IMG/VR virus record: IMGVR_UViG_3300049830_000142
Location: 32,001-96,000 of that record
Origin: a virus
Strand: one strand, 5' to 3'
DNA: 64,000 bases
Shown: one piece after another, positions 1 through 64,000 of the stretch
How the letters are laid out: the number at the start of each line of letters is the position of its first letter
Numbering within the stretch: the stretch's first letter is position 1
The notes under the pieces: model-generated
The model's database searches: none
Seen by the model: the letters and a program-made list of their open reading frames with translations, nothing else
What the model was told of the DNA's origin: nothing
Program-made: the position numbers and the translations under genes

Positions 1-381
1 TTGTGGTTGTTCTTCGCGCTCATCCATATTCTCAAAGTATTCGAGAAAGATTACCAAATCTCCTCGTTGTGTCCAGTTGTCATTTCTATTGATAACTTGG
101 TAGCGCTTAGTGTTATTGTAAAATTCTTGTAAGAGAGTGCGATCTTCGTCGTCAGCACATGGTTTCAGGAATACACACTTATAGACCTGAGTCTTCTCTT
201 CTGCAACTTGATGCTGCCTAATACCCAGCTGAGTCTCGTAAGCATCTATCATCTTCTCAGGGTCAGTGCCTTTGAAAAGATCTCTGACTACTTCGGCTTC
301 AGTCCTAGGCTTCCATTCTAGTTCACTCAATGAACCAGTTAGCATGAAATTTTCTCTTTGTTTGATGTCTTTTGCTTTCAT
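1..381 (-). CDS. hypothetical protein, 3' end off window (MKAKDIKQRENFML...)
   Basis: Hand-translated: ATG at 381 overlaps the TAA of 381..737 (TAATG); open to position 1. Confidence 0.75.
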   Translation of the reverse strand, partial: MKAKDIKQRENFMLTGSLSELEWKPRTEAEVVRDLFKGTDPEKMIDAYETQLGIRQHQVAEEKTQVYKCVFLKPCADDEDRTLLQEFYNNTKRYQVINRNDNWTQRGDLVIFLEYFENMDEREEQPQ

Positions 382-737
382 TAGAGTGTGTTCGGATGTT
401 CAACCTTACCTTGCAAAGACTTGGCAGCTTCCAAATACTGGTCGCGTTCCCTCTGCTTCTTCAGCTGTTGGTTAGTACTATCCTCGTTAGCTAAGTGCCC
501 GGCATACAAACCTGTACCGGCTAGCATACCTACGCCAGCTAATGAAGCTCCATATGCATTAAAAGTATTCTTCAGAGCATTAGGAATGTTAGTGGTCCAC
601 CATGCTAAGTCAGCAGCGCCGCCAGCAGTCTTTTGAAGCTTACCACCTAAATGGTCTTCAAAGTCAGCCAATGACTTTCCGCTCTTAGCCAACTCAATCA
701 TGAGTGCTGTCTTAACTAGTTGTGCACGATCGTTCAT
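381..737 (-). CDS. K-x-A motif protein with Gly/Ala-rich hydrophobic segment, putative internal head protein
   Basis: LVKTA, LQKTAGG; ASLAGVGMLAGTGLYAG; own promoter. Confidence 0.75.
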   Translation of the reverse strand: MNDRAQLVKTALMIELAKSGKSLADFEDHLGGKLQKTAGGAADLAWWTTNIPNALKNTFNAYGASLAGVGMLAGTGLYAGHLANEDSTNQQLKKQRERDQYLEAAKSLQGKVEHPNTL

Positions 738-771
738 ATTAGTATCTTACCTTAAAATTTGTTTGTGTCAA
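738..771 (-). promoter_or_regulatory. sigma70-like promoter, leaderless
   Basis: TTGACA-N16-TAAGAT-N6-ATG(737). Confidence 0.7.
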
Positions 772-1054
772 TTTGGTAACTCTTTGATTTATCATCATAG
801 TTAGCAAATCTAGGCCTATTGATATAGTCGTAAATCAATACTCCAATACCAAACCCTGCTGCAGACAATAGTGTCTGGGCCATTTTACTTAGCTTAGCAT
901 ATTTGGCTGCCGCCAAACCAAGAGCTGCACCACCTACGCCAGACAAAGCCTTTTCCAACTTTCTTTTATTTTCTTCCTTAGAAAGTTCCTGCTTTTGTGA
1001 GCTACCTAGGCCAGTATCACTGTGCGCTAAGTTGATGATTGATTCAATATCCAT
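752..1054 (-). CDS. small membrane protein with two Gly/Ala-rich helices
   Basis: SGVGGAALGLAAA and LLSAAGFGIGVLIY segments; tightly packed with neighbours. Confidence 0.75.
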   Translation of the reverse strand: MDIESIINLAHSDTGLGSSQKQELSKEENKRKLEKALSGVGGAALGLAAAKYAKLSKMAQTLLSAAGFGIGVLIYDYINRPRFANYDDKSKSYQIDTNKF

Positions 1055-2004
1055 TATTTACCTGGAAACATTACTGCTTCTGGGTTGTTGATAGCTTTAG
1101 GCATTACACTACGACCTAGTACATTCATACCAGCCATTAGTCCGCCTGGCAACAACATCCTTTGCGATAGTTTTCCACCCTCTTCATCTTCCTGAGCATT
1201 CTCTTCAGAAGTGTTGATTAGGTTACGCTTAGCTAAGTGGTATAACCCACCCGCACCAGCACCTACAGCGCCAGCACTAAGCATATTAGATAGACCAGGT
1301 CCTATTGCATTCTTTAGACCACCAGACATTTCACCTGTACCTAAGAATGGTTCTGCTGCATTTGGATTTGCGTCGCCGTATTCAGTCACAGCACCGCCTA
1401 TCCTACCCGGAGCAGTCAATAGTTTACCTGGGGCATTAGCCAACCACTGCGCGCCTTGTCCTAAAGCGTGGTTGGCATTATCGAAAAAACCGTCAGCTTC
1501 CTTACTCATATCTTCCAACTCTTGAAGCATGCCTTCTTTGACACTTTCAATGTTGACGTTGATAGGAGCGTGAGGTTGCTTTAACATCGCCTTTGCTTTC
1601 CTTGGTTTAGGAATAGCCTTCCACTTAGCATCACCTTCGTGCCTTAGTGTATAGGTCGGGTTGTCTCTACCTTCTTGTAGAGTAAAATAAATGCTGCCTG
1701 GGTCAGACCTATGAACCTGAGCCTTACCTCTTGAGCTTGCATTAGTATACATGTCTGGCAATGGCACATCAGGCATCTTTTCTAGCTCAGTATCCATGTC
1801 TTGCAGATTCCCTTTGAAGCTGTAAGTGTTGGTACCATCAGAAAGATGTACATGTCCGTCACCCTTAGCAAAGTGCCAAGTAGACTGTGATGTAGTATGC
1901 GGAAATAAATTTCCGTTCTTCATGTCGAAGATGTTTGCTCCCTGCTTGTGCAGTCTAAGCATATCTTCTACACCCTTTGCAAATTCGTCGAGGTGGAGTT
2001 CCAT
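1054..2004 (-). CDS. K-x-A protein: globular N-domain plus C-terminal Gly-zipper module
   Basis: LHKQG, MSKEA; AGAVGAGAGGLY...RMLLPGGLMAG. Confidence 0.8.
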   Translation of the reverse strand: MELHLDEFAKGVEDMLRLHKQGANIFDMKNGNLFPHTTSQSTWHFAKGDGHVHLSDGTNTYSFKGNLQDMDTELEKMPDVPLPDMYTNASSRGKAQVHRSDPGSIYFTLQEGRDNPTYTLRHEGDAKWKAIPKPRKAKAMLKQPHAPINVNIESVKEGMLQELEDMSKEADGFFDNANHALGQGAQWLANAPGKLLTAPGRIGGAVTEYGDANPNAAEPFLGTGEMSGGLKNAIGPGLSNMLSAGAVGAGAGGLYHLAKRNLINTSEENAQEDEEGGKLSQRMLLPGGLMAGMNVLGRSVMPKAINNPEAVMFPGK

Positions 2005-2005
2005 A

Positions 2006-2245
2006 TTAAATAGTAGGTGTAAGCTTTGGAGTACTCAAGTCAAGTTGTTGTCCCATCATACCACCAGCACCTGGCATCATCATACCAGTAGGTGCGCCTA
2101 GAGAGTTACCGGGCATAGCTGGTGTCATTGATGGTGCTGAGCCCATTTGTACGGGTGGAGCAGCTTGACTGAATGACGTATTGGGTTGTTGTGAAAAACC
2201 CATAGCATTAGCTTCCTTCAAAATTTGTGATAAATAGAGCTTCAT
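2006..2245 (-). CDS. short Met/Pro/Gly-rich low-complexity protein
   Basis: ILKEA then M/P/G/Q-rich tract; fills the gap between neighbours exactly. Confidence 0.7.
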   Translation of the reverse strand: MKLYLSQILKEANAMGFSQQPNTSFSQAAPPVQMGSAPSMTPAMPGNSLGAPTGMMMPGAGGMMGQQLDLSTPKLTPTI

Positions 2246-2246
2246 A

Positions 2247-2957
2247 TTACTTAGGCATTTGTGGTGGTTTTACTACAGGGCCTGTTGGTGGGTTAGCAAC
2301 TGGAGCTACAGGAGGTTCAACATGTGGAGGAGGCTCAACTGGAGCAGCACCTGGAGCTGGGCTTGCAGAGGTCGGAGCCGGTTCTGCTTTAGGAGGTGTT
2401 CCACCCGCAGGCTTGTTAAACTGACTCATGAAGTTTTGGTTAGTTCCCATAGCACCTAGACCGGCACCACCTAAACCACCAAGCATCATACCCATCATAG
2501 GGTGTTTCATTAGAGCACCGAGCAATAGCCCAATCAATCCACCACCTACACCACCAGTAGCCATGCCGGACAAAGCGTTCGGATTGGATTTTAAGTAACC
2601 GGAAATACCTTCAGGCATCCACTTCTGCCCTTGTAGCCAATTCTGTGCTTCACCCATACCGCCACCAGTCATACCACTCATATAACTGTTAATGCCACCA
2701 AGCAAACCTTCAGCACCAGCCTTCTTATAGAGTTGGTCACGCATCTGGGATAGACGAATCAATTCCATCGCTACTTTAGTTTTGTAGAGAGGATCCTTAG
2801 ATTCTTCGGCTAACTCATCCCAAGCCGCTGCCCATTTCTCAACGATGTCATCCGCCTCTTTAATGTAGCCCCTCAAAAATGGAATATCGCAGCCGTGTTC
2901 AGCTGCTACTTTAAGGAAGCCTTCCTCAAATTGAATGTACTCTGCTGTCTTGATCAT
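2247..2957 (-). CDS. K-x-A leader protein with Gly zipper and Pro-rich tail
   Basis: FEEGFLKVAA leader; GGVGGGLIGLLLG...MLGGLGGAGLG; PAPGAAPVEPPP tail. Confidence 0.8.
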   Translation of the reverse strand: MIKTAEYIQFEEGFLKVAAEHGCDIPFLRGYIKEADDIVEKWAAAWDELAEESKDPLYKTKVAMELIRLSQMRDQLYKKAGAEGLLGGINSYMSGMTGGGMGEAQNWLQGQKWMPEGISGYLKSNPNALSGMATGGVGGGLIGLLLGALMKHPMMGMMLGGLGGAGLGAMGTNQNFMSQFNKPAGGTPPKAEPAPTSASPAPGAAPVEPPPHVEPPVAPVANPPTGPVVKPPQMPK

Positions 2958-2992
2958 AGTTATATGTTATCTTAAATTATTCTTGCTGCCTA
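2958..2992 (-). promoter_or_regulatory. sigma70-like promoter, leaderless
   Basis: TAGGCA-N17-TAACAT-N6-ATG(2957). Confidence 0.55.
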
Positions 2993-2999
2993 GCTTAAA

Positions 3000-4085
3000 T
3001 TAGTTCCAACCCATGGTGTCGTAAATACCAGGTATTTCTTGCGTAGGTGCTGGTTTAGGCTCCTGGTAAACAGGTTCCTTGATCCCTAGCTCTTTGATCT
3101 TAGCCATGTATTCTTGGTAAGCTCGGTCATTCAGATGCTTGTAGACTGGAGTAGCTAGATCACCAGCACCTGCATTGTTTTTCCAGAAATGAGTGTTACC
3201 ACCTAAAGCAGCCCAACCTGAAGGACTAGTCATAGCTTGCTGAGCTTGAGCGCCAGTATTACTTCTATACCAGCTATACAAATTGTCTAGGCTAGAGTTA
3301 CGAGTCTCAGGATTCATACTCTTGATACCTTCCCTGTTATTCTCTAACCAAGCTGCGTTACCACCGGATTCGTTTACAAAGTCTTGTGCACTTTGAGTTC
3401 CGTGGTTAAGTGCAACCTGACCTGCGGTACCCACGGCTGTTGCTGCTAAAGCTGGACCACCTAACAACATACTTGCCGCTCTACCTCCAACCACTTCAGG
3501 AGCGGCGGTAGCGGCTCCTCTTAACAGACTCTTTCCTAAGATAGGATTACTTGCTGCTGAGGTTAGACCTTTCTGCAACATGTTTTTACCTAGCGTAGGA
3601 ACAGAGCCGAGGAGTTGAGAACCTGAGTCAAGAGCACCACCACCAAATTGTAAAGCTTTGTAACCAGCACCTGCCTGGTTATTAGGATCAAGGGCATCTG
3701 ACATCATGCTTAATCCATTTACTCCTAACATACCACGGTTTAGCCAAGGAGCGACTTTAGAGACACCTGGTAAAGCTTTCATAGAGTTAGCCGCTGCCCA
3801 AGGAACCATTAGCTTCTCTGCACCTTGGTTAGCAAGCTGTGTAGTCTTACCCATAACTGAGTCGGATGGGGCTTCACTGAAATCTGTAGGCTTAGGATCG
3901 TAAGGAGCTTTTGGCATTCCTTTGTTAGCCATAGCATTCAAACCATAACCAGCTAAGCCCAGACCACCAGCCATAGCACCCATTCCTAACGGAGTGGAGT
4001 ACCATGGTTTCTTTTTTTGGGGTTCTACGTTTGCCTGTTTATTCAGCTCAAACAATATACCTTGGTAGAAAGCCGTGTTATTCAT
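3000..4085 (-). CDS. Gly/Ala-rich K-x-A protein, putative ejection/internal protein
   Basis: AFYQGILFELNKQA leader; several Gly/Ala-rich hydrophobic segments. Confidence 0.8.
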   Translation of the reverse strand: MNNTAFYQGILFELNKQANVEPQKKKPWYSTPLGMGAMAGGLGLAGYGLNAMANKGMPKAPYDPKPTDFSEAPSDSVMGKTTQLANQGAEKLMVPWAAANSMKALPGVSKVAPWLNRGMLGVNGLSMMSDALDPNNQAGAGYKALQFGGGALDSGSQLLGSVPTLGKNMLQKGLTSAASNPILGKSLLRGAATAAPEVVGGRAASMLLGGPALAATAVGTAGQVALNHGTQSAQDFVNESGGNAAWLENNREGIKSMNPETRNSSLDNLYSWYRSNTGAQAQQAMTSPSGWAALGGNTHFWKNNAGAGDLATPVYKHLNDRAYQEYMAKIKELGIKEPVYQEPKPAPTQEIPGIYDTMGWN

Positions 4086-4891
4086 GAACGCAATACGTGT
4101 AATGCAACTGCTGACTTAAGCTCTTTATACTTAGTTTCTAGCTCTGGTGGCAAGTTATCAGCGAATTGGATTAGTTCCTTGATTCGATAGTACCATCTGT
4201 CGCCAAGCATAGCTCTTAACGTCATTCTAAAGGTTTCGTCACTTAATTGCAAGCCCTCAACTATCTTCTTTAATCTACGTCTATAACTGTTGGTGTACTG
4301 ATCTATTGTCATACATTTGCCTTGAGTCGGTAATTTCCAGGAATAGAAGAAACGGATATACTTATCTCTGGCTTGTCTAGATAATGGGATATTGCCGATC
4401 AAGTAGTACATATAGGCGTCTTGAGTCTTACGTACTGGTGTCATGAAGATTCGTCCTAAGCCCAGTTCTTCTCCGATAGCCATAAGCTGCTCATTAGATG
4501 TACGCCAAGATTCAGGCAAGGAGTCTTCGTACTTAGCTTTGTATTGTCGGTGGAAGTCGAGGTCAGCTCTCTTCTTAGTTTTGCAATATAACTTGTAATA
4601 GAACTCAGATTGGTCAAAGGCTATCCAATCGAAGGACAAGCTCATCTCAGGCATTTCTACGGCTACGTGAGCGTGCATCTTTCCTTCATCGGCTCTAGTC
4701 ACGACATATACGCCTTTAGGATATAGCAGCTTCAATGTTGAATGTAACTTTGTGATCTTATCACCAAACGCTTTGCTGTCGTAACTTTCCTTTCTAACAG
4801 CCGTGATTAGTATATCACCGATCTGGGCTGGACAGGAAAGTCCCGTGAAGGCTGTTTTTAATTTTTCGACATACTCTTTCCTGTTGTACAT
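4082..4891 (-). CDS. divergent HUH endonuclease (rolling-circle Rep-like)
   Basis: GKMHAHVAV (HUH motif II) after YVVTR; GLGRIFMTPVRKTQDAYMYYL resembles the motif III region. Confidence 0.6.
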   Translation of the reverse strand: MYNRKEYVEKLKTAFTGLSCPAQIGDILITAVRKESYDSKAFGDKITKLHSTLKLLYPKGVYVVTRADEGKMHAHVAVEMPEMSLSFDWIAFDQSEFYYKLYCKTKKRADLDFHRQYKAKYEDSLPESWRTSNEQLMAIGEELGLGRIFMTPVRKTQDAYMYYLIGNIPLSRQARDKYIRFFYSWKLPTQGKCMTIDQYTNSYRRRLKKIVEGLQLSDETFRMTLRAMLGDRWYYRIKELIQFADNLPPELETKYKELKSAVALHVLRS

Positions 4892-4927
4892 GATTGGTTA
4901 ATATACGCTATCTGTTTTTGTTGTCAA
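4892..4927 (-). promoter_or_regulatory. sigma70-like promoter
   Basis: TTGACA-N16-TATATT-N8-ATG(4891). Confidence 0.7.
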
Positions 4928-4939
4928 ATTCTAATAGCT

Positions 4940-4969
4940 AAAAAAAAGGAAAACGGGTAAGGTTTTCCT
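4940..4969 (-). terminator. intrinsic terminator ending the leftward paralog operon
   Basis: 8-bp stem AGGAAAAC/GTTTTCCT followed by a T run on minus. Confidence 0.75.
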
Positions 4970-5003
4970 AGTTAGGTTCTCGGCATTGGGAAGTGCAGAG
5001 AGC

Positions 5004-5339
5004 TTAGAGCAGAAGCTGCCTAAGCAAGTCGTCAGAACTATCGGCTTCACCGGTTCTCTTCTTTATTCCTTTTAGGTGTTTGATAACACCCGACATCGGA
5101 CTAAACATGAGATCATCAGGATAATTCCATCTCTTAGCATTCTCAGCATGCCTAATACGGAATGCTGGGTCTACTATGAGCTGGGTTAGCTTGAGGAAAT
5201 CATCACGAGTCCAACAGCTGCCTTTTACACTTAGGTTCTCTAAAGTGTAATTGTTCAGTTGTTGGATGAGTTTTAGTTTAGTAAGAGAGTCAGAATTAAA
5301 GAGGAGAGTAGTGTTAAGTTTAGGAGTGGTCTTGGCCAT
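5004..5339 (-). CDS. hypothetical protein, weak paralog of the two upstream genes
   Basis: Start moved to MAKTTPK (5339) because 5341-5475 is a separate gene; LTKLKLIQQL and DDLLRQLL motifs. Confidence 0.7.
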   Translation of the reverse strand: MAKTTPKLNTTLLFNSDSLTKLKLIQQLNNYTLENLSVKGSCWTRDDFLKLTQLIVDPAFRIRHAENAKRWNYPDDLMFSPMSGVIKHLKGIKKRTGEADSSDDLLRQLLL

Positions 5340-5340
5340 G

Positions 5341-5475
5341 TTAGATGTCGTCGAATACGTGTTTGTCTCCCGTAGCATCCTTTTCAGAATACACAGGTCT
5401 TTTGGAGCCGAAGAAGTAGAGACATAGATAGACTATGACTACGACGGCGATAGTGATAACCAGTATTGTTTTCAT
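5341..5475 (-). CDS. 44-aa single-pass membrane protein (not in ORF track)
   Basis: MKTILVITIAVVVIVYLCLYFFGSKRP...; ATGA overlap with upstream stop. Confidence 0.75.
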   Translation of the reverse strand: MKTILVITIAVVVIVYLCLYFFGSKRPVYSEKDATGDKHVFDDI

Positions 5476-5843
5476 TTCATCAATTGTTTGATTAGTTGTA
5501 GATCGTCTAGGCTAATAGACAATCTTAGTTGTTCAGTGCGAGAGTTGTTGTGATAATAAGTAGCGCAGTAATCTTGGACAACCATGCATTCTTTGATAGT
5601 GTTGCATTGCTTCAGCTTAGTTAAGAAGCGTACCATAGCTAGTCCTCGACCGTCAGGTATCTCAAAGGCCCAGGAGGCAGCTTTAGGATCCATTATGAAC
5701 GCGTTTAGTCTCAAGAAGTCATACAGGATGCTCCAGCTATACAAGAAGCTCTGAGAAGCTTTGGTGACAGCATGGATAGTCCTAAGCTTCATCTCAGGAC
5801 TAAGATTCTGGATGTACTCAATGTTGAAGGTTTCGTTGTTCAT
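5472..5843 (-). CDS. hypothetical protein, paralog family
   Basis: FNIEYIQNLSPEMKLRTIHAVTK; RFLTKLKQ. Confidence 0.75.
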   Translation of the reverse strand: MNNETFNIEYIQNLSPEMKLRTIHAVTKASQSFLYSWSILYDFLRLNAFIMDPKAASWAFEIPDGRGLAMVRFLTKLKQCNTIKECMVVQDYCATYYHNNSRTEQLRLSISLDDLQLIKQLMK

Positions 5844-6270
5844 CGGTTAGGATTATGGTTTGAAGACGTTGCAGATCTATCTCTGAAGGAAAGATGTATG
5901 TGAGCTGGGCTTTCTCCCATTCCTGGTCCTTAGAGACGGCTTTGAGATCCTTAGCTCTCTTTAGTTGTCGGAGCTTGATTAGGAAGCGATTGCCTTGTAA
6001 TGAGTCGTCTAATGTTATTCCATTAGGATCGTCATAGAAGTCCTGAGCATCTCTACTATTGAAATCATCCTCATCATCAAAAGAGTAGGTACGGATGTCA
6101 GAGTCAGGAGTGGAAAGAGCTCTGATAAGGTTTAGACATGAGGAATAGGCAGTATGGGTATTGATGTAACTGTCTATGGAACTCAGTTTGGTTAGGGTGC
6201 TGATAAGTCTCATTCTTTCATCAAAGGAAAGGGACTTGATAGAGGGGATATTGAAGAATGGTTTTGGCAT
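5818..6270 (-). CDS. hypothetical protein, paralog family
   Basis: FNIPSIKSLSFDERMRLISTLTK; RFLIKLRQ. Confidence 0.75.
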   Translation of the reverse strand: MPKPFFNIPSIKSLSFDERMRLISTLTKLSSIDSYINTHTAYSSCLNLIRALSTPDSDIRTYSFDDEDDFNSRDAQDFYDDPNGITLDDSLQGNRFLIKLRQLKRAKDLKAVSKDQEWEKAQLTYIFPSEIDLQRLQTIILTDEQRNLQH

Positions 6271-6349
6271 GAGATTAGTACTGGGAAGGGGAATGTGGTA
6301 ATAAAGGTAAAGACGAATCCTCTACTACTAATATCTAAAAAATTGGACT

Positions 6350-6565
6350 TATACGACTCATCACCTCTCCCAACGACTGGGTAAGCAACCATTGCTGGTC
6401 GCCTACCCTTTATCGTCGGGATACTTGGTTAGACTGAGGAACCGTAGCAGGAGATGGTGGACAGAGGTTTTGACACCCCCGCCCACCAATCCCTTCTGCA
6501 ACGCAGAACTCAAGGCTTGCGCCGAGCTCTGCTAGGAGGTCTAACCAAGGACTGTGAGGACTCCC
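6350..6565 (-). ncRNA. candidate structured non-coding RNA, unassigned family
   Basis: Nested helices incl. perfect 11-bp 6424-6434/6539-6549 and 13-bp hairpin 6379-6408; two GCAA tetraloops and G-U pairs on minus. Confidence 0.65.
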
Positions 6566-6573
6566 CGGTAAAT

Positions 6574-6729
6574 TTACTTCGCAGAAGGAGTTACCGTATG
6601 TGCCGTATGGGTCTTGATGATCCCAGGCTGCGCGTCGTTTTGGGGGTTCAGATTGCCCGGATTACGAATAACCCAGCCACCGGCGAACCCACACAGGAGC
6701 ATTATTGAGGCGATAACCGTGAATTTCAT
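6574..6729 (-). CDS. 51-aa protein with N-terminal hydrophobic segment (not in ORF track)
   Basis: MKFTVIASIMLLCGFAGGWVIRNPG...SAK*. Confidence 0.6.
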   Translation of the reverse strand: MKFTVIASIMLLCGFAGGWVIRNPGNLNPQNDAQPGIIKTHTAHTVTPSAK

Positions 6730-6779
6730 GGTCTTAATATTTTCTTACATTGTTTATGTTGCAGTTGGCAGAATACCTT

Positions 6780-6854
6780 CCCCCGGGCTTGTGAAGGCCC
6801 AGAATACTCTGTCAAGACATTATACCGTGTATTAGCCTAGTTCTGGCCCGGGGG
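6780..6854. repeat. imperfect inverted repeat
   Basis: CCCCCGGGC (6780-6788)/GCCCGGGGG (6846-6854) with inner CCAGAA/TTCTGG. Confidence 0.6.
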
Positions 6855-6969
6855 TGTCTAAACCACATATATGTACGCGATAGGCGATATACCCCTCCCC
6901 CTAAGCTTATAATCGGAAATCAAGGTATAATGAATTGAGAAGGGCTTTTATAGCCTAGAAAATTAAAGT

Positions 6970-7131
6970 ATGTCAAATACCCCTCCCCCTGCAAAGGTGG
7001 CCTCGTCCGATCCTTTGTTTGGTCTACGCCCCGACGAAATTAACATCTGCATGATAGACCCTAAGTTACGGGAGAAGGTCTTTCATGCTCTAAACAATCC
7101 CCCTCCCGTAGAAAGCAAAAAAACGACATGA
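6970..7131 (+). CDS. 53-aa hypothetical protein (not in ORF track)
   Basis: MSNTPPPAKV...SKKTT*; ATGA overlap with 7128. Confidence 0.6.
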   Translation: MSNTPPPAKVASSDPLFGLRPDEINICMIDPKLREKVFHALNNPPPVESKKTT

Positions 7132-7406
7132 ATAAACTAATGCGGAGGTTAGCGAGACCTTCAACATATTTCATACTCGCAGCAGTATTAATGATTATGC
7201 TGCTTACTCCTCACAGCGACTATACGCACTCCTATCCTCATACCTTGTCCGGGTTGATAGGTTTGTGGTTATCTATAGTCTTACTGCTCTCCGGTATTTG
7301 GTTGGACAACAGCCTGAACATCACTCCTAAACATAAATTGCCTCATATGACATGCTTATTTGTGGGATTTGCTGTCATCGAAACAATCCTCCACTACTGC
7401 AACTAA
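7128..7406 (+). CDS. small multi-pass membrane protein
   Basis: Three hydrophobic segments. Confidence 0.7.
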   Translation: MNKLMRRLARPSTYFILAAVLMIMLLTPHSDYTHSYPHTLSGLIGLWLSIVLLLSGIWLDNSLNITPKHKLPHMTCLFVGFAVIETILHYCN

Positions 7407-7430
7407 ACAACAACCAAAAAAACTAAACTT

Positions 7431-7781
7431 ATGTCTGCATATCAGTTCAATTATAATGGTCATCTCCTTCCAATCAATCAACGCGACGTTGGCCGCCGCC
7501 CGCTTAGCAACAGTGCTACTGTTAACAACTTACCTGTTCACGCAGTTCCTAACCGGCCTGTCTTAAAGCTGTCATCCATTACAATGTATGGACTTTCGGT
7601 TCGTGAAGGTAAGGTTACACGATACGTTGCAGTAGTCATTGGCCACTACGAGCAAGGTGTTCATATTGAAAAACGTTACGCCGATGATGTTCCGGCTGGG
7701 AATGACCTTCCGCAAGAAATCCTCATGCCATTACAGTTTCATGAAACTGTGCCAGTAGCTGTGCAAGTTCGCCGCGCTTAA
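7431..7781 (+). CDS. hypothetical protein
   Basis: ORF with A-rich leader in a co-oriented early cluster. Confidence 0.7.
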   Translation: MSAYQFNYNGHLLPINQRDVGRRPLSNSATVNNLPVHAVPNRPVLKLSSITMYGLSVREGKVTRYVAVVIGHYEQGVHIEKRYADDVPAGNDLPQEILMPLQFHETVPVAVQVRRA

Positions 7782-7785
7782 ACAA

Positions 7786-7815
7786 TTGGAAGGATGGCTG
7801 ACACCATCCTTCCAA
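7786..7815. other. perfect 12-bp intergenic hairpin (terminator or mRNA processing/stability site)
   Basis: TTGGAAGGATGG-ctgaca-CCATCCTTCCAA. Confidence 0.6.
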
Positions 7816-7834
7816 CAACCTAAAAAAATTAATT

Positions 7835-8041
7835 ATGAAAGCAATCTTACTTCTACTAAAAATTGTTGGTGTCGTGTTAATGGCTTGAGGTTTTGTGGCT
7901 TTTGTGTATGGCCTAAACGCTGTTTTGGGCCTACCTAAACTGCCACTTGATACCTGTGTGTTCTATCTCGGCCAAGGGTTTGTCCTAATACTGTTTGGTT
8001 GCCTTTGTTGGGGACGAGGCCAACCTAAAAATAAGTTATGA
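7835..8041 (+). pseudogene. membrane protein gene interrupted by in-frame TGA (7886-7888)
   Basis: MKAILLLLKIVGVVLMA*GFVAFVYGLNAVLG...KNKL*; ends in ATGA overlap with 8038. Confidence 0.6.
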
Positions 8042-8463
8042 TCAACATCCGACTGAAGTTCTCGGCAGAAGATTTGCGCCGCATTCAACAGGCTGTCAAG
8101 ACTGACAATCCTGCCTTAATACCGTTCAACCAGAATTACGTGACTCTAGTGCACGCAGCTACGGAGGAAGATTTGGCAAAATGGAAACCGCTCCTACAGC
8201 CTTCACGAATGGTTGTCATGTTTCTGTGCAATGTTCACTGGAATCCTGCTTTGCAATGTGTTTCAGTTTCATGGCATGGTCAGGACTTGCATGACATGTT
8301 TGCACCAGGCGCTAATCACATTCTTCCTTTACGTGGTGTTAAAGGCACCTATATCACCGACTGTCAGACGATGGTCGAAACTCCAGGCGGCTTTGACACA
8401 GCAGAAGCGTTTCATGTAACGTTCATGGGATATGTCATTGCTGAAGCCACTAACCTCAACTAA
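8038..8463 (+). CDS. hypothetical protein
   Basis: ORF coupled to upstream gene. Confidence 0.7.
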   Translation: MINIRLKFSAEDLRRIQQAVKTDNPALIPFNQNYVTLVHAATEEDLAKWKPLLQPSRMVVMFLCNVHWNPALQCVSVSWHGQDLHDMFAPGANHILPLRGVKGTYITDCQTMVETPGGFDTAEAFHVTFMGYVIAEATNLN

Positions 8464-8470
8464 ACAAAAA

Positions 8471-8545
8471 ATGAAAATCATCGGATTCGCGGTGCTTACG
8501 GCGTTCTTCCTTTTATGGGTCGTCGTAAACCACGCATCACATTAA
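8471..8545 (+). CDS. 24-aa transmembrane micropeptide (not in ORF track)
   Basis: MKIIGFAVLTAFFLLWVVVNHASH*, fills intergenic gap. Confidence 0.55.
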   Translation: MKIIGFAVLTAFFLLWVVVNHASH

Positions 8546-8552
8546 CAAAACT

Positions 8553-9185
8553 ATGATCCCGGACAAAGAGTTCGATCTGGTCTATGGTAAAGAATCTTCT
8601 GGCAGTTTGGGGTATTACGGAATTAAAATCTCTGTGTGTGCCTTCAGACCGTTGACCGACGCTGAAAAAGCGGAACAGAAGAAAGATCATGGCTTCCTGA
8701 AGTTGGAAGTCAAAAAATTGGAACACGTTTCAGACTCTACTTACAAGGCTCTGCAACTTGTTGAAGACGAAGTCATGGCGGCGTTGGCCGCTTCAAACCC
8801 TGACGAAATGCATAGTGCAGCCCAAGATAAGGCGAATCTCTTCGCACTGTTTCCTGGGTTGATTTTCGGTCAGGACATCCCAAATGGGTATTGTAGTCAA
8901 GGTTGCTGCCGGCACAAACCTTGGTTTAGAATCACAACAGCGATCGGCACGTTCAAGATTGGTTGGCGTAAGCGCGTCATCAACCTTGATTGGTCTGAAA
9001 CAGTCTGCACTAAGTCTGGTGAAGAGCTGTTTCCAAACGAAGATGTAACTAAGAGTGGTTGTGGCGAACACTACATCCATGCCTACGGTTACGACAAAGC
9101 CAGGGAGTATATCAAAGCAATCTTCGCAAGCGTCGTTGTTGCCCCTTCCCTCCCTGAACAACCACCAACCAAAAAACTGGAGTAG
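8553..9185 (+). CDS. phage hypothetical protein
   Basis: IGWRKRVINLDW and YIHAYGYDKAREY motifs; A-rich leader. Confidence 0.75.
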   Translation: MIPDKEFDLVYGKESSGSLGYYGIKISVCAFRPLTDAEKAEQKKDHGFLKLEVKKLEHVSDSTYKALQLVEDEVMAALAASNPDEMHSAAQDKANLFALFPGLIFGQDIPNGYCSQGCCRHKPWFRITTAIGTFKIGWRKRVINLDWSETVCTKSGEELFPNEDVTKSGCGEHYIHAYGYDKAREYIKAIFASVVVAPSLPEQPPTKKLE

Positions 9186-9187
9186 CT

Positions 9188-9490
9188 ATGGACGAAAACA
9201 TTGGCAAAAAACTACTCAGCTATCTCGTCCTGTTCATCGCGATAATTGTAATGGCTTTTGGGTTAACGATGCTCTTGGAGAACCTTAGGCAGCGTAAACA
9301 CGATGAAGTTTGGCGGGCGGAAGCAGCTGAGTCGCAGACTTATACTGAAGGATTTTGCGCAGGTATGAGAGCGACCTTAAACAACGTTAAACTCGCAAAC
9401 ACTAATGTAGAATTGGCACCTATATTGGATGAAATGAACCGCCAGTACACGCTATACCATTCAAATAGTTTGGCGCGTGTAAAACCGTAA
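9188..9490 (+). CDS. single-pass membrane protein
   Basis: LLSYLVLFIAIIVMAFGLTMLL. Confidence 0.7.
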   Translation: MDENIGKKLLSYLVLFIAIIVMAFGLTMLLENLRQRKHDEVWRAEAAESQTYTEGFCAGMRATLNNVKLANTNVELAPILDEMNRQYTLYHSNSLARVKP

Positions 9491-9507
9491 AACATCTGCA
9501 ACAAAAC

Positions 9508-9969
9508 ATGAAAATACTCAAACTCGGAAAAAAAGCACATTGCCGGCGCATCAACGGCAAGGCCACACCCACTCACATGATCATTGACCGCGATGGTGGT
9601 CGTCGTTATGTGGTGCAGCCTGAAGGTCTGAAAGCGGACAAGACACCTTATGACCGGATGAACTCTGTGGCTGAATCGGAATTCACGGATGCAAACAAGA
9701 TGGACGTGCCAGATATTGATCCGGCTTACTTCGACATGGAAGTCGAAGACACCATGACTGGCTACAAAGGTGTTATCACGCACTTCATTTTCCATCTCGG
9801 CGGCTGTGTCCACGCTGCGGTCCAAAGCCAGAAGCCTAGCAAGACTGGGCCTACCTGGAACATCGAGGAAGTGGACGTCCGGAAGTTGAAAGGCAAGGGC
9901 ATCAAAAAGCTGCTTGACGCCGTCACTAAGGCTGACCGGCCTAGCCCGGACATGAACTTCGTGCTCTGA
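9508..9969 (+). CDS. small protein with two tandem SH3-like repeats
   Basis: KLG..RINGKAT...YVVQP..L vs EDTMTGYKGVIT...AAVQSQK...DVRKL. Confidence 0.65.
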   Translation: MKILKLGKKAHCRRINGKATPTHMIIDRDGGRRYVVQPEGLKADKTPYDRMNSVAESEFTDANKMDVPDIDPAYFDMEVEDTMTGYKGVITHFIFHLGGCVHAAVQSQKPSKTGPTWNIEEVDVRKLKGKGIKKLLDAVTKADRPSPDMNFVL

Positions 9970-10012
9970 TTCGTAACAAGGTTGGTGGCACCTGGAAGCC
10001 ACCTCTCCATTT

Positions 10013-10618
10013 ATGGAAAATAAACCAACAGCCAGCGTGTCTGACTTAGTTGATCAGCTTGCGAGTAGCCTAGTAATTACACCTAGGTTGATTGGACAAT
10101 CTTGTGTTAACTCCAAAGTGTCGCGTGGTAAACGAATGGGACTATATTTTGTTCAAAGCGGTAAGTGTCATTATTGTCGTAACTTTACAAAGCTTGATAA
10201 GTGGACTGTTGACCATAAAATACCACTTATCAGAGGTGGAACTAACGATGTAAGTAATCTCGTTGGGTGCTGCAGTTCTTGCAACCACTTAAAAGACTGG
10301 TTAACAGATGTGGAGTTCTCCACAATACCTCATGAGCTTATTGTGGAGGTTACGTCAGAAATTGATAGGCGCGAACCTGTATTCAGAACTATCAATGACA
10401 ACGTGCTTCTTGACACAGCTCGCAGGTTAGAGACGGCGGTGAGTAAAAACGATATGACCGCGGTGAAACATCTAAACAATTACCTGGTAAGCTGCATACA
10501 ACAACGACAGCAACAACGACAGAAATATGGTAAGGAGGTCCCCTCAATAATCGGACCTATCCTTAAGAGTGCCTCGGAAAAATTGGCAGAATGCAAACAG
10601 CTGTCTACAAGTGTGTGA
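10013..10618 (+). CDS. HNH endonuclease
   Basis: CHYC...TVDHKIPLIRGGTNDVSNLVGCCSSCNHLK. Confidence 0.9.
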   Translation: MENKPTASVSDLVDQLASSLVITPRLIGQSCVNSKVSRGKRMGLYFVQSGKCHYCRNFTKLDKWTVDHKIPLIRGGTNDVSNLVGCCSSCNHLKDWLTDVEFSTIPHELIVEVTSEIDRREPVFRTINDNVLLDTARRLETAVSKNDMTAVKHLNNYLVSCIQQRQQQRQKYGKEVPSIIGPILKSASEKLAECKQLSTSV

Positions 10619-10642
10619 GGGAATATGGCACTGCCAAACTAA

Positions 10643-10667
10643 GGGAGGCTTCGGCCTCTCTTTTTTT
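10643..10667 (+). terminator. intrinsic terminator
   Basis: GGGAGGC-TTCG-GCCTCTC-T7. Confidence 0.9.
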
Positions 10668-10680
10668 AGCTAACAATAAT

Positions 10681-10713
10681 TTGACAACAAACAAGCATGG
10701 AGTATATTACATT
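10681..10713 (+). promoter_or_regulatory. sigma70-like promoter, leaderless
   Basis: TTGACA-N16-TATATT-N5-ATG(10714). Confidence 0.75.
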
Positions 10714-11154
10714 ATGATAGAGATTTACACGGATGGTGGCAACAGCTCTAAGAAGAAGGCAGGTGGTTGTAGCGCTGTCATCTGTAAAGGACCTGAGATC
10801 TTAAAGGAGCTCTCTCAAGGTTATGATAACAACCCTACTAATAACATGATGGAGTTGGGTGGAGTTATCTTAGGATTGACCTATATGCTCGAGCATCCTG
10901 AGCTAGGTAAGGAAGTCACTGTCATTAGTGATAGTGAGTATATTGTTAAAGGAGCCTCTACTTGGTTAGAGAACTGGAAGAAGAAAGACTGGAAAGGTAT
11001 GGGTGGTCCAGTTAAGAATAAGCCTCTCTGGGAAGCTGTAGACTATCTTAAGTCACAGCTCACTATAACCTGGAAATGGGTGAGAGGACATGACGGTAAT
11101 GCCAGAAATGAAATAGCCGATAAGTTGGCAGTCAAAGCATACAAAGATTTATAA
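10714..11154 (+). CDS. rnhA: ribonuclease HI
   Basis: IYTDGG, TNNMMELGGV, VISDSEY, WKWVRGHDGNARNEIADKLA; start moved to 10714. Confidence 0.95.
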   Translation: MIEIYTDGGNSSKKKAGGCSAVICKGPEILKELSQGYDNNPTNNMMELGGVILGLTYMLEHPELGKEVTVISDSEYIVKGASTWLENWKKKDWKGMGGPVKNKPLWEAVDYLKSQLTITWKWVRGHDGNARNEIADKLAVKAYKDL

Positions 11155-11724
11155 GAGTTTACAGTTCTCTTGTATCTTTTTAACTTGATTGTAAAATTCA
11201 GTACTGGTTAAAGTACCTTTCATCTTATTACAAATCCAGCAGCAGGCTACACAATTGCTAACTGTGTAGCCTATGGTGTTGTTAACTCTATCAATACCAT
11301 TATGTAAGTAAGTACCATTTGCACTACGATTTTTATATTCTTGTGTAGGCAATTGGTTGCAATAATGACAATTTTCTTTTGTAATTTTTTCGAATAGTTC
11401 CATATCTATGTCAAAGGCTAAACCACGTTTTAATGCGCCTTGACGATATTTAGAATACAACGCATTTTTTGAAGCCTGACCCACTGCTATTTTATTACTT
11501 TCTCCTAATTTTTTTGTAAGTTCCGCATGGAAACATCCACAAGACGTTGCATGTCCTGTTCTTACTGAATTAAACCTAGTTGTATGTGTTTTACCGCAGT
11601 CACATTTGAATAAACCTATCCTATGTTGGCTCTTTTTAACGCATACTGGTGGGTTAACCTCTCGAATATAGGTAAGTCTCCCGAATCTTTCGCCTTTAGC
11701 TATCTTAATTCTATTTATACTCAT
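11149..11724 (-). CDS. HNH-type homing endonuclease with N-terminal GERFGRL domain
   Basis: GERFGRLTYI; CHYC...GIDRVNNTIGYTVSNCVACCWICNKMK; AT-rich; opposite strand to neighbours. Confidence 0.85.
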   Translation of the reverse strand: MSINRIKIAKGERFGRLTYIREVNPPVCVKKSQHRIGLFKCDCGKTHTTRFNSVRTGHATSCGCFHAELTKKLGESNKIAVGQASKNALYSKYRQGALKRGLAFDIDMELFEKITKENCHYCNQLPTQEYKNRSANGTYLHNGIDRVNNTIGYTVSNCVACCWICNKMKGTLTSTEFYNQVKKIQENCKLL

Positions 11725-11759
11725 ATTCATATTCTAGACAACACTAATATAGGCGTCAA
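11725..11759 (-). promoter_or_regulatory. sigma70-like promoter, leaderless
   Basis: TTGACG-N17-TAGAAT-N6-ATG(11724). Confidence 0.75.
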
Positions 11760-11767
11760 TTAATAAT

Positions 11768-11801
11768 TTGACATCTATGTATAATGAGGTATATTTAATT
11801 T
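11768..11801 (+). promoter_or_regulatory. sigma70-like promoter, leaderless
   Basis: TTGACA-N16-TATATT-N6-ATG(11802). Confidence 0.75.
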
Positions 11802-12059
11802 ATGAATATCCAAGAATATCCTATTGTTGAAAAATCTGTGTATAGCGGTGTAGCGTTAGGTGTGCAGCATCTTCTCAAAGATGTGTCTAATTTTAATAAA
11901 CCAGAAGTTGTTGTAGATACTATTGTCTATCATGTTATGAGCGAACTATGTGACGTAATAGACTTTGGTCAGACTGCTCTAAAGTTTTCTCCAGCGTTAA
12001 TGACAAAGATGTGGCAGGCGGCTCAAGAACAGGCTGAGAAAGAAGCACCGAAAGCTTAA
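11802..12059 (+). CDS. hypothetical protein
   Basis: ORF with dedicated promoter. Confidence 0.75.
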   Translation: MNIQEYPIVEKSVYSGVALGVQHLLKDVSNFNKPEVVVDTIVYHVMSELCDVIDFGQTALKFSPALMTKMWQAAQEQAEKEAPKA

Positions 12060-12060
12060 A

Positions 12061-12094
12061 TTGACGACAGCTACAGATTTGCTATCATTAGTAT
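12061..12094 (+). promoter_or_regulatory. sigma70-like promoter, leaderless
   Basis: TTGACG-N16-TATCAT-N6-ATG(12095). Confidence 0.7.
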
Positions 12095-12484
12095 ATGAGT
12101 AAGCACAAACACGTAGAGAAGCCTAAGATTGCTTCCAAGGTTCTAACTATCGCAGCCGTAGCCATTGTCACTTTTGCCCTAGGCTTTGGTTGTAGGAAAC
12201 CAGCCAAGCCTAGCTTACCCGACCCAATCGTCGTTACTAACACCGTTACGTTAACTAACATCATAACGGCTACTAATCTAGTCACTAGTTTAGTTACTGT
12301 AACAAACACTATTGTTAAAGCAGATTTAGTGACACATGTACGCAACATCACTAATGAGACAACTCTCTACAAGTATGTTAGTGTTACCAATAGTGTAGTA
12401 CCTAAGACTTCCCCTTGGTGGGCCTATCGCCCTCACACCAATCCACCTCCTAAGAAGATGTACCCGGTGTTGATTAAGGAGTAA
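12095..12484 (+). CDS. membrane-anchored or lipoprotein-like protein with (V/I)TN repeats
   Basis: Hydrophobic segment ending GFGC; VTNTVTLTNIITATNLVT... Confidence 0.75.
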   Translation: MSKHKHVEKPKIASKVLTIAAVAIVTFALGFGCRKPAKPSLPDPIVVTNTVTLTNIITATNLVTSLVTVTNTIVKADLVTHVRNITNETTLYKYVSVTNSVVPKTSPWWAYRPHTNPPPKKMYPVLIKE

Positions 12485-12510
12485 CCCTCCCCTCCCCCTC
12501 CTCTAATTTC

Positions 12511-12706
12511 GGGTTATTCCATGGTATTATGAAATGAGGGTGTAATAGCCTTCGCTGAAAAGCACTGAAGAAACGTGGGTGAGCTAGGATCATAACCTGG
12601 CTCACCTTTCTCTATTGTGGAGAACTTCTTAAGCTAAGTAAGCCATATACACTACCTCGGGTGTATATGATAATAGTCGTTTGAAAGCGGCAAGAGGTCT
12701 TCAGTT
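12511..12706 (+). ncRNA. candidate structured RNA or 5' leader, unassigned family
   Basis: Five tandem hairpins closed by ACTGAAGA(12564-71)/TCTTCAGT(12698-705); G-U pairs on plus. Confidence 0.6.
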
Positions 12707-13009
12707 ATGTCAAACATACAATTCGAAAATTTCATAAGGCTCGCTTTGACTATGCGGGCTGTAAAAAGTGTCGTTAACGGTAAGGCCGACTTCAAAGAGA
12801 TCTCTCGCGTCGCTAGCAGCCTTGTGCGCCATTCGATATCTTTAGATAAACCAGTCATTGAGCTAATTAGCTACTTTCACTATTTTTATAGTCGTGGGCG
12901 CGACACCCGTATCGCCTCATTGATGGCTGTCATGCATGCGCTTCACCCTTTTAATGCTGATGGCAAACCGTTACATATTAGCATAATACCTTTTCAGGAA
13001 TTTGACTAA
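12707..13009 (+). CDS. hypothetical protein
   Basis: ORF directly after the structured element. Confidence 0.65.
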   Translation: MSNIQFENFIRLALTMRAVKSVVNGKADFKEISRVASSLVRHSISLDKPVIELISYFHYFYSRGRDTRIASLMAVMHALHPFNADGKPLHISIIPFQEFD

Positions 13010-13050
13010 TAACTTACACAGAATTTGAAATTTCAAAACAAAATCAAAAA

Positions 13051-13410
13051 ATGAAAACTTCAAGAGTGCTGTATGACCCAACATACACTCCAGTCAACTA
13101 TCAAGCCGCTTGTCTACTGTCACGGTCCAAGAATCCTGACGAAGACATTGCTGGCCTCTTTAATTCTGTAATGTCGAACATTCCACCCGAGTATCGTCTA
13201 CAAATGATTAAACGGGCTTTCACCTTGCAGTTACAGAGACATCCCATTCCTCCTGGAACGACATTGTTGACGCTGACTGATGTTTTGCCACAACCTGTTG
13301 TTGTGGACATTCTTCGAAAAACACTGGCATCGCTGCACCATTACAACGCCCGATTCCTAAGAGTGGGTGTTGTTCGTGCATATGCCTATTACTCACAATC
13401 GCTAGACTAA
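13051..13410 (+). CDS. hypothetical protein
   Basis: ORF with A-rich leader. Confidence 0.7.
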   Translation: MKTSRVLYDPTYTPVNYQAACLLSRSKNPDEDIAGLFNSVMSNIPPEYRLQMIKRAFTLQLQRHPIPPGTTLLTLTDVLPQPVVVDILRKTLASLHHYNARFLRVGVVRAYAYYSQSLD

Positions 13411-13441
13411 ACAAATAACCTCTGCAAACAAAAATAAAACT

Positions 13442-13657
13442 ATGAAAACAATATCATTAGAAATATGCCAGAAAACGGAGTTTCAATTCGTCGGACGGTG
13501 GTTACAGCACGACGACGAGCTAGTCAAGTTTAAGCTCGACTTACTAAAATCATGGGATAAGCTTGTGGCAGGACTGGCTTTAATAACTGACTTACACCCA
13601 ACTGAGGAGATTATTAACAAACATCTTTTTACGTTGGTTTTTGAAAAAAAATGGTAA
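13442..13657 (+). CDS. hypothetical protein
   Basis: ORF with A-rich leader. Confidence 0.65.
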   Translation: MKTISLEICQKTEFQFVGRWLQHDDELVKFKLDLLKSWDKLVAGLALITDLHPTEEIINKHLFTLVFEKKW

Positions 13658-13856
13658 ACCTATTCAAATCAAGGATAACGATAACTATTTAGTCATCGTG
13701 TTCAATGTGATTACAGCTGCCTCCGAATTTTTAGCGAATGACGAGGTGATAGTTTGTAGTAAGAAACACCCTGGGCAAATCCCGCCAGGCAGCATTGTAT
13801 GGCCTGACTGTGAAGTTAGTGAAGAGCTATTCGAGTTGCTGTTTAAGCCAAATTAA
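13641..13856 (+). CDS. hypothetical protein
   Basis: ORF overlapping upstream gene end. Confidence 0.6.
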   Translation: MKKNGKPIQIKDNDNYLVIVFNVITAASEFLANDEVIVCSKKHPGQIPPGSIVWPDCEVSEELFELLFKPN

Positions 13857-13863
13857 CAATCAC

Positions 13864-13889
13864 AAAGGGGACTGCAAACCCTTTTTTTT
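13864..13889 (+). terminator. intrinsic terminator at convergent junction
   Basis: AAAGGG-N9-CCCTTT plus T run. Confidence 0.65.
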
Positions 13890-15696
13890 AGCTAAGAGGA
13901 TTCCTAGACCAGTAGTTCTGATCTCCCTCAGTCATCATGTGGAGGATCTCGTCATTCATCTGCTCTTTACGATTAGCCAAAGCTCTGATGTATTGATCAA
14001 CACCACCCGGCTGTTTATTAAACGTCATTCTATCCCAGAAAGAAGGCTGTGGTTGGGCTAAGTAACGTTGCACTAGTAGATTCTGTTTATCGGCTGGCAA
14101 GTCGTCATGAGAGTGGAAACGAGCACCTCTACCAATGATCTGCTTTTCCTTAGCTACATTAAAGTGTGGGTCAAGCATCTGGATTAATCTAGTACCTCTA
14201 AGATCCAATCCTTCTGCACCAGCTGAGCTAATTAGCAAAGCCCTTATCTTATTAGCATTGTAATCCCTGACCATCTGCTCACGTTGTGCTGGGTTAACAG
14301 CACCTGAGAACTCGCCATAAGGAATGTTGTTCTTTTGCAACAGCTGTTCATAAGGCTTTAGACCACTCTGCAAATAGTTACTATAGACCACACCTTTATA
14401 ACTAGGGTCTTTAGCCATCTGTTGTTTAAGGAAACGGAAAGCATTGTCAATCTTAGGCTGCTGTAACTCATTCTTTCTAGTAGTGAAACCAGAGGTAGTA
14501 TTACTAACCTGTCTCACACCTCCTAAGAATGCTCGCATAGGCTCGAGCTCACCTTTACCTGGGGGCAAACCATTCCTGACTTTCCATCTCACCCACCAAG
14601 GAGCTTTACCCATGATAGAGTTGTAGATGTCTTGTTGATGCTGACCCATAGGCACAGCAACTTCTTTTTCAGTTACACTAGGGTAGCCTTCGTGTGGCGC
14701 GGCGTAGTAGTCTACGTACTTATCTAAAACTTTCTTCAACTCATCTCTGTTTTGAAGATGTTGTTCAACACCAGGCTTAACACCCATGAGCTTTCCTAAG
14801 ATACCTGGACTGACTTCCTCTTGCTTAAAGTACTTTTGATTGAAAGCTCCGGGAGAAGAAGGCAACACATCTTTACCAGCCGCTAAGTTAACTATGTTAG
14901 CTAAATCTGCTGGATTGTTATAGAGTGGTGTGCCTGAGAGTAGTAGACGTTTCTTAGGATGAGTCCTCTGAAGAGCTTGGTAAAGCTGGCTATTAGGATT
15001 ACGAGCTTTCTGCACTTCATCTACAATCTGTAATCCTTTATCATACATCGGAGTCTTGAGAGTGGGGTTCGCCAATCTCTGCTGACTTACGATGTTGACG
15101 TCTCTCGGAACACTACCTGTCCACTTCCTAAGCTCTTTACGATAGTTTTCTTGTAGAGCTGCTGGAACAACTACGTCAGTCGGCATCTTCAAAGACTTAT
15201 AGGCTTCGATACTAGACTTAGTTTTACCTGAACCAGTAGAATGAAATAGTACTAAACCTCTAGTACCTGGCTGATTAATCTTACGGACTACTCTAGCTTG
15301 TTGAGGAGGCATGTTAGCATCCCTCTCCTTGTCAAACTCAGTCCAGTCAGCTTTCTTTATAGCTCTATTACTTAACTGACGGTTACCTCCAATTACGGGG
15401 TAACCTTGGCGTCTCAATTTTTTAGCTAACAGTTCTTCAGCCTTCTCAGCTTCAAAGAAACTTAGTCTATTCTTATGAAATTCAGGTCTTAGCTTCAGAC
15501 CATGATTCTTCACCCAAGTGTTAGCTTTCAAGCCTTCCTTATGTTTCTTAAACCTTTCTTCAGCAGAAAGGCCGGACATACCTACGTAGAGCGGAGGTTT
15601 GTCTGGGTTATAGCTAGGATTAAGATCTCGTACTTTTTTTCTGTCTAGTACTTTCTTATCCAACTCAACCACATAAACGTTGTGAATTCCTGCCAT
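13888..15696 (-). CDS. GIY-YIG-like nuclease domain fused to SNF2/NPH-I-like SF2 helicase
   Basis: NVYVVEL...LYVGMSG...ERF N-domain; HSTGSGKT, DEVQ, SGTP, GAEGLDLRG, QIIGRGAR helicase motifs. Confidence 0.85.
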   Translation of the reverse strand: MAGIHNVYVVELDKKVLDRKKVRDLNPSYNPDKPPLYVGMSGLSAEERFKKHKEGLKANTWVKNHGLKLRPEFHKNRLSFFEAEKAEELLAKKLRRQGYPVIGGNRQLSNRAIKKADWTEFDKERDANMPPQQARVVRKINQPGTRGLVLFHSTGSGKTKSSIEAYKSLKMPTDVVVPAALQENYRKELRKWTGSVPRDVNIVSQQRLANPTLKTPMYDKGLQIVDEVQKARNPNSQLYQALQRTHPKKRLLLSGTPLYNNPADLANIVNLAAGKDVLPSSPGAFNQKYFKQEEVSPGILGKLMGVKPGVEQHLQNRDELKKVLDKYVDYYAAPHEGYPSVTEKEVAVPMGQHQQDIYNSIMGKAPWWVRWKVRNGLPPGKGELEPMRAFLGGVRQVSNTTSGFTTRKNELQQPKIDNAFRFLKQQMAKDPSYKGVVYSNYLQSGLKPYEQLLQKNNIPYGEFSGAVNPAQREQMVRDYNANKIRALLISSAGAEGLDLRGTRLIQMLDPHFNVAKEKQIIGRGARFHSHDDLPADKQNLLVQRYLAQPQPSFWDRMTFNKQPGGVDQYIRALANRKEQMNDEILHMMTEGDQNYWSRNPLS

Positions 15697-16391
15697 TATT
15701 GTTTAGCCATATTTTGGCTTTTCAAAAATTGTTCTATCAGACTAATCCTACCTGCATTTCTCTCAGGTGTTTGTTGGTTAACTAAAGAATTTTGCATTTC
15801 TTTTGCTGTATTCTCATAGTTGTTTGCCTTTAATGATTCTAGTAGTTTTGGCCACTTTGTCAAACTACCTGTTTGATAGCCTAAGTCAACTACTGAATCT
15901 TTGACTGGTTGTGGAGTTGAACCCCAATTATTACCAACCAACTTCCCAATACTAGCATCTACATTGTTAACTTTATTAGTCAAGGCGCTGGCAGCTTCAG
16001 GTTCAGTTACCTTACCTAACTGCAGCATTTTAGGATCAGTTGAGCCATAGCCTATTGTCTTATGTCCTAAAGTGTCATTGTAAGGTTCACTACGAAATCC
16101 TTCTTCCTGTTTTAACCTAGCATAAATATCAGGGCTTGAAGCAACTCTTGGTGCTGTAGACACGGGTGGAATAGAGACAGGTTGTGCTCTATGTAATGGT
16201 GTCATAGTACCATCTGAATGCCTGGTAACCGGATTCTGGATAGACTTGGCAACGTCACCGGCTATCCTAGTTTGCGCAGGTTGTAATCCTACTTTAGGCG
16301 CTTGCTGCACATTTACTCCTGTACTAACTGAATTAGTCAGGACAGCTGCTTTGATCATGCCAGTCAAGAATGCATTAAAGACTTTACTCAT
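15696..16391 (-). CDS. GH24 (T4-type) lysozyme with N-terminal KAA leader
   Basis: EEGFRSEPYNDTLGHKTIGYG catalytic E-D-T pattern; AFLTGMIKAA leader. Confidence 0.85.
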   Translation of the reverse strand: MSKVFNAFLTGMIKAAVLTNSVSTGVNVQQAPKVGLQPAQTRIAGDVAKSIQNPVTRHSDGTMTPLHRAQPVSIPPVSTAPRVASSPDIYARLKQEEGFRSEPYNDTLGHKTIGYGSTDPKMLQLGKVTEPEAASALTNKVNNVDASIGKLVGNNWGSTPQPVKDSVVDLGYQTGSLTKWPKLLESLKANNYENTAKEMQNSLVNQQTPERNAGRISLIEQFLKSQNMAKQ

Positions 16392-16406
16392 AATAGATCT
16401 TCACTT

Positions 16407-16458
16407 ATGTTAGCTTAATATAACCGACATTGCAAACCGTAAGTTAGTCAGGTACACT
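16407..16458. promoter_or_regulatory. bidirectional promoter sharing a palindromic -35
   Basis: TTGCAA at 16430-35; 17 nt to TACACT (16453-58, +) and 17 nt to TAACAT (16407-12, -). Confidence 0.6.
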
Positions 16459-16464
16459 ATTTAT

Positions 16465-16500
16465 ATGCCAAATGACAAGGAATATTTCAAAGACTCATAA
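16465..16500 (+). other. 11-codon upstream ORF (MPNDKEYFKDS*) before the RNAP gene
   Basis: ATG exactly 6 nt after the -10 box; stop 8 nt before RNAP ATG. Confidence 0.4.
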
Positions 16501-16508
16501 ACGTTAAT

Positions 16509-19466
16509 ATGCGCTATACTGTATTAGACAAAGGCAACTTCAAGAAAGTAGATAAGCTGGACGACGACCATCTATCATTTCCTAGTTCCCGAGACCTATT
16601 TTCCATGCCCAGTAACCTTATCACAGGATTGGGTGGTGTGTCTGGTGGTCGTATTTTGCTAGGTGCCAAGGCTTCACTACAAAGCATTCCTCTAGTCAAC
16701 CCAGAAAGACCTTTAGTAGAAAGCTCAGATGACAATGACAAAGAGAGTACTCAAGAAAAGTTTGGTAAGCATTATCTGTCAGTCACGGCTACAAAACCTG
16801 GTATAGTTGATGAAGTGACTGATGAGCATATCAAAGTAAAGAATAAGGATGGTAGTCACAGTACTTATCAGCTTTACAAGAATTTTAACTTAGGACGTAA
16901 AAGCTTCATTACTAACACTGCGATAGTGAAGGCTGGTCATCAAGTGAAGACAGACGAGGTGTTGGCTCACTCCAACTACACCGACCCTAAAGGTAACATG
17001 GCATTAGGTGTTAATTTGACTACCGCTATCATGCCATTTAGATCCGACAACTTCGAGGATGCTTATGCTGTGACTGAGTCAGGTGCTAAAAAGTTGGCAG
17101 CGGAACAGATGCTAAAATATCATCTAGAAAAGAAATTTGGTGTTGATGCAGACAAGAATAAATTTATTGCGCTATTCCCAAACAAGTATACCAATGATCA
17201 AATCAAAGGTATTGACTCTGATGGTGTAATCAAACCTGGTACTGTAGTTCATGCAGGTGACCCAGTTCTATTAGCTTTTTCTCCTAGAGCACTTAAAAGC
17301 ACAGACTTAGCATTAGGTAAACTAAGCAAAGTATTGAAGCACGCTTTCAAAGATAACTCTGAGATCTGGGACTATGAACATCCTGGTACAGTCGTAGATG
17401 TATCTAAGCACGGTGAGTTGATTACAGTTCACATTAAAACTGAGCGTAGTCTATTACCTGGTGATAAGATTGGTAGTATCTTCGGTGCAAAAGGTGTAGC
17501 CACAATTATACCAGACTCACAATCTCCGACTACTCCTGATGGCAAGCCTGTGGATATTATGCTTAACTCAATGAGCATTACATCTAGAGTAGCCCCAGCT
17601 CTAGCCGTTACACTAGGACTAGGCAAACTAGCTCAAAAGAAAAAGGAAGTGATCAAGATGGACCAGTTCACTAAAGAATCGTCAATTGGTAAAGTTCTTA
17701 AAGTACTGGCCAAGAATGACATTTCAGATACCGAGACTGGTAGGAATATTGAGGCTGTTGTTGGACCTCTTTATTATAATCGTCTTACTCACATCTCTGA
17801 GGACAAGCTCAGTACGAGGTCGCAGGGTACAGGCTACTCGTTCGACATGCAGCCTAGCAAAACGACTGGCGAATCTAGTAAAAGGATCGGTAACCTTGGT
17901 ACTACTGCCTTGCTTAGCCATGATGTTAAACATGTATTGGAAGACATTGGTACCGTTAAAGGTACAAAGAACGATGATTTCTGGAGAGCCCTTAAACTAG
18001 GCCAGACTCCACCACCACCTAAAGTACCTTTCATTTTCAACAAGTTTATTGCTAGCTTACAGTCTGCTGGGGTAAACGTGAAACGAGATGGCAGTGTATT
18101 TAACATCATGCCAATGACCGACAAGGATACGTTGGCTATCAGTAATGGTGAAATCAAAAAGCCTACGATGTTCAAACCTCATCAAGATGAACTAGTGCAT
18201 GAACCAGGTGGTCTATTCGATCCTAATACAGTCGGTATCTTGGGTGACAAGTTCAATCATATTAGTCTTAACCATTCCGTACCTAATCCTATCAGCGAAG
18301 ACTATCTTCGTAAATTGTTAGGAGTCACTAAACTCAAGTTTAATGCTATGGTGGTAGATGGTACGATGGAAAAAGAATTAGGCAAGATGAACCTCGACAA
18401 CAAGATTACTGAAATGCGTCAGTATATCGAGGGCGGTAAAAAGACTAAACGTGATGATGCTGTAAAGATTTTGGAATTTTTGACTACGTTAAAGAAGAAG
18501 GGTATCAAGATTAGCGATTTGATGTTGACCAAGATTCCTATCTTACCAGCACAGTTCAGACCAGCTAGTAAGATGGGTGACGTTGTATTGACTAGCGATG
18601 TAAACAACCTTTACAAAGATCTTATCCTAAATAACAATTCTTTGAAAGATACGGCACATATACCTGAAGAGTTGATCAGCAAACTAAAGCAAGATCAGTA
18701 TGACGGTGTAAAGGCTGTGTTTGGTTTGGGTGATCCTATTAATAAGAAGCATGCTGATAAGAATGTAAAAGGTATCTTAGCTACTATGCTAGGTCTAAAA
18801 GGCGGTACTGCTAAATCAACGATGTTCCAGAGCAAGGTCGTTAATAAATCATTGGACTTAGTAGGTAGAGCAGTTTTGACTCCTGACACTAGGCTAGACG
18901 TGGATCAAGCTAGCGTCCCTCAAGATTTGCTGTGGCAGGTATACAAACCTTTCGTAATTCGTAGATTAGTCATGAAAGGCGTCCCAGCTGTATCTGCTGT
19001 AGACTATGTCAAAAAGCACAGTTCGTTGGCAGTTCAAGCTTTGAAAGAAGAGATGGCTGAGAGACCTGGTATTGTAACTCGTGACCCAGCTTGGCACAAA
19101 TTTAACTTGATGGGTTTTCATCTCATCCCTAATCCTAATCCTAAGGACAAGACACTAAAACTAAACCCATTAGTGTTCAAAGGATTCGGTGCTGACAACG
19201 ACGGTGACCAGCTAAACATCCACGTACCGGCTACTGAAGAAGCTAGGAAAGAAGTATTGGCAAAAATGTTACCTAGCAAGAACTTGTTATCAGCCAAGTC
19301 ATTTAGCCCAGTACTCATTCCATCAAACGAATCAGCTCTAGGTTTATATTCGCTTAGCACTGAGAAGAATACTAAAGCAGCCCGTAAATATAAGACGGAG
19401 GCGGAGGTGGTGAAAGCCTATAACTCAGGTCACTTAGAAGAGGGTGACCAGATAGAAATAGGATAA
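16509..19466 (+). CDS. rpoBC: RNA polymerase beta(C-half)-beta'(N-half) fusion, catalytic subunit
   Basis: beta motifs NFEDA, GDKIGSIFGAKG, LTHISEDK, KVPFIF; beta' motifs PILPAQFRP, SDVNNLY, DLVGRAV, RDPAWH, ADNDGDQ. Confidence 0.92.
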   Translation: MRYTVLDKGNFKKVDKLDDDHLSFPSSRDLFSMPSNLITGLGGVSGGRILLGAKASLQSIPLVNPERPLVESSDDNDKESTQEKFGKHYLSVTATKPGIVDEVTDEHIKVKNKDGSHSTYQLYKNFNLGRKSFITNTAIVKAGHQVKTDEVLAHSNYTDPKGNMALGVNLTTAIMPFRSDNFEDAYAVTESGAKKLAAEQMLKYHLEKKFGVDADKNKFIALFPNKYTNDQIKGIDSDGVIKPGTVVHAGDPVLLAFSPRALKSTDLALGKLSKVLKHAFKDNSEIWDYEHPGTVVDVSKHGELITVHIKTERSLLPGDKIGSIFGAKGVATIIPDSQSPTTPDGKPVDIMLNSMSITSRVAPALAVTLGLGKLAQKKKEVIKMDQFTKESSIGKVLKVLAKNDISDTETGRNIEAVVGPLYYNRLTHISEDKLSTRSQGTGYSFDMQPSKTTGESSKRIGNLGTTALLSHDVKHVLEDIGTVKGTKNDDFWRALKLGQTPPPPKVPFIFNKFIASLQSAGVNVKRDGSVFNIMPMTDKDTLAISNGEIKKPTMFKPHQDELVHEPGGLFDPNTVGILGDKFNHISLNHSVPNPISEDYLRKLLGVTKLKFNAMVVDGTMEKELGKMNLDNKITEMRQYIEGGKKTKRDDAVKILEFLTTLKKKGIKISDLMLTKIPILPAQFRPASKMGDVVLTSDVNNLYKDLILNNNSLKDTAHIPEELISKLKQDQYDGVKAVFGLGDPINKKHADKNVKGILATMLGLKGGTAKSTMFQSKVVNKSLDLVGRAVLTPDTRLDVDQASVPQDLLWQVYKPFVIRRLVMKGVPAVSAVDYVKKHSSLAVQALKEEMAERPGIVTRDPAWHKFNLMGFHLIPNPNPKDKTLKLNPLVFKGFGADNDGDQLNIHVPATEEARKEVLAKMLPSKNLLSAKSFSPVLIPSNESALGLYSLSTEKNTKAARKYKTEAEVVKAYNSGHLEEGDQIEIG

Positions 19467-19496
19467 TTGTAGACTACGACAAATTTCCCTGGTATT

Positions 19497-19721
19497 ATGA
19501 TTGTAACTAAAGACTTGTGGCTCACGCTCACTCCAAAACAAAGGTTGGAGAAGTTAACGGAAGCCCTCTCACAATTGAAAGAAATTGGCACAAAGAATAG
19601 TAGACTCAAGGTAAAAGTTGACCAAGGAAGATTGGCCAACGCTAAGAAAGACCTCGAAGCTTTTGTGATTAACGTCGTGACCTGGGAATCTGATAGACAG
19701 CTACAAAAATATCATGGATAA
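19497..19721 (+). CDS. hypothetical protein
   Basis: ORF, coiled-coil-like. Confidence 0.6.
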   Translation: MIVTKDLWLTLTPKQRLEKLTEALSQLKEIGTKNSRLKVKVDQGRLANAKKDLEAFVINVVTWESDRQLQKYHG

Positions 19722-20217
19722 AGTTTGCCATAAGTGCGATGAATCAAAACCAACGACAGAATTTCGTAATAGAAAATCTGCAGCGGATGGCTTATCCTAT
19801 TATTGTAAGAGTTGCCTACAAACTAATGACAAGGGTTACTACAAGAAAAACCATGCAAAGTGTATACAAGCTGGTGTGAAATATACACGTAATCGTAGAA
19901 AAACAGATATAACCTTTAGATTACGTGCATTACTGAATAACAGAACTAGAATAGCAATAACGTCCAATTTGAAACAATCAAGTACAATTAAACTGCTTGG
20001 ATGTACCATCCTACAAGCAAGAAAATACATAGAGTCGCAATTTAAGCCTGGTATGAATTGGAGTAACCATTCATTAACAGGTTGGCACATTGATCATAAA
20101 TTACCTTGTGCAGCCTTCGATTTAACGAAAGAATCAGAGCAAAGAAAGTGTTTTCATTACACTAATCTCCAACCTCTTTGGGCTCATGAAAATCTTTCAA
20201 AAAGTGATAATATTTAA
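19714..20217 (+). CDS. HNH homing endonuclease (WHIDH..PC..FDL family)
   Basis: CHKC N-terminal motif; WHIDHKLPCAAFDL...CFHYTNLQPLWA.ENL.K. Confidence 0.88.
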   Translation: MDKVCHKCDESKPTTEFRNRKSAADGLSYYCKSCLQTNDKGYYKKNHAKCIQAGVKYTRNRRKTDITFRLRALLNNRTRIAITSNLKQSSTIKLLGCTILQARKYIESQFKPGMNWSNHSLTGWHIDHKLPCAAFDLTKESEQRKCFHYTNLQPLWAHENLSKSDNI

Positions 20218-20219
20218 TT

Positions 20220-20849
20220 ATGCCAACATACGGACAAATTCTACAAGATTTAGATTGCTCACTTACTAAGCGAGCTTTCATTCCTTCTCCAACTGGTGGA
20301 GGCGGTGGACAACCTGGACAGCAACCACAAGGTGGACAGCCTCCTGGTCAAGGCGATCCAGCACAGCAACAGGAGATGCAACAATTTGCACAACAAATAC
20401 AACAACAGCAAGCGGCTCAAGGTGGGCAAGGCGGTCAACAACCACAAGGTCAGCCAGGTCAAGGTGACCCTTCTCAAGGCAAGCCTCAAGATCCTAATGC
20501 ACCTCCTGGAGGCGATCTATCTCCTAAGGGTATGGCTCAGAGTTTGAAGAACACTGCAGTAACAGTTACTGTAGCGGACTTGCTCGACCTCGTATCTGGT
20601 GGCAAGGCAAGTCAAGCACATCTCAAGACTGAATCAATGAAAGTCCAACACGGCTTTAAGCACAGGGAGATGTTGCAGAAGGAACAGGACAAACAGCAGC
20701 AGAAAGAACAGGAACGCCAGCAGCAGGCTCAGATGCAGGCTCAACAGCAGCAAGGCATGATGGGCGGCGGTATTTATGGCGGCGGCCCAATGGACGGGCA
20801 AAATGCTCCTGGACAACCAGGTCAACCACCTCAACAAGGAGGCATGTAA
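20220..20849 (+). CDS. Gln/Gly/Pro-rich low-complexity protein with K-x-A leader
   Basis: LTKRAF then GQP/QQ tracts. Confidence 0.8.
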   Translation: MPTYGQILQDLDCSLTKRAFIPSPTGGGGGQPGQQPQGGQPPGQGDPAQQQEMQQFAQQIQQQQAAQGGQGGQQPQGQPGQGDPSQGKPQDPNAPPGGDLSPKGMAQSLKNTAVTVTVADLLDLVSGGKASQAHLKTESMKVQHGFKHREMLQKEQDKQQQKEQERQQQAQMQAQQQQGMMGGGIYGGGPMDGQNAPGQPGQPPQQGGM

Positions 20850-20852
20850 TTT

Positions 20853-21479
20853 ATGGATAAGCTAGAACAAGGATACATCGACGGATTTGTTAAAGCTGCA
20901 AATGCACTTAGCGCAGGTATTGTGGCCGGCGTTAAACAACCTATGGAAAGCGCTGAGTCAGCTATAGCTAGGCTACAAAGTCAGAAAACAAAAGATTTCG
21001 TTATGCCTAATAGGAAAAACTTGCTAGGCCAACCTTTAAGTGGTGGTCCTGGATTAAATGCTCCTAACGGTATCAAAGATAAGTTGCATAGCCTATGGAA
21101 TGACCCTAAGAGCAATACTATAGGTGACATGTCATTAAGGAAAGCTACTGGATTAGGTGCAGGATTAGGTGCAGGAACAATTGCAGCTAGCCAAGGTGCA
21201 GGTGCTCTAACCTCAGGTATGGGTGGACATCCTTCTGACTTAGCCCAACGTACTCAAGAAGCTACGCAAGGTCCTTCTATTGATCCTAGTGGTCTTTATG
21301 AAATGCTAAAGCAACATCTGTCTAAACATGAAGTAGGTTACGGTGTAGGTGGTGCAGCTCTTGGTTTAGGTGGCTTAGGCTACTACTTGAGCAAGCATAA
21401 AAATAAAAAGAAAATAGACGAAGGTCAAATACCTTTTAGCTCAGGCGAAGACGAACCAGGCGTAGAGACCAATGAATAA
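20853..21479 (+). CDS. KAA-leader Gly-zipper membrane protein
   Basis: GYIDGFVKAA; GLGAGLGAG; GVGGAALGLGGLGYY followed by a Lys cluster. Confidence 0.8.
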   Translation: MDKLEQGYIDGFVKAANALSAGIVAGVKQPMESAESAIARLQSQKTKDFVMPNRKNLLGQPLSGGPGLNAPNGIKDKLHSLWNDPKSNTIGDMSLRKATGLGAGLGAGTIAASQGAGALTSGMGGHPSDLAQRTQEATQGPSIDPSGLYEMLKQHLSKHEVGYGVGGAALGLGGLGYYLSKHKNKKKIDEGQIPFSSGEDEPGVETNE

Positions 21480-21826
21480 TGAACTTCACTTTACTACAGT
21501 CTTTCTTGGAGCAGTCTTACAACTCAGCCAATCCTAAGATTAAAAGAGCAGCTGAGACTTTGACTGACCAGATGGTGGCCGCTAAAGAGACGGAAGAGAT
21601 TGAGCAGCCGACACTACATTCTGAGGAACGTAATCAGCCGTTGAATAACAGACCTAAGGACGAGATCGATAAACATCTATCTACTTGGATGCCTGATATC
21701 GTAAAACCTGATCCTGAAGTATCTGAATTCGGTAAAGCGGCTTCTATGTTTGACTTATACAGTAAAAAGTTGAATACTAAGCCTACACTATTTCAAAGAT
21801 ATGGCTTACACAACAACGGTAGGTAA
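21479..21826 (+). CDS. hypothetical protein
   Basis: ORF with KRAA, GKAA motifs. Confidence 0.7.
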   Translation: MNFTLLQSFLEQSYNSANPKIKRAAETLTDQMVAAKETEEIEQPTLHSEERNQPLNNRPKDEIDKHLSTWMPDIVKPDPEVSEFGKAASMFDLYSKKLNTKPTLFQRYGLHNNGR

Positions 21827-23711
21827 AATCCTACTGAAACATTACAGTCCGGCGGCGACACACGCATTCCTAGATAGTAAGGAGCTTGACAAAAAGAACA
21901 TCGGAGCTTTCTTTGCTAACTTAGCTGAGAAGCATCCGGAGGAGTACATGAAGACTGTCTCTGACCTAACGAGACTAGGCTTCGAGTCAGCTACTAGATT
22001 AGGTAGCACAGTTAGACTAGGCGACCTTGCTCCCCCAGATTTCAAGGACGAGGAGTTCAAAAAACTTCACGCCGAGATCGCAGGTATTCAGGCTAAGAAA
22101 CTTACTAAGGTAAAACAGAATGACGAAATCATTACTGCCCTTAACAAGTTCTCAGGCGACATTGACAAAAGGTTAGTTGAGCATGGTGTCAAAGAAGGTA
22201 AGACATTGGCGAAGGTTGTTAGGGCCGGTGCTCGTGGTAGCCCATCCCAGTATCGTCAAACTATTTTTTCTCCCGTAGCTGTCAATGATAACAAGGGCAG
22301 CGTTCTTACTGATTTCGTAATCGACAGGTCTTTTGCTGAAGGCCTCACCTTACCACAATACTTGGCGCATACCTTCGGTGCTCGTCAAGCTTCTGCAGCT
22401 ACTAAACTAGCTGTTGCTGACGCTGGTTACTTAGGTAAACAATTGGCCAGAGCTGGTATGACGATGAAAGTCGAGATGCATGACTGTGGTACTGATAGTG
22501 GTATTGCAATCAAAGTCGAAGACAAAGATTACCTCGGTACTTATTTAGCCAAGGCGGTTGATAAATATAATCATAACAACGAAGTCACTTCTTCGATGTT
22601 AGCTGACCTCAAAACAAAAGGGGTTGCTGACATTATTGTCCGTAGTCCTATCACTTGCCAAGCTAGTCACGACTCTCATCCAGGTGCAGTATGCCAACTA
22701 TGCGCAGGTAGACGTGAAAAAGGATTACCTGAGATTGGATCTTTCTTAGGAGTTGTGGCTGGAACTACTTTAGCTGAACCGCTATCACAAGGTATGTTAA
22801 ACTCCAAACACTCTGGTGGTTCAGCGAGAACTGCTACGTCATTTGGCGGTTTCAAATACGTTAACCAACTATTCAACATACCTGACTCTTTTGTACATGA
22901 GGCTCCGCTAGCTAACCATGACGGTGTTATTGAAGAAGTCAGACCAGCTCCTCAAGGTGGTAACTATGTCGTAGTCAAACATGTTAACGGCAAGACTGAA
23001 GAACACTACGTTCATCCTGACCTCAACGTATTCATCAAACCTGGCACTGCTGTCGAAGCCGGTGATGTATTAAGTGATGGTATTCCTAATCCAGCCAAGA
23101 TCGTTAAACACAAAGGTATTGGTGAGGGTAGAGTCTACTTTGCTAACGCAGTAAAGAATACATTTGAAAACAGCCAGCTAGGTGGTATCAACAAACGTAA
23201 CTTTGACATCATCAGCAAAGGTATCATTACGCACGTCAAAATTACCAACCCTAAAGGGTTGGGCGACCACTTGCCAGATACTATCGTCAATTACCATAGT
23301 TTAGAGAAGGCTTATACTCCTAGACACGATAGCCGCAAAGTTAGAGTAGACCAGGCAAAGGGATTATACTTGGAAATTCCTGCATTACACTATACAATAG
23401 GTACTAAGCTAACAAGCCATATGATGGACAACCTAAAGAAGCATGGTGTATCATATGTGACAGTACACGATGACAGTCCTGGGTTTGAACCTGAGATGCA
23501 ACGTTTGCTAGATGTTCCAGCCCACGAGCATGATTGGATGCACGCGCTGTACAGCACAAATTTGGAACGCAGATTAGTTAAAGCAGTTAATACTGGAGCT
23601 TCAAGCAGTATTGCTGGCCCTTCGCCTATACCTGGCCTGGCTTATGCCGTCGGCTTTGGTAAGAAGTCTGAGGAAGTCGAGCAAACTGAAGAAGCCTTAA
23701 GTTTCGAATAA
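21801..23711 (+). CDS. rpoC: RNA polymerase beta' C-terminal subunit
   Basis: TTVGKILL; bridge helix GLTLPQYLAHTFGAR..AGYLGKQL; DCGT; RSPITC...CQLCAG; trigger loop AEPLSQGMLNSKHSGG. Confidence 0.92.
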   Translation: MAYTTTVGKILLKHYSPAATHAFLDSKELDKKNIGAFFANLAEKHPEEYMKTVSDLTRLGFESATRLGSTVRLGDLAPPDFKDEEFKKLHAEIAGIQAKKLTKVKQNDEIITALNKFSGDIDKRLVEHGVKEGKTLAKVVRAGARGSPSQYRQTIFSPVAVNDNKGSVLTDFVIDRSFAEGLTLPQYLAHTFGARQASAATKLAVADAGYLGKQLARAGMTMKVEMHDCGTDSGIAIKVEDKDYLGTYLAKAVDKYNHNNEVTSSMLADLKTKGVADIIVRSPITCQASHDSHPGAVCQLCAGRREKGLPEIGSFLGVVAGTTLAEPLSQGMLNSKHSGGSARTATSFGGFKYVNQLFNIPDSFVHEAPLANHDGVIEEVRPAPQGGNYVVVKHVNGKTEEHYVHPDLNVFIKPGTAVEAGDVLSDGIPNPAKIVKHKGIGEGRVYFANAVKNTFENSQLGGINKRNFDIISKGIITHVKITNPKGLGDHLPDTIVNYHSLEKAYTPRHDSRKVRVDQAKGLYLEIPALHYTIGTKLTSHMMDNLKKHGVSYVTVHDDSPGFEPEMQRLLDVPAHEHDWMHALYSTNLERRLVKAVNTGASSSIAGPSPIPGLAYAVGFGKKSEEVEQTEEALSFE

Positions 23712-23712
23712 T

Positions 23713-25185
23713 ATGTCCTCAATCAACGATACTTGCAAGAACTGGTTAGATAAGCAAGGCTCAGCTTTTTCAGAAAGTTTCAAGGGCTTAGGCTCTCTCG
23801 CATTCAAGCATCTTAAGCAGTCACCTGGTTATGTTGCGAGCACAGCTAAGGTCGGTTTAGGCTTAGGCGTTGGAGCTGCGTTAGGTGAAACTGGTCTTAG
23901 AACTGCCAACAACTGGGCACATGGAGATCCTAGCTTAGGCGCACCAACTTCTACACAACATGCTTTAAGTAGCTTTTATGATAGTCTAGGTACTGGTGCT
24001 CATATTAATCCAGCCATTGCGGCTGTATCCAATAAAGTACTAGACTCAGTTGATGTAAATCCTAAAGCACAAGAATTTTTGTCAGCCGCAGCTAACATTA
24101 CCAATCCTGCTGTACGTAAAGTTTTGATGGGTGACGTTGTTAACGCAGCTGGGCAAGCCTCTGGAGCTGTTGCAGAAAATGTAGGCGGTACAGTAGGTAA
24201 CGCTTTAGGTCAAGGAGTGGGTCACGGTATGGCTGCTGGTTTCTGGGAGAACTTAAAGCATAATCCTATTCCTACTGTAACTGGTGCTGCAGCTGTTAGC
24301 GCAGGACCTTTGATAGCTTATGACATGTTGACTAAGAAGAGAAGACAACAAGAAGCTAAGCGTAATAAAGCAATTCTCCGTTATATCCTTCACCATGAAA
24401 AGGGTGGTTTACAAAAGTCCGGAAATATAGCGCAATCTATAGAATCTGGTGTGAAAGGAATAGCTAGTTCCCCTTTTTTCAAAAAGTTTGTTTATAGACC
24501 TACCGGCATCCCTGCTGATAAAGGTCATATAATGGATGCTTACATGGCCTTCAAAGGACACGTACCAGGTAAAGTAGCTGACAAACTTAAGGAATATCCT
24601 CAGACTCTTTTTAACAATACTGTAACGAGACATCCTATTTCAACTCTTGTAGGCGGTGGTGCAGGCGTTGGCTTTGCACAAACAATGGCTGAGTCTGCTA
24701 CTAAAGAGCGCGCCAATGATTACTCAACAGCTGGCGGTGCTTATGGGCATATGATTAAGAACATGACCGCTGTACCTGGATCGGTTGTTGAAGGTGTAGA
24801 GGGAGGCCTCATGCGTAGTTCAGCGTTACCTCGTGGAGATAAATCTCAATCAGTGGCTAAGATAAACGAGATAATTAGTAACTTTACTAATCCTAATAAA
24901 GATTACGCTTTACCACCGGTTGACCCTAGCTATCGCCCACCACACATGCAATTTTCTCCTGAGCAACTAGAACAGCTAAGAAATGCTGATTTAGGCTTAG
25001 GTGTTGATAAGGGTAAACCTTTAGGTTGGGGACCTTATGCTGCGCTCACCGGTTTGTTTGCAGCACCTGCAGCAGCTTACGGAACATACAAACACTTTGC
25101 AAACAAGAAGGTTGACAAAGCGGTTGACAAAGCTGATAGGATGCAAAATCAGTTAGAGCATGTTAACAAGCTAGTTGAAACATAA
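23713..25185 (+). CDS. large Gly/Ala-rich protein with two K-x-G-led membrane modules
   Basis: LDKQG and LQKSG; hydrophobic helices followed by basic clusters. Confidence 0.8.
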   Translation: MSSINDTCKNWLDKQGSAFSESFKGLGSLAFKHLKQSPGYVASTAKVGLGLGVGAALGETGLRTANNWAHGDPSLGAPTSTQHALSSFYDSLGTGAHINPAIAAVSNKVLDSVDVNPKAQEFLSAAANITNPAVRKVLMGDVVNAAGQASGAVAENVGGTVGNALGQGVGHGMAAGFWENLKHNPIPTVTGAAAVSAGPLIAYDMLTKKRRQQEAKRNKAILRYILHHEKGGLQKSGNIAQSIESGVKGIASSPFFKKFVYRPTGIPADKGHIMDAYMAFKGHVPGKVADKLKEYPQTLFNNTVTRHPISTLVGGGAGVGFAQTMAESATKERANDYSTAGGAYGHMIKNMTAVPGSVVEGVEGGLMRSSALPRGDKSQSVAKINEIISNFTNPNKDYALPPVDPSYRPPHMQFSPEQLEQLRNADLGLGVDKGKPLGWGPYAALTGLFAAPAAAYGTYKHFANKKVDKAVDKADRMQNQLEHVNKLVET

Positions 25186-25188
25186 CAA

Positions 25189-25223
25189 TTGCCTTACGTT
25201 CCATTATAATTTACTATTAGCAT
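25189..25223 (+). promoter_or_regulatory. sigma70-like promoter, leaderless
   Basis: TTGCCT-N17-TACTAT-N6-ATG(25224). Confidence 0.65.
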
Positions 25224-27470
25224 ATGAACAGCCAGATTAAATTAGCTGCTGGAGATCAAGAGTTTGAGCAGGCCTTTTTTCAATTAGCCTATGACAAACT
25301 ACAAGGAAAACTAAGCAACCTAGTACCTTTCTTAGTAGGATTTCAGCTAGTCAAGAAGTCCGACAATGATACCAAAGCAGTCGGTGTATTCGGTTTTAAG
25401 AGCAACAATGGACAGATCCTATTTGTTCCTGCCTTCTTCGTGAATGGCAAGATCAAGGAGCTGGAAATCCTCTATAGCCGTAACAACAACCAGTTTTATC
25501 CGCTCAATGAAGATTTCGCTGAGCTCTTTTTGAAAGACGATGTTACCGGTATTGGTACTCCTAGTAACGAGAGAAAAGAAGATGTACAACGCGATATACC
25601 TAGCGCTAACATGCGCAAGATTATCTTCCCTCCTAGGACAGGTCGTGTTAGCTATGCTGAAGCCAAGGACTTGGATGAAAAGAATCCTGAAGTATTGTCT
25701 AAGGCTGCTGACTGTTTGTTAAGCAAGAAAAGCTATAACAAAGGTCCAGAGCTAATCGACTTCGTCAAATCAGCAGACAACAAGGTCAAGGAAGCGTTCT
25801 TCTTTATGTTAAACAAGAATGCTGAGTTTGCAGACGCTGTGCGCTCATTCTATCCTGACTCAGCTATCGCAGATTCTCTAACCGTAGCTCCTGTAATTAA
25901 GGAAGCCAAAGCTAAGAAGCTCAAAGTATATGACTTTGAAGCTGACACTGATCTCGACAAACTCCCAGCCTCTAATAAGAAAGAGTTAGTGACCAAAGGT
26001 GTTACTATCGTAGATAATAGGTTAGACGAGGATACTTCTAAGCTAGGTATCTTCAAAGTCAAAGAGTCATTTTCAAATCCTACTCAAACTGGATTCTATC
26101 CTTATATCACTGAGTTAGGAACTATCCGTTACGGTCTAGTATTAACAAATCTTTCAGCTTTCATGGGTGGCTATAACTATCCTAGAGCTATTGTAGTAGA
26201 CTTGCAATCTCCTCGCAAAGGCCAGGCTTACGAAGTTGAGTTATCAGGCATCTTCATCAAAGATCAGATCCACGTTAAAGATCTTTCAGACGCAATGAAG
26301 TTGTTAGAGGAGCCGGCTGAAGCATTGCCTAGTTACGAAGACTATATTCTCATTAACGAGAATTTGCATACTACAGAACCTTTCAGGATTATCGAGAACT
26401 ACAAAGACAGTTCAGGTGTCCGCAGAATCAAGATTGAACCTTCTTGGATGTGCGACGCTTCTCCTCGTCCTAATAGCTTTGATCCTAAGACTAAGGGTAA
26501 GCAGAACGAAGTAGTATTGGTTTTGACTAAGAAGGTTGGTGACAGACTTGAGCATCGTAACCATGCAGTCTACGTCCCTAAAAGTTTCAAGCTATTGAAG
26601 CTACACCTTAGCGACTACTACAGCCCTGAGATAGACTACAATCTCCCTAAAGATGAACGTGATAGGAAGCGTAGTACTATTGAAAAGGACAAGGCTGAAA
26701 TCAAAGCTGGTGCTCCTGGTGGCTTAAGCAGCCTAAATAGTTTCCTACACTCCAACAATACGTTCCCACTCACCATTCATACCAATGGTTCTGAGTACTT
26801 CCTTAACGTAAGTGGTGCTAAGGCTAAGTTTGAAAATCCTCTCGAAGCTAAGATCGCAATGGTCACTGAACTTGGTTTGAGAGAGAAGGATGCTGAAGCT
26901 GCTATCACTGATCTTATACCTAACAAAAAGAGAGACGGTATCGTTAAAGTTTCAGTAACTGGTGAAAATATTCTCAATTTACAAGACGAAACACCTGAGA
27001 ACAACGAGTTTGGACAACCCACTTACTACGGTACTCCTTGGGTAGACCAACATGACGCTTCAGATGGCTACGCTAAAGACCCGACAGAACAAGGTTTAGG
27101 TGTTAAACCAGATGACGCATCACTAAGCACTACTATTAGTCGTGCTGTTAACTTAGCACAACAAGGTCAGAAGGATGTGTTTGATACACAGACTATTGGT
27201 GCTTTGGCTAAGTATACAGACAGCAATAACAAGGTCTTGGAGTATGTACCTAGCTTCGTGTCTTCACTAGATAAACTTGGTCGTATGTTGTTTCTAGCTT
27301 ACTGGGACACTGATACTTTTGAAGACATGTATGGTAAAGACGAATTACCTGAGCTCATTGAGCTAGTCAAAAGCGTATTCAACAATTTAGGAGATCTCGT
27401 CATCTTCTTGAAACGTAAAGTTCCTGACTTGTCTATCAACGACAATGAACAGAGTAAGAACGACATCTAA
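25224..27470 (+). CDS. large hypothetical head-region protein
   Basis: 748 aa, IKLAA leader; no family recognised. Confidence 0.8.
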   Translation: MNSQIKLAAGDQEFEQAFFQLAYDKLQGKLSNLVPFLVGFQLVKKSDNDTKAVGVFGFKSNNGQILFVPAFFVNGKIKELEILYSRNNNQFYPLNEDFAELFLKDDVTGIGTPSNERKEDVQRDIPSANMRKIIFPPRTGRVSYAEAKDLDEKNPEVLSKAADCLLSKKSYNKGPELIDFVKSADNKVKEAFFFMLNKNAEFADAVRSFYPDSAIADSLTVAPVIKEAKAKKLKVYDFEADTDLDKLPASNKKELVTKGVTIVDNRLDEDTSKLGIFKVKESFSNPTQTGFYPYITELGTIRYGLVLTNLSAFMGGYNYPRAIVVDLQSPRKGQAYEVELSGIFIKDQIHVKDLSDAMKLLEEPAEALPSYEDYILINENLHTTEPFRIIENYKDSSGVRRIKIEPSWMCDASPRPNSFDPKTKGKQNEVVLVLTKKVGDRLEHRNHAVYVPKSFKLLKLHLSDYYSPEIDYNLPKDERDRKRSTIEKDKAEIKAGAPGGLSSLNSFLHSNNTFPLTIHTNGSEYFLNVSGAKAKFENPLEAKIAMVTELGLREKDAEAAITDLIPNKKRDGIVKVSVTGENILNLQDETPENNEFGQPTYYGTPWVDQHDASDGYAKDPTEQGLGVKPDDASLSTTISRAVNLAQQGQKDVFDTQTIGALAKYTDSNNKVLEYVPSFVSSLDKLGRMLFLAYWDTDTFEDMYGKDELPELIELVKSVFNNLGDLVIFLKRKVPDLSINDNEQSKNDI

Positions 27471-27473
27471 TTT

Positions 27474-27776
27474 ATGACAAAATTACAAGAAGCTTTTTTG
27501 AATGGGTTTATCAAGGCCGCTGCAGGTGCTGGACCAGCCCCAATGCCTCCGCTAGGCTCACCAAATCAGCAACCAGGTCAACCACAGCCTATGCCGCAAC
27601 AAGGACAACCTGCACAGATGCCACAACAAGGTGGAATTACACCTATGCAGCAACCACAGCAAGCGGGCGGAAACAAAATGTTCTATCAGCTATTGAGTCA
27701 ATTTAAGCAGCAGAATCCTGTACCACAAGCGCCGCAAGCAGTTCCAAACCAACATTTGCAGCCTCAGATGGTCTAA
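27474..27776 (+). CDS. KAA-leader Gln/Pro/Met-rich low-complexity protein
   Basis: AFLNGFIKAA then QP-rich tract. Confidence 0.75.
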   Translation: MTKLQEAFLNGFIKAAAGAGPAPMPPLGSPNQQPGQPQPMPQQGQPAQMPQQGGITPMQQPQQAGGNKMFYQLLSQFKQQNPVPQAPQAVPNQHLQPQMV

Positions 27777-27785
27777 TGAAAAATT

Positions 27786-28862
27786 ATGTCTGCTCCTATA
27801 GTGCCAATAAGCAAAGTTGGTACGCCATTCCAAAGTCCTAATTGGCGTTATCAAGCTACGCTTAATCCTGAGAAATTTGGCTTTGAAAAATATTGTTCAA
27901 AACCAGATGAAGCTAACGCAGGAAACTTAAAGAGGCTTATAGTAAATGGTGTACAGCCGGTTGACGTTTACAAGCTGCCTGTTTACATTAGGCAAATCGA
28001 AGATCAGTTAACACCTGAGTTAAAGCAGGAGTTAGTTAAAGTCTGGAACAAGCATTATTTTCGACGCAGGGAACGAAAAGTAACTTTTAACGTAGCCGGG
28101 CATCGTGGCTTGTTGAACTGGAACGTAAAGGGAATAAAAAAGATAAACGATGATTACTTTAGAAGGTTGATCGCTCATTGCTTTAACATTGAAGGCAACG
28201 AGTATATTTCGGATGCTATAAAATTTTACAAGAATCCGGGCAACGTCATGAACTGTAAGTGGATGAACTACAGTATCTATGGTGGTAAGACTGACGATGA
28301 ATTAGCGTTGCAATGGCACAAACCTAAGGCGTTCATAGAAGCTCTTAGGATGATCTTTTTTGATTACTCCGGTTGGCCTAAGGATAAGTTAGTACAATAC
28401 AGCTGCCTTAGACAATTGGTTTGTAACAAGGAAATTGATGACCAAGATTATCATGCTTTCAAGAGAATTTACGATTTAGGTGACTTAGGATTAAGAAGTA
28501 TCCTAGGCCATCAAGTCCTGGACGAAAAAGAACGTGAAACGGTGAAGCTGTATTTGTCTGGTGCTGGCATCGATAACTTGATGGATCAGCGTTTTGCTAT
28601 CACTAACTTGAAAGAGTCTATCAGCTTTAACAGGTCTGTGGCTGAATTGGCTAACGTAAGCATAAACAGGATTGAGGCTGAACAAAGAGCCAATATCATG
28701 AACTTGACCTCTCAACGTATGCAAAAGGAGTTGGGTATCAATGACAATGATAAGCTGGCATTCGAGGATACAGCTCTCTTAACCAGTATGCGAGAGATGA
28801 TGATGATTGACAAACCAGGCAGTTATCCTAAGTTTATCGACGTAATTGAAGTCAAGCCGTAA
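27786..28862 (+). CDS. hypothetical protein, possible HTH DNA-binding protein
   Basis: 358-aa ORF; GKTDDELALQWHKPKAFIEAL is HTH-like. Confidence 0.7.
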   Translation: MSAPIVPISKVGTPFQSPNWRYQATLNPEKFGFEKYCSKPDEANAGNLKRLIVNGVQPVDVYKLPVYIRQIEDQLTPELKQELVKVWNKHYFRRRERKVTFNVAGHRGLLNWNVKGIKKINDDYFRRLIAHCFNIEGNEYISDAIKFYKNPGNVMNCKWMNYSIYGGKTDDELALQWHKPKAFIEALRMIFFDYSGWPKDKLVQYSCLRQLVCNKEIDDQDYHAFKRIYDLGDLGLRSILGHQVLDEKERETVKLYLSGAGIDNLMDQRFAITNLKESISFNRSVAELANVSINRIEAEQRANIMNLTSQRMQKELGINDNDKLAFEDTALLTSMREMMMIDKPGSYPKFIDVIEVKP

Positions 28863-28872
28863 CCTTAATGAA

Positions 28873-28901
28873 TTGACTAGGATAGTCAGACATATTAACA
28901 T
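28873..28901 (+). promoter_or_regulatory. sigma70-like promoter
   Basis: TTGACT-N17-TAACAT. Confidence 0.55.
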
Positions 28902-28921
28902 AGTAGTAATAAATACATTTT

Positions 28922-30310
28922 ATGGAAACACCAGACTCATTAGTAAAACACGCTGTTCAAGAGATTGTCCAGGAGATTAATAGTGGACTATCACCACAAG
29001 CAGCTACGACTAAGGTAGCCAAGGTTCTTGAGCTCAAGCCTAATTTTATTAAGCGCAGCTGCGAAGCTATCAACGTCGCGTTGCACCACAACCATTTTAA
29101 GAATCACCCGAACGAAAAAGCGGCCGATTTCGATACTGTTGACTCTCAGCAAATCATCGACGAAGTTTATTCCACTAAAGAGAAGACTGCTTCTGAATTC
29201 CGTTCAGAGTTATTTTCTTCTTTTCAAATACCTGAGACCGCTCCTAAGTTCTCCCGTTATTTAGAAGCCGGACCTCACAAAGAAGCTTTCGCCAAATTTG
29301 TGTCTGCACCAGATGCAGGCAAGACTCCTATGAGTGAAAAGGGAGTTTATAACAAAGCTGCTAACTACATCAAGGATTTGAAAAAGACGGCTTACGACGC
29401 TGAAGGTGCTAAGCTTGGAGCTAAGTTTGAGGTTGAACAAAGTTTCTGTAACATCTTGAGAAAGTTTGCCGAAGACCCAGCCTACCGTTCTAGTTGGGAT
29501 CAATTTGAGACTAGTGTATTTGCTAAGCACGGCAGTGTTTCCACAGGCTATCTAGATTTGCTTTACAAAACCGCTAAGCTAAATGAAGAGCGCGGTAAGC
29601 AAGATTCAACCATTAAGCTAGCATCACTCTGCAAAGAAGTTGAGCTATTTACGAAGTTCCTAGATAAGGTTGCAGCACTCAAGGAAGCTACCGCAGCTTC
29701 AGAAGATGCAGCATATAACCTTAAGTATGAAGAAGACTATCTTAGAGACGCATTTCATAATCGTGGCTGTGAGCTGAACAAGTCTGCGTTCTCTGATGAC
29801 TCTTTGCTTGAAAAGGTTGAGAAGTCAATAAAAGCTGAACGTAGAAAGATTGCTGAAGTAAACCAGCAAGATCCTGTACTCCTTTACATCGCTGAAAAGA
29901 AAGCTGGTGTCGAGACTGAGTTTGATGGCCGTATCAAGTCTGCCATTGATTTGGTGGACATGGTAAAAGGTCCTATAGGTGGCGTAGCTAAGCCAAACCT
30001 AAGCGCTAGCACAAACACACCTGACGCAAACCGTGAACGTGCTTTAATGTTGCAGGAGTTGGTATCTACCGATCCTATCATCAGTAAATTTCCTACACAT
30101 CACGTTGTAGATGCTTATCAGCAGATGCTAAGGATTGCTCCAGAACTAAGTAGTGAAAGAGAAGTCACTCGTGCATTCTTAAGGCAGGCTGGTGCTACAC
30201 AAGCTATCGATCCGTTCCAAGCTGAGCAGTTGATTAAGGCTAACACTTCATTGTTTAAGCAACATCAACTACAAAAAGGAATTCAACCGTCACCTGAGAA
30301 AATAAGCTAA
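28922..30310 (+). CDS. helical K-x-A-rich protein, putative prohead core/internal protein
   Basis: About 15 K-x-A motifs (KHA, KTAS, KLAS, KVAA, KSAF...). Confidence 0.8.
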   Translation: METPDSLVKHAVQEIVQEINSGLSPQAATTKVAKVLELKPNFIKRSCEAINVALHHNHFKNHPNEKAADFDTVDSQQIIDEVYSTKEKTASEFRSELFSSFQIPETAPKFSRYLEAGPHKEAFAKFVSAPDAGKTPMSEKGVYNKAANYIKDLKKTAYDAEGAKLGAKFEVEQSFCNILRKFAEDPAYRSSWDQFETSVFAKHGSVSTGYLDLLYKTAKLNEERGKQDSTIKLASLCKEVELFTKFLDKVAALKEATAASEDAAYNLKYEEDYLRDAFHNRGCELNKSAFSDDSLLEKVEKSIKAERRKIAEVNQQDPVLLYIAEKKAGVETEFDGRIKSAIDLVDMVKGPIGGVAKPNLSASTNTPDANRERALMLQELVSTDPIISKFPTHHVVDAYQQMLRIAPELSSEREVTRAFLRQAGATQAIDPFQAEQLIKANTSLFKQHQLQKGIQPSPEKIS

Positions 30311-30312
30311 TT

Positions 30313-30678
30313 ATGGCAAAGCTACGTATTTTACAGACAATAGTTAACGAGAACTTTAACTTCGTCTTTACTATCGACACTGATAGCATTGGCGATGATG
30401 ACTTTGCTCGTGTAAAGAAGTTTGGTGCACCTAGTATTAACTTTGGCGGTGCCTTCACTAACGGTACTCAGTCATATACTTTGCCTGATGCGTTCTACGA
30501 TTTCCCTGGTGACTTCCCTGTAAATGTATCATTCTCAGGTACTACACCATTTAACACTGCGGTAGAAGCTAACCTAGATTTGTACAGGACAACGATGACA
30601 ACTAGAATCACTACTGCTATCACTACACTAAGAGGTTTGTCAGATGGCTTCACTGGTGAATTTATTACCAATATTTAA
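30313..30678 (+). CDS. hypothetical protein, probably structural
   Basis: Thr/Phe-rich beta-type ORF in head region. Confidence 0.75.
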   Translation: MAKLRILQTIVNENFNFVFTIDTDSIGDDDFARVKKFGAPSINFGGAFTNGTQSYTLPDAFYDFPGDFPVNVSFSGTTPFNTAVEANLDLYRTTMTTRITTAITTLRGLSDGFTGEFITNI

Positions 30679-30680
30679 TT

Positions 30681-31322
30681 ATGCCAATGGATCAATCAAC
30701 ACAACATTTACTAAGTGGCTTACTAACTGACGCTGGCATTGGTGCTGGTGTAGGTGCGGCAGGTATGGGTGCTGCTGAAGCACTTTCACCTGAACAAGAA
30801 GGTCACAAGAAGAGCATTCTAAAAAGCATGCTATTAGGTGGTGCAATGGGAGGTCTTACTGGTGCTGGTACAAGAGCTTTTGCCGATACTGTAAGCCCCG
30901 ATCTTCAACACGATCCTCGTACTATGCTAGCTTCAATGTTTGAAAACAAACAGGCTCCTGCTCCAGAAGAACACAGTATCATCGGTAACCTAGGTAATGC
31001 GGCAGCTGGACATCCGGCTATTGCAGGTTTAACTGGTGGTGTATTAGGCGGTGGTCTATCTGCTTATCGTAAGAGCGGTATTAACAAAGAAATGGTTGCA
31101 GGTGGTCAGGTGCCTAAGAGTTTACAAGACTACATCAACACTCCAAGAGGTTTACGCTTAGGGCGTTTCCCAACTATGCATCCAGCATCTCACGGTGCTT
31201 TAGCAGGTGTAGGTACTTATGCTGTAAGCAAGCTTCTAAACCAGAATGAAGTAAACAAAGATTTGTACAGCAAGGTAAACAATCCTAATGCTTTGAGTGA
31301 ACACCTCAGTCAACCACAGTAA
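30681..31322 (+). CDS. Gly-zipper hairpin membrane protein
   Basis: GIGAGVGAAG..EQEGHKKSILKSMLLGGAMGG. Confidence 0.8.
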   Translation: MPMDQSTQHLLSGLLTDAGIGAGVGAAGMGAAEALSPEQEGHKKSILKSMLLGGAMGGLTGAGTRAFADTVSPDLQHDPRTMLASMFENKQAPAPEEHSIIGNLGNAAAGHPAIAGLTGGVLGGGLSAYRKSGINKEMVAGGQVPKSLQDYINTPRGLRLGRFPTMHPASHGALAGVGTYAVSKLLNQNEVNKDLYSKVNNPNALSEHLSQPQ

Positions 31323-31325
31323 CCT

Positions 31326-32687
31326 ATGATAAAGTTCACCAGCAACAACGACTGGGTATTCAATTGTGAGAGCGTAGCAATACTGCGTGATTTCTCCCGT
31401 GACCTAGTTAAAAGGGCCAGTGCTAAGAATCTTGCGAACTACGAAAAAGATCCTAAGCAAGAGCACCTTCACATTATTGCTGTAGGAGCTTACGAAGGAA
31501 CTGGTTTCAACCGTAATGGTGACGCTTTCCTAGAAGAGGACTGCAAAAAGAACCATCACTATTTTTCTAAGAGTAACAGAGCTGTCCATCGCCACCACAA
31601 GAACAAGCCTAACGATCCTAAGTATGGTAATATCAAAGCTGCATCATACAACGATAAGATGCGCAGAATTGAGTTAGTTGTAGGATTGGACAAAGGCGCT
31701 TGCGCAGACATTTTACATGAGCAGGAGACGACTGGTAACACTAACTGGTCTATGGCTTCTAAGCAAGCCGAAGACATCTGTTCATGGTGTGGTCATCATG
31801 CCAAGACTGACAATGACCGTTGTAACCACTTGCCTACTAACATAGGTGAGTTGAATAAGAAGGGTGAGATGTGCGGTATGATCAATCCAGACCCTAGGTG
31901 GTTTGAGATTAGTTATGTGCGCAGACCTGCTGACAGAATTGGTATGAGCTTAGGAAAGGTAGCTTCTGAGATCACTTACAAGTCAGCCGCTTCTTATCTT
32001 AACATCTATGGTGATCTTTATATCCCGGACGATGTACTACTAAGCAAGAAAGCTAGTGACAAACGTGAGCTTTTGAGCAAGCTAGCTGAGATAGAAAAGC
32101 ATATTGATGCAATATCTCATAGCAATCCAGACAACTCTAAAGATAAGTTCATCAAAGATCATGGACACAAGATTAAGCATTCTCCTAATATTGCTCCTGA
32201 CAATATTGAGTCCCTCAGAACGATGGAGCCTAGCATGGTCCTTAAGACACTTGCTGACCATGGTATCGTATTCAGCCCAGAAGATTTTAGCCGTTACCTG
32301 TTCGACAACCAAGTAAAGCCTGGTCATGTAGAAGGTATGAAGAGTCACTTACCACACATCTTCAATCATCTACATAACGAAGACGCTGGCAAAGCAGTGA
32401 ACGATGAGAAGTTTGATCCTGGAGCCGGTACTCCTCCAGCTGAACTAAAGAACTTGGGCGGCAAACTACATGAAGGACATTCTTTACATGAAGGACCTGC
32501 TATTAGACGTGTCATGCACATTGGTGGAGGTAGTCTATCTCCTCATCACGAAGCAACTAAACAAGCAGCTGACCTAGAATTTGCTAAGCAGTACGCTACA
32601 TATAAGTTGGCTGCCCTTAGCTATATGAACGAACAGGGTAAGCTAACTGATGATGTAATCTTAAACGCAGTATTGCAGAACCAGTAA
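31326..32687 (+). CDS. prohead maturation protease with C-terminal extension
   Basis: FNRNGDAF, HRHHKN, WSMAS, CSWC...CNH, FEISYVRRPAD; upstream of scaffold/capsid. Confidence 0.75.
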   Translation: MIKFTSNNDWVFNCESVAILRDFSRDLVKRASAKNLANYEKDPKQEHLHIIAVGAYEGTGFNRNGDAFLEEDCKKNHHYFSKSNRAVHRHHKNKPNDPKYGNIKAASYNDKMRRIELVVGLDKGACADILHEQETTGNTNWSMASKQAEDICSWCGHHAKTDNDRCNHLPTNIGELNKKGEMCGMINPDPRWFEISYVRRPADRIGMSLGKVASEITYKSAASYLNIYGDLYIPDDVLLSKKASDKRELLSKLAEIEKHIDAISHSNPDNSKDKFIKDHGHKIKHSPNIAPDNIESLRTMEPSMVLKTLADHGIVFSPEDFSRYLFDNQVKPGHVEGMKSHLPHIFNHLHNEDAGKAVNDEKFDPGAGTPPAELKNLGGKLHEGHSLHEGPAIRRVMHIGGGSLSPHHEATKQAADLEFAKQYATYKLAALSYMNEQGKLTDDVILNAVLQNQ

Positions 32688-32688
32688 T

Positions 32689-33102
32689 ATGACACGCACT
32701 TATCAGACGATGAACCTAAACAACATAACCGAAAAGTTAGAGTTAGCTGAGATGGTTCAAAATAATGCGTTACTCGCTTCTAGCGCTGGTATTTGGCAAC
32801 TTAATCTAACTACTGACAATGTAATCTGGGATAACCGAATGCTTGAGATCTTTGAGTTTGACGAAGATTATTTCAAAAACAGTTATCACGGTTTTGAGGA
32901 ACTAATTTTACCTGAATATCATGAAGAGATTAGAGCTAAGTTATTGGCATGTCAAACCGGTATTGCTCCATTTTGCTCAGTCTATAAAGTAAAGTCAAAG
33001 AACTCCAAAGGTTACAAGACTGTTTTAGGTAAGGGCAATATTGTAATAGAAGAAGATGAGACTAGGATGATGCACGGTATCTGTGTCGAAATCTTGGAAT
33101 AA
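32689..33102 (+). CDS. stand-alone PAS domain protein (PAS_3-like)
   Basis: SAGIWQLNLTTDNVIWDNRMLEIF...LILPEY...YKVK...YKTVLGKG...MHGICVEI. Confidence 0.8.
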   Translation: MTRTYQTMNLNNITEKLELAEMVQNNALLASSAGIWQLNLTTDNVIWDNRMLEIFEFDEDYFKNSYHGFEELILPEYHEEIRAKLLACQTGIAPFCSVYKVKSKNSKGYKTVLGKGNIVIEEDETRMMHGICVEILE

Positions 33103-33106
33103 TTTT

Positions 33107-33355
33107 ATGCTTAAGTCAACTATGAGAGTGTTGCGTAGGTATCCGTTAGTTACTGCGGTACTAGACTATTTTCTTGCTAAACTGCAAGTCATTATCATTT
33201 CAGTTGTAGTGGCTCTCATTACCTTAGTCTATCAGCATCACGCTACACATAACCAGATCTGGAATGAGACTGGTAATCATTTTCAAGACTTAGTAAAGAT
33301 CGTTCAGCAACAGGATTTGGTAATCAAAGAGCTAACGAATAACATATATGAATAA
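33107..33355 (+). CDS. single-pass membrane/coiled-coil protein, holin-like candidate
   Basis: LQVIIISVVVALITLVY then amphipathic coil; ATG at 33107 preferred over GTG 33083. Confidence 0.6.
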   Translation: MLKSTMRVLRRYPLVTAVLDYFLAKLQVIIISVVVALITLVYQHHATHNQIWNETGNHFQDLVKIVQQQDLVIKELTNNIYE

Positions 33356-33770
33356 GGAAGCATTTGATCGTGGCTTTGTTAAAGCTGCTCTCGATAACGG
33401 CATAAATATTTTGCAGGCCACTGAACTACTAAAGTTAGCAGACGGCAATCAAGCGTTGATGACAGGTATTGGTGGATTAGCCGGTGGCTTAGGCGGAGGC
33501 CTAGGAGGTGCACTAAAAGGTTTTGGAATGGGTGCGCCAATAGGTGCTATTTATGGTGGACTGCGTGAGCATGAAAAACCTGAAAATCAGAGGCATACGG
33601 TTAAGGCTATGTTAGATAAAGGATTACTTGGTGGTAGCTTAGGAGCAGGCGCAGGTGGATTAGTCGGCGGAGGTATGGGAGCTATAGGTGGTGCAGCTGC
33701 TGGTTACAATATGGGAAACTTTCAGCAGACACTCGAACAGCTAGGACAATTACCTGTGTTAAATAAATAA
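33348..33770 (+). CDS. KAA-leader Gly-zipper protein
   Basis: AFDRGFVKAA; long GxxxG repeats. Confidence 0.8.
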   Translation: MNKEAFDRGFVKAALDNGINILQATELLKLADGNQALMTGIGGLAGGLGGGLGGALKGFGMGAPIGAIYGGLREHEKPENQRHTVKAMLDKGLLGGSLGAGAGGLVGGGMGAIGGAAAGYNMGNFQQTLEQLGQLPVLNK

Positions 33771-33772
33771 TT

Positions 33773-34441
33773 ATGTCAGAACTGAAATGTAAAAAGTTTG
33801 AATGCTTAGAGTGTAAAAAATCTTTTCAAAAGATAGATTATTTAGGAACGGTGAAATACTGTTCTAGACTTTGTGGTAATATAGCTAAAGCAAAAAATCG
33901 TAATAAAAAAGCTACTGTAAAATGCAAAGAATGCCGCAAACCATTTTTAGCTCAAGAAGGTAGGCTTAAGAGTGGAAAAGGTAAGTTTTGTTCCACCGGA
34001 TGTTTTAGGACATACCAAAATAAAAAGGTACAGTTGCAATGTAAGAATTGCGATAAACTTTACAAAAGAAGTCCTAGTATATCTAAGGTATCTAGATTCT
34101 GCTGTCGTAGGTGCTGTACAATTTATACGCTTAAGAGCATGCCGAACAAAGAAACATCCATAGAAATTAAGATAAGAAAATTTCTAGATGAATCAAAGAT
34201 ACCGTATAAAGCACAGGTAGGTATAGGTAATATCACTGTAGCAGATTTTGTTTCTGGTAAAAATGTTTTTATGGCAGATGGAGACTATTGGCATAATTTA
34301 CCTAGGCGTCAATACCGTGATAAAAAAATCAATGACAAACTAACTAAATTAGGTTATTCTGTACATAGATTTTGGGAACACGACATACATAACAATTTTG
34401 ATCAAGTTAAGGAAAGGATAATGCATGCCAGCTGTCAGTAA
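33773..34441 (+). CDS. Vsr/DUF559-like endonuclease with N-terminal Cys repeats, homing-endonuclease-like
   Basis: Repeated CxxC...CSxxC; ADF..DGDYWH..RDKKIND..GYSVHRFWEHDI; AT-rich. Confidence 0.8.
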   Translation: MSELKCKKFECLECKKSFQKIDYLGTVKYCSRLCGNIAKAKNRNKKATVKCKECRKPFLAQEGRLKSGKGKFCSTGCFRTYQNKKVQLQCKNCDKLYKRSPSISKVSRFCCRRCCTIYTLKSMPNKETSIEIKIRKFLDESKIPYKAQVGIGNITVADFVSGKNVFMADGDYWHNLPRRQYRDKKINDKLTKLGYSVHRFWEHDIHNNFDQVKERIMHASCQ

Positions 34442-35324
34442 AAGTCAACAAAGGTTATTCGGCATGATTCATGCATATCAAACCGGTAAACTAAAAAAGG
34501 CTCCTTCTAAGATCAAGCATGTCGCATCGAATATTTCTATGACAAGCGCAACACATTTTGCAGAGACTAAGCATAAGGGCTTACGTAATAAAGTGAAGAA
34601 GATCGCAAACAATATGGATTTGGTACTAAATCATCCTAGTGCACCAAAATTATCTAAACGCAGACATAACATGTTAAATGACTATGGTAGATATCTTAAC
34701 GGCGAACTAGAAAATGATCCTACAGAAAAAAAGGCAGGTTGGTACGAAGACTTCCGTAGAAACGAAGTTAACCATGTAGTTGGCCACTACTCTCCTAAAG
34801 AATTAAAAGACATGAAAGGACTTGACGTTAAGCATGGTAGTCATCCGGACGAAGCCGAAGACAAACAATTAATTAAGGAAGTTGTGAAACCATCAGCAAT
34901 TAAGAAACAAGCATTTGAAAGAGGATTCATCAAAGCAGCCACTGACTTAGGTGTTAATCCATTACTAGCAGTAAATTTATTGAAGAAGGCATGGAACCTA
35001 CCCGAAGCCGCAAGCGATATAACAGGCATTGCAGATCCAGCTAAACTACAAGCACTTGAAATAGGTGCTGCAGGTCAAGCTGTGGGCGGTGCAGGTTTAG
35101 GTGGACTAGCTGGTGCAGGTTTAGGTGGACTAGCTGGTTACTTTGGCGGTCGCAATAAAGAACATCCGGAACAAGATCATTCAATGCGCGATATGCTATT
35201 GGGCGGTCTAGGTGGTGCCGGTCTTGGTGCGGCTGGTGGTGGACTGTATGGAGGAATGCACGGTGCTAAGCCTTTGCAGGAGTACATTCAAAGTCATCCA
35301 CGCATTATGGATCCACAACAGTAA
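34425..35324 (+). CDS. mosaic K-x-A protein: MPAxSKxQQ domain, acidic linker, KAA/Gly-zipper module
   Basis: MPAVSKSQQRLFG; KQAFERGFIKAA; GGLAGAGLGG..RDMLLGGLGGAG. Confidence 0.8.
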   Translation: MPAVSKSQQRLFGMIHAYQTGKLKKAPSKIKHVASNISMTSATHFAETKHKGLRNKVKKIANNMDLVLNHPSAPKLSKRRHNMLNDYGRYLNGELENDPTEKKAGWYEDFRRNEVNHVVGHYSPKELKDMKGLDVKHGSHPDEAEDKQLIKEVVKPSAIKKQAFERGFIKAATDLGVNPLLAVNLLKKAWNLPEAASDITGIADPAKLQALEIGAAGQAVGGAGLGGLAGAGLGGLAGYFGGRNKEHPEQDHSMRDMLLGGLGGAGLGAAGGGLYGGMHGAKPLQEYIQSHPRIMDPQQ

Positions 35325-35332
35325 AATAACTG

Positions 35333-35373
35333 TTTACAACACTTAGGAAACTCAGTAATATTATAACAACGAC
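35333..35373 (+). promoter_or_regulatory. promoter of scaffold/capsid operon
   Basis: TTTACA-N17-TAATAT; CAGTAATAT...AACGAC shared with sheath promoter. Confidence 0.65.
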
Positions 35374-35387
35374 CAACGGATTAATTT

Positions 35388-36218
35388 ATGAACGAACTTT
35401 ACGCACAAGCATTTGTTAAGCAAGCTACAGCTAATGGTCTTCCACAACAGAAGATCGCAGCTATTCTAAGCCGCGCAGAACAAATTGCACAAAGACAGAC
35501 TAAGACTGCTTCAGTTAAGTCAAACCAAAATTTTGACTTAGTTACCAGCCTTCTAAAAGCAGCAGGTATGGAGAAGAACGCTTCTTCAATCAGCTTTACA
35601 CACGGCATCCTTAATGAAGCTTTCATGAACGGTGCTAATCTTAACGAAGCTGTTCAGTTTACCAAAACAGCTCTAGACGCATCTGCAAAGCGCGTACAAT
35701 TTATGCAGAAGGTTGCGGCAATCGCAAACCATCCTACGCTCAGCCAATGGGCTGAAGGTTTTCTCGGCAGTGCAAAACTAGCCGGCATGACACAGGATGA
35801 CGCAGTAGCTCTCATGGTTGACCTCGTCGACAAAGAGAAGCGTGCTGGCGGTGATGACGCAATGTTCAAGCAACCTACTGATGGCGCTCCGGCTCCGGAA
35901 AGTGATCCAGCAGCAGGCGCACCTCCAATGGGCGGCGCAGGTGGTCCTCCTCCAGGAGATCCATCGGGTGGTCAAGGCCAGCCTGGCGGCGGTGATCCTC
36001 AGATCGCTCAAATTTTACAAGAACTCCAGAGCTTGCCTCCGGAAGTTCAGCAACAAGTTATCCAACAGCTTTTATCAGCCATAGGCGGCGGCCAAGGCGG
36101 ACCAGGACCAGCAGGAGCACCTCCGATGGGTGGTCCCGCAGGCGCACCTCCTCCAGGAGCTCCTCCGATGGGTGGCCCAGGTGGCCCACCTCCAGCCGGC
36201 CCTCAAGGTCCTGCCTAA
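35388..36218 (+). CDS. K-x-A-rich protein with Pro/Gly low-complexity tail
   Basis: KQA, KTAS, KNAS, KVAA, KLAG, KRAG; GAPPMGG x3. Confidence 0.8.
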   Translation: MNELYAQAFVKQATANGLPQQKIAAILSRAEQIAQRQTKTASVKSNQNFDLVTSLLKAAGMEKNASSISFTHGILNEAFMNGANLNEAVQFTKTALDASAKRVQFMQKVAAIANHPTLSQWAEGFLGSAKLAGMTQDDAVALMVDLVDKEKRAGGDDAMFKQPTDGAPAPESDPAAGAPPMGGAGGPPPGDPSGGQGQPGGGDPQIAQILQELQSLPPEVQQQVIQQLLSAIGGGQGGPGPAGAPPMGGPAGAPPPGAPPMGGPGGPPPAGPQGPA

Positions 36219-36253
36219 TGATAAATATTAACAAATAACCATCAAATAACTAT

Positions 36254-37432
36254 ATGGGAAAGATCACTAAACACGCCGAATTTATGGAGACACTCCAGAC
36301 TATGATTAGCAAAGAAGCTTCAGGCCCGGCTAAGTCTACTGGTGCAGCAGATGTCACTGGTAAACCCGGCGCTGACACACACTATCAATCAGTACCGAAA
36401 GAGACTGAGCACGTTGACAAGAATAAAGAAGGTCATCCTGAACACAACCCTCAAGAATTTAAGCAAGAGAAGGGCCATAAGGAAGGCGACATTACTGGCA
36501 AGGGTGGCAAGACTGCTGAGGCAACTAAAGAAGCCGCAGCTGTTACTCCTCCTGACACCAAAGCTCCTGCCGCAGCTAAGGAAGATAGTTCAACTACTAT
36601 CTCTCAAACTGAACAGAAGAAGATGGCGTCAGCCGAAGCTCCTGCTCACGAGAAGCTCGCACAACTAGGCGAACAACTATTGGCAGCTATTAGCGAGATG
36701 CAGAAGTCCGCTTCTGGTCCTGCTAAGTCCACTGGTGCCGCAGACGTCACTGGTAAGCCTGGTGCTGATACTCACTACCAATCTGTTTCTAAGGAACACG
36801 AGAAGGTTGACAAGAACAAAGAAGGCAAGCCTGAAAATAATCCTCAAGAATTCAAGCAAGAAAAGGGTCACAAAGAAAAAGATATCACTGGTAAGGGTGG
36901 TAAGACTGCTGAAGAACTTGAACTTGACAAGGAAGCTAGCTTTGCACTTGGTCGCGAATTTGCTCGCTCATACTTGAGCAAGACTGCGTCTGTAGAAGCT
37001 CCTATCTATAAGGAAGCTGGTCGTCGTGACTTCGAGGCTCTGATCGCTCAAGCATCAGCTGAACTTGATACTGAAGGTAAGTCTAAGCAAGCCCAAATTT
37101 CTAAACAAGCTGCTGTTGAAGACGAATCACTTCAGATTAAGCAAGCTGAGGAAGCTGGCGCTCAGTACTTCCAACAGTTGCTAAAGCAAGCTCAGGCAGA
37201 AGAACAGGCAAACTTGGTTAAGTCCGCTTTCGAACAGAAAGTAGCTCAGATCAACGCTGCTAAGGAAGCCGCAGAAAAGAAGGCTAACGAACTTACTGCT
37301 AAGATCGCAGCTTACGAAACTGAAAAAGAAAAAGTAGCTGAAGAAGCTAAGTTGGACGCTAAACTCGCTCAATGGGGTAGGTTCGTCGTAGAAGACGTTA
37401 TCACTCGCCTCAAGAATGAGCCTGTTAAGTAA
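36254..37432 (+). CDS. prohead scaffolding protein
   Basis: Charged, Ala/Glu/Lys-rich coiled coil upstream of capsid; internal 70-aa duplication. Confidence 0.7.
   Translation: MGKITKHAEFMETLQTMISKEASGPAKSTGAADVTGKPGADTHYQSVPKETEHVDKNKEGHPEHNPQEFKQEKGHKEGDITGKGGKTAEATKEAAAVTPPDTKAPAAAKEDSSTTISQTEQKKMASAEAPAHEKLAQLGEQLLAAISEMQKSASGPAKSTGAADVTGKPGADTHYQSVSKEHEKVDKNKEGKPENNPQEFKQEKGHKEKDITGKGGKTAEELELDKEASFALGREFARSYLSKTASVEAPIYKEAGRRDFEALIAQASAELDTEGKSKQAQISKQAAVEDESLQIKQAEEAGAQYFQQLLKQAQAEEQANLVKSAFEQKVAQINAAKEAAEKKANELTAKIAAYETEKEKVAEEAKLDAKLAQWGRFVVEDVITRLKNEPVK
36311..36913 (+). repeat. 210-bp in-frame direct repeat (36311-36520 and 36704-36913)
   Basis: 63/70 identical residues, many synonymous differences. 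Confidence 0.95.
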
Positions 37433-37589
37433 ATTACAAGGTAGATTACACGGTAAGCCGGAAGATTCGAAACCTTCCGGCGAACCAAAGACTGTAAGCT
37501 CTTTAGAGAGCCTACCTGAGGACGAGCAACTGAAGGTTCTCGATTACCTGAACACAGTCAAAGATTTACATAAAGAACATGGACAATAA
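37416..37589 (+). CDS. 57-aa hypothetical protein (not in ORF track)
   Basis: MSLLSKLQGR...LPEDEQLKVLDYLNTVKDLHKEHGQ*; overlaps both neighbours. Confidence 0.6.
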   Translation: MSLLSKLQGRLHGKPEDSKPSGEPKTVSSLESLPEDEQLKVLDYLNTVKDLHKEHGQ

Positions 37590-37974
37590 ATTCTTGCATC
37601 AAGCAGCGATGTTCGTTAAACTAGCAATAGAAGTTAACGAGGATCTGCAAGATAAGCTCTTGACGAAAGTCAAAGAAGCAACCGTTCGTGAGTTAGACAA
37701 GGAGAAATACCGTGTCGCACTAACTAAAGCTGCAGACGCTCTTTATGATTCGGATTTCCTAACGGACGAACACGAAAAAAGAACTTTTCTAAGGAAGGCA
37801 GCAGAAGACCCAGTCTATGTGTTGCGTACATTAGAAAAAGTTTGCGAGGCGGCAGACGTTGCCCAGATCGGCAAGCCTGCGCGAGTAGCAGCCAGACCCA
37901 AGGAAGCAGAGTACGATCCAGTTTATGAAGCTGCATTCGGATTTTCCGGAAGCAGAGGTATCGTAGACGAATAA
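37579..37974 (+). CDS. hypothetical head-region protein
   Basis: FVKLA, VKEA, RKAA; helical. Confidence 0.75.
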   Translation: MDNKFLHQAAMFVKLAIEVNEDLQDKLLTKVKEATVRELDKEKYRVALTKAADALYDSDFLTDEHEKRTFLRKAAEDPVYVLRTLEKVCEAADVAQIGKPARVAARPKEAEYDPVYEAAFGFSGSRGIVDE

Positions 37975-38002
37975 CTCTAATAACAACAAATTAAGGACAA
38001 AT

Positions 38003-38671
38003 ATGATTAACGTAAAGAAAGGACCAGCTCACTCACTAGGTCAGTCAGACCTAAGAGGTGCTATCACTTCCAATACTGGTACTGTTATCGCTGGTGCTCT
38101 ATGCTACTTGGCAAACGGTACTACTTATAACAGCATTACTCCAGCAGCCGGCTCAGTTGCCTTGGCTGGTGGTGCTGCCGCAGTATCTGCAACCCAAGGT
38201 TGCCCAGGTATTCGTGGATTCGCAATCAATAGCATCACCGATGGTGACGTAATTGAAAGCGGTAAACTCGCTCTATACCTACTCGATGGTCAGTCAATCA
38301 TCGAAACAGATCAGGTAGACTATACTGGTGACAGCGGCACACTTACTGCCACTACATATCCAATTGGTACACCTCTTTACCAAAGCCAGACCGCTGCAGG
38401 TAAAGTATCTAAACTAACATCAGGCACACCTGGTCCAGTTATTGGATACGTCGAAGGTATTCGCTACTTGCAACTTTCACAGCCCGGCGCTACGAATGCA
38501 AGTGCAGGTACCCAAAGCTATACATCCGCAACTGAAGCTGCAGCTTACAACGCTGCTAACGCTTCTGGTGCAACTAACTTCCCAGTTTACACAGCAACCA
38601 CTGGTACTGCGTCATTCAAGCCGCAAACCAACGTCGCTGTTCTAGCCATCAAGTTGGCTTCAGGTAACTAA
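38003..38671 (+). CDS. capsid decoration/cement protein
   Basis: Directly upstream of capsid; small-residue-rich beta protein; TAAGGA SD-like site. Confidence 0.6.
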   Translation: MINVKKGPAHSLGQSDLRGAITSNTGTVIAGALCYLANGTTYNSITPAAGSVALAGGAAAVSATQGCPGIRGFAINSITDGDVIESGKLALYLLDGQSIIETDQVDYTGDSGTLTATTYPIGTPLYQSQTAAGKVSKLTSGTPGPVIGYVEGIRYLQLSQPGATNASAGTQSYTSATEAAAYNAANASGATNFPVYTATTGTASFKPQTNVAVLAIKLASGN

Positions 38672-38688
38672 TCTATAAAGGAATAATT

Positions 38689-39651
38689 ATGTCACTAGAA
38701 AAAATCGCAGATATCAAGGTGTTCAATGATACCTTCGTAGATATGTTGGAAGGTGGTAACGAGAAGAAGGCTGCTCAATCAGCTCTAACTTTTACCCGCA
38801 ACAAGCTACGTGAAAACTCATTCTCTGAGAAGATCCTAACTCCTATCGACATCGCTAACGATGAACTCGATAAGAGCGAGAATCCTGAGCTCCATGTTAA
38901 GTGGTGCGACAGGGAACCAGATCAGCCGCCCGCAGTAACTGTGCCTTTGGGTAACGTTCCTGATGGCTACCAGTTCTCTGGTACGCGCTATCCTGTGTAC
39001 TTCTCACGTTTAATGAGCCCAGTATTCCAGAAGGACATCGACAAATTGCGTGGTTACGACTACGACATTCGCCAAATCCTCTTGGAGAACAGCACCAAAG
39101 ACTTGGCTACCGAAGTCGATAGCAAGTTCTTGGAAAAAGTTAACCAGGTTCTCGGTGTTGCTAACACAGCTAACACCTTCACTGCAACCGGTCTTCCTAG
39201 CTACATCACCCTATCCGGTGGTCTAACTCGTACCAACATGGTAGAAGCTGTTAAGGCTTACCAGCGCCTACGCGTTCCGTTTGGTCCGATGCAGCCTGAT
39301 GGTGGTGCAAGCAAGGGTATCATGCTCTTGAACAACGTAACCGCAGCTGACCTACTCAAACTAGAACGTAGCGAAGTCGGTGGTGACGAAGCTCAGAGGG
39401 CTTACCTAGAAGGTACTACTCCAGCCACCGTGCTCGGTCTCAAGTCAATCTTGACCATCAAGCGCGAATTGGTACCGGATGGTACTATCTACTTCTTCTC
39501 TTCTGAGGAGTTCCTAGGTAAGTATTTCCGCCTACAGCCTTTGACTGTATTCATGGAAACTAAGGCGTTCTTCCTACAGTTCTTCCAGTACATGAACATA
39601 GGTATGAGCATCGGTAACCCTAAGGGTGCCTTCCGTGTAGACTTCAACTAA
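38689..39651 (+). CDS. major capsid protein (HK97 fold)
   Basis: KLRENSFSEKIL...REP...DIRQIL..KDLATEVDSKFL; position after scaffold; followed by strong terminator. Confidence 0.8.
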   Translation: MSLEKIADIKVFNDTFVDMLEGGNEKKAAQSALTFTRNKLRENSFSEKILTPIDIANDELDKSENPELHVKWCDREPDQPPAVTVPLGNVPDGYQFSGTRYPVYFSRLMSPVFQKDIDKLRGYDYDIRQILLENSTKDLATEVDSKFLEKVNQVLGVANTANTFTATGLPSYITLSGGLTRTNMVEAVKAYQRLRVPFGPMQPDGGASKGIMLLNNVTAADLLKLERSEVGGDEAQRAYLEGTTPATVLGLKSILTIKRELVPDGTIYFFSSEEFLGKYFRLQPLTVFMETKAFFLQFFQYMNIGMSIGNPKGAFRVDFN

Positions 39652-39669
39652 GCTACTAATCAGATTCAC

Positions 39670-39700
39670 AACCCTCGTAAGGAAACTTGCGAGGGTTTTT
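39670..39700 (+). terminator. intrinsic terminator after capsid gene
   Basis: AACCCTCGTAAG-GAAA-CTTGCGAGGGTT-TTT. Confidence 0.9.
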
Positions 39701-39721
39701 AGTTTATGGTAATATTGATAT
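39687..39721 (+). promoter_or_regulatory. promoter overlapping terminator, leaderless
   Basis: TTGCGA-N17-(TGg)TAATAT-N6-ATG(39722). Confidence 0.6.
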
Positions 39722-40324
39722 ATGGCCAGAGGTGACTACAGGTACGCAGGAATATATATAATTACTAACTTAGTAAACAGCAAAGTTTACGTAGGTAGTA
39801 GTATAAATATAGCTGATAGAATTCATTGTCATCAGTCTCACTTCCGATCAAAAATTCATCATAACAAGCATTTATTGGCGGCAGTAATACAATACGGTAT
39901 AGAAAATTTTAGTTTTGAGTTGTGGGAAAAATGTGATGTTAAGATATTACAAACCCGAGAAGCTTACTGGATTTCCGCATTTAACGCATCTGATAAAGAA
40001 TTTGGATATAACAATAGTACTGATACTAATTGTCCAGCCAGAGGAAGAAAACAGCCTAAGGAGGAAATACAAAGACGATTGGACAACGGTATACTGAAAA
40101 CAAGAAAATTTGTTGATTCCATAGGCAAAATATTTGAAACTAATAATACTAAGAATTTTGCAGCAAAACAAAACTTAAAGTATGAGTCATTAACATCTGT
40201 AGCCAATGGTAATAGATACTCATACTTAGGTTGGAGAGTAGCAACTAATAATACTATAGGAATACCCTATAAGGATATAAGAATCGGTAAACCTAAATTT
40301 GGTCGTAAAATACCTACATTATAA
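39722..40324 (+). CDS. GIY-YIG homing endonuclease
   Basis: GIYIITN...VYVGSS..R...H...E...YN; AT-rich. Confidence 0.9.
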   Translation: MARGDYRYAGIYIITNLVNSKVYVGSSINIADRIHCHQSHFRSKIHHNKHLLAAVIQYGIENFSFELWEKCDVKILQTREAYWISAFNASDKEFGYNNSTDTNCPARGRKQPKEEIQRRLDNGILKTRKFVDSIGKIFETNNTKNFAAKQNLKYESLTSVANGNRYSYLGWRVATNNTIGIPYKDIRIGKPKFGRKIPTL

Positions 40325-40327
40325 ATT

Positions 40328-40768
40328 ATGGCAGCCACAAAGCTTGATGAAACTTCGATAAGATTATTCCTCATGGACCGCAAGGAACTTAATCCATTAC
40401 TAAGAGGTGTACGCTGGGATTCGCCTGATATAGATGGTGCTATAGCTCGTTGCTGTGACTACTTTAACGAGACACCGCCATTCGTTGTCTCATACAATCC
40501 AATCAATTTTCCTTACAGATACACTCTATTGTTAGGAGTAGCAGGCCATCTATTGAAGAGCGCAAGTATTAATGAAGCCAGCAATCAACTAGACTATGCT
40601 GCGGATGGCATCACTATTCAAGACAAGAACAAGGCTGAGATCTTCGCTAAACTAGGAGGCCTTATGTGGGACGAATTCAAAGAAAAGGTTCAAGCTATCA
40701 AAATCGCTGCAAATGTTGGTATGGCTTTTGGTACTGAGTTTAGTGAACTAATCTATGTCGCACACTAA
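40328..40768 (+). CDS. head-tail adaptor/neck protein
   Basis: Helical ORF after capsid; FNETPP and LDYAADGITI motifs. Confidence 0.6.
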   Translation: MAATKLDETSIRLFLMDRKELNPLLRGVRWDSPDIDGAIARCCDYFNETPPFVVSYNPINFPYRYTLLLGVAGHLLKSASINEASNQLDYAADGITIQDKNKAEIFAKLGGLMWDEFKEKVQAIKIAANVGMAFGTEFSELIYVAH

Positions 40769-41012
40769 TGCCAAAGATATTCTTAATGAACGCTTTGCAC
40801 TTAACCTAAAGAAATGGGTTAACCAGCGAAAGATTAAGAGTGAATTGGCAGGTCTAGATTTGTTTAATAAAGACAAAGCTGTAAACGTTATTCTCCAAGT
40901 CGTAAAGGAAAACCCTAGATGGTTCTATCACGAAAAGTCTGACAACAAATCTAATTGGGAGATAGCATACGAGTATTTCAAAAGGTTAGGATCATATGTC
41001 CACAAACGTTAA
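40755..41012 (+). CDS. hypothetical protein
   Basis: ORF overlapping both neighbours. Confidence 0.55.
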   Translation: MSHTNAKDILNERFALNLKKWVNQRKIKSELAGLDLFNKDKAVNVILQVVKENPRWFYHEKSDNKSNWEIAYEYFKRLGSYVHKR

Positions 41013-41802
41013 TCCATTTAAGAACATCCAGATTTCATTGACTCGTAAAGAAGTCATTGTTCAGTATTCTATTGATCCAGCTTTTCCAGGTAGAGCTCCT
41101 TTCAAATATGAGTTACTAGCCTTTGAAGATGAAACGTTCGACAAGATCATCTATACCATTCCTAGCTCCACGTTCTATGTAGTTGACGATACGAACCAGA
41201 GGCAGAACGCAGAGCCTAGCTACTTCTACAAACTTAGATTGACTGACAAAAACAACGTTCAGTATCTTAGTAATTTCTTTGGCTGGCATCCTTCTGACAG
41301 CATTACTCAGCATCACTATTTGATCGCATCTGAGATTAGTAGAAGAGAGCGAATTAGGTTTAACTATGCCGGACTATTCGCCTACATCTTAAAACGCAAA
41401 GACTATTCTGCAGCTCAAGCTTGTGAAGTGGATGACATTACTGGTGAACCTATAACAGATGGCACCGATACGTATGGCGTCGGAACTTTAGGAGGTTACT
41501 ACGCACCAGTCTTAACTAGGCTAAGTATTGAGAATAGAGATTCTAAGCAAGACTATGACGAGAATGGTAGAGGTACGCAGAATACGGAAGTCGTCACTGC
41601 TCGAAGTGCTGGGTTCCCTTTCATAGACCAGCACGATCTCATAGTTACACCTGATGGCAAGCGATTCACTGTCACCAACCCTAACAGCAAATACTTCCCA
41701 GGCACTACACTAATCATTTTACAGATGGCGGAGTTTAGGTTAATACCGGTAACCGACACGACCTATAACATCCCGGTTCCACCATTCCCTATCAATGAGT
41801 AA
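40996..41802 (+). CDS. head closure/neck protein
   Basis: Position; GTLGGYYAP and FPFIDQHDLIV..DGKRFTV beta-barrel-like motifs. Confidence 0.6.
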   Translation: MSTNVNPFKNIQISLTRKEVIVQYSIDPAFPGRAPFKYELLAFEDETFDKIIYTIPSSTFYVVDDTNQRQNAEPSYFYKLRLTDKNNVQYLSNFFGWHPSDSITQHHYLIASEISRRERIRFNYAGLFAYILKRKDYSAAQACEVDDITGEPITDGTDTYGVGTLGGYYAPVLTRLSIENRDSKQDYDENGRGTQNTEVVTARSAGFPFIDQHDLIVTPDGKRFTVTNPNSKYFPGTTLIILQMAEFRLIPVTDTTYNIPVPPFPINE

Positions 41803-42445
41803 CATAATCGAAAAGTGTGATGAAGATGACTGCAAGATTGTTCTAAGCAATTATACGGTGCCTAGGATAGTTTACCAGATCCTCAAACTTTACATGATGA
41901 ATAACAAGCCTGAGGATGTAGGTGTGATCCTAAAACAAAAGTTCGATCCCGACCAAACTAAATCAGACATCTTGCTAGACATCGGCTTTAACTGGAAGAG
42001 TCAGGTTATGGGTAAGGTTCCTGCAATCTTCGTACAAAGGGAAGACGCTACTTACAAGACTCCTACATTTGGTGAAGGTGTAGCAACTGATCAACAGACT
42101 GGTCGAGATACTAGGGTAGCAATTGTATCGTTGCCCGTCATAATAACTTGTGTAGCCGCTGAACCTGTAGCTGTCGTAGAACAGTTAGCGGAGTACATGA
42201 AGCAACCTTTGCTTTACTTTAGGAGAGAAATTCAGGTAGACTATGGTATAAGATCTTTCATTCTAGAGAAGGTGACAGCTCCTAAACTGTTGCCTGAAGG
42301 AAAGAACAACTTTTACGTGAATTTACAAGTGAACGTCGACTATAACGATGGCTGGACTATAAGCAGAAACAGCCTGAAGTTAAAAAGAATCGACTTAACT
42401 TTGTTCGATCAACTAAACACCTTCCTTCAAGAGGTTAGAGTGTAA
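41795..42445 (+). CDS. tail terminator/completion protein
   Basis: Position before sheath; PAIFVQR motif. Confidence 0.6.
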   Translation: MSNIIEKCDEDDCKIVLSNYTVPRIVYQILKLYMMNNKPEDVGVILKQKFDPDQTKSDILLDIGFNWKSQVMGKVPAIFVQREDATYKTPTFGEGVATDQQTGRDTRVAIVSLPVIITCVAAEPVAVVEQLAEYMKQPLLYFRREIQVDYGIRSFILEKVTAPKLLPEGKNNFYVNLQVNVDYNDGWTISRNSLKLKRIDLTLFDQLNTFLQEVRV

Positions 42446-42463
42446 ACTATGATAAAAAAACAG

Positions 42464-42504
42464 TTGCCTAAGAACAAATAACACAGTAATATAATAATAA
42501 CGAC
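42464..42504 (+). promoter_or_regulatory. promoter of tail sheath operon
   Basis: TTGCCT-N17-TAATAT; CAGTAATAT...AACGAC shared with 35353. Confidence 0.65.
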
Positions 42505-42540
42505 AGCGAATAACACATTCAACTAGGAGACAAATAATTT

Positions 42541-43950
42541 ATGGCATACTACGTACCATCACTGCTAATCAACCAGGAATTCACACAAATTCCTACGTTT
42601 ACGCAGAGCCCGCTTTCAGCTTTGATCATTGGTCCCATTTTTACAATTAATGGTGTCAATACGATTACTGTAGGCGCAGGCGGAACAGGTTACACTTCAG
42701 CACCTACTGTAGTCATCACTGACACAACTGGTCATGGTGCTACCGCAACAGCTTCTGTTACTTCAGGCGCTGTAACAACGATCACAGTCAACAACAAAGG
42801 TTTCAACTATACTAACCCTACGATTACTTTTGTAGGTGCAGGTACTGGTGCAACTGCAACTGCTGCACTATCAACTACTCGCTCTTCAACGGTATTTACT
42901 GAAAATTCAATTACCACAGCAATCGGTGCAGTAAATAGTCATGCAGATATTTTGACACAGCTCGGTGATATCGCTCCAGGAAATCCATTGGCATACGCAT
43001 GCTATATGGCACTCCTCAATTCTAACAACACTACCGTATACTACGGTGCTGTTGGTACTAACGACTTGTCCGGTTACACGACTGTACTAAGCAATCTCGC
43101 AACTAAGAGCAACAACTACTACGGTATCGTTCCTCTCAGCACTGACTCAACAATCACAGCAGCGGTCATTGGTCACGTAAATGCAATGAGCGCAGCTTCA
43201 GCAGCTAAATGGAGAACTTGCTGGTTGACTGCCTCACTATCTGGTTCAGGTAGTATTCAATCTCAGGTAGATGCTCTAGCAGCTTCTATCACAACTGTAA
43301 ACAGTGCACAGACTGTAATCAGCAGCGCAAATGGGAACACTGGCCCTCGTCGTATCCATTACGTATTCCCTGACACATTCTATGTCGATCCAACTACTTC
43401 AGTAGCTGGTTATTTCCTATCTGCTGCACTAGCCGGTCTTCGTAGCGGATCTGTTCCTCATCAGAGCTTGACTAACACTCAAGTCATTGGACCTTATTAT
43501 CTAGACAAATGTGTAACTACTTTGACATCCACTCAGTTGGATACGCTAGCTGCCGCTGGTACATGGATCGTTACCCAGAATGCAAAGGGTGGCGTCGCTT
43601 ATACTCGTCAACAGCTAACCGCTGACAACTCTGGCAACCTTAACTTCGCTGAAGACAGCGTCGTAGCTAACGTAGACAGCATTAGCTATGGTTTGCAAGC
43701 CGCTCTCGCACCTTTCGTAGGTGTATACAACATTACTCCAGCCTCTGTTCTCAAGATCAAGGCTGCTGTCGATGCTGAACTAAATTATCGTCTAACTAGC
43801 ACTTACACTGAACGTGCAGGTAACCAGTTGAATGGTTACACTATCGTAAAAGTTGTGCAGAATGCGACGATTCTGGACCAGGTTGACGTTGTAGTTCAAC
43901 TACAAGTCCCATATCCAGCTAACTTTATCACAATTACGTTGAGCATCTAA
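42541..43950 (+). CDS. contractile tail sheath protein
   Basis: ALAGLRSG..PHQSLTN; C-terminal VVVQLQVPYPANFITITL. Confidence 0.85.
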   Translation: MAYYVPSLLINQEFTQIPTFTQSPLSALIIGPIFTINGVNTITVGAGGTGYTSAPTVVITDTTGHGATATASVTSGAVTTITVNNKGFNYTNPTITFVGAGTGATATAALSTTRSSTVFTENSITTAIGAVNSHADILTQLGDIAPGNPLAYACYMALLNSNNTTVYYGAVGTNDLSGYTTVLSNLATKSNNYYGIVPLSTDSTITAAVIGHVNAMSAASAAKWRTCWLTASLSGSGSIQSQVDALAASITTVNSAQTVISSANGNTGPRRIHYVFPDTFYVDPTTSVAGYFLSAALAGLRSGSVPHQSLTNTQVIGPYYLDKCVTTLTSTQLDTLAAAGTWIVTQNAKGGVAYTRQQLTADNSGNLNFAEDSVVANVDSISYGLQAALAPFVGVYNITPASVLKIKAAVDAELNYRLTSTYTERAGNQLNGYTIVKVVQNATILDQVDVVVQLQVPYPANFITITLSI

Positions 43951-44150
43951 TGCGAATTATAGTAGCGGGAGGATTGAAAAAGCCAATCCTCCTAGATACA
44001 ACTGAGGCTACAGCATTACTAATTTCAGATGAGGAAGGAAGACCAAACGTGATCTTCAAACTCCTCGAAAATGGAACAGGCTGGATTCGTTATACTAAGG
44101 GTGAAGACGCAAACTTCGCCGAAGTAGCGAGAGACTTAGGACTTATTTAA
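43950..44150 (+). CDS. hypothetical protein
   Basis: TAATG coupling to sheath. Confidence 0.65.
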   Translation: MRIIVAGGLKKPILLDTTEATALLISDEEGRPNVIFKLLENGTGWIRYTKGEDANFAEVARDLGLI

Positions 44151-44164
44151 CAACAATATAACAT

Positions 44165-44638
44165 ATGGCAAATCAAGATATTTTCGGTAAACCGAATTTT
44201 AAGCAAGTATACCCTGTAACAGCAGATCAAGTTCAAATTATTTGGGCTGGTGTCTCAGTTATGCAGGCTACTAACGTGCAGATTCAGTACCAACAGAACG
44301 TCACCCGCAGGTACACACTATCTAGCCCTCAGAACCAAGCAGCAATCATCCCAGGACGTCCTATTGGTACGCTCACTATGGGACGCTTGTTTGTTACTGC
44401 GGAACAAGATCTATTCAAACTACCTGGTTGGAACGTCTGTCAACCGCCTGCTACACTTTGGATTAAGTGCGCGGCAGCTAACACCGGAAGTTGCACTACA
44501 GTATCACCTGTAGAGTACACTCTCTATGGTGCTTATGCGACAGGCTATTCATTCTCAGCTAATGCAGATGACTTGCAGGTTATCGACAACATCACTGTAG
44601 AGTTCCTACAGATGAATGCTTCCGGTTTCACGTCCTAA
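44165..44638 (+). CDS. tail tube protein
   Basis: Follows sheath; QNVTRRY..GRPIGTLTMGRL..YTLYGAYATGYSFS. Confidence 0.8.
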   Translation: MANQDIFGKPNFKQVYPVTADQVQIIWAGVSVMQATNVQIQYQQNVTRRYTLSSPQNQAAIIPGRPIGTLTMGRLFVTAEQDLFKLPGWNVCQPPATLWIKCAAANTGSCTTVSPVEYTLYGAYATGYSFSANADDLQVIDNITVEFLQMNASGFTS

Positions 44639-44667
44639 GTTATAAAGTCCTAGCTCTAAGTTTGCGC

Positions 44668-44706
44668 TTAGCCCTGTCTAAAAACGATTAGACAGGGCTA
44701 ATTTTT
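44668..44706 (+). terminator. intrinsic terminator after tube gene
   Basis: 14-bp stem TTAGCCCTGTCTAA/TTAGACAGGGCTAA plus T5. Confidence 0.85.
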
Positions 44707-44722
44707 CTGATATACTAACTCC

Positions 44723-47059
44723 ATGCCACAAGGACAACAAGAAGCAGGTAAGAACTACGCGCCCTATGTTAACAGTGACTTGTTCATAGGCACTGTAACT
44801 AGCTGTGACCCGGCAACGCATTGTGTAGTTGTATCTCCTGACGGTGAATCTGGACTACTCCATTATCAAGCCCACTGTTTAGCCAGCACTTATTCTAGTG
44901 CTTTAGGTTTCGTAGAATCAATTTTGCCTGGCGTAGGTACTAGAGTACTATGCTTTGGTAGAGGTGACAGCACGGCAGTAATCGGTGCATTTCCTAACCA
45001 TGAAGCGCATGGAACGTTATCTGCCGCAGCGTTAGCGAACAAAACAGTATTAGCTTCATCAGAACCTATTAACGACTCTGTACATAGTTTTGGTTATGCC
45101 TCACACATCACTAAAGCGGCTGTACATAACAACAATCTTCCAACCGACACTATACAGGGTGAAAAAGTTATAGCCAACGAATTTGGTGTAATGATGGGGT
45201 TGTTCAAACTCTTTGCTACACTAAGAGCATCTGAACTCTCTCAAGTACAATGTCATTTTTTAGATGACTTAGTACGTATCATTAGTCATAACTTCCAGCA
45301 CTATACAGCATTAGGGGAACTGAAAGTATTTCACGATGGCAAAGGCATACATTTGGAAGTCGGGGCAACACATAGCCCTGATGAAAGTATGGGTAATGCA
45401 CAAGATCCAAGCATTATTCAAATCGGTAAAGAAACTGATACGGACTATCAAAGGTTCTATAAGTTAAACGATTCTCAAGCAAACATGCTTGAGCGTATGA
45501 AACTCTTCGTAGGTAAACTCGGAGATTTTATTAACCTGCTCATAGTCAAGCCAGCTAACGTATCACATGCGTTTAATGGTAACGTACCTACACAACCTGA
45601 CACTGGTCTTCTACAAGTCAAAGCTAGCTTAGACGGTACATTAGTTATACGAAGTGCTAACGGTATCTATTTGGAAAAGACTGACTGGATCAGAGTACCG
45701 ACTAGGATTAGGACAGCCGAAGATCCAAACGGTGATGATGGTGCTACACTAGGCTATACTGAGAAGACTGACTACACTTTTGACGAGACTTACGTAACGG
45801 CTGATGCAGCTTATAACGATACTGCATTTCTCTATTACTTGCAGCTTAGGGATTACTTAGCCTACATAAACGAAGAGATCGGTTACAGTAATTTCAAGAA
45901 GCATGAAAAGGATTTCTACGTAAACGATGACATAGCTAAGGAAGCTGACTTAGCTAACATGACTTTTGTTGATCCTTTGACTGGTAGTACATTTAAGAAA
46001 AACAAAAGTTGGATAGCATTGATGAAGAACGGTGGTGTTAGTTTAGCTGATGCTTGGGGAAGTTCTATCAATATGGAGGGTGGTAACATTTACATCCAAC
46101 CAGCCAAAGATCTCATAGTTCAGCCTAATCGTAACCTCATAGCTAAGGTAGGCAAGAACGTTAGTATTGCAGCACAGAACGAACTAGACTTGAGCAGCAC
46201 ATCTGGAGGTCTAAGAGTCAAAACTAATCTAAGCCAGTATTTCTACAGTGATAAGAGCGGTATCGTATTGCATGCTAATGGTCCAGACCTTTCAGAAAAT
46301 ACTTATCCTTATCCTGACAGTGATGCAATAGCTGGTGTAGCAGGTGTAGTGTTTAACGCACCTAAATCATCTGTTAGTGCCTATGGTCAGCAAGTTAATC
46401 TGCAAGCCAAGTTTCAATTAGTAGAACAAGCCGCTGAGATCATTAGTCATAGTACATCCAGGACTCGTATACTAAGCGATCAACAGGCACTAGTTTCCGC
46501 TCCTTTTGCGGGGGTCTTCGCTAAGCAAGAGCTGACTATCTTTAGTGATGGCGGTTGCATAGCCATGGGTCTAGGCAGCACTACCGTAGGCTTAGAAGGA
46601 CAAGTTACAGGTATTGTGAACTTTATGGGAGGACAGATTCCTGTAAACGGATACATCAAGTCCTCAGACCAATTTATTACCGACATTAAGAAAACAGAAA
46701 AAGATGTCAACGATTTCAAGCCTGCTGAAGTTCTGCAAGTATTTCAGAGCAAGGACGATTTCAATTTACTTCAATTTAAGTTCCTTCCTACTTCATTATA
46801 CAACCTCGAAGACTCGGACGTTATCCCACAAACCCTATCACAACAGAACGACACAAAGATGAACGGATTGTTGCAGAAATGGGTTGAAACTCCGATCAAT
46901 GATTCATATCCTTATCCAGGCAGTGACAAAGCAGAGTCTTATGTTACCGCAGAGAGCAAGAACGTTTCTGACATGACCTTGGCTAACAAAGCCGTGGATC
47001 TGTTGAATAACTCAACACTAGCTGTCAAAAACGTGTTCTCGGATTACAAGTCATACTAA
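44723..47059 (+). CDS. baseplate central spike (gp5/VgrG-like)
   Basis: N-terminal OB-fold-like GTVTSCD..PGVGTRVL; beta-helix-like repeats; extended -10 TGaTATACT-N6-ATG upstream. Confidence 0.7.
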   Translation: MPQGQQEAGKNYAPYVNSDLFIGTVTSCDPATHCVVVSPDGESGLLHYQAHCLASTYSSALGFVESILPGVGTRVLCFGRGDSTAVIGAFPNHEAHGTLSAAALANKTVLASSEPINDSVHSFGYASHITKAAVHNNNLPTDTIQGEKVIANEFGVMMGLFKLFATLRASELSQVQCHFLDDLVRIISHNFQHYTALGELKVFHDGKGIHLEVGATHSPDESMGNAQDPSIIQIGKETDTDYQRFYKLNDSQANMLERMKLFVGKLGDFINLLIVKPANVSHAFNGNVPTQPDTGLLQVKASLDGTLVIRSANGIYLEKTDWIRVPTRIRTAEDPNGDDGATLGYTEKTDYTFDETYVTADAAYNDTAFLYYLQLRDYLAYINEEIGYSNFKKHEKDFYVNDDIAKEADLANMTFVDPLTGSTFKKNKSWIALMKNGGVSLADAWGSSINMEGGNIYIQPAKDLIVQPNRNLIAKVGKNVSIAAQNELDLSSTSGGLRVKTNLSQYFYSDKSGIVLHANGPDLSENTYPYPDSDAIAGVAGVVFNAPKSSVSAYGQQVNLQAKFQLVEQAAEIISHSTSRTRILSDQQALVSAPFAGVFAKQELTIFSDGGCIAMGLGSTTVGLEGQVTGIVNFMGGQIPVNGYIKSSDQFITDIKKTEKDVNDFKPAEVLQVFQSKDDFNLLQFKFLPTSLYNLEDSDVIPQTLSQQNDTKMNGLLQKWVETPINDSYPYPGSDKAESYVTAESKNVSDMTLANKAVDLLNNSTLAVKNVFSDYKSY

Positions 47060-47060
47060 T

Positions 47061-47561
47061 ATGGAAGAAACTAAAGTAGAACAGACAGTCGTTGATCCTC
47101 TTAAAGAGGTCAAGGCTAAGTTAACGGACGCGGAGAAGGAATCCTTCTTCAAAGCATTTTTAGCAGATGCACCTTATGAAGCTGAGGAATCTCTCTTCAA
47201 CGGTAAGCTCATCGTCAAGTTTAAGACGCTAAGCGTAGGTGAAAATAACTTGGTGATGCAGCAGTTACAGTTTGATAGAGACAACGGTACAGCTAAGAAT
47301 AGTGATGCCTATCTTATTCAAGTCATCCAATATAGGATAGCGGCTAGCATGACACATTTCGACAAGCAACCGTTCGCTATTGAGATCAACGAAGAAACAA
47401 GTCCTACCGACGTAAAGGCTGGACAGACTTATCTTATCAAGAGATTGGAAGTAATGAAGGAATGGCCTACATTTAAGGTCAGCTCTTTGACAGATGCTTT
47501 CAACAGGTTTGAGAAGAAGGTCAGGGCTTTGACAGAGGAGAGCTTCAAAGAAAATTTTTAA
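47061..47561 (+). CDS. tail assembly chaperone (short form)
   Basis: Before tape measure; ends on A AAT TTT TAA. Confidence 0.75.
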   Translation: MEETKVEQTVVDPLKEVKAKLTDAEKESFFKAFLADAPYEAEESLFNGKLIVKFKTLSVGENNLVMQQLQFDRDNGTAKNSDAYLIQVIQYRIAASMTHFDKQPFAIEINEETSPTDVKAGQTYLIKRLEVMKEWPTFKVSSLTDAFNRFEKKVRALTEESFKENF

Positions 47562-47605
47562 CGGGCCGCCGTGTTAACGCCCTTACTAGAGGGTACATGA
47601 GCGGC
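47552..47605 (+). promoter_or_regulatory. programmed -1 ribosomal frameshift site
   Basis: Slippery heptamer AAATTTT (47552-58); -1 frame open into 47597 ORF; downstream GC-rich pairing. Confidence 0.75.
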
Positions 47606-47923
47606 AAGTTGACCTTCCAATACCCTAGGCCACTAAGTAAGCTTAGGGAAGAATTCCTAGTCACTTACCTAGACAACCAAGTGGTGGCAGACCTCAGGAA
47701 AACTGAGGCATTGCTAACCGCTCATCTCATTCCTTTGCCTATTAAAGGCAAGAACATAGGTAAAGAGGTATATGAGATATTCAAGACTTATACCGAAATA
47801 CTTTTGCCAATTGCCAAAAAACAAGCTAAAATTGATAATATAAGCAAAGATGACTTGAAGGCTATTAGCGCAAACCTCCGTCAACTCACAAAAAGTCTTA
47901 AAAAGAAGAAGCCCACTAAATAA
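47597..47923 (+). CDS. C-terminal extension of frameshifted tail chaperone (GT-like)
   Basis: In the -1 frame of 47061..47561 with no intervening stop. Confidence 0.7.
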   Translation: MSGKLTFQYPRPLSKLREEFLVTYLDNQVVADLRKTEALLTAHLIPLPIKGKNIGKEVYEIFKTYTEILLPIAKKQAKIDNISKDDLKAISANLRQLTKSLKKKKPTK

Positions 47924-47925
47924 CC

Positions 47926-50900
47926 ATGGACGACCACTTTATAAATTTGCCGGGTGAGATGCCTAATACGCTAGACCCTTACGCAGGTCAGCACCAGTAT
48001 TCTCCTAACCCATTCATGGGTGGTGGTAGGATGCCGTTCGGTATTGGTAGCATCTTGATGTCGGCCTTCGGCAATAAGATGTGGCCTATCCCAATGCCGG
48101 GCACATCACAAGGTGTTTACGATGCGGTATGGCAGCGTGAGCATGATATGCAGATGATGCATGTCGCTCGTCAAACGGTGTCTAGTTGGTATCCATTTCA
48201 AAACATGGGTGGCATGAACCAAAACAGCATGCTCACTCAAGCAGTATCTTCTTTGATGAGTCAGCCTGATGGTTTGGCTGCTACTATTATGAGCCCAGTG
48301 CTGGGAGGTAATCCTGTGCAAGCTCAGATGGCCGCCTATGCTAATCTACAAGGTATTGGTGCCGCTGGTCTAGGAACTGTCGCTGGTGTGACAGGAACTC
48401 AGATTAGAGGTGGTGCCGACGCATTTGAATCCCAATTCTATAACCAGGACATCAAGAAGATCAATAAAGATTTGGGTGACAAAAAGAAAGCCGCAATATT
48501 GGCCAACATTAAACGAGCTAATATCTTAGGTTTGTCAGATCAACAAGGCACTGACCTATTCAATGAAAGCCGTAACAATGAGATTGTTCCCGGCACTACA
48601 GCCTATAGTAGGATTAACAGAGCTGGTATTACACTAGACGGTCTACAAAGCAAGATCTCTAGTATGGAAAGTACTGGCGATATCCAGAAGTATTTAGAAG
48701 GTGCTGACTTAGGTGACATGACTAGCAGGTTCAAGGAGCAGTTCGGCTCTGCTGTATCAGGTAGTGCAGAAGACCGTGCTAAAGCTTTTGCTGAAGGAAT
48801 ATCTGGTGTAGGTGAAAGTTTGAAAGGTAAGACGTCAGATGTTCAGGCTGTTGTAGACGCTCTCAAACAACTGCAGACCGAAGGCAAGTCTAAGGAGCAA
48901 GTCATGAAAGACGTAGATGCTCTTAAAGATAAATTTAAGTTAGATGACTCTGCAGCTGACATAGTTAGAAAAGGTGTAGAGGAAGGTATGCAGAAGGGTA
49001 GTCAGATACTTTCTAAAGCTGTGGGAGAGAAACTACAGCAGAAGCCTATTAGCGAAGCTGCAAAAGATATTCAGTCTGTGGCTAACTCAATGCTGATGCA
49101 GAAGATCACTAGAGGTGTCAACTATGCTAATACATTAGGATTCAACTACGAAGATTTAGTAGGTGCTAGAGATGAAGCTATTAGACAAAGGTTTGTTGGT
49201 GGCCCTGGTACTGACTTAAATAAACTAAGCGCTCAATTTGGTGGTGGCCAGATGGTTAAGACAATGGACGCTATGAGAAGCGCTTTTGGTAATGACCTCA
49301 CCGGTAAACAGCTTATACAAAAAGCAAATGAGTTCGTAGGTTATAGCAATTATGATCTTAACAAGACCGAAGATCAGAAGGACTTGGAAGATAATTTAAG
49401 AACATTGAAAGCTACAGCTAGAGTTACTGGTATTGACTTTGACACTATCATGAATGTTGAAGGTCAGGCTCAGAATGCTGCAGCTATGAACCCTTTGACC
49501 GCTCACTTAGGCGGTCGTGAGCTAGGTCCGATGGTTAGCCAAGCTGCACAACAGGTATTAGCTATGTCATCTCAGATGTCTAGTGAAGACGTCAGATACT
49601 TGGGTGGGCCTGCCAACATGTTTAGAAGTGCTGTCGAAGGGCAGATCTTAAGCTCTCAACAGCCTATCGCTACACAACTAGCTGCGATGGATACTTACTT
49701 TGTAGGAAATGACAAAGCTCAAGAAGCTGTCAGAAGCTATGCTAAGAACGGCGATATGACGGCCGGCGGTTGGGCTAGATTCCAGGAAGACTTGGCTAAT
49801 CAAACTGGTGTTAACGGCGTAGACTTACAACGCTACTCACAGTATAATCCGTCAGCTACTAGAAAAGGATTCCAGGGAGAAGGTGGAGCGGCATTTAGAA
49901 AAGCTGGTGGGCAAGCTACGGTACAGGGAATTCTACAAGGCTTAGACTTTTATTACGGTGGTGGTGAAGCTGGTGCCTCGATGAAGGATGAAGCTCAGAA
50001 GCTTATCCAAACAGGTCAATTCGGAAAGCTATTGACTGACAAGCGCTTTAATATGGCTGAGTTTGCTCCAGCTTGGGAAGATGCTTTGAAGAAGAACTAC
50101 CTCTACGATTACGCTGTCGGAAACAACAGCAAATTCAAAGCTGCTGATGACCAGGTTCAGGAGAGAGTCAAATCTTCTGTAGAGCTAGAGAAGATAGTAT
50201 CCTACAAAATGGGTAAGCTAAACGCTCCAACTATACAACGTGTCGTTCAGGCTATTGCTAGTGGTGACATGAGCCGAGATGGTCTTAAACCCTTAGCTTC
50301 AGCACTAGGCATTGGTGATGAATTTTTACAGAACGCAGATCTAGTCAAGAACACAGACTATATCCAGAAGATGACAGCAGCTGGTAGTGTTGAAGACTTG
50401 TTAAATATATCTCAGGATGTCTTACATAAGTCCGGTGTATCTACCCAGACTACTAGAGAGTTAGGTGCATTCAGTGAGTTAGCTAAGAAGTACAATATCA
50501 ATAGTGATGACGTAACGAAGATTAGAGCTAGTGGTGGTACTCTGAATGAGCTAAAAAAGATCATTGGTAATAAGTCTGCCATGACTACTGAAGATCAAGC
50601 CAGAGAATTTTATAGGTTAGCCGGTACAGCTGATCAGCAAATGGCTTCAGGTGGTTTGCTTGATAAGTACTCAGGAGATTTCTCCAAAGATAGTTTGACG
50701 GCAGCTATGAAGAAGCCACTAGTTGACCAGGTTGTTGACTATGTCGGTGGTACTGATGAACGCGCTAAAGCCTTCAATGATTGGATGCAGAAGACTGGTG
50801 AACAGCTAAGCAGCGGTCAAGTGATGGAAGGAGATGCAGGCAGTGCTAACCGAGTAAAACTAGGTAAGGCTATCCAAGCATTGGGTGGTAAGAAAGGTGA

Positions 50901-51276
50901 AACTGAAGGCAAAGTATTTGATGTTTTGGCTGGTGTCGCTGGTCAAGGTGACTCTGGATTCCAGAACATAGATGGTACTTATAAACTTACTGGTGCATTA
51001 GGCCAGTTTGGTCAGGCAGTCTATGGTAAGGAAGAGACATTCACTTCTGAGGATGATGCAAAGAAAGCTGTTAGTTCTCTAAGAGCTATCGCTGATTCAG
51101 ACTCAACAGTAACTGGCATCGTGTCTGAAAAGGGTGCGGCTGACGAGACTGTGAAGCAAATGAAGGAGCAATCTGAGGCAGCAATCACTACAGCTTCAGG
51201 CGTAACAAAGATCTTAGGTAGCATCACTGAAATGACAGCTGCACTAAACCGTATCAACGGAACACTAAGCAAATAA
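47926..51276 (+). CDS. tape measure protein
   Basis: 1116 aa, helical Ala/Gly/Gln-rich, after chaperones. Confidence 0.8.
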   Translation: MDDHFINLPGEMPNTLDPYAGQHQYSPNPFMGGGRMPFGIGSILMSAFGNKMWPIPMPGTSQGVYDAVWQREHDMQMMHVARQTVSSWYPFQNMGGMNQNSMLTQAVSSLMSQPDGLAATIMSPVLGGNPVQAQMAAYANLQGIGAAGLGTVAGVTGTQIRGGADAFESQFYNQDIKKINKDLGDKKKAAILANIKRANILGLSDQQGTDLFNESRNNEIVPGTTAYSRINRAGITLDGLQSKISSMESTGDIQKYLEGADLGDMTSRFKEQFGSAVSGSAEDRAKAFAEGISGVGESLKGKTSDVQAVVDALKQLQTEGKSKEQVMKDVDALKDKFKLDDSAADIVRKGVEEGMQKGSQILSKAVGEKLQQKPISEAAKDIQSVANSMLMQKITRGVNYANTLGFNYEDLVGARDEAIRQRFVGGPGTDLNKLSAQFGGGQMVKTMDAMRSAFGNDLTGKQLIQKANEFVGYSNYDLNKTEDQKDLEDNLRTLKATARVTGIDFDTIMNVEGQAQNAAAMNPLTAHLGGRELGPMVSQAAQQVLAMSSQMSSEDVRYLGGPANMFRSAVEGQILSSQQPIATQLAAMDTYFVGNDKAQEAVRSYAKNGDMTAGGWARFQEDLANQTGVNGVDLQRYSQYNPSATRKGFQGEGGAAFRKAGGQATVQGILQGLDFYYGGGEAGASMKDEAQKLIQTGQFGKLLTDKRFNMAEFAPAWEDALKKNYLYDYAVGNNSKFKAADDQVQERVKSSVELEKIVSYKMGKLNAPTIQRVVQAIASGDMSRDGLKPLASALGIGDEFLQNADLVKNTDYIQKMTAAGSVEDLLNISQDVLHKSGVSTQTTRELGAFSELAKKYNINSDDVTKIRASGGTLNELKKIIGNKSAMTTEDQAREFYRLAGTADQQMASGGLLDKYSGDFSKDSLTAAMKKPLVDQVVDYVGGTDERAKAFNDWMQKTGEQLSSGQVMEGDAGSANRVKLGKAIQALGGKKGETEGKVFDVLAGVAGQGDSGFQNIDGTYKLTGALGQFGQAVYGKEETFTSEDDAKKAVSSLRAIADSDSTVTGIVSEKGAADETVKQMKEQSEAAITTASGVTKILGSITEMTAALNRINGTLSK

Positions 51277-51277
51277 T

Positions 51278-51769
51278 ATGGCTGCATACTACTACACTCT
51301 CTCAAGTTCTAACAGTGACGTGTTCCATGGTAACCAAGTGGTTCACCACGGTATCAATATTCCTTTCTTGGAGAACCTTATCAATGCTAACTCCATGGTT
51401 ATCGTGAATGAGGTGACTATCCAGAACAGGGATACCGTTCAATACTTTTTGACTTTCAATGATGTAGTCTCATGGTTCTACTTTGGTAAAGGTCTAGGCT
51501 CTCTTTCAGTGAGCGGTGTGGTCTTGGCTGGTTGTCATAGCGCCGCCAATGATTTTCCAGGTGTGCAGGACCTATACAACGCTATAGGTAAGATCAGAGG
51601 TAAGGCACAGACTATTTTATTTGGTGGGTTCTCATTCAAGTGTGTTCTATCAAACTATACTTTCAGGGCTAATGCAGATGAAGCTTCGGTCAATATGATC
51701 GACTTCAATCTACAGATGGAAATCGTCGACCATCAGATCCCTGGTCCTTCCTATAACCCTAGCTGCTAA
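51278..51769 (+). CDS. tube-like baseplate/tail initiator protein
   Basis: After TMP; FGKGLGSLSVSG motif parallels tube protein. Confidence 0.6.
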   Translation: MAAYYYTLSSSNSDVFHGNQVVHHGINIPFLENLINANSMVIVNEVTIQNRDTVQYFLTFNDVVSWFYFGKGLGSLSVSGVVLAGCHSAANDFPGVQDLYNAIGKIRGKAQTILFGGFSFKCVLSNYTFRANADEASVNMIDFNLQMEIVDHQIPGPSYNPSC

Positions 51770-53481
51770 TGAATTCAAATATCAGCATTGAGCTAACCAC
51801 AACAGACGCTGGTTTGGCTACACTAATCAAAAACGTACGTATTACCGGTGCTACGTTATCCTATGGCATCAATAAGCTGCCTATAGCTCACGTACATATT
51901 GATACAACAGTTAGCGATGATTTGACTAGCTCACTACAGATCCTTTGTGACTTCGATAAGTTTAGAAGAAAAACACTGTCGTTGACTGTCAAGACCGGTG
52001 GGCTAGTATATGACGCAGGTTGTCTAGAGTTTGACGGTATACTAGACGGTATTAGCATCTCACAACAACCTGGAGGTTTGAGCGCTTCATTAGTCATCAA
52101 ACACCAATTTGTATTACTGAATGAGGTCTACCCTAGATTGCTTGGTCTAAGCGCTGGTAGTTCCAATATGTTCTCAGTAATGAGACCTATACTCTATGAT
52201 CCGAACCAGTTTGGTCCTGGCTCAGAAAATAACCATTTCCTCATACCTGACATGCAGTTGTATGGATTGATCACTGGTAAAGACCCGAACAACAAAGTTA
52301 ACACTGGTCTACCTCTGATACCGTTCATCATCGAAGTATTCAAGGCTGTAGTAAAAAATCAATCACTCTACAACATCGGTCCTAACACGCCAGCATTCCA
52401 AAGTATCAGTAACGCTTTGCGAGATGTGATCAAAGAGCAACAGATCAACGCAGATAAGACTGGTGAGCTATTTAAGCTAGTAATGAAACTACTTGGACAG
52501 GTCAACACAGAGTATAGCAGTCTGTTATCACTGTCAGGTAATGACCATTTGCTTAGCGCAGCTAGCCCAACGATCGCAGCTAAAGTAATAGGTGACATAG
52601 CTCAGTTAGACGACACTATCTACAATTCAATGGTTCGTTACGTAGGTCAATATGGTTGCTGTTTTGTAGTGTCTAACGACACTGCTTATGTAGTGCCTGA
52701 TGCATCTTTTCTTAGAGTTGAAGTAGACCCATCATTGATTAAAAACAGTAGGTCTTTACAAACTAATATAGCTTACCCAGCAGACTACGAAACTTTCTCC
52801 TTCAACGATACTGGTGAGAACACTATCAAAGGTGTATATGTTGTTCCTGAACCACTAGGTATGAACGGTACCTGGGCTGTGGGTGGTATCAATGTCATGA
52901 GTGGTAGATACGTTGATCCTAATCCAGGTGTAAAGGGAAACATTGTTGTAAAGACTTTGCCTCAAATAGCTTGTTCTTATATTAGCAGGATAGCTTCACA
53001 AGGTAGTATGGGTGTACAGAAGATAGTCCATACTGGTAACAGCTTGATTGATGGAGCAATTGATACTGTAGAAGCTTATGCTAGTATGCAGCTTCACAAA
53101 ATACAAACTGCTTTAGAGTATGGACAGATGCAGGCGTTCATCAATGCCTGGGCTCAGTCTGAGTATTGCAGGATCAAGTACGAAGATAGAACTGGTTATC
53201 TATCAATGCCATTTAACAACAACTGGGTGCCTGGAGCTCCTGGTGCTGCGCTAGCCAAACATCCTGGTACTTGGGTCCAGTTCTACGTCACTGACGTAAC
53301 ACATACTTTCAACCTAATGCCTAACAACTCCGGCACAGCTACTACCAACGTATCATTCAAAGGTGGTAGACCAGGACTTGTAGCAGGATATACTGGACTA
53401 ACGACTGTCCCTCTGTATAATTACAGTTACGCGCTTAGTCAGAACTTTGCAGACCAGTTCTTGGCTGACATAACACCATGA
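51769..53481 (+). CDS. baseplate hub protein (gp27-like)
   Basis: LSYGINKLPIAHV, FDGILDG, YVTDVTHTF motifs; position. Confidence 0.65.
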   Translation: MNSNISIELTTTDAGLATLIKNVRITGATLSYGINKLPIAHVHIDTTVSDDLTSSLQILCDFDKFRRKTLSLTVKTGGLVYDAGCLEFDGILDGISISQQPGGLSASLVIKHQFVLLNEVYPRLLGLSAGSSNMFSVMRPILYDPNQFGPGSENNHFLIPDMQLYGLITGKDPNNKVNTGLPLIPFIIEVFKAVVKNQSLYNIGPNTPAFQSISNALRDVIKEQQINADKTGELFKLVMKLLGQVNTEYSSLLSLSGNDHLLSAASPTIAAKVIGDIAQLDDTIYNSMVRYVGQYGCCFVVSNDTAYVVPDASFLRVEVDPSLIKNSRSLQTNIAYPADYETFSFNDTGENTIKGVYVVPEPLGMNGTWAVGGINVMSGRYVDPNPGVKGNIVVKTLPQIACSYISRIASQGSMGVQKIVHTGNSLIDGAIDTVEAYASMQLHKIQTALEYGQMQAFINAWAQSEYCRIKYEDRTGYLSMPFNNNWVPGAPGAALAKHPGTWVQFYVTDVTHTFNLMPNNSGTATTNVSFKGGRPGLVAGYTGLTTVPLYNYSYALSQNFADQFLADITP

Positions 53482-54116
53482 AACACGACAAACTAATAGA
53501 AGACCACAAAAAGCTCATAGCCTATGAGGCTGGCAAATACAGTAAATTCGTGCCCTATGACGTTGTGTTAGCTGAGGCCTATAAACTGGCTTGGAAAGCT
53601 GCTGAAGGGTTTGATCCTAAAAAGGATACTAAGTTTAGCACTCACCTCACTAACCAGCTTAAGAAGCTGAGCCGTATTTCAACGATGTATGGCAGTACTG
53701 TAAGATTGCCGGAAAACAAGCAATTTAAGCTACAGCATATCAATAATGCTGAAAAGGAGTTGGAGGATCAGCTAGGTAGGCCACCGTCAGCATTGGAGAC
53801 TAGTGAGTATACTCACATACCACTAGTACACTTAAACAAGATTAAGCAGGGTAGAGCTCACGAAGTCAATATAAGCTCTCTACAACATACTCCAGTATTC
53901 GTTAATAATACGAATGACGACTGGCTACATTTCGTGTATCACGATCTAACTGATATAGATCGTATTATTTTTGAGCACAAGACTGGGTTCAATGGTAAAG
54001 AAGTGTTAAACAACGAAGCAATCGCTAAACTACTCAACATATCACCTAGTGCAGTTGGAAACAGAGCTAAGATGATAACAGACAAAGTTCAGAAGGGTTG
54101 GGAAGGTGATGACTAA
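53478..54116 (+). CDS. sigma70-family RNA polymerase sigma factor
   Basis: Region 2 AAEGFDPKKDTKFSTHL, VRLP, region 3 LGRPPS..E, region 4 HTH NEAIAKLLNISPSAV. Confidence 0.85.
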   Translation: MKHDKLIEDHKKLIAYEAGKYSKFVPYDVVLAEAYKLAWKAAEGFDPKKDTKFSTHLTNQLKKLSRISTMYGSTVRLPENKQFKLQHINNAEKELEDQLGRPPSALETSEYTHIPLVHLNKIKQGRAHEVNISSLQHTPVFVNNTNDDWLHFVYHDLTDIDRIIFEHKTGFNGKEVLNNEAIAKLLNISPSAVGNRAKMITDKVQKGWEGDD

Positions 54117-54624
54117 GGAAGAGCGCCAGAACTATAATAGGGCTTACAGAAATAAGCATAAAGAAGAATTAGATCGAAAATCTAAGGCTTATAGGTTAAT
54201 CTATAATAAAGAACATAGAGAAGAGATACGTAGTCGAAATAGGCTATGGAAAGAAAAGAATAAAGATAAATGTAGAATATCAAATACAGCGTATGTAAAG
54301 GCTAGGATAAAAATTGATCCAACATTCAAGCTACTACGATATGCACGTACTCGAATCTATATTGCTTTGAAGAGACAATTAGCTGGTAAAGAGTTATCAA
54401 CGTTAAATTTAACTGGTTGTTCAACTGAAGATCTAAAGTCACATATTGAGAAACAATTTAAGGAAAACATGGCTTGGACAAACTATGGTACTTGGCATGT
54501 TGATCATATCAAACCTTGTTGTAAATTTGATTTGTCAAATCGATTAGAGCAACAAAAGTGTTTTCACTATTCTAATTTACAACCACTGTGGGCAAAAGAT
54601 AACTTAGAAAAACGAGGAAAATAA
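54106..54624 (+). CDS. HNH homing endonuclease (WHIDH..PC..FDL family)
   Basis: WHVDHIKPCCKFDL...CFHYSNLQPLWAKDNL. Confidence 0.88.
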   Translation: MMTKEERQNYNRAYRNKHKEELDRKSKAYRLIYNKEHREEIRSRNRLWKEKNKDKCRISNTAYVKARIKIDPTFKLLRYARTRIYIALKRQLAGKELSTLNLTGCSTEDLKSHIEKQFKENMAWTNYGTWHVDHIKPCCKFDLSNRLEQQKCFHYSNLQPLWAKDNLEKRGK

Positions 54625-55028
54625 TGGCTGACAAGACATACAAAGATCATGCTGAAGGTGTCAGAGGTTGGATGAGTGAGACGGCTGACGCTGAACTTAC
54701 TGACCCAGGTTCAAGGAAGTGGTGTATCTTAGAGTTGACAAGTTTAACTCCTAGTGAAGTGGGCACTTACTTTAGTAGTGCAAAACCGAACCAAGATTTC
54801 AAAGATGAAGTAGACAAGGATCAGGTAACTGGTATCCCGGTCGCACAACATCAGATTGAGTCAGACCAGTTGTATTCTTTGGCTAAGTGTATGGCTTACC
54901 GCCATCAACCTAGACTAAGGCATTACAGGGATGACATAGAGAACAAAGATATCAGGACTAGGACGTCTATCGCCTTTGCTTTGGCGAAGATGAACCTGTT
55001 AACTGATTCAATGAAGAATAGCACATAA
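54624..55028 (+). CDS. hypothetical baseplate-region protein
   Basis: TAATG coupling. Confidence 0.65.
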   Translation: MADKTYKDHAEGVRGWMSETADAELTDPGSRKWCILELTSLTPSEVGTYFSSAKPNQDFKDEVDKDQVTGIPVAQHQIESDQLYSLAKCMAYRHQPRLRHYRDDIENKDIRTRTSIAFALAKMNLLTDSMKNST

Positions 55029-55471
55029 TGGCTATACAAGGAACATCAACGGATTACACTGGCAGGCTCAGGGATATTTACATCTCTGGCACTCTAAACC
55101 CATTGTCAACCGCTACGCAAACAGTGCACTATAGTTTTGGCAAGCCTAGCAAGTTTGTCGCTGGTGTGCAGAAGTTGATTCAGAGATATTTAATTTCTTT
55201 GGTCAACTCAGGATTCGTTGAACAGCTGCAATCAATTAGCGGTAGCAACGTCTATACTGCTAAGAAGCTGTTCGGACTATACAACGCTGAGGTAGTAGAC
55301 TCTTTTAGGAATTATCAGAACAGCAATCCTTCAACTTTTTTGGACGAACAACTTGATACTGTACAGTTGACTAATTTGACTAGTACAGGAGCTAGTGTAA
55401 ACATTTCATTGCAGTTGAATACTAAAGCAGGCAGTAGCGTAACTTTCTTGTTACCGTTACCATTAAATTAA
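55028..55471 (+). CDS. baseplate wedge protein (gp25-like)
   Basis: GVQKLIQR..L; DEQLDTVQL; directly before baseplate J. Confidence 0.65.
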   Translation: MAIQGTSTDYTGRLRDIYISGTLNPLSTATQTVHYSFGKPSKFVAGVQKLIQRYLISLVNSGFVEQLQSISGSNVYTAKKLFGLYNAEVVDSFRNYQNSNPSTFLDEQLDTVQLTNLTSTGASVNISLQLNTKAGSSVTFLLPLPLN

Positions 55472-55472
55472 T

Positions 55473-57062
55473 ATGAGCGAGACCGCATCACAAACGTTGG
55501 CAAGACTAACCGCCTTTATTCAGGCGAACGCACCTACCATAGATCTATCTCCTGGCAGTGTACTGAACGAATTGATACTTGGCCTAGAAACACAAATACA
55601 GAACCAAGTGTATAATGACATTAACGCCATTTCACAAGGTAACGCCATCAGTTTTGCTTTGGCTAGTTTAGCTGACACTTACTCACCCATCATCGACAAC
55701 ATTGCTAGCAACTACAATGTTACTCGAACTGCCGGTGCTTACTCTGTCGGAAACATCAAGGCGTATGTAACGTCAAACTCTGCAACCTATACACTACCTT
55801 CCGGAACGTCATTCAATCAACCTGCATTAGGTTACACTTACCAGACTACGGCTCCCATCTCAATCACAAGCTTGTCATATAGCTCAGAAGTGAGTGGCTA
55901 TTCAATCATTGTACCAGTCACATCTACTGACATTGGTCTGCATACTATTTTGACTAACGGTGCTCCATTTGAACTGGGTACTGGTTCAGCTATTCCAGGT
56001 TTTGTACAAGCCTCAGCCTACGGTTCATTCTCAGCTGGTGTAAACGTCGAGACTGATAGAAAACTCATCACAAGATTTAGATCAGGCTTGGCTACGTCTA
56101 ACCTATTGACAGCAGCAAGCATCAACAATTATTTGACTAACAAGTATCCTAGCTTTAGTGGTGCGTATATCGCTGATGCTACTTCACCTGTCAACAACCG
56201 TTGTCAGAATAACTTGCTTAACCTTAAGATTCCTGGTGCTGTAGATGTATATGTAAAAACAAACGTAAACATCCCACAAGTCCCTGTATCTTTGCCAGGT
56301 ACATATCTAGGTTCTACCGATTTTTCAGCTAACACTTGGCAAGTCACTTTAGACAACAACGTTTCTGGTGGTTCTTATCTAGGCTTCTATCGCGTCGTTA
56401 GTGTGCAAGACGCTACCAGTGCTAACCTAGTCAACTTACCTTTCAATGTCACCTACAGCTATGACAGCCTAGCTTCCAACGTAATCACTGACGCAGCACA
56501 AGCTAGATACTCACCCTATCAAACAGCAACGATCAATATAGGTTATACTGGTGTGACCTCACCTAGCGGTAGACAGTTTTTGGTAACTGTATTGGCTCCA
56601 TACCAGTTACGTGCAATCCAAGAGACTTTCTTAGATAACAACAATCGAATCCCGGCAGCAGACTATCTGGTAAAAGGTGTAGTGCCTTGCATGGTTACTA
56701 TGTCTCTATCGTTAGTTGCGAACAAGACCGGACCTTTGGTTGATACAGTTGCGTTACAACGTGACTTATTCAACTATGTCAACAGCTTAGGTATTGGCGA
56801 GTCTATCGTCGTAAGTCAGATCGTAAACCTTTGTCACAAATATAACGTGGCTAGAGTAGATTTGCCTATCGTATTAAATGGTAGGATCTTGGCCCCATAT
56901 AACACTACGGGCGCTGCTGATCAAGATATCTTCATTGAGGGTAACGACTTTCTGCAAATACCAGATTATGAGCAGTATGGTGTGACTCAAGACAACACCG
57001 CGTTTTTCCTTAACTATTTCACAGATAACGGCAAGCCTAACATCAACCTGTCTGTCAAGTAA
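55473..57062 (+). CDS. baseplate J-like wedge protein (gp6-like)
   Basis: DLSPGSVL, RTAGAYSVG, AGVNVETD..L..R. Confidence 0.8.
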   Translation: MSETASQTLARLTAFIQANAPTIDLSPGSVLNELILGLETQIQNQVYNDINAISQGNAISFALASLADTYSPIIDNIASNYNVTRTAGAYSVGNIKAYVTSNSATYTLPSGTSFNQPALGYTYQTTAPISITSLSYSSEVSGYSIIVPVTSTDIGLHTILTNGAPFELGTGSAIPGFVQASAYGSFSAGVNVETDRKLITRFRSGLATSNLLTAASINNYLTNKYPSFSGAYIADATSPVNNRCQNNLLNLKIPGAVDVYVKTNVNIPQVPVSLPGTYLGSTDFSANTWQVTLDNNVSGGSYLGFYRVVSVQDATSANLVNLPFNVTYSYDSLASNVITDAAQARYSPYQTATINIGYTGVTSPSGRQFLVTVLAPYQLRAIQETFLDNNNRIPAADYLVKGVVPCMVTMSLSLVANKTGPLVDTVALQRDLFNYVNSLGIGESIVVSQIVNLCHKYNVARVDLPIVLNGRILAPYNTTGAADQDIFIEGNDFLQIPDYEQYGVTQDNTAFFLNYFTDNGKPNINLSVK

Positions 57063-58729
57063 TGAGCTTTCTTAGTTACGATCCTAATAGCAATCCAGGC
57101 AACCAAGCCACGGATAGCGTTTATCTATTCAATACCCTAGGCTACTTTTGGAGAAGAGCATTCAAAGACGTCAATGTAATCTCAGGCTTGATACAGGGAC
57201 AAGTTGAAGCAGCGAAACAAGCGTACACCCAAATGTTTCAATTGATCGATAGTTACAGCACTACCGACATCCCTGTATTTGAAAGACGTAACTGGTATCC
57301 TTTGACTATCAAGCTATCTGATCTAGACAACAACACTTTGCTATTTGGTGAAGGTGTCAAGTTTGGTGATACAGTTTCTTCCCAGAGCTATAAGTTTGGT
57401 ACGACTATACCGGCCGCCCCTAACACATACAGCGTAGTCATTGGTGATACTGTTAAACAAGCCACTTTTATCGTAGATCAGGTGGTCTCTCCCAACATGA
57501 CCTGGATGCCTGGTGTAGACTATGATATCATCAACGGTCGTGTTTTCTTCTACGCCAATCCATTTACCAGACCTAATGTAACTTCAGCGACCATCTACAA
57601 CTCTGATGGTACCGCAACTTCAGACAAGGTGATGATTCTATGGATCTACAATGCGGATCTAAACAGTGATAACTTAAAGAACAACATTGGCTTCATGTTT
57701 GGTGTAGATGTTCCTCACAATAGCCAAGGCAAATCAATTTTAGGCAGAGCTGTTAAACTCTATACTAACGGGCCTACAATCAATGACATCAAAGCCGTGG
57801 CTTTAGCTAGCCTAGGATTGCCCATCATAGATGAAGTATCTACCATTGCTAGTATCGCTATAGTAGGCAGCAATCGAGTCTTCACTACAGATACGGGTGT
57901 TTACAGCTATCCTACGAGCTACCAGCTAAAAAGTGGTATCACAACCGGTACGGTCCTACAGATAGGCGACGTACCGGTTAAAGCAGTTGAATTGTTTGAC
58001 CAAGTCAATAAAGCTAATTGGTGGCAAACTGAGCTAGGAGTCGATATAAGCACACCAAACGCCAGAACAGTGATTGACCCGACTGGAGCTTCATCTTCGC
58101 TTACAGTGCAATCTGGACGCGCTCTAGTACCTTTGGAGCTACCACCGTCAATGCTACTCATTTCCTCTGACTACGCGCTCAGGTTTATGAACACAGCTGA
58201 GCCAGTCTCATTAGATGGTGATCATCAGCTAGTGTTTCCTGTCCATGGCTCGTACTATGATGTCAAAAGGTTTCAGAATTCCTTGAAAAACAACGGAATG
58301 CTGGCTTTGGTGAACAGTCAAATTAGTCCAATACTATCACCAAGCAATCCAGTCAACGTAATTAACCCAGTTGACTTCATATTCAAAGCTTTCTTGAAGA
58401 GTGCTTCTGCGCTTCTTCGTGTTAAATTCTTAGATATCAATCAGTTAGGTATTTTTGAGGAGTTCTTTGGTGTTATCTACGACATGCTTCCACCCAACGT
58501 ATTGTTAATAGTCTTGTGTGATGTGGTCGTACCTGGAGATACATACCAAATGAACACAAATACTCTCGACAACAGTATGAGTACTTATTATCCTCTGCAA
58601 AAGACTAATGATGTAGTATCATTTAATTCAGGTTCAGGGTTAGTCATTAAGGACATGGCGACGAGCAGAGTCATCGTAGCCGACCCTATCACAGAAATAC
58701 GCCAAATCAGCCTTGTAGTTCCATCTTAA
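57062..58729 (+). CDS. baseplate wedge protein (gp7/I-like)
   Basis: After J; LYTNGPT...ALASLGLP. Confidence 0.65.
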   Translation: MSFLSYDPNSNPGNQATDSVYLFNTLGYFWRRAFKDVNVISGLIQGQVEAAKQAYTQMFQLIDSYSTTDIPVFERRNWYPLTIKLSDLDNNTLLFGEGVKFGDTVSSQSYKFGTTIPAAPNTYSVVIGDTVKQATFIVDQVVSPNMTWMPGVDYDIINGRVFFYANPFTRPNVTSATIYNSDGTATSDKVMILWIYNADLNSDNLKNNIGFMFGVDVPHNSQGKSILGRAVKLYTNGPTINDIKAVALASLGLPIIDEVSTIASIAIVGSNRVFTTDTGVYSYPTSYQLKSGITTGTVLQIGDVPVKAVELFDQVNKANWWQTELGVDISTPNARTVIDPTGASSSLTVQSGRALVPLELPPSMLLISSDYALRFMNTAEPVSLDGDHQLVFPVHGSYYDVKRFQNSLKNNGMLALVNSQISPILSPSNPVNVINPVDFIFKAFLKSASALLRVKFLDINQLGIFEEFFGVIYDMLPPNVLLIVLCDVVVPGDTYQMNTNTLDNSMSTYYPLQKTNDVVSFNSGSGLVIKDMATSRVIVADPITEIRQISLVVPS

Positions 58730-58732
58730 TCA

Positions 58733-58768
58733 TTGAGATAGACTAACAAAGGTGATATTATCAATTAT
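58733..58768 (+). promoter_or_regulatory. sigma70-like promoter, leaderless
   Basis: TTGAGA-N17-(TGa)TATTAT-N7-ATG(58769). Confidence 0.7.
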
Positions 58769-59320
58769 ATGGATCATCTCGACAAACCTTATGTTGTCAA
58801 CCATGACGCTTTCGGCCACGTAAAGATCTGGAAGCACAACGTCAAGGATGGCAGCACGCAACTAGTAGTAGAAAAACCGAACATGATAGTTTATGGTGGC
58901 GCGGATGTCGCGGCCAAGGCTCTAAGCGGTCAGCCTAACACAGGTATTACGCATATGTATGTGGGCATTAGCTCATCCAACACTGCAGCTACCGCCGCTC
59001 AGTTAACGGACAGCATTACTACATTTGGTACAATCAACACCAACTTCGTAAAGCTACCTATCGCTTTCTCACCCAGTTTCTCAAACGAGGCGAACTACAC
59101 CTCGAACCTAGTTTACTTCAGTGTATACATCACAGGTTCAACAGTGACCAATGGCTATTACATCAATTCTCTAGGGCTGGTCAACGCCAGCATTCCTACC
59201 ACCAATCCTAACACAACGGTTGGTGATAAACTATTCTCACGTATCACGTTCACACCTATCGCCTACGACAGCTCACATGGTCTCGCAATTTGTTGGGGGG
59301 TTACTTTTAGAGCATCATAA
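58769..59320 (+). CDS. baseplate/tail fibre attachment protein
   Basis: NMIVYGG, LFSRITF..I..DS motifs. Confidence 0.65.
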   Translation: MDHLDKPYVVNHDAFGHVKIWKHNVKDGSTQLVVEKPNMIVYGGADVAAKALSGQPNTGITHMYVGISSSNTAATAAQLTDSITTFGTINTNFVKLPIAFSPSFSNEANYTSNLVYFSVYITGSTVTNGYYINSLGLVNASIPTTNPNTTVGDKLFSRITFTPIAYDSSHGLAICWGVTFRAS

Positions 59321-59321
59321 T

Positions 59322-59900
59322 ATGACTAAAAAAGAGCAAGACCACAGATATTACTTAAAAAATAAAGAAAAGATAATAAAACAAGTAAAAGAGTATAGAA
59401 TTAACAACTCGGCAGTAGTTAAGGAGTATCAAAAGAAAAAGTATAGATTGAACAAAGAAACATATTTGGCTAAGAATAAAATTTATCGAGTGAAGAACCA
59501 TAAAAAAATTCTAGAAGGTAAAAAAAGATATAGGTTAGCAAATAAAAATAAAATTCTAGCGTATCAATCAAAGTACGAAGAACTACAAAGAAAGATTAAT
59601 CCAAAATTTAGAATAAAGGCAGCATTAAGAACTAGGATTCATAACGCAGTGAGAAAAGGATATAAAAGTGCTTCGACTGTACAACTGTTGGGCTGCACCG
59701 TTAAAGATCTAAAGAATCACCTAGAATTACAATTTCAACCAAACATGTCTTGGAGTAACTATGGAGAGTGGCATATTGATCATCGTAAACCCTGTGCCTC
59801 ATTTGATTTAACTAAAGAATCTGAACAAAGAAAGTGTTTTAATTACACTAATCTCCAGCCGCTTTGGGCAGAAGATAATTTAAGAAAAGGAGCAAGCTAA
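59322..59900 (+). CDS. HNH homing endonuclease (WHIDH..PC..FDL family)
   Basis: WHIDHRKPCASFDL...CFNYTNLQPLWAEDNL; start moved to 59322. Confidence 0.88.
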   Translation: MTKKEQDHRYYLKNKEKIIKQVKEYRINNSAVVKEYQKKKYRLNKETYLAKNKIYRVKNHKKILEGKKRYRLANKNKILAYQSKYEELQRKINPKFRIKAALRTRIHNAVRKGYKSASTVQLLGCTVKDLKNHLELQFQPNMSWSNYGEWHIDHRKPCASFDLTKESEQRKCFNYTNLQPLWAEDNLRKGAS

Positions 59901-59901
59901 T

Positions 59902-61752
59902 ATGTCAACGTGGAATCCTAGTGTATCTCAATTCACAGACGGTACGAGTCAAGTAAATGCCTCTACCGTAAATAACGTGGTCAACCAATTGGCTGCGAGG
60001 GATGAGTATCTATTCGAGATGCTGAACAACCAGTCTGACAAGACTGTGATGATTAGCTTTAACCAGCCTATCGTAGAAGGTCTTATCCCAGGCACTCCTG
60101 TATTCTTTGACAACAGCGCAGGTCAGGCTGTGCTAAAGTCTGCAAAGGCTGGATATGACTCTGGCATTGGAGGTCACCTTATTCCTAAGACTTCAGCCTT
60201 CGTATTTGGTATCATAGGAAATGTTTACAGCAACCAAAGCAATCCAGTTGTTTATGGTGACATCTATTTGCGTGGTCTGATCGATGGTAACGATGCTTCA
60301 AGACCTATCAATTTTAACGATTTGCTAGATGCTCAAAGCAGTCTACAAGGTATTGCTCCTGGTCCGCTGTACTTGTCTAGCACTGAAGCTGGCAAGTTAT
60401 CTATCTATGCTACCGGTGCTTCAATCTTTATTGGATACTACATCGGTTCAAACAAAGTTGTACTAGCTCCGAATATTGATTCTCTTAACCAGCTTTATTT
60501 TAACTACAAGGTATTCTTAAAATCCACACCTTGTGGAACTGCAACAAATACTTCTGGCACACTTTGGTCAATCACACATAACGTATCAGCTGCAGCAGAT
60601 ATGACGTCTACTGTAGGTTGGGTAAACGCTAGTGACGCAGCTACAGTATTATCTTTGACACCGCCTTCTGGTGCAGCGTTCTACTACAATCTTCCTTCTG
60701 ATGCAGCAATCAATGCATCAGGTTCAGGTTTGACTACGGAGCAGCAACAACATGCGCTACAACTAAAGAACGCATTGCCAGCTAATCCTGCCGCTTACAC
60801 GATGTTGTTTGTGAACGGTATTTTGCAGACTCAATATGATACTGACCACACAGATGGTAGCTATATCATCAACGAGAATGGTATTTGGTGGATGGTCAAT
60901 CAAACCAACTATGTTCCTTGGGCTGGTAGTCCAGGTAATGTAGAAATACAGCTACTGATTACTAAGCTCAACCCAGATTTTGCAGACAGTGTTGTCACTA
61001 GCTTAGAAAGCTCAAACTCAGCTTTAGTAGTGACTGGTAGTGATGGTCAGGCTGCAGCTCATGGTAACTTGACTATTGAGTTGGCTCTACCCATCGTCAA
61101 CGTTAATACTACTGGCAATGGTTACACTGTACAGCAACTTAGCTATAACAGCTCTTCAGGTATAACCACAGCTGAGGTAGCTCCAGTCGTCAATACACTT
61201 TCTACAGGCCCAGGACTAAGTCTTACATCAACTTCTCCAGGTCAGTACTCACTTTCACTAAACAATTTTTCATTGAGCGGTGAAGTGGCTGACATTGAAC
61301 CAGAAGAAGCTGATTACGTCTATAAAGGTTTGCATGCTTACCTAAGGATGAAGAATCCTCAGCCTAACCAAAAGTTAGGGTTCATAGGAAAACTTAGAAT
61401 TCCGGCTAGCGTACCTTCAGGAGCTAAACTAAACATCCAGCTAGTCTGCTTCTGTGACGCTGCAACAACTCAGCCAGGTTCTACAGCCAATTTTAGTTTT
61501 GAGTATAGCGTTAGCAACAACGGAACTGCTATCTCTAGCTCCACTACCTCCGCTACAGTTGGTGTAGCTGGAACCGTTCTAGCACCAGCACTTACTCAAG
61601 TGACGCTGTATAAGAATGGCAGCACACCTTACTTTAGCATTCCAAGTTCAGCATTCAGTGCCAACTCATACGTCAATTTTCGTATCTCTCGTGTAAACTC
61701 GACTTACACTAATCCGATATCTGTAATAGGTGTGCTATGGGCAATAGAATAA
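59902..61752 (+). CDS. baseplate/tail fibre-associated structural protein
   Basis: DGTSQVNASTVN..QLAARDEYL N-terminus; Ser/Thr/Gly-rich. Confidence 0.65.
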   Translation: MSTWNPSVSQFTDGTSQVNASTVNNVVNQLAARDEYLFEMLNNQSDKTVMISFNQPIVEGLIPGTPVFFDNSAGQAVLKSAKAGYDSGIGGHLIPKTSAFVFGIIGNVYSNQSNPVVYGDIYLRGLIDGNDASRPINFNDLLDAQSSLQGIAPGPLYLSSTEAGKLSIYATGASIFIGYYIGSNKVVLAPNIDSLNQLYFNYKVFLKSTPCGTATNTSGTLWSITHNVSAAADMTSTVGWVNASDAATVLSLTPPSGAAFYYNLPSDAAINASGSGLTTEQQQHALQLKNALPANPAAYTMLFVNGILQTQYDTDHTDGSYIINENGIWWMVNQTNYVPWAGSPGNVEIQLLITKLNPDFADSVVTSLESSNSALVVTGSDGQAAAHGNLTIELALPIVNVNTTGNGYTVQQLSYNSSSGITTAEVAPVVNTLSTGPGLSLTSTSPGQYSLSLNNFSLSGEVADIEPEEADYVYKGLHAYLRMKNPQPNQKLGFIGKLRIPASVPSGAKLNIQLVCFCDAATTQPGSTANFSFEYSVSNNGTAISSSTTSATVGVAGTVLAPALTQVTLYKNGSTPYFSIPSSAFSANSYVNFRISRVNSTYTNPISVIGVLWAIE

Positions 61753-62123
61753 AAAAAGGAAGAGATAAAAAGAAAATACAAAAAAGAATGCAGCAATATT
61801 ATCTTGATAATAAAGATAAGATAACAAAGTACAAGCAGCAATGGAGATCAGAAAATAAAGAAAAAGTTAAATGGTATCATATTAAGCAAACTTATGGTTT
61901 GACAGAAAAAGAATATAAACAATTACTAGACGACCAAGGTAGCAGTTGTAAACTTTGTAAAAAATTGTTCGATATAACTAATATAATTTGTGTAGACCAC
62001 TGTCATAAAACTGGAAAAATCAGAGGGTTACTTCATAAGAAATGTAATTCCATTATTGGCTTAGCAGATGATAGTATAGAACTGTTAGAGCTAAGTATTG
62101 GTTACCTCAAGAACACAAAATAA
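61737..62123 (+). CDS. endonuclease VII-like homing endonuclease
   Basis: YGLT..EY..L..Q...CKLC...VDHCHKTGKIRGLL...CNSIIG. Confidence 0.88.
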   Translation: MGNRIKKGRDKKKIQKRMQQYYLDNKDKITKYKQQWRSENKEKVKWYHIKQTYGLTEKEYKQLLDDQGSSCKLCKKLFDITNIICVDHCHKTGKIRGLLHKKCNSIIGLADDSIELLELSIGYLKNTK

Positions 62124-62124
62124 T

Positions 62125-62994
62125 ATGAATACTCTAGACTTTTTGAACCAAAATTCGTTGAGAAACTACCCCATAAAAGATGATTTAGGTAGAGTCAGTG
62201 ACGACGGAATTTTCACGATTCCGAATACCCTCATTGTCGACATCGCGTTGTGTGCACCAGGTCACGATACACTTAGCCTATACATCTCAAAAGTAAATGT
62301 TAGTTCTAAGAGTTTGTCTATCGAGTTAAGCGCAAATGGTGTTGGTATCTTTGGTGTGTTTCAAACTAATCTACCACTAAGCGGATACAACAACGATATT
62401 ACACTGACACCTGGAGTTCTATTTCCTCTAGCAGCTGGAGCAATCACCATAGGTTCTACAGATGACTTGATTGACTTACCATCTGGCAACTTTGCATTTA
62501 GTTACAGCAGCACAGCACTCTTGATGCGTACTTATGGTCCTAGCAGCCCTGGTCTATCATGGCTATCCTTTACAGACACAAAAGGTAACACATCTACTCT
62601 CACAGGCTATGTACAGGTAAACGGTCACAGCAATATTCAATTTAGGAATGGTAGCAACGTAGTATACGTAGATGCTGGTGAAAACTTAGGTCTAAATAAG
62701 GTTTGTATCAGCACCAAGACTCCGATAACTTCTATTAATGGAGTACCGCCGGACGCTACCGGTAATTTCACTTTAATACCTGAACAATGTGTTTCACTGA
62801 CACCAGCACAGAACGGTTTGTTTGTAGGCGACAACTGCGGACAGCCTTGTATGGGTTGCACTGAGATGGCTACATTAACTACACAAGTAAATAGCTTGGA
62901 GACCAGCATTATTGATATACGCAACTTTACCAATAATCTACAAGCCGCCATCACTCAAGCCACAACTCTACTTAATTATCAATGCCAGTGCTAA
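62125..62994 (+). CDS. Cys-rich tail/baseplate protein
   Basis: NQNSLRNYP; SINGVPPDATGNF; DNCGQPCMGC. Confidence 0.7.
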   Translation: MNTLDFLNQNSLRNYPIKDDLGRVSDDGIFTIPNTLIVDIALCAPGHDTLSLYISKVNVSSKSLSIELSANGVGIFGVFQTNLPLSGYNNDITLTPGVLFPLAAGAITIGSTDDLIDLPSGNFAFSYSSTALLMRTYGPSSPGLSWLSFTDTKGNTSTLTGYVQVNGHSNIQFRNGSNVVYVDAGENLGLNKVCISTKTPITSINGVPPDATGNFTLIPEQCVSLTPAQNGLFVGDNCGQPCMGCTEMATLTTQVNSLETSIIDIRNFTNNLQAAITQATTLLNYQCQC

Positions 62995-64000
62995 ATGAAC
63001 ACAATCGACTACCAGCAGCAATGTGGGTTAACCCGTTATCCTTTTCGTGATAATGCTACGTTAGTATGGACCTCAGGTTCTACTCACGGGGAACTCCCTA
63101 ATTCCATTTTTAGAGATGCGAAGCTAACAGTGTTTAGTGGAAGCATTTCTGCTCCTCAGTTAACTGCGATCTCATTCGACGGTGCAAATGCTATTGTGTC
63201 TTTAGGTGGATATACTTTAGTAGTTCCGGCTACTATCGGTATCAACACCTATACAGCCAAAAACTCAACTGCACTTCTTTGTGTAGACATCGACAATGAT
63301 GAGCTGACCAACTACTTCACTACAATTGGAGCGGGAGCTTATACATTTGATGCTTCATGCACATTATGCTTGTCATGCATAAAGGTTCTTCCTCCTAACA
63401 TCACCAGGTTTAAGCTGATCAATACTTTGCCCGCTTCAACAGCGACTATCTACGATAACAGTGTTGTTGGTAGTGGTGTACCGTTAGTAGAGGGAACAAA
63501 TGTAGGATTTACTGTTACTGATAATTTGTGTAACGTAGACGTGAACCGTGGTTTGGGGGCAGGTCAATACGATGGCTGTGGTAATGACTCTTCAAATCTT
63601 CTTACCATCAACACGCTAAGTCCAGACGCAAAAGGAAATTACTTAATTGGTAACGACTTCTGCTATTCAACTTATAGGACACCTGAAGGCTTACACTTAA
63701 AGAACACCTGCAAACCTCAGTGCACTTCTGATGACATACTTAACACAGCCGACTACTATAATAGAGTAGGTGATTTGACTAACCAGCTGTCCACATATGT
63801 AGGTGCAACTAACAACGGATACAATAGCTGGCTATCTACGATCGAGACTTTGGAATCTAACAAAAACACATATGCGCTTGGCTATGTATTGGCCAATGCA
63901 TCTACATCTGCTAATCGAGCAAAGCAATATCATAACATAGGCATTGGACTATATTATCCGCATTTCAAGTCACCAAGCAGTGTTCTTAAAGCTTCTTACA
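62995..64000 (+). CDS. Cys-rich tail/baseplate protein, paralog of previous gene, 3' end off window
   Basis: Hand-translated MNTIDYQQQCGLTRYPF...TINTLSPDAKGNY...NTCKPQC; open to 64000. Confidence 0.75.
   Translation, partial: MNTIDYQQQCGLTRYPFRDNATLVWTSGSTHGELPNSIFRDAKLTVFSGSISAPQLTAISFDGANAIVSLGGYTLVVPATIGINTYTAKNSTALLCVDIDNDELTNYFTTIGAGAYTFDASCTLCLSCIKVLPPNITRFKLINTLPASTATIYDNSVVGSGVPLVEGTNVGFTVTDNLCNVDVNRGLGAGQYDGCGNDSSNLLTINTLSPDAKGNYLIGNDFCYSTYRTPEGLHLKNTCKPQCTSDDILNTADYYNRVGDLTNQLSTYVGATNNGYNSWLSTIETLESNKNTYALGYVLANASTSANRAKQYHNIGIGLYYPHFKSPSSVLKASY

Follow-up and report, generated by a model that had tools for sequence, protein, structure and literature searches.

A Lys-any-Ala tag in phage head proteins most likely marks sites of the phage's own T4/herpes-type capsid protease

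Phages such as T4 and phiKZ use a protease to cut many of their head proteins at a short motif, and the window analysed here, a 64,000-nucleotide stretch of the genome of a 135-kb phage, raises the question of whether a recurrent Lys-any-Ala (K-x-A) motif in its head proteins is such a code. Our answer is that this conserved tag most likely marks sites of the phage's own protease, a T4/herpes-type capsid protease encoded in the same head module. ORFs are named below by their position in the window.

K-x-A is enriched in head proteins

We scanned 134.6 kb of genome, with the head blocks defined as window positions -3000..4100 (minus strand) and 15696..39651, and searched the first 35 residues of each ORF for [FLIMV]-x-K-x-[AG]. 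This N-terminal motif was present in 21 of 38 head-block ORFs, with the leader Lys at residues 5-29 and mostly at 9-17, versus 13 of 150 ORFs elsewhere in the genome (Fisher p = 1.9e-9), and in two of the 40 ORFs of the tail block. Leaders are also present in three further ORFs immediately before the start of the window, at genome positions 29367-31991. When all 400 a-x-b residue pairs were ranked in head-block proteins, K-x-A came first with 132 occurrences against 80.9 expected (z 6.7) and L-x-K second (z 6.0), and no K-x-A excess was found outside the head blocks, either in the tail block (z -2.0) or in the rest of the genome (z 0.3). This composition-corrected comparison of head, tail and other proteins, proposed as a check with the initial annotation, shows the motif to be head-specific. 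The motif was defined post hoc, after viewing the data, a concern that is reduced by the all-pairs scan and by replication in outgroups.

Related patterns in head-block proteins lacked an excess. R-x-A occurred 28 times against 28.5 expected, and E-x-A, A-x-K and K-x-S were likewise not enriched; the lack of an excess of R-x-A, which is chemically similar to K-x-A, and of E-x-A makes a general bias from helices or coiled coils less likely. There was also no excess of the glutamyl codes (L-x-E z 0.7, I-x-E 2.0, A-x-E 0.1, S-x-E -0.1, G-x-E -3.4) or of herpes-type [VLI]-x-A (z 0.3, -1.1 and -0.7 for V, L and I). K-x-G was not enriched (57 vs 69.5 expected) and the motif is therefore K-x-A. The initial annotation had described K-x-[A/G] in about 20 head proteins, of which the N-terminal placement and the Ala form hold and the Gly form does not; ORFs 23713 and 1054 carry only this weaker K-x-G form, and ORF 13888, also named as a motif bearer, is a helicase without a leader and has one K-x-A against 3.9 expected. 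We agree with its view that the leader is missing from RNA polymerase and tail genes, in the latter case for the 40-ORF tail block taken as a whole.

In individual proteins, K-x-A exceeded the expectation from composition-preserving shuffles 2.5- to 5-fold in the richest cases, and all six of the richest ORFs (36254, 28922, 31326, 35388, 2247 and 37579) gave p <= 0.006. Conservation in homologue alignments, the other check proposed at the outset, points the same way, with a mean of 0.55 for Lys in K-x-A versus 0.36 for other Lys (p = 3e-4).

The enrichment is repeated in independent lineages. In the head proteins of two cultured distant relatives, Salmonella phage Arash and Vibrio phage D69, which have about 30% identity or less with those here, K-x-A again ranked first (46 vs 21.4 expected, z 6.2, and 51 vs 22.5 expected, z 6.8, respectively), and the excess was absent from the tail modules of both, these being the two tail modules compared. 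K-x-A ranked second in the head module of Bacillus phage G, whose capsid protein has no K-x-A. Across 17 related IMG/VR loci the N-terminal motif was found in 6-11 of 14-25 ORFs, versus 0-6 for the reversed motif, although site counts in these loci are not independent events because of shared ancestry.

A candidate capsid-maturation protease with its own K-x-A sites

ORF 31326 (31326..32687, + strand) is the predicted prohead protease, with a protease domain at residues ~36-205 and a helical C-terminal domain at 244-453. Using VIA-align against 48,161 chains, the top structural match was T4 gp21 (5jbl_A), at Z 8.8, a value that barely exceeds the level that VIA-align calls common, with an rmsd of 3.0 over 126 of 165 residues and a lead of 2.4 Z units over the next row. 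Herpesvirus proteases were also matched (VZV Z 6.4, HCMV 4.6, KSHV 3.2), and Foldseek listed 5jbl and the PRV protease weakly. His91, Ser142 and Glu194, among which the catalytic Ser and His may lie, are invariant in an alignment of 28 homologues. Sequence searches matched no protease family: Pfam gave no match at E <= 1 for any of the 28 family members (S78, U9/S77 and S21 included), a PDB sequence search gave no hit, and hhalign of the family against HK97 gp4 found no similarity (probability 0.1); the sole PHROG match was phrog_2774, of unknown function. The gene lies upstream of the scaffold-like ORF 36254 and the capsid gene 38689, an order shared with Arash, D69 and the IMG/VR loci. Together, the structural model supports a capsid-maturation protease fold of the T4 gp21/herpes assemblin type.

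The protease itself contains ten K-x-A against 3.4 expected from shuffles. One, K29-R-A31 (31410..31418, + strand; context L-V-K-R-A-S), is a predicted N-terminal propeptide boundary: K29 is invariant among the 28 homologues, in which L27 and A31 each reach at least 90% conservation, the site is retained as LTKQAA in Arash and LEKSAA in D69, and residues 1-35, which hold it, have pLDDT < 50. Three more lie in the linker between the two domains (K211-x-A213, K219-x-A221 and K241-x-A243; 31956..32054, + strand) and are predicted self-processing sites, with K241 and A243 invariant and K211 and A213 at least 90% conserved in the same homologues, and with pLDDT < 50 across residues 201-240. The initial annotation held that this protease cuts after K-x-A; the gp21-like fold and the conserved sites in its own disordered segments speak for this, and the cutting itself we infer.

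Sites in the capsid, scaffold-like and leader-bearing proteins

ORF 38689 (38689..39651, + strand) is the major capsid protein, with an HK97 fold (291 PDB matches by Foldseek at E <= 0.001, including HK97 prohead I/II, phage capsids and encapsulins) and with K5-x-A7 and K26-x-A28 in its N-terminal arm. The latter, K26-K-A28 (38764..38772, + strand), is a predicted maturation cut; K26 and A28 are conserved in all 120 of 120 homologues around a variable residue 27, the site is preceded by an invariant, helix-breaking G23, and it is retained in Arash and D69 at ~30% identity.

The most site-rich protein is the scaffold-like ORF 36254 (36254..37432, + strand), whose role is suggested by gene position and composition and which gave no match in family searches. 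Its 22 K-x-A compare with 8.2 expected (p = 0.002) and are spaced on average about 18 residues apart; with K-x-G included the count is 29. ORF 28922 (28922..30310, + strand), a head-module protein with the leader L-V-K-H-A at residue 9, has 16 against 5.2 expected (p = 0.002), or 19 with K-x-G. Site 20 of ORF 36254 is kept in 15/15 orthologues and sites 217, 226, 253, 311 and 329 in at least 93%, and in ORF 28922 sites 9, 31 and 326 are kept in 16/16, as is K216, with its Ala in 81%; many other sites of both proteins are not conserved in position. ORF 37579 (37579..37974, + strand) encodes a small, helical protein of the head whose leader, F-V-K-L-A, lies at residue 14; it has six K-x-A against 2.0 expected, and at sites 14, 32 and 50 Lys is present in 80-93% and Ala in 100% of 15 orthologues. 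ORF 35388 (35388..36218, + strand), with the leader pattern A-F-V-K-Q-A, has nine against 1.9 expected (p = 0.002). The dense spacing of sites in the scaffold-like proteins is consistent with their use for degradation, by analogy with T4 gp22.

A further set of proteins carries the motif as a leader. Seven N-termini and one internal position show a leader pattern of nine residues, versus 0.65 occurrences expected, and its G-F-h-K-A-A form is common to seven otherwise dissimilar proteins, one of them a lysozyme. The copies differ in synonymous codons, which indicates selection on the protein, and in relatives the leader is found on other, non-orthologous proteins. The internal copy, F-E-R-G-F-I-K-A-A, occupies residues 164-172 (nt 34914-34940) of the two-module ORF 34425 (34425..35324, + strand), with K-Q-A before it, and matches the N-terminus of ORF 33348; residues 1-66 of ORF 34425 match five PHROGs of unknown function. 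ORF 33348 (33348..33770, + strand) is small, carries the leader F-D-R-G-F-V-K-A-A and has a glycine-zipper segment, which Pfam Gly-zipper matches weakly (E = 0.001). ORF 27474 (27474..27776, + strand) is a small P/Q-rich protein with F-L-N-G-F-I-K-A-A, and ORFs 20220 (L-T-K-R-A) and 20853 (Y-I-D-G-F-V-K-A-A) also bear leaders (20220..21479, + strand). The lysozyme, ORF 15696 (15696..16391, - strand), has F-L-T-G-M-I-K-A-A at residues 8-16, with residues 94-200 matching Pfam Phage_lysozyme PF00959 (E = 2.7e-13). On the same strand, ORFs 381, 1054, 2006, 2247 and 3000 (381..4085) have the motif at residues 7-20, in ORF 1054 as K-x-G only, and ORF 2247 contains seven K-x-A against 1.7 expected (p = 0.002). 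ORF 25224 (25224..27470, + strand), a conserved head-module protein of 748 amino acids, has an N-terminal K-x-A-A-[DG]-D, and in 13/14 IMG/VR orthologues K-x-A stands at a fixed distance before a conserved E-x-A-F-F-Q-L-A-Y.

ORF 25224 is related by BLAST to the Arash virion protein gp218, and in Arash virions the motif-bearing gp220-gp223, the K-x-A-rich gp225 and the neighbouring gp224 were detected (PMC10585845). That proteome consists of coverage values without a peptide list, and several motif-bearing proteins reached 100% coverage in a sample that held many non-structural proteins and for which some coverage values look implausible (PMC10585845). The leader-bearing proteins are thus probably packaged, judging only from this impure virion proteome of a distant relative.

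Proposed maturation system, its alternatives and known precedents

In the best reading of these data, the serine protease encoded by ORF 31326, of gp21/assemblin fold, would be built into the prohead and recognise (hydrophobic)-x-Lys-x-Ala-(Ser/Ala/Gly/Glu). It would trim ~26-28 residues off the major capsid protein, cut itself at residue 29 and also within the linker of residues 211-243, where the cuts would release the C-terminal domain, and chop ORFs 36254, 28922, 37579 and 35388 into peptides of ~10-30 residues able to exit the shell. An N-terminal leader of 10-20 residues would be removed from ~15 further proteins, and this leader, in many cases an amphipathic helix that ends in G-F-h-K-A-A, may double as a capsid-targeting sequence that loads dissimilar cargo (the lysozyme, glycine-zipper proteins and P/Q-rich proteins) into the prohead core. 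As to the scissile bond, we lean slightly towards K-x-A| (P3 Lys, P1 Ala) over h-x-K|x-A. P3 and P1 are the main positions recognised by the characterised enzymes compared here, those of T4 and phiKZ/SPN3US and the herpes assemblins.

The motif could instead be a docking signal, an h-x-K-x-A helix that binds scaffold, portal or the inner capsid surface and recruits proteins into the prohead, with processing elsewhere or none. A leader common to dissimilar cargo has the typical look of a targeting signal, the targeting and processing determinants of the T4 capsid-targeting sequence (CTS) are separable (PMC9026906), and the complete coverage of Arash motif-bearing proteins would suit this view (PMC10585845). 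However, docking leaves unexplained the 16-22 copies across scaffold-like proteins, those conserved in disordered linkers of the protease itself and the one at the junction of the capsid N-arm. All these placements have counterparts in known protease substrates of T4 and the phiKZ group, and we regard docking as unlikely.

We give still less weight to the view that no enzyme reads K-x-A and that it merely follows from composition, from helical periodicity or from common descent. The richest proteins are indeed Lys/Ala/Glu-rich and predicted helical, several leaders look homologous, and many scaffold sites shift in position, but the excess over shuffles, the lack of enrichment of R-x-A, E-x-A, A-x-K and K-x-S, the first rank of K-x-A in Arash and D69 despite their low identity, the invariance of capsid K26/A28 around a variable residue and the divergence of leader synonymous sites all count against it. 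Least probable, and by our estimate very much so, is another reader of the motif, for example a protease of the host or an enzyme that modifies lysine or forms cross-links. The link between ORF 31326 and the motif rests on sequence and predicted fold, and a conserved host protease is conceivable even though Arash, D69 and phage G infect different hosts; yet motif and protease family are found together across such dissimilar hosts as Salmonella, Vibrio and a Bacillus-group bacterium, the protease has conserved copies at its own domain boundaries, and the T4, phiKZ/SPN3US and HK97 precedents all use the phage's own prohead protease.

Cleavage by ORF 31326, our preferred reading, has in T4 a precedent that covers every step. 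The T4 prohead core contains the protease gp21, the scaffold gp22 and the internal proteins IPI-III and Alt with a CTS of ten residues; sites are L/I-x-E, gp22 is cut into fragments and the protease processes itself (PMC9026906). Shared with T4 are the protease fold, a site of three residues of which the middle one is free, a multi-site scaffold, a protease with its own sites and short site-ending N-terminal leaders on unrelated cargo. In contrast to T4, the site here is K-x-A, ORF 31326 does not resemble gp21 in sequence, and the putative leader is longer, with a recognisable G-F-h-K-A-A helix. The giant-phage proteases phiKZ gp175 and SPN3US gp245 read S/A/G-x-E and A-x-E, respectively (PMC10052503). 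Resemblances to these phages include a phage-encoded multisubunit RNA polymerase (polymerase subunits were found in Arash virions), a preference for Ser directly after the site and, as predicted here, propeptides on many head and ejection proteins and C-terminal self-processing of the protease. However, their enzymes are glutamyl-specific, and the propeptides predicted here are mostly short, at 10-30 residues.

HK97 gp4 cuts the capsid protein gp5 at K103|S104 (PMC10275583). The sequence there, T-F-N-K|S-L-G, provides a Lys-based precedent among proteases of this class, with h-x-K matching F-N-K, although HK97 lacks a conserved Ala two residues past the Lys and has no known multi-protein cargo code. 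Herpesvirus assemblins have the consensus (V/L/I)-x-A|S. Their fold is in common with that predicted for ORF 31326, and if the cut falls after Ala, both would have P1 Ala followed by a small P1' residue, with Lys rather than an aliphatic residue at P3 here. Non-glutamyl cutting is thus by itself not new (K|S in HK97, A|S in herpesviruses), and in this respect the non-glutamyl specificity first proposed was overstated. On balance, we consider it probable that this phage has a T4-like head-maturation and capsid-loading/targeting system with a different, new site code.

Lys-x-Ala enrichment in the head proteins

The window covers bases 32001-96000 of a single contig of 134,588 bp, from a tailed phage that encodes its own split multisubunit RNA polymerase, with ORF 21801 (ORFs are named by their start in the window) matching Pfam RNA_pol_Rpb1_5 and ORF 16509 matching RNA polymerase beta in PHROGs. 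Megablast against 50,697 phage records gave no close DNA relative of the head region, and neither Pfam nor PHROGs returned anything informative for the main head proteins. The capsid protein (ORF 38689) and the candidate prohead protease (ORF 31326; 31326-32687, plus strand) match proteins of Salmonella phage Arash and Vibrio phages D69, D148 and D181 with ~30-35% identity. ORF 31326 additionally matches gp19 of Bacillus phage G and numerous proteins of cluster-C-like mycobacteriophages. Metagenomic homologues number in the hundreds, on contigs reaching ~290 kb.

The initial annotation had described a recurring K-x-[A/G] motif in the head-region proteins. ORF calling over the entire contig with a 60-aa minimum gave 188 ORFs, which were scored for [FLIMV]-x-K-x-[AG] within residues 1-35, with two head blocks defined as window -3000 to 4100 (minus strand) and 15696 to 39651. 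The motif was present in 21/38 head-block ORFs, compared with 2/40 in the tail block and 11/110 elsewhere (Fisher p = 1.9e-9), with its Lys at residues 5-29 and mostly at 9-17. As the motif had originally been picked by eye, all 400 a-x-b residue pairs were also scanned, and K-x-A ranked first in the head-block proteins (132 vs 80.9 expected, z 6.7), followed by L-x-K (z 6.0), with no K-x-A excess in tail (z -2.0) or other proteins (z 0.3). Recurrence beyond composition was therefore borne out for K-x-A but not for K-x-[A/G], since K-x-G showed no excess in the head-block proteins; nor did R-x-A, E-x-A, A-x-K or K-x-S, which also argues against a general charged-helix property. Likewise, neither the glutamyl motifs of T4 and phiKZ nor the herpes-type [VLI]-x-A motif was enriched there.

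Among individual proteins, K-x-A exceeded shuffled expectation (p <= 0.006 each) in the scaffold-like ORFs 36254 (22 vs 8.2), 28922 (16 vs 5.2), 35388 (9 vs 1.9) and 37579 (6 vs 2.0), and in ORFs 31326 (10 vs 3.4) and 2247 (7 vs 1.7). The list of motif bearers itself needed revision: ORF 13888 is a helicase without a leader (a short N-terminal segment ending in h-x-K-x-A), ORFs 23713 and 1054 do carry a K-x-G form but no K-x-A form in the leader, and three further leader-bearing ORFs lie directly upstream of the window. The helicase (13888-15696, minus strand), the RNA polymerase beta'-like subunit (21801-23711, plus strand) and the neighbouring 490-aa ORF (23713-25185, plus strand) together hold 3 K-x-A vs 13.2 expected (p = 0.0008). 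This depletion was not found in the orthologues from Arash, D69 and IMG/VR contigs, and the idea that packaged enzymes avoid K-x-A was dropped.

Conservation of the motif and a shared leader

The motif is real, conserved and head-specific, and it recurs in related phages. In all-pairs scans of head-module proteins, K-x-A ranked first in Arash (46 vs 21.4, z 6.2) and Vibrio phage D69 (51 vs 22.5, z 6.8) and second in phage G (z 3.8), while in the tail modules compared, those of Arash and D69, it ranked 105 and 399, respectively. At 17 IMG/VR loci retrieved with the protease profile (protease identity 43-62%), 6-11 of 14-25 ORFs carried the N-terminal motif, compared with 0-6 for the reversed motif. 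Homologue alignments also bore out the expected conservation of both residues, with a value of 0.55 for Lys within K-x-A and 0.36 for the remaining Lys of the same proteins (p = 3e-4), and Ala within K-x-A likewise more conserved than other Ala. In the HK97-fold capsid protein, K26 lies at a helix start just past the invariant G23, and K26 and A28 are present in 120/120 homologues, with residue 27 varying between E, K, Q and D; Arash and D69 retain the site as well. Site 20 of ORF 36254, sites 9 and 31 of ORF 28922 and site 14 of ORF 37579 are conserved in essentially all orthologues, and ORF 25224, a 748-aa protein that is possibly the portal and for which an ESM Atlas search yielded no lead, retains K-x-A-A-[DG]-D at a fixed spacing from a conserved block. 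Many other sites of the scaffold-like proteins shift position among orthologues, as expected if site density alone matters there.

In phage G (L029), the gp14 portal N-terminus contains M-A-K-Q-A-A-S and R-K-M-A-S, and gp19 has L-V-K-T-A-A before its core and, within the tail, E-K-V-A-S / L-K-I-A-S; the capsid protein gp27 has I-S-K-A-L only, without K-x-A. The ORF 36254 protein (36254-37432, plus strand) has an internal duplication, in which residues ~20-60 (K-E-A-S-G-P-A-K-S-T-G-A-A-D-V-T-G-K-P-G-A-D-T-H-Y-Q-S-V…) return nearly exactly at ~151-190, and is 392 aa long vs ~300 aa in its orthologues.

A strict nine-residue leader pattern, aromatic-x-x-[GATN]-[FYML]-[ILVM]-K-x-A, is N-terminal in ORFs 2247, 15696, 20853, 27474, 33348 and 35388 and recurs at residue 27 of 2247 and internally at residue 164 of 34425, with 0.65 matches expected from whole-genome shuffling. 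Synonymous codons differ among the copies, which indicates conservation at the protein level and not a DNA repeat. Several leaders open with M-x-K-x-A and K-Q-A precedes the internal copy in ORF 34425, so that the leader behaves as a site-bounded module. Behind it lie a phage lysozyme in ORF 15696 and glycine-zipper or P/Q-rich bodies in ORF 33348 and others, and in the relatives similar leaders sit on other, non-orthologous proteins.

Glycine-zipper or G/A-rich hydrophobic stretches occur at 752-1054 and 3000-4085 (minus strand) and at 30681-31322 and 33348-33770 (plus strand), with a weak Pfam Gly-zipper match in ORF 33348 (E = 0.001), and these small head-block proteins may be membrane-active and ejected. 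Further small ORFs lie between the structural genes, at 39722-40324, 54106-54624, 59220-59900, 61737-62123, 19714-20217 and 33773-34441 (plus strand). A GIY-YIG-like Y-I-I-T-N…V-Y-V-G-S opens the one directly after the capsid gene, and several of these ORFs are rich in Lys and Arg and have an N-K-x-K…Y-R/Y-Y-x-x-N-K pattern in common. These small ORFs look like homing-endonuclease-type insertions.

The candidate protease ORF 31326

ORF 31326 had no match in Pfam, PDB sequences or annotated PHROGs, and its 28-member family was likewise negative against Pfam, a PDB sequence profile and, using hhalign, HK97 gp4. The AlphaFold model built with 28 homologues (mean pLDDT 73) has a protease fold. Foldseek with the full-length model found no match at E <= 0.001, and a clear top hit came only from an exhaustive VIA search of 48,161 chains, in which T4 gp21 ranked first (model residues 31-200; Z 8.8, a moderate value, rmsd 3.0, 126 residues), followed by the VZV, HCMV and KSHV proteases. 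His91, Ser142 and Glu194 are invariant in the 28 homologues and are candidate catalytic residues. The phage G homologue gp19 has been named a head maturation protease (PMC12484599) in a multi-omics study that reports no N-termini.

Conserved K-x-A sites in this protein comprise K29 (invariant) with A31 (at least 90% conserved), K211 with A213 (both at least 90%), and the invariant K241 and A243. Two stretches of the model are disordered, residues 1-35 and 201-240, and it is precisely there that the conserved K-x-A sites lie; a helical C-terminal domain follows the second. This arrangement parallels gp21, gp175 and gp245, for which processing at the N- and C-termini is known or suspected (PMC9026906, PMC10052503).

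The protease domain has a Cys cluster, C-x-x-C … C-x-H (31779-31829, plus strand; residues 152-168), inserted between Ser142 and a W-F-E-I-S strand. C152, C155 and C166 are invariant in the 28 homologues, and the cluster may be a zinc-binding insertion undescribed for gp21 or assemblins. P0088, a 776-aa metagenomic homologue, carries Pfam PF14890, an intein splicing domain, and an intein may therefore interrupt some family members.

A possible maturation scheme and its relation to known systems

The best-supported scheme from these analyses would be T4 head maturation with a new site code (PMC9026906). The ORF 31326 protease would co-assemble into the prohead, process itself, cut back the capsid N-arm and fragment the scaffold-like proteins, for which one site per 18-29 residues would give pieces small enough for escape, while leaders would first target cargo to the core and then be removed. 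The cut could lie at either of two positions. With K-x-A↓, the two strong determinants would occupy P3 and P1, like those of T4, the phiKZ group and herpesviruses, and the Ser/Ala/Gly excess would fall at P1', whereas the alternative h-x-K↓x-A would resemble F-N-K↓S of HK97 (PMC10275583) and the hydrophobic P3 of T4. In flank statistics of 1,399 sites, the residue between K and A is rarely Pro and Ala tends to precede an acidic or small residue, a pattern that favours neither position. In the published virion proteome of Arash, gp218 and gp220-226 were among the 116 annotated phage proteins detected, which include many enzymes; it reports coverage values without peptides, some motif-bearing proteins being at 100%.

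It is a tentative proposal, to which we give slightly less than an even chance, that a prohead protease reading a Lys-x-Ala site (Lys at P3, Ala at P1), together with a portable G-F-h-K-A-A capsid-loading tag, serves a clade of 130-290-kb, mostly uncultured phages, with Arash and Vibrio D69 as cultured members and phage G more distant. The idea is directly testable because Arash and D69 are in culture. Prohead-protease codes have been worked out only for a handful of model phages, namely T4, the phiKZ group, HK97 and P1. In such cases the sequence by itself tells which proteins are processed and packaged, and the T4 leader has also been adapted to load foreign proteins into capsids. For a large environmental clade with head proteins outside annotated families, a Lys-x-Ala code would allow the same reading, making its packaged and ejected proteome, including lysozyme and possibly membrane-active glycine-zipper proteins, readable from sequence, and the G-F-h-K-A-A tag could load foreign proteins too.

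No description of a K-x-A cleavage rule was found in the literature. Herpesvirus proteases cut at A↓S. Published phage codes are E↓S for P1 (PMC9024508), L/I-x-E for T4 (PMC9026906), S/A/G-x-E for the phiKZ group (PMC10052503) and K↓S for HK97 (PMC10275583). The non-glutamyl specificity initially put forward is therefore not itself new given K↓S and A↓S, but the particular K-x-A code and the shared leader are. Such a code would mean that diversification of the gp21/assemblin fold has reached the reading of a basic P3 or P1 residue. Most likely, K-x-A represents a new site code within the familiar maturation and loading system, and so varies a well-understood mechanism without being a new principle.

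Follow-up and report, generated by a model that had tools for sequence, protein, structure and literature searches.

Seven proteins of the head region in the window (64,000 nucleotides of viral DNA within a 134.6-kb contig) share a short helix: an acidic, scaffold-like protein and six others. The helix is also the repeat unit of the scaffold-like protein, and it ends in a motif resembling the cutting site of the head protease; we therefore regard it as a probable tag, of a new sequence type, that loads proteins into the capsid and is then clipped off. We infer cleavage and encapsidation, and put the probability that the leader is a capsid-targeting-like docking module clipped at K-x-A at about one half. 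The leader (consensus xxaFhxGFhKAA) is helix 1 of a two-helix module of ~32 residues, FxxGFhKxA…GhxxxxAxxLLKxA. In a large clade of uncultured phages, distant relatives of Salmonella phage Arash, hundreds of small proteins contain one copy, nearly always at their extreme N-terminus. An earlier note on this DNA had taken the 10-residue peptide itself as the tag; the peptide is real and portable, but it belongs to this longer module, which is also the triplicated repeat of the scaffold-like protein. The features are listed in Table 1.

Table 1. Module copies and head-region genes in the window.
Feature	Position	Strand	Evidence or detail
Two-helix module, N-terminus of ORF 2247-2957	2847-2933	-	17.1 bits independent profile, 14.3 bits two-helix profile; GFLKVA at 2904-2921
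Leader, helix 1 only, GH24 lysozyme protein, ORF 15696-16391	16344-16373	-	Residues 7-16; two-helix profile 11.0 bits (noise 2.1)
Leader, helix 1 only, 208-aa Gly-zipper protein, ORF 20853-21479	20871-20900	+	9.8 bits independent profile, 16.9 bits two-helix profile
748-aa head protein, conserved N-terminal K-x-A-A (residues 6-9)	25224-27470	+	Homolog of Arash virion protein gp218
Leader, helix 1 only, 100-aa Q/P-rich protein, ORF 27474-27776	27492-27521	+	23 bits independent profile
462-aa head-module protein, N-terminal L-[VI]-K-x-A (residues 7-11)	28922-30310	+	Conserved in 17/17 orthologs
Predicted prohead protease, T4 gp21 / herpes assemblin fold	31326-32687	+	Fold match; homologs
Full two-helix module, N-terminus of 140-aa Gly-zipper protein, ORF 33348-33770	33348-33452	+	48.2 bits; alignment; strict motif 33360-33389
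Internal two-helix module, residues 160-195 of ORF 34425-35324	34902-35009	+	46.5 bits; strict motif 34911-34940, residues ~163-172
Acidic scaffold-like protein, three module units (residues 1-34, 69-98, 120-145)	35388-36218	+	hhalign unit 1: probability 90%, E 1.6e-6
392-aa head-module protein, conserved K-x-A, residues ~20-22	36254-37432	+	Ortholog conservation
131-aa head-module protein, F-[VIT]-K-x-A (residues 12-16)	37579-37974	+	16/16 orthologs
Major capsid protein	38689-39651	+	29% identity, E 8.5e-31 to Arash gp226 major capsid protein

Occurrence and spread of the leader

The strict form of the leader, [AG][FY]xxG[FM]hKAA, has five matches where composition alone predicts 0.0002, and none of 2000 shuffles contained a strict match. 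All sites lie in frame within real ORFs, where the earlier note had placed them; non-coding frames gave 0 matches and the rest of the contig none. Chance is rejected as the origin of the set. FEEGFLKVAA in ORF 2247-2957 is supported as a sixth leader beyond the five strict matches. The scan of the genome and its relatives with a leader profile, which the note had proposed, was run: a profile built from relatives only recovers five of the six leaders at 9.8-25 bits (reversed-proteome maximum 6.5), matches in the relatives exceeded reversed controls, and the two-helix profile also picks up the lysozyme leader (Table 1). Among the looser variants suggested earlier, the one in 35388-36218 was borne out as three module units (17.8, 9.7 and 5.7 bits with the two-helix profile), whereas those at 3000 and 1054 scored at noise level and were rejected.

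In the relatives G001, G003 and G004 the leader occurs 4-7 times per contig, compared with 0 in the reversed control, and 21 further loci contributed 39 matches (reversed maximum 2.3 bits). A search of 1.84 billion representatives with the module profile returned 808 protein clusters at E<=1e-3, with acidic proteins of three units as the top matches. The unit is placed within the first 10 residues in 54 of 57 single-unit proteins, and tandem and internal copies exist as well. Among relatives the leader is 55-73% identical versus 16-45% for the body, and at the locus adjacent to the SNF2 helicase G001 keeps the leader on a replaced body; the portability that had been claimed, one leader on unrelated bodies, is thus upheld. 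An ESM Atlas search with the module returned only generic two-helix neighbours, and a literature search for the leader hexapeptides found nothing relevant. For the 33348 protein, a word-based homolog search with residues 1-40 gave 4 candidates and returned the query alone, and the whole-protein search was swamped by Gly-rich words.

Proteins that carry the module

The lysozyme protein consists of the leader, ~75 disordered residues and the lysozyme domain. Its body matches Pfam PF00959 (Phage_lysozyme, GH24; E 2.7e-13, 50.8 bits against a curated cut-off of 22.3), and the ORF matches phrog_2083, "internal virion lysozyme motif". The Q/P-rich protein and its G001 ortholog are 73% identical in the leader and 42% in the rest, and the leader of ORF 20853-21479 is also retained in its G001 ortholog. 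In ORF 2247-2957, GFLKVA is followed 17 residues on by a degenerate second copy, GYIKEA. The internal module of ORF 34425-35324 follows a DUF3008-like N-terminal part and precedes a Gly-zipper tail; because the G001 ortholog has "MNKEAF..." at the equivalent internal position and a stand-alone 169-aa form exists (P0004), the comparison points to gene fusion as the origin of this copy.

The earlier note held that the cargo differs completely from carrier to carrier. This applies to the lysozyme and the Q/P-rich protein, but Gly-zipper-like tails are common to the carriers at 20853, 33348, 34425 and 2247, and these four may be relatives of one another. Cargo is mostly small Gly-zipper or disordered proteins of low complexity rather than enzymes, the lysozyme being the exception, and a Pfam census of 64 single-unit proteins found only DUF6321 and a weak ATP-grasp match.

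The protein of 35388-36218 is a candidate scaffold built from module units. Its position between protease and capsid protein, its pI of 5.0 and its repeats fit the traits of scaffolding proteins, and it is rich in P, G, Q and A. Orthologs in relatives directly follow the protease and have three units each. Its positional counterpart in Arash, gp223, is module-like at 11.3 bits, a marginal similarity, and was detected in virions. The syntenic proteins gp218-gp225 of Arash were detected in virions by mass spectrometry in published data; the coverage column there is internally inconsistent (it credits the 129-aa gp11 with 100% coverage from 2 peptides), and its unreliable values are uninformative on tag removal. 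The leader is not a universal head-loading signal: RNA polymerase subunits and helicase, which are virion proteins in Arash, carry no leader, so it is not a general route into the head.

The K-x-A motif and the prohead protease

The leader ends in h-h-K-x-A, and in leader-only forms the information content is at background level from the position that follows K-x-A; a propeptide that terminates at its cleavage site would be expected to show this pattern. F6, G9 and F10 are conserved as strongly as K and A. The h-h-K-x-A motif is 6.5-fold enriched in the head region (P 2e-8). It is conserved near the N-termini of the capsid protein, of the 25224, 28922, 36254 and 37579 families and of the protease; tail and neck families lack it. 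It is common to leaders, capsid protein, scaffold-like protein, protease and other head families, and the putative P1' position after it is very variable.

The capsid protein is the product of 38689-39651 and not that of 28922-30310. K26-K-A28-A29 of the capsid protein (nt 38764-38775) lies in the N-terminal arm, and K26, A28 and A29 are invariant in 17 orthologs, down to 30% identity. Its AF2 model (pLDDT 43) is too poor to place the motif in the fold. A Glu stands within 2 residues of this K-x-A in all orthologs, and Glu-specific cutting near it is possible; leader alignments show no conserved Glu before or after the leader consensus. For other head-module genes, tblastn of 28922 found nothing in cultured phages, a related-locus search with the 25224 protein found no relatives, and Pfam and PHROGs gave almost no matches for ~30 head-module proteins.

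The product of 31326-32687 is, by its modelled structure, a prohead protease of the T4 gp21 fold encoded in the head module. In its AF2 model (pLDDT 73), residues 41-201 adopt the protease fold, residues 204-239 form a disordered linker, and the C-terminal domain is helical. VIA-align against 5jbl_B (T4 gp21) gave Z 9.4 with an rmsd of 3.1 over 128 residues, and the PrV, VZV and HSV herpes proteases came second (Z 6.0-6.7). The protease was identified by fold alone: the Pfam profiles Peptidase_S77 and S78 have no match in the contig, phmmer against PDB sequences gave nothing meaningful and Foldseek alone was weak (E 0.07-0.7). Homologs are Arash gp222, phage G gp19 and the "capsid maturation protease" of Gordonia phage Pupper, and H91 and S142 are invariant in 22 homologs. 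Near-invariant K-x-A-S motifs stand at the end of the disordered N-terminus (residues 29-32) and on both sides of the linker (211-214 and 241-244), where K211-x-A213-S and K241-x-A243-S flank the low-confidence segment.

Proposed mechanism and alternative explanations

The scaffold-like protein is built from three units and six other head-module proteins carry a single one, whole or as helix 1 only, N-terminal in five and internal after a probable gene fusion in one. In the proposed mechanism, the unit would let its carriers co-assemble with scaffold or core inside the forming prohead, so that docking would be achieved by copying the scaffold's own repeat, the same job as that of the T4 capsid-targeting sequence. 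The gp21-fold protease would then cut after h-h-K-x-A, freeing the bodies (lysozyme, Gly-zipper proteins and Q/P-rich protein) inside the head, and would break up the scaffold-like protein. What we infer in this scheme is that the proteins are in the head, that they dock and are cleaved, and that P1 is Ala. As counterpoints to clipping, a cut at K-x-A would split a folded two-helix unit, and the invariance of K, A and G could be purely structural.

The strongest alternative, to which we give perhaps one chance in four, is that the module is a domain for assembly or binding, permanently retained on the mature proteins, with a structural K-x-A and a protease that cuts after Glu. Its helices would use a small-xxx-small face (A-G-A) to associate with one another, with the core or with the inside of the capsid. 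The two-helix unit does resemble a folded hairpin, as in the Atlas model matches, tandem and internal copies occur, a Glu lies near the capsid protein motif, and the known T4- and phiKZ-type proteases are all Glu-specific (PMC5694885). A permanent domain sits poorly, though, with leader-only forms that keep helix 1 alone and whose conservation stops exactly at K-x-A, with the presence of K-x-A at the N-termini of head families without the rest of the module and at the disordered borders of the protease, and with the lysozyme and Q/P-rich protein, which have no Glu placed to release anything.

It is rather unlikely that K-x-A with hydrophobic P4/P5 is only a propeptide recognition or cleavage site, FxxGF having no targeting role and head entry depending on other contacts. 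Such a site would account for the head families that carry an N-terminal h-h-K-x-A without FxxGF and for the enrichment of the motif across the head region. It would leave unexplained why F6, G9 and F10 match K and A in conservation, why scaffold-like proteins repeat the whole unit three times and why a single unit almost invariably occupies the extreme N-terminus of small proteins that are unrelated in all else.

We give little credence to the idea that the module is a helix-hairpin-helix-like unit with which internal head proteins bind DNA, organising it or accompanying it once packaged. The G-h-x-x-x-x-A-x-x-L-L spacing resembles the second half of such motifs, and an HHH_6 viral cluster is one of the Atlas structural neighbours, but the second Gly of the hairpin is missing, the triple-unit protein is strongly acidic, three proteins keep helix 1 alone and the Atlas matches are generic two-helix hairpins. 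Least probable of all is a membrane-targeting amphipathic helix or signal-anchor-release segment, with the lysozyme as a secreted endolysin: the lysozyme N-terminus is weakly hydrophobic and many carriers have Gly-zipper tails, but all N-terminal windows stay below 1.6 (the Kyte-Doolittle maximum for 19 residues is 1.27, and a Lys lies mid-segment, so that neither a transmembrane segment nor a signal peptide was accepted), the leader also precedes clearly soluble, charged segments and occurs internally, and the genes belong to a head module whose scaffold-like protein bears the unit.

Comparison with known systems

To our knowledge, the way in which large phages select the proteins that enter the capsid, and later the host, is understood in detail for T4 only. 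In T4, a capsid-targeting sequence on IPI-III and Alt is removed by the prohead protease gp21 (Mullaney & Black 1996, summarised in PMC5694885), the scaffold is degraded and, as in the phiKZ type, the characterised prohead protease cuts after Glu (PMC5694885). As in T4, the leader is a short N-terminal peptide on small proteins that are unrelated apart from it and whose genes accompany head genes, a predicted gp21-fold protease is encoded alongside, capsid protein and scaffold-like protein share the terminal motif of the cargo, and the several copies in the scaffold-like protein recall the several cut sites of gp22. Unlike the T4 sequence, the leader has no similarity to MKTYQEFIAE, its conserved end is K-x-A rather than [LI]-x-E, and it belongs to a two-helix module that is the repeat of the scaffold-like protein.

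Head and ejection propeptides of phiKZ, 201phi2-1 and SPN3US are cut at (S/A/G)-x-E by the gp175/gp245 protease, and N-terminal conservation between the diverged paralogs gp53 and gp54 of SPN3US has been read as resembling a capsid-targeting sequence (PMC5694885, PMC10052503). Like this group, the present phage is large, has many head proteins and encodes a T4-type protease as well as a multisubunit RNA polymerase of the virion type. Their propeptides are mostly >100 residues without a clade-wide consensus, whereas the present consensus of 10 residues is common to hundreds of protein clusters and the putative P1 is Ala. We know of no consensus tag or scaffold defined for phiKZ-like phages. In the present clade the sequences of hundreds of clusters reveal the consensus, its parent module, a candidate scaffold and, in K-x-A, a candidate cleavage code, which yields testable predictions of the identity of the head cargo, of the positions of the cuts and of what the protease recognises.

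Encapsulin cargo-loading peptides likewise combine a short terminal peptide, a flexible Pro/Gly-rich linker and variable cargo with an HK97-fold shell; they differ in consensus, in being usually C-terminal, in having no protease step and in serving a non-viral compartment. The coat-binding helix-loop-helix of the P22 scaffolding protein, fusion to which suffices to load cargo into P22 capsids, is also a small unit with basic residues on a scaffold protein, but has no sequence relation to the present unit, which is N-terminal and triplicated and whose binding to the capsid protein is putative. If the proposed mechanism is true, the leader would offer a short tag for loading foreign proteins into capsids, and the protease would be the first of the phage gp21 type with Ala instead of Glu at P1.

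Herpesvirus assemblin cleaves at the consensus (V/L/I)-X-A-S, between A and S. The protease described here shares its fold superfamily (Z 6-6.7) and the putative P1 Ala, and carries one K-x-A-S immediately behind the protease domain and another beyond the disordered linker, where a helical domain follows; assemblin is arranged as protease, R-site, linker and scaffold (PMC4498786). The present protease is closer to T4 gp21 (Z 9.4), and its catalytic triad is putative. A more specific proposal, which we advance only tentatively, is that of a transferable head-loading module copying the scaffold repeat and cut by a T4-fold protease switched to a herpesvirus-like Ala-P1 specificity, in a herpes-like layout of protease, linker and helical domain with K-x-A-S release sites. 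If this is true, it would provide a programmable tag for packaging proteins across a large uncultured phage clade, and would tie the maturation systems of phages and herpesviruses closer together.

Leader sequence in the window and in related contigs

An earlier note had reported a ten-residue leader, [AG][FY]xxG[FM]hKAA, at six positions, and all six were confirmed in frame in real ORFs, five N-terminal (15696, a lysozyme; 20853; 27474; 33348; 2247) and one internal (within 34425-35324). Neither other reading frames nor the rest of the 134.6-kb contig contain the leader. Five strict matches were observed against 0.0002 expected, and 0 of 2000 shuffles gave any. A profile built from relatives only places 5/6 window leaders above noise. 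The leader forms the first helix of a module of about 32 residues, and a two-helix profile recovers 6/6 leaders together with three units in the scaffold-like protein (reversed-proteome noise 2.1 bits). The looser variant suggested at 35388, the start of this protein, is thereby borne out; the scores give no support to those suggested at 3000 and 1054. A 1116-aa protein has a borderline match to the module's second half (Table).

The leader recurs across the clade. A back-translated pattern search of IMG/VR contigs found the same N-terminal leader, with 4-7 copies in each such contig versus 0 in a reversed control, and in 21 additional loci surrounding the protease gene 39 matches scored at least 8.8 bits versus a reversed maximum of 2.3. 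The related contig G001 is syntenic with the window; its capsid protein is 90% identical and its other proteins, including neighbouring head proteins, are 40-70% identical. In G001 orthologs the leader is 55-73% identical versus 16-45% for the remainder of each protein. Beside the SNF2 helicase, the window encodes the leader, a linker and a GH24 lysozyme, and G001 encodes the same leader, a Pro-rich linker and an unrelated body.

G001 also has a 48-aa ORF that is barely more than one module and shares 4 nt with the start of a 466-aa gene, whose product has LigD_N phosphoesterase and ligase domains; RNA ligases are among the reported virion proteins of Salmonella phage Arash (PMC10585845). Proteins of about 117 aa near leader genes in G001 and the related contig G004 have a classical signal peptide, a conserved ..AIY[LI][AV]EGG.. 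motif and no Pfam match, and may be secreted wall hydrolases.

Features of the window and of related contigs (window coordinates unless another contig or locus is named)
Feature	Location	Strand	Observation
Q/G/P-rich protein, 209 aa	20220-20849	+	Conserved N-terminal K-x-A
Head protein	25224-27470	+	Matches Arash gp218
Protease	31326-32687	+	Matches Arash gp222
Homing-type endonuclease	33773-34441	+	HNH; phrog_1271
N-terminal part of ORF 34425-35324	34425-34620	+	About 65 residues, SKSQQRLFGMIHAYQ..; several unknown-function PHROGs, E 2e-11
Scaffold-like protein	35388-36218	+	pI 5.0; units at residues 1-34, 69-98, 120-145
Capsid protein	38689-39651	+	Matches Arash gp226, 29% identity, E 8.5e-31
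Second homing-type endonuclease	39722-40324	+	GIY-YIG-like
1116-aa protein	47926-51276	+	Residues 195-211, IKRANILGLSDQQGTDL; 6.8 bits, noise 2.1
Portal	contig end		Matches Arash gp204
G001 466-aa gene	L035:569-1969	-	LigD_N phosphoesterase, ligase
G001 48-aa ORF	L035:1966-2112 (G001 39965-40111)	-	About one module
G001 protease gene	L035:2784-5342 (G001 40783-43341)	-	852 aa
G001 ~117-aa protein	L036:2084-2434	+	Signal peptide
G004 ~117-aa protein	27247-27603		Signal peptide

Two-helix module and scaffold-like protein

In most relatives the 10-mer runs on into a second helix, with the consensus xxaFhxGFhK[RA]AxxxGhxxxxAxxLLKxA (alignment A2). At E<=1e-3 the module profile matches 808 cluster representatives among 1.84 billion proteins, 68 of them at E<=1e-10. 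The best matches are acidic proteins of 200-340 aa in which Pro/Glu-rich linkers separate three units, and in related loci such a protein is encoded next after the protease; its window counterpart is the scaffold-like protein. Among the top 150 matches, 54/57 single-unit proteins carry the unit within their first 10 residues. In these proteins the tail is short, Pro/Ala-rich or Gly-zipper-like, and Pfam domains are almost entirely lacking.

Helix 1 stands alone in three proteins of the window, namely the lysozyme, 20853 and 27474, and in such leader-only forms information content is at background directly past K-x-A. The internal copy in 34425-35324 looks like a gene fusion, because in the G001 ortholog the same internal position reads 'MNKEAF..' and there is also a stand-alone form of 169 aa. 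In both the window and G001, the N-terminal part of this ORF is fused to a Gly-zipper protein with a module, which follows it.

Head proteins and the K-x-A motif

The contig is ~62% complete (CheckV). RNA polymerase genes in the window are of the split multisubunit type, and Pfam and PHROG gave no match for most of the structural proteins. The head module also holds two homing-type endonuclease genes. The closest cultured relative is Arash, whose RNA polymerase is 31% identical to the window counterpart. Mass spectrometry of purified Arash virions detected the RNA polymerase subunits, an SNF2 helicase and gp218-gp225 (PMC10585845). The coverage values in Table 2 of that study are not credible (the 129-aa gp11 is listed at 100% from 2 unique peptides) and are therefore unusable for judging N-terminal processing.

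The 13.5 thousand residues of the head region contain the motif [hydrophobic][hydrophobic]K-x-A 30 times, versus 10 times for the 29 thousand residues outside it (6.5-fold enrichment, P 2e-8). The motif lies in the first 30 residues of 10/200 proteins versus 2.8 expected, all ten within 381-37974. In the N-terminal part of the capsid protein, K26, A28 and A29 are invariant across 17 sequences with identities as low as 30%, and K-x-A is also conserved near the N-terminus in the 25224, 28922, 36254 and 37579 families. Among the orthologs compared, N-termini lack K-x-A in the tail/neck families 40328, 40996 and sheath and in the head-module families 38003, 27786 and 30313. Capsid proteins of Arash and Vibrio phage D69 contain [LV]-[VT]-K-E-A-G, and their post-protease proteins repeat ..V-K-E-A-[SA] (D69 has three copies; two were detected in Arash); the K-x-A code therefore extends to cultured phages. 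The 209-aa Q/G/P-rich protein, in which an N-terminal ..K-x-A followed by F-I-P-[SA] is conserved in the related contigs G000, G001 and G004, may be a further family with this signature.

Prohead protease

The protease has >340 homologs; their contigs reach 293 kb, and most are ~180-225 kb. Its AF2 model (pLDDT 73) aligns with T4 capsid assembly protease gp21 at Z 9.4 and rmsd 3.1 Å over 128/164 residues, and scores against herpesvirus proteases are well below this (Z 6-6.7). H91 and S142 are invariant in 22 homologs and presumably correspond to T4 His85 and Ser140. Weak sequence relatives include a Gordonia phage 'capsid maturation protease' and phage G gp19, which has been termed a head maturation protease (PMC12484599). 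Past the protease domain, a disordered linker (residues 204-239) leads into a helical C-terminal domain. Near-invariant K-x-A-S is found at residues 29-32, the end of the disordered N-terminus, and at 211-214 and 241-244, either side of the linker, a layout reminiscent of herpesviruses, in which protease, R-site, linker and scaffold follow one another (PMC4498786).

In G001 the protease carries an insertion of ~400 aa, with Cys as first residue, exactly inside the conserved motif G-T-G/F-N-R-N-G-D (slash at the insertion point); this looks like an intein. The homolog P0092 (776 aa) matches Pfam PF14890 (intein splicing). Also longer in G001 are the SNF2 helicase (951 vs 602 aa) and an RNA polymerase subunit (779 vs 636 aa).

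Proposed mechanism and comparison with known systems

The leader and module are most economically read as a scheme like that of T4, built with new components. The scaffold-like protein would be built from module units, cargo proteins would borrow one copy, or helix 1 alone, for entry into the core, and the gp21-fold protease would clip all of these proteins at K-x-A. Several points speak against clipping at this motif. Every characterised T4/phiKZ-type protease cuts after Glu (PMC5694885), a Glu lies <=2 residues from the capsid protein K-x-A in all orthologs, and the residue at P1' varies; K, A and G may be invariant for structural reasons instead. The RNA polymerase subunits and helicase do not have the leader, which therefore cannot be the sole route into the head. 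That the module is an HhH-like DNA-binding unit is weakly possible, but fits poorly with the acidic triple-unit protein, and a membrane or SAR segment is unlikely.

Under the T4-like scheme, the leader would work as the T4 capsid-targeting sequence does, although it differs from it in sequence and in putative cleavage residue. Unlike the propeptides of phiKZ and SPN3US, it is short and has a clade-wide consensus.

Follow-up and report, generated by a model that had tools for sequence, protein, structure and literature searches.

We consider it probable, at roughly 0.8, that the minus strand of this phage genome carries a real RNA-level element of ~215 nt at 6347..6573, a coordinate range that includes an irregular outer closing stem around a best-determined core at 6366-6551. 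Since the element lies between a stop codon and a U-run in an early operon, a 3'-UTR or intercistronic RNA is its best description, and this fits better than a stand-alone non-coding RNA gene or a plain leader. The first-pass annotation had proposed an undescribed non-coding RNA or leader RNA. The RNA level, the minus strand and the lack of a known family stand; however, a free-standing RNA does not, because the start of the element is the stop codon of the upstream gene, ORF51. The element belongs to no described family and is an orphan candidate, not yet a family. We infer its transcription, promoter, 3' end, processing and any regulatory pairing.

The window analyzed here, 64,000 nt in length, comprises bases 32001-96000 of a 134,588-bp IMG/VR virus record with a CheckV completeness estimate of ~62%. 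Coordinates marked "genome" refer to the record. A multisubunit RNA polymerase is among the products of the phage genome, with a beta-beta' fusion encoded at 16509-19466 and the C-terminal part of beta' at 21801-23711; an SNF2 helicase and a lysozyme are also encoded. By RNA polymerase, its closest named relatives, Salmonella phage Arash and three Vibrio phages, are remote (~30% identity), Arash being the nearest (31%). The helicase shares 35% identity with Pseudanabaena phage PA-SR01.

Fold and strand of the element

RNAfold gave −118.3 kcal/mol for 6340-6575 on the minus strand (z = −9.08), and 0 of 200 dinucleotide shuffles were as good, whereas the plus strand of the same stretch reached only −82.9 kcal/mol (z = −2.95). 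The minimum free energy (MFE) structure of the minus strand contains 86 pairs (44 GC, 31 AU, and 11 GU) with a mean pair probability of 0.92, and all 11 G-U pairs become A-C mismatches on the plus strand. The same asymmetry was observed for the three-way-junction domain alone (z = −7.9 on the minus strand vs −3.8 on the plus strand) and for the hairpin domain alone (−39.5 kcal/mol and z = −9.0 on the minus strand vs z = −4.6 on the plus strand). The assignment of the element to the minus strand, originally made from apparent mismatches and loop sequences, is borne out by these energies and by the 11 G-U pairs.

In a GC-corrected fold scan of both strands of the 134.6-kb record, the element ranked first among 2,688 windows (−5.3 SD). 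Other fold-energy outliers of the record were genome 9151-9450 on the minus strand (−4.6 SD) and genome 110851-111150 on the plus strand (−4.3 SD). The structure ends sharply at the ORF51 stop codon; the ORF51 region is without structure, and the neighboring stretch 6566-6800, which is equally GC-rich, is unstructured (z = −0.3). The element is a GC-rich island (~54%) in a long intergenic region of a genome with a GC content of ~42%. GC-rich islands in long intergenic regions are a signature for finding structured non-coding RNAs (PMC6429828, PMC8723152). The element is present once in the record, and we rejected a MITE or other repeat element on the basis of this single copy.

Read 5' to 3' on the minus strand, the element is closed by an irregular, AU-rich outer stem (5' strand ~6550-6573, 3' strand ~6347-6367). 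Domain 1 (6424..6549) is a three-way junction of helices P1, P2, and P3. P1 consists of 11 perfect bp (6539-6549 with 6424-6434) and closes the domain, and the junction strands at 6533-6538 and 6435-6443 are pyrimidine-rich. P2 (6503..6532) is a hairpin of 12 pairs with a UU bulge, a GCAA tetraloop at 6517-6520, and a helix probability of 0.99. P3 (6444..6502) is a long hairpin whose ~24 pairs form three stacked segments below a GUCAAA loop (6469-6474); its upper 13-bp stem contains three G-U pairs (6482/6461, 6480/6463, and 6478/6465). Domain 2 (6367..6421) is a 23-bp hairpin built of a 10-bp helix, an AAA/A internal loop, a 13-bp helix, and a GCAA tetraloop at 6392-6395. After the outer stem comes CCAA and then, 4 nt past the stem, a U6 run (6337..6342), which is a possible weak stop or 3' end.

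The helices that the first-pass annotation had listed were found in the sequence. They include the perfect 11-bp helix 6424-6434/6539-6549, which was also returned by a repeat search, the 13-bp hairpin 6379-6408 inside 6368-76/6413-21, the GCAA hairpin 6509-6526, and the helix 6455-62/6481-88, in which an A-C position on the plus strand is a G-U pair on the minus strand. Both loops read as GCAA on the minus strand recur in the MFE structure. The multi-helix fold is supported; however, the proposed inner junction (6445-50/6529-34 with 6494-99/6503-08) is the second-best fold, a near-isoenergetic alternative that lies 3.8 kcal/mol above the MFE. The MFE structure instead pairs 6503-6511 with 6524-6532 (P2) and 6447-6450 with 6496-6499 (the base of P3), which results in a simple three-way junction.

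We noted the sequence ATACGACTCA at 6351-6360 on the plus strand, antisense to the 3' tail of the RNA, with ~0.26 chance matches expected in the record. Its 10 nt are also found in the T7 promoter core. No T7-like RNA polymerase was seen in the phage.

Neighboring genes, operon layout, and traces of conservation

The element sits in a divergent intergenic region. ORF51 (6574..6729, minus strand), the stop codon of which abuts the RNA, encodes a small single-pass membrane protein with an N-terminal membrane helix. It shares 72% identity with the ENA metagenome protein P0004 (682-bp contig), with conservative changes, in-frame indels, and a retained transmembrane segment, and this comparison indicates that ORF51 is a real conserved gene. 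The public gene call has an 84-aa ORF at 6454-6708 on the plus strand, across the RNA, and missed ORF51 on the opposite strand. No homologues of the 84-aa ORF were found, and it is antisense to a conserved gene; the earlier view that no credible ORF covers the element was therefore correct. The spurious call over the RNA, with the real 51-aa gene overlooked, represents an annotation pitfall.

The first gene 3' of the RNA, ~70 nt past the U-run, is ORF150 (5818..6270, minus strand), an ORFan whose product is acidic and has an invariant basic helix. Two further small genes and a canonical terminator near 4950 come after it. ORF51, ORF150, and the operon proteins showed no Pfam, PHROGs, NCBIfam, or PADLOC family, and a search of ORF150 in the ESM Atlas provided no lead.

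A candidate leftward sigma-70-type promoter is located at 6947..6976 on the minus strand (TTGACA at 6971-6976, an 18-nt spacer, and TATAAA at 6947-6952), and a second −10-like TATAAT is present at 6819-6824 on the same strand; both are consensus matches only. A promoter of its own was not evident directly 5' of the RNA. The operon layout proposed here follows the sigma-70-type early promoters and GC-hairpin/T-run terminators found elsewhere in the phage. Near-consensus TTGACA-N17-TATATT promoters with an ATG 5-8 nt later were observed at window 4929 (minus strand), 10679 (plus strand), and 11766 (plus strand), as well as at genome 28342 (minus strand) and 133396 (plus strand). This short promoter-to-ATG distance implies leaderless early mRNAs. 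These promoters are often directly 3' of a GC hairpin with a T7-8 terminator and the motif AGCTA.

Across the 144 ORFs of the whole record, Shine-Dalgarno sequences were not enriched before start codons (17% vs 13% background), and the sequence 5' of the starts was A-rich and G-poor. These features hint at a host that does not depend on Shine-Dalgarno pairing. Shine-Dalgarno and anti-Shine-Dalgarno readings of the CCUCC junctions and of the GGAGAGGUGAU tail were rejected because the phage genes lack this enrichment.

A terminator scan called no intrinsic terminator on the minus strand at U6, where the preceding outer stem is AU-rich and irregular, and the canonical terminators of the phage (GC hairpin with a T-run) are unlike the surroundings of the U6 run. 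We did not retain an intrinsic terminator as an explanation of the element because no GC-rich hairpin directly precedes the U-run.

Two other structured stretches were observed in the phage. A second element at genome 12505-12760 (minus strand; z = −7.0 on the minus strand and −4.0 on the plus strand) lies in a divergent intergenic region of ~1 kb and ends at the start codon of a leftward gene. It contains two GAGC-GCAA-GCUU hairpins and a CCAAYUUUUUAG end, the same end as that of the main element, and showed no Rfam match. A covariance model, R1, was built from the three-way-junction domain of the main element as a single sequence, and it scored only 9.7 bits (E = 0.19) against this second element. 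Paralogy between the two was rejected on this score, and the features common to both are the GC-GCAA-GC hairpins and the CCAAYUUUUUAG end only. A third structured stretch, which is intercistronic, was noted at window 12485-12710 on the plus strand (z = −3.85); it is preceded by a C-rich box that resembles those at 6890 and 6978, and it ends at the next ATG.

The location of the main element raises the issue of whether it may be a purely structural cis element that protects the ORF51 message from 3' exonucleases, provides an RNase III-type processing site, or forms a leaky transcription insulator. We regard this as possible but doubtful. RNase III processing separates cistrons in the phage T7 early region, and the ~23-bp coaxial helices here (P3 and domain 2) may be RNase III-type sites that separate ORF51 from ORF150. 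A structural role is in keeping with a position exactly between two cistrons that starts at a stop codon, with two helices of approximately two turns each interrupted by small internal loops, with the U6 run that comes next, and with the structures at window 12485-12710 and genome 12505-12760. However, a three-way junction with a second domain, two GNRA caps, and 86 pairs is far beyond known stabilizers and T7 RNase III sites, and a structural role leaves the complementarity between the P3 apex and a box in the promoter region unexplained.

The only relative of ORF150 in a search of 5.8 and 1.8 billion proteins was P0003 (66-69% identity), from a Logan contig of 1,982 bp. P0003 matches ORF150 at 18 of 18 positions in the block GNRFLIKLRQLKRAKDLK. 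Another candidate relative of ORF150, P0006, was discarded as a repeat artefact. The start of P0003 was miscalled 39 codons early, and in the resulting extension the DNA upstream of the homologous gene has been translated by accident. This extension begins with MVAYPV, exactly the residues that the domain 2 13-bp hairpin specifies in its 3' arm; it reads NFLD over the U-run, consistent with the bases around U6, and then tracks the ORF150 5' UTR. The order and spacing of the RNA, the U-run, and ORF150 are kept in the P0003 locus. As judged from this translated DNA, the 3' arm of domain 2 appears to be conserved in the relative, which represents a trace of conservation. The two G-U positions of this arm fall at third codon positions and, thus, G-U to G-C changes would be invisible there. 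Traces of the element were detected in one relative only and at the amino-acid level only.

Nucleotide-level searches did not extend this result. Blastn against GenBank phages returned no homologous DNA. Exact and degenerate hairpin patterns returned nothing or one chance match in a coding region from IMG/VR, and the degenerate pattern returned three chance matches from JGI metagenomes. Scans anchored on ORF150, ORF51, the helicase, and the RNA polymerase found no homologous locus in IMG/VR, metagenomes, or GTDB genomes; their sole matches were an unrelated helicase N-domain, which was not syntenic, and a chance match to a transmembrane helix. Tblastn of ORF150 and ORF51 against phages returned nothing. 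The only R1 match in its own record was the element itself, and searches of Salmonella phage Arash and two IMG/VR records were negative.

These searches bear on the possibility that the structure is due to chance or is non-functional, for example, as a decayed remnant acquired with a GC-rich ORF51 module. The single copy and the failure to retrieve homologous DNA from IMG/VR, JGI metagenomes, GTDB genomes, and GenBank phages speak for this possibility. Nevertheless, we consider it very improbable given that 0 of 200 shuffles were as stable, that no stronger outlier was found in 134.6 kb, that the fold is strand-specific with two GNRA caps, and that one hairpin arm persists in a relative despite ~30% divergence.

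The element may alternatively be the 5' leader of the ORF150 operon, either as a ligand- or protein-responsive attenuator or as an antitermination RNA similar to lambda nut or HK022 put. The best-conserved part of ORF150 is its invariant basic helix, and this protein might bind GNRA-capped hairpins. The conserved order and spacing of the RNA, the U-run, and ORF150 in one relative, the 18/18 identity of the ORF150 block, the canonical terminator after the operon near 4950, and the second leftward leader element with two similar GC-GCAA-GC hairpins all point in this direction. The setting is also reminiscent of lambda nut, HK022 put, and the T7 RNase III hairpins in being structured, within an early operon, 3' of a host-type promoter, and 5' of more early genes; moreover, the next gene encodes a small protein with a basic helix, much as the N gene follows nutL. 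However, the element is many times larger than these sites and is branched, and known put and nut RNAs are 15-70 nt. No alternative terminator/antiterminator pairing is present around the U-run, the long perfect helices are unlike riboswitch aptamers, ORF150 has no recognizable RNA-binding family, and R1 fails to link this element with the second one. We therefore regard a leader function as unlikely. A boxA/boxB-like pair was not found in the rightward operon.

Comparison with known RNA families

Rfam 15 (4,227 models), which includes riboswitches, ribozymes, 6S, SRP, RNase P, Y RNA, pRNA, OLE/GOLLD/ROOL, HEARO, and IS605-orfB, gave no match in the whole window at gathering thresholds. A local Rfam search at E <= 10 yielded only chance miRNA and snoRNA matches (<=16.9 bits), and ARAGORN detected no tRNA or tmRNA in the window. 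The earlier failure to match the element to tRNA, tmRNA, or known families was thus reproduced by systematic scans.

Several specific identities were also considered and rejected. The whole 134.6-kb record (~62% complete) contains no RVT_1 (reverse transcriptase) match and the neighboring proteins are without a Pfam family, which argues against a retron msr-msd or other RT-associated non-coding RNA. TnpB/IscB omega RNA and IS110 bridge RNA were dismissed because no TnpB or IS110 transposase match was found in the record. The absence of TROVE (Ro protein) matches in the record and of Rfam Y RNA matches disfavors a bacterial Y RNA. Hammerhead and K-turn readings of UGAUGAG in the tail had no Rfam match and no partner box. 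The over-representation of the P1 9-mer TTGGTTAGA was a coding and paralogue effect.

Among described RNAs, the phi29 pRNA has a similar architecture (RF00044; PMC4201828): it is likewise encoded by a phage and of similar size, its three-way junction is closed by a helix of the 5' and 3' ends, and a distinct hairpin domain follows on the 3' side. This RNA is 174 nt long, the first 120 nt are sufficient, and its 3' domain is dispensable (PMC4201828). However, the element gave no RF00044 match even at E <= 10. The loops here (GCAA, GUCAAA, and GCAA) are non-complementary, whereas pRNA needs 4-5 nt of mutual complementarity for kissing, and the genome here is that of a large phage with a multisubunit RNA polymerase in contrast to a ~20-kb phi29-like phage.

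This likeness is relevant to the idea that the element is excised from the early transcript and acts in trans, as a scaffold or decoy in a ribonucleoprotein (with a protein partner or as a mimic that titrates a host factor), or as an undescribed ribozyme. Paired 5' and 3' ends, a three-way junction, GNRA caps, and extreme stability are typical of stable functional RNAs, and the combination of a ~125-nt three-way-junction domain and a ~55-nt 3' hairpin domain resembles phi29 pRNA (PMC4201828). On the other hand, no pRNA or ribozyme family matched even at E <= 10, the non-complementary loops preclude pRNA-like kissing, reverse transcriptase, TnpB, IS110, and Ro are all absent from the record, and no promoter of its own is evident directly upstream. 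We consider a trans-acting role to be distinctly unlikely.

The element also resembles the orphan non-coding RNA candidates from GC-IGR and DIMPL studies (PMC6429828, PMC8632094, PMC8723152) in being a GC-rich island that is multi-helix, non-coding, and capped by GNRA loops. However, those motifs were defined by covariation over many representatives, whereas the present candidate comprises one sequence and an amino-acid-level trace of a second.

Staphylococcus RNAIII with hld and the enterobacterial 3'-UTR sRNAs are 3'-UTR-derived or dual-function regulatory RNAs. As in these RNAs, a small-peptide gene here precedes a structured non-coding part with a U-run at its end, and the apex of a hairpin is complementary to a 5' leader. 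In contrast to them, a 13-bp stem conceals most of the complementary box, and the sole strong target is its own leader. The element is also far larger than typical 3'-UTR sRNAs. A comparison with hok/sok type I toxin mRNAs reveals a protein of ~50 aa, an N-terminal membrane helix, and a long and very stable 3' structure in common; however, ORF51 has no Hok or other Pfam match. A hok-like fold-back was rejected because the duplex between the 3' tail of the RNA and upstream 6577-6940 was no better than those of shuffles (p = 0.44). No plus-strand promoter for an antisense RNA was found near 6270-6350.

The P3 apex, the promoter-region box, and a possible function

The P3 apex box (6466..6481, minus strand), which reads 5' CGGGGGUGUCAAAACC on the RNA, has a partner in the promoter region at 6849..6864 on the plus strand (CGGGGGTGTCTAAACC, with the 9-mer core GGGGGTGTC). 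A repeat search showed that 15 of the 16 nt of these two stretches are complementary. A 16-nt complementarity was not obtained in any of 300 dinucleotide shuffles of the upstream 213 nt (shuffle maximum, 13), and the duplex energy of 6849-6864 with the apex ranked ~3 of 26,910 genome windows after the exclusion of self-hits. The P3-box complementarity is non-random. The isolated apex-box duplex is at −30 kcal/mol vs −27 for the P3 hairpin. Forcing the apex-box pairing within one transcript costs +24 kcal/mol relative to the MFE because the junction is lost, and a stable stem takes up most of the box in P3. Should the −10 at 6819-6824 be the active one, the true start site may be downstream of the leader box.

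Besides the RNA copy, GGGGGTGTC occurs four times, always on the plus strand and always in long intergenic regions, with 0.21 expected per strand. The sites beyond 6849-6864 are genome 12974, 13174, and 130404. The other large divergent region holds two of the copies, and one copy precedes a leftward gene by 37-45 nt. These other three sites share 9 nt only and are unremarkable as duplex targets, while the RNA copy is the sole one in the opposite orientation and is extended to 15/16 nt. The box may be explained in three ways: the apex pairs with C-rich boxes of leftward leaders, the box is the DNA site of a regulator, or the apex arose from a duplication of the box. A DNA-binding-site reading accounts for the GGGGGTGTC box equally well.

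Extended to the whole element, this last reading is that of a DNA-level feature, in which the 16-bp inverted repeat and the GGGGGTGTC boxes serve as regulator sites (with looping over ~370 bp), an origin, or the ends of an invertible segment, or in which the hairpins act in single-stranded DNA. The four GGGGGTGTC boxes in one orientation agree with it, as do the maximum of the cumulative GC skew at the element and the z-score of −5.9 that the minus strand retains with DNA folding parameters. However, the boxes account for 16 nt and not for a 215-nt fold, and the strong strand asymmetry and 11 wobble pairs indicate RNA. The skew change coincides with the gene-orientation switch. No resolvase or integrase is present in the record, and the inverton idea was dropped. 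The neighboring 269-aa ORF at 4082-4891 (minus strand) with the motif HAHV, a candidate HUH endonuclease, found no support for this label in Pfam, PHROGs, NCBIfam, PADLOC, or PDB sequence searches, and its single-sequence AlphaFold model (pLDDT 47) was too poor to judge. A DNA-level explanation of the element is quite improbable.

Other repeats were observed in the divergent promoter region. The C-rich box ATACCCCTCCCCCT is found on the plus strand at 6888-6902 and, as an exact copy, at 6976-6990, with a variant at 7096-7107 (spacing of 88 and 120 nt); a related copy is present at 12487. An inverted repeat at 6780-6788 and 6846-6854 reads CCCCCGGGC/GCCCGGGGG. An 18-nt inverted pair at 6812-6829 and 6921-6938 contains GGTATAATG on both strands, suggesting putative back-to-back divergent −10 elements.

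Returning to a 3'-UTR or intercistronic RNA, we propose the following course of events. A leftward early transcript would start in the divergent promoter region, with 6947-6976 as the candidate promoter. This transcript would encode the 51-aa membrane protein and then fold, right after the stop codon, into the ~215-nt two-domain RNA. The U6 run would act as a weak stop, with partial read-through into ORF150 and two small genes up to the terminator near 4950. The compact fold, in which the element's own 5' and 3' ends are paired, would create a nuclease-resistant module that may either stay on the ORF51 message or be cut out as a stable RNA. This module may function as a riboregulator of its own operon. 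The P3 apex, the stem of which is weakened by three G-U pairs, would give up its pairing within P3 and pair with the complementary 16-nt box of the promoter-proximal leader. We tentatively favor this riboregulation through the P3 apex as the role of the stable module, although we hold it at less than even odds, and the purely structural role and the ORF150 leader or antitermination role come close behind it. More speculatively, the element may represent a new class of phage riboregulators, in which a dual-function early transcript combines a small membrane peptide with a large, nuclease-resistant two-domain RNA and a metastable, G-U-rich apex alternates between its stem and C-rich leader boxes to set the level of early leftward operons, or a released ribonucleoprotein scaffold or ribozyme; we consider this to be rather unlikely.

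The element is well delimited and experimentally tractable: it is ~215 nt long and very stable, has a clear strand, and is located between two conserved genes. The link between the P3 apex and its box provides a concrete regulatory hypothesis. Little is understood of large uncultivated phages that have a multisubunit RNA polymerase of their own, and their non-coding RNAs are almost unknown. If the fold is conserved, the element would define a new family of RNAs linked to early gene expression in phages.
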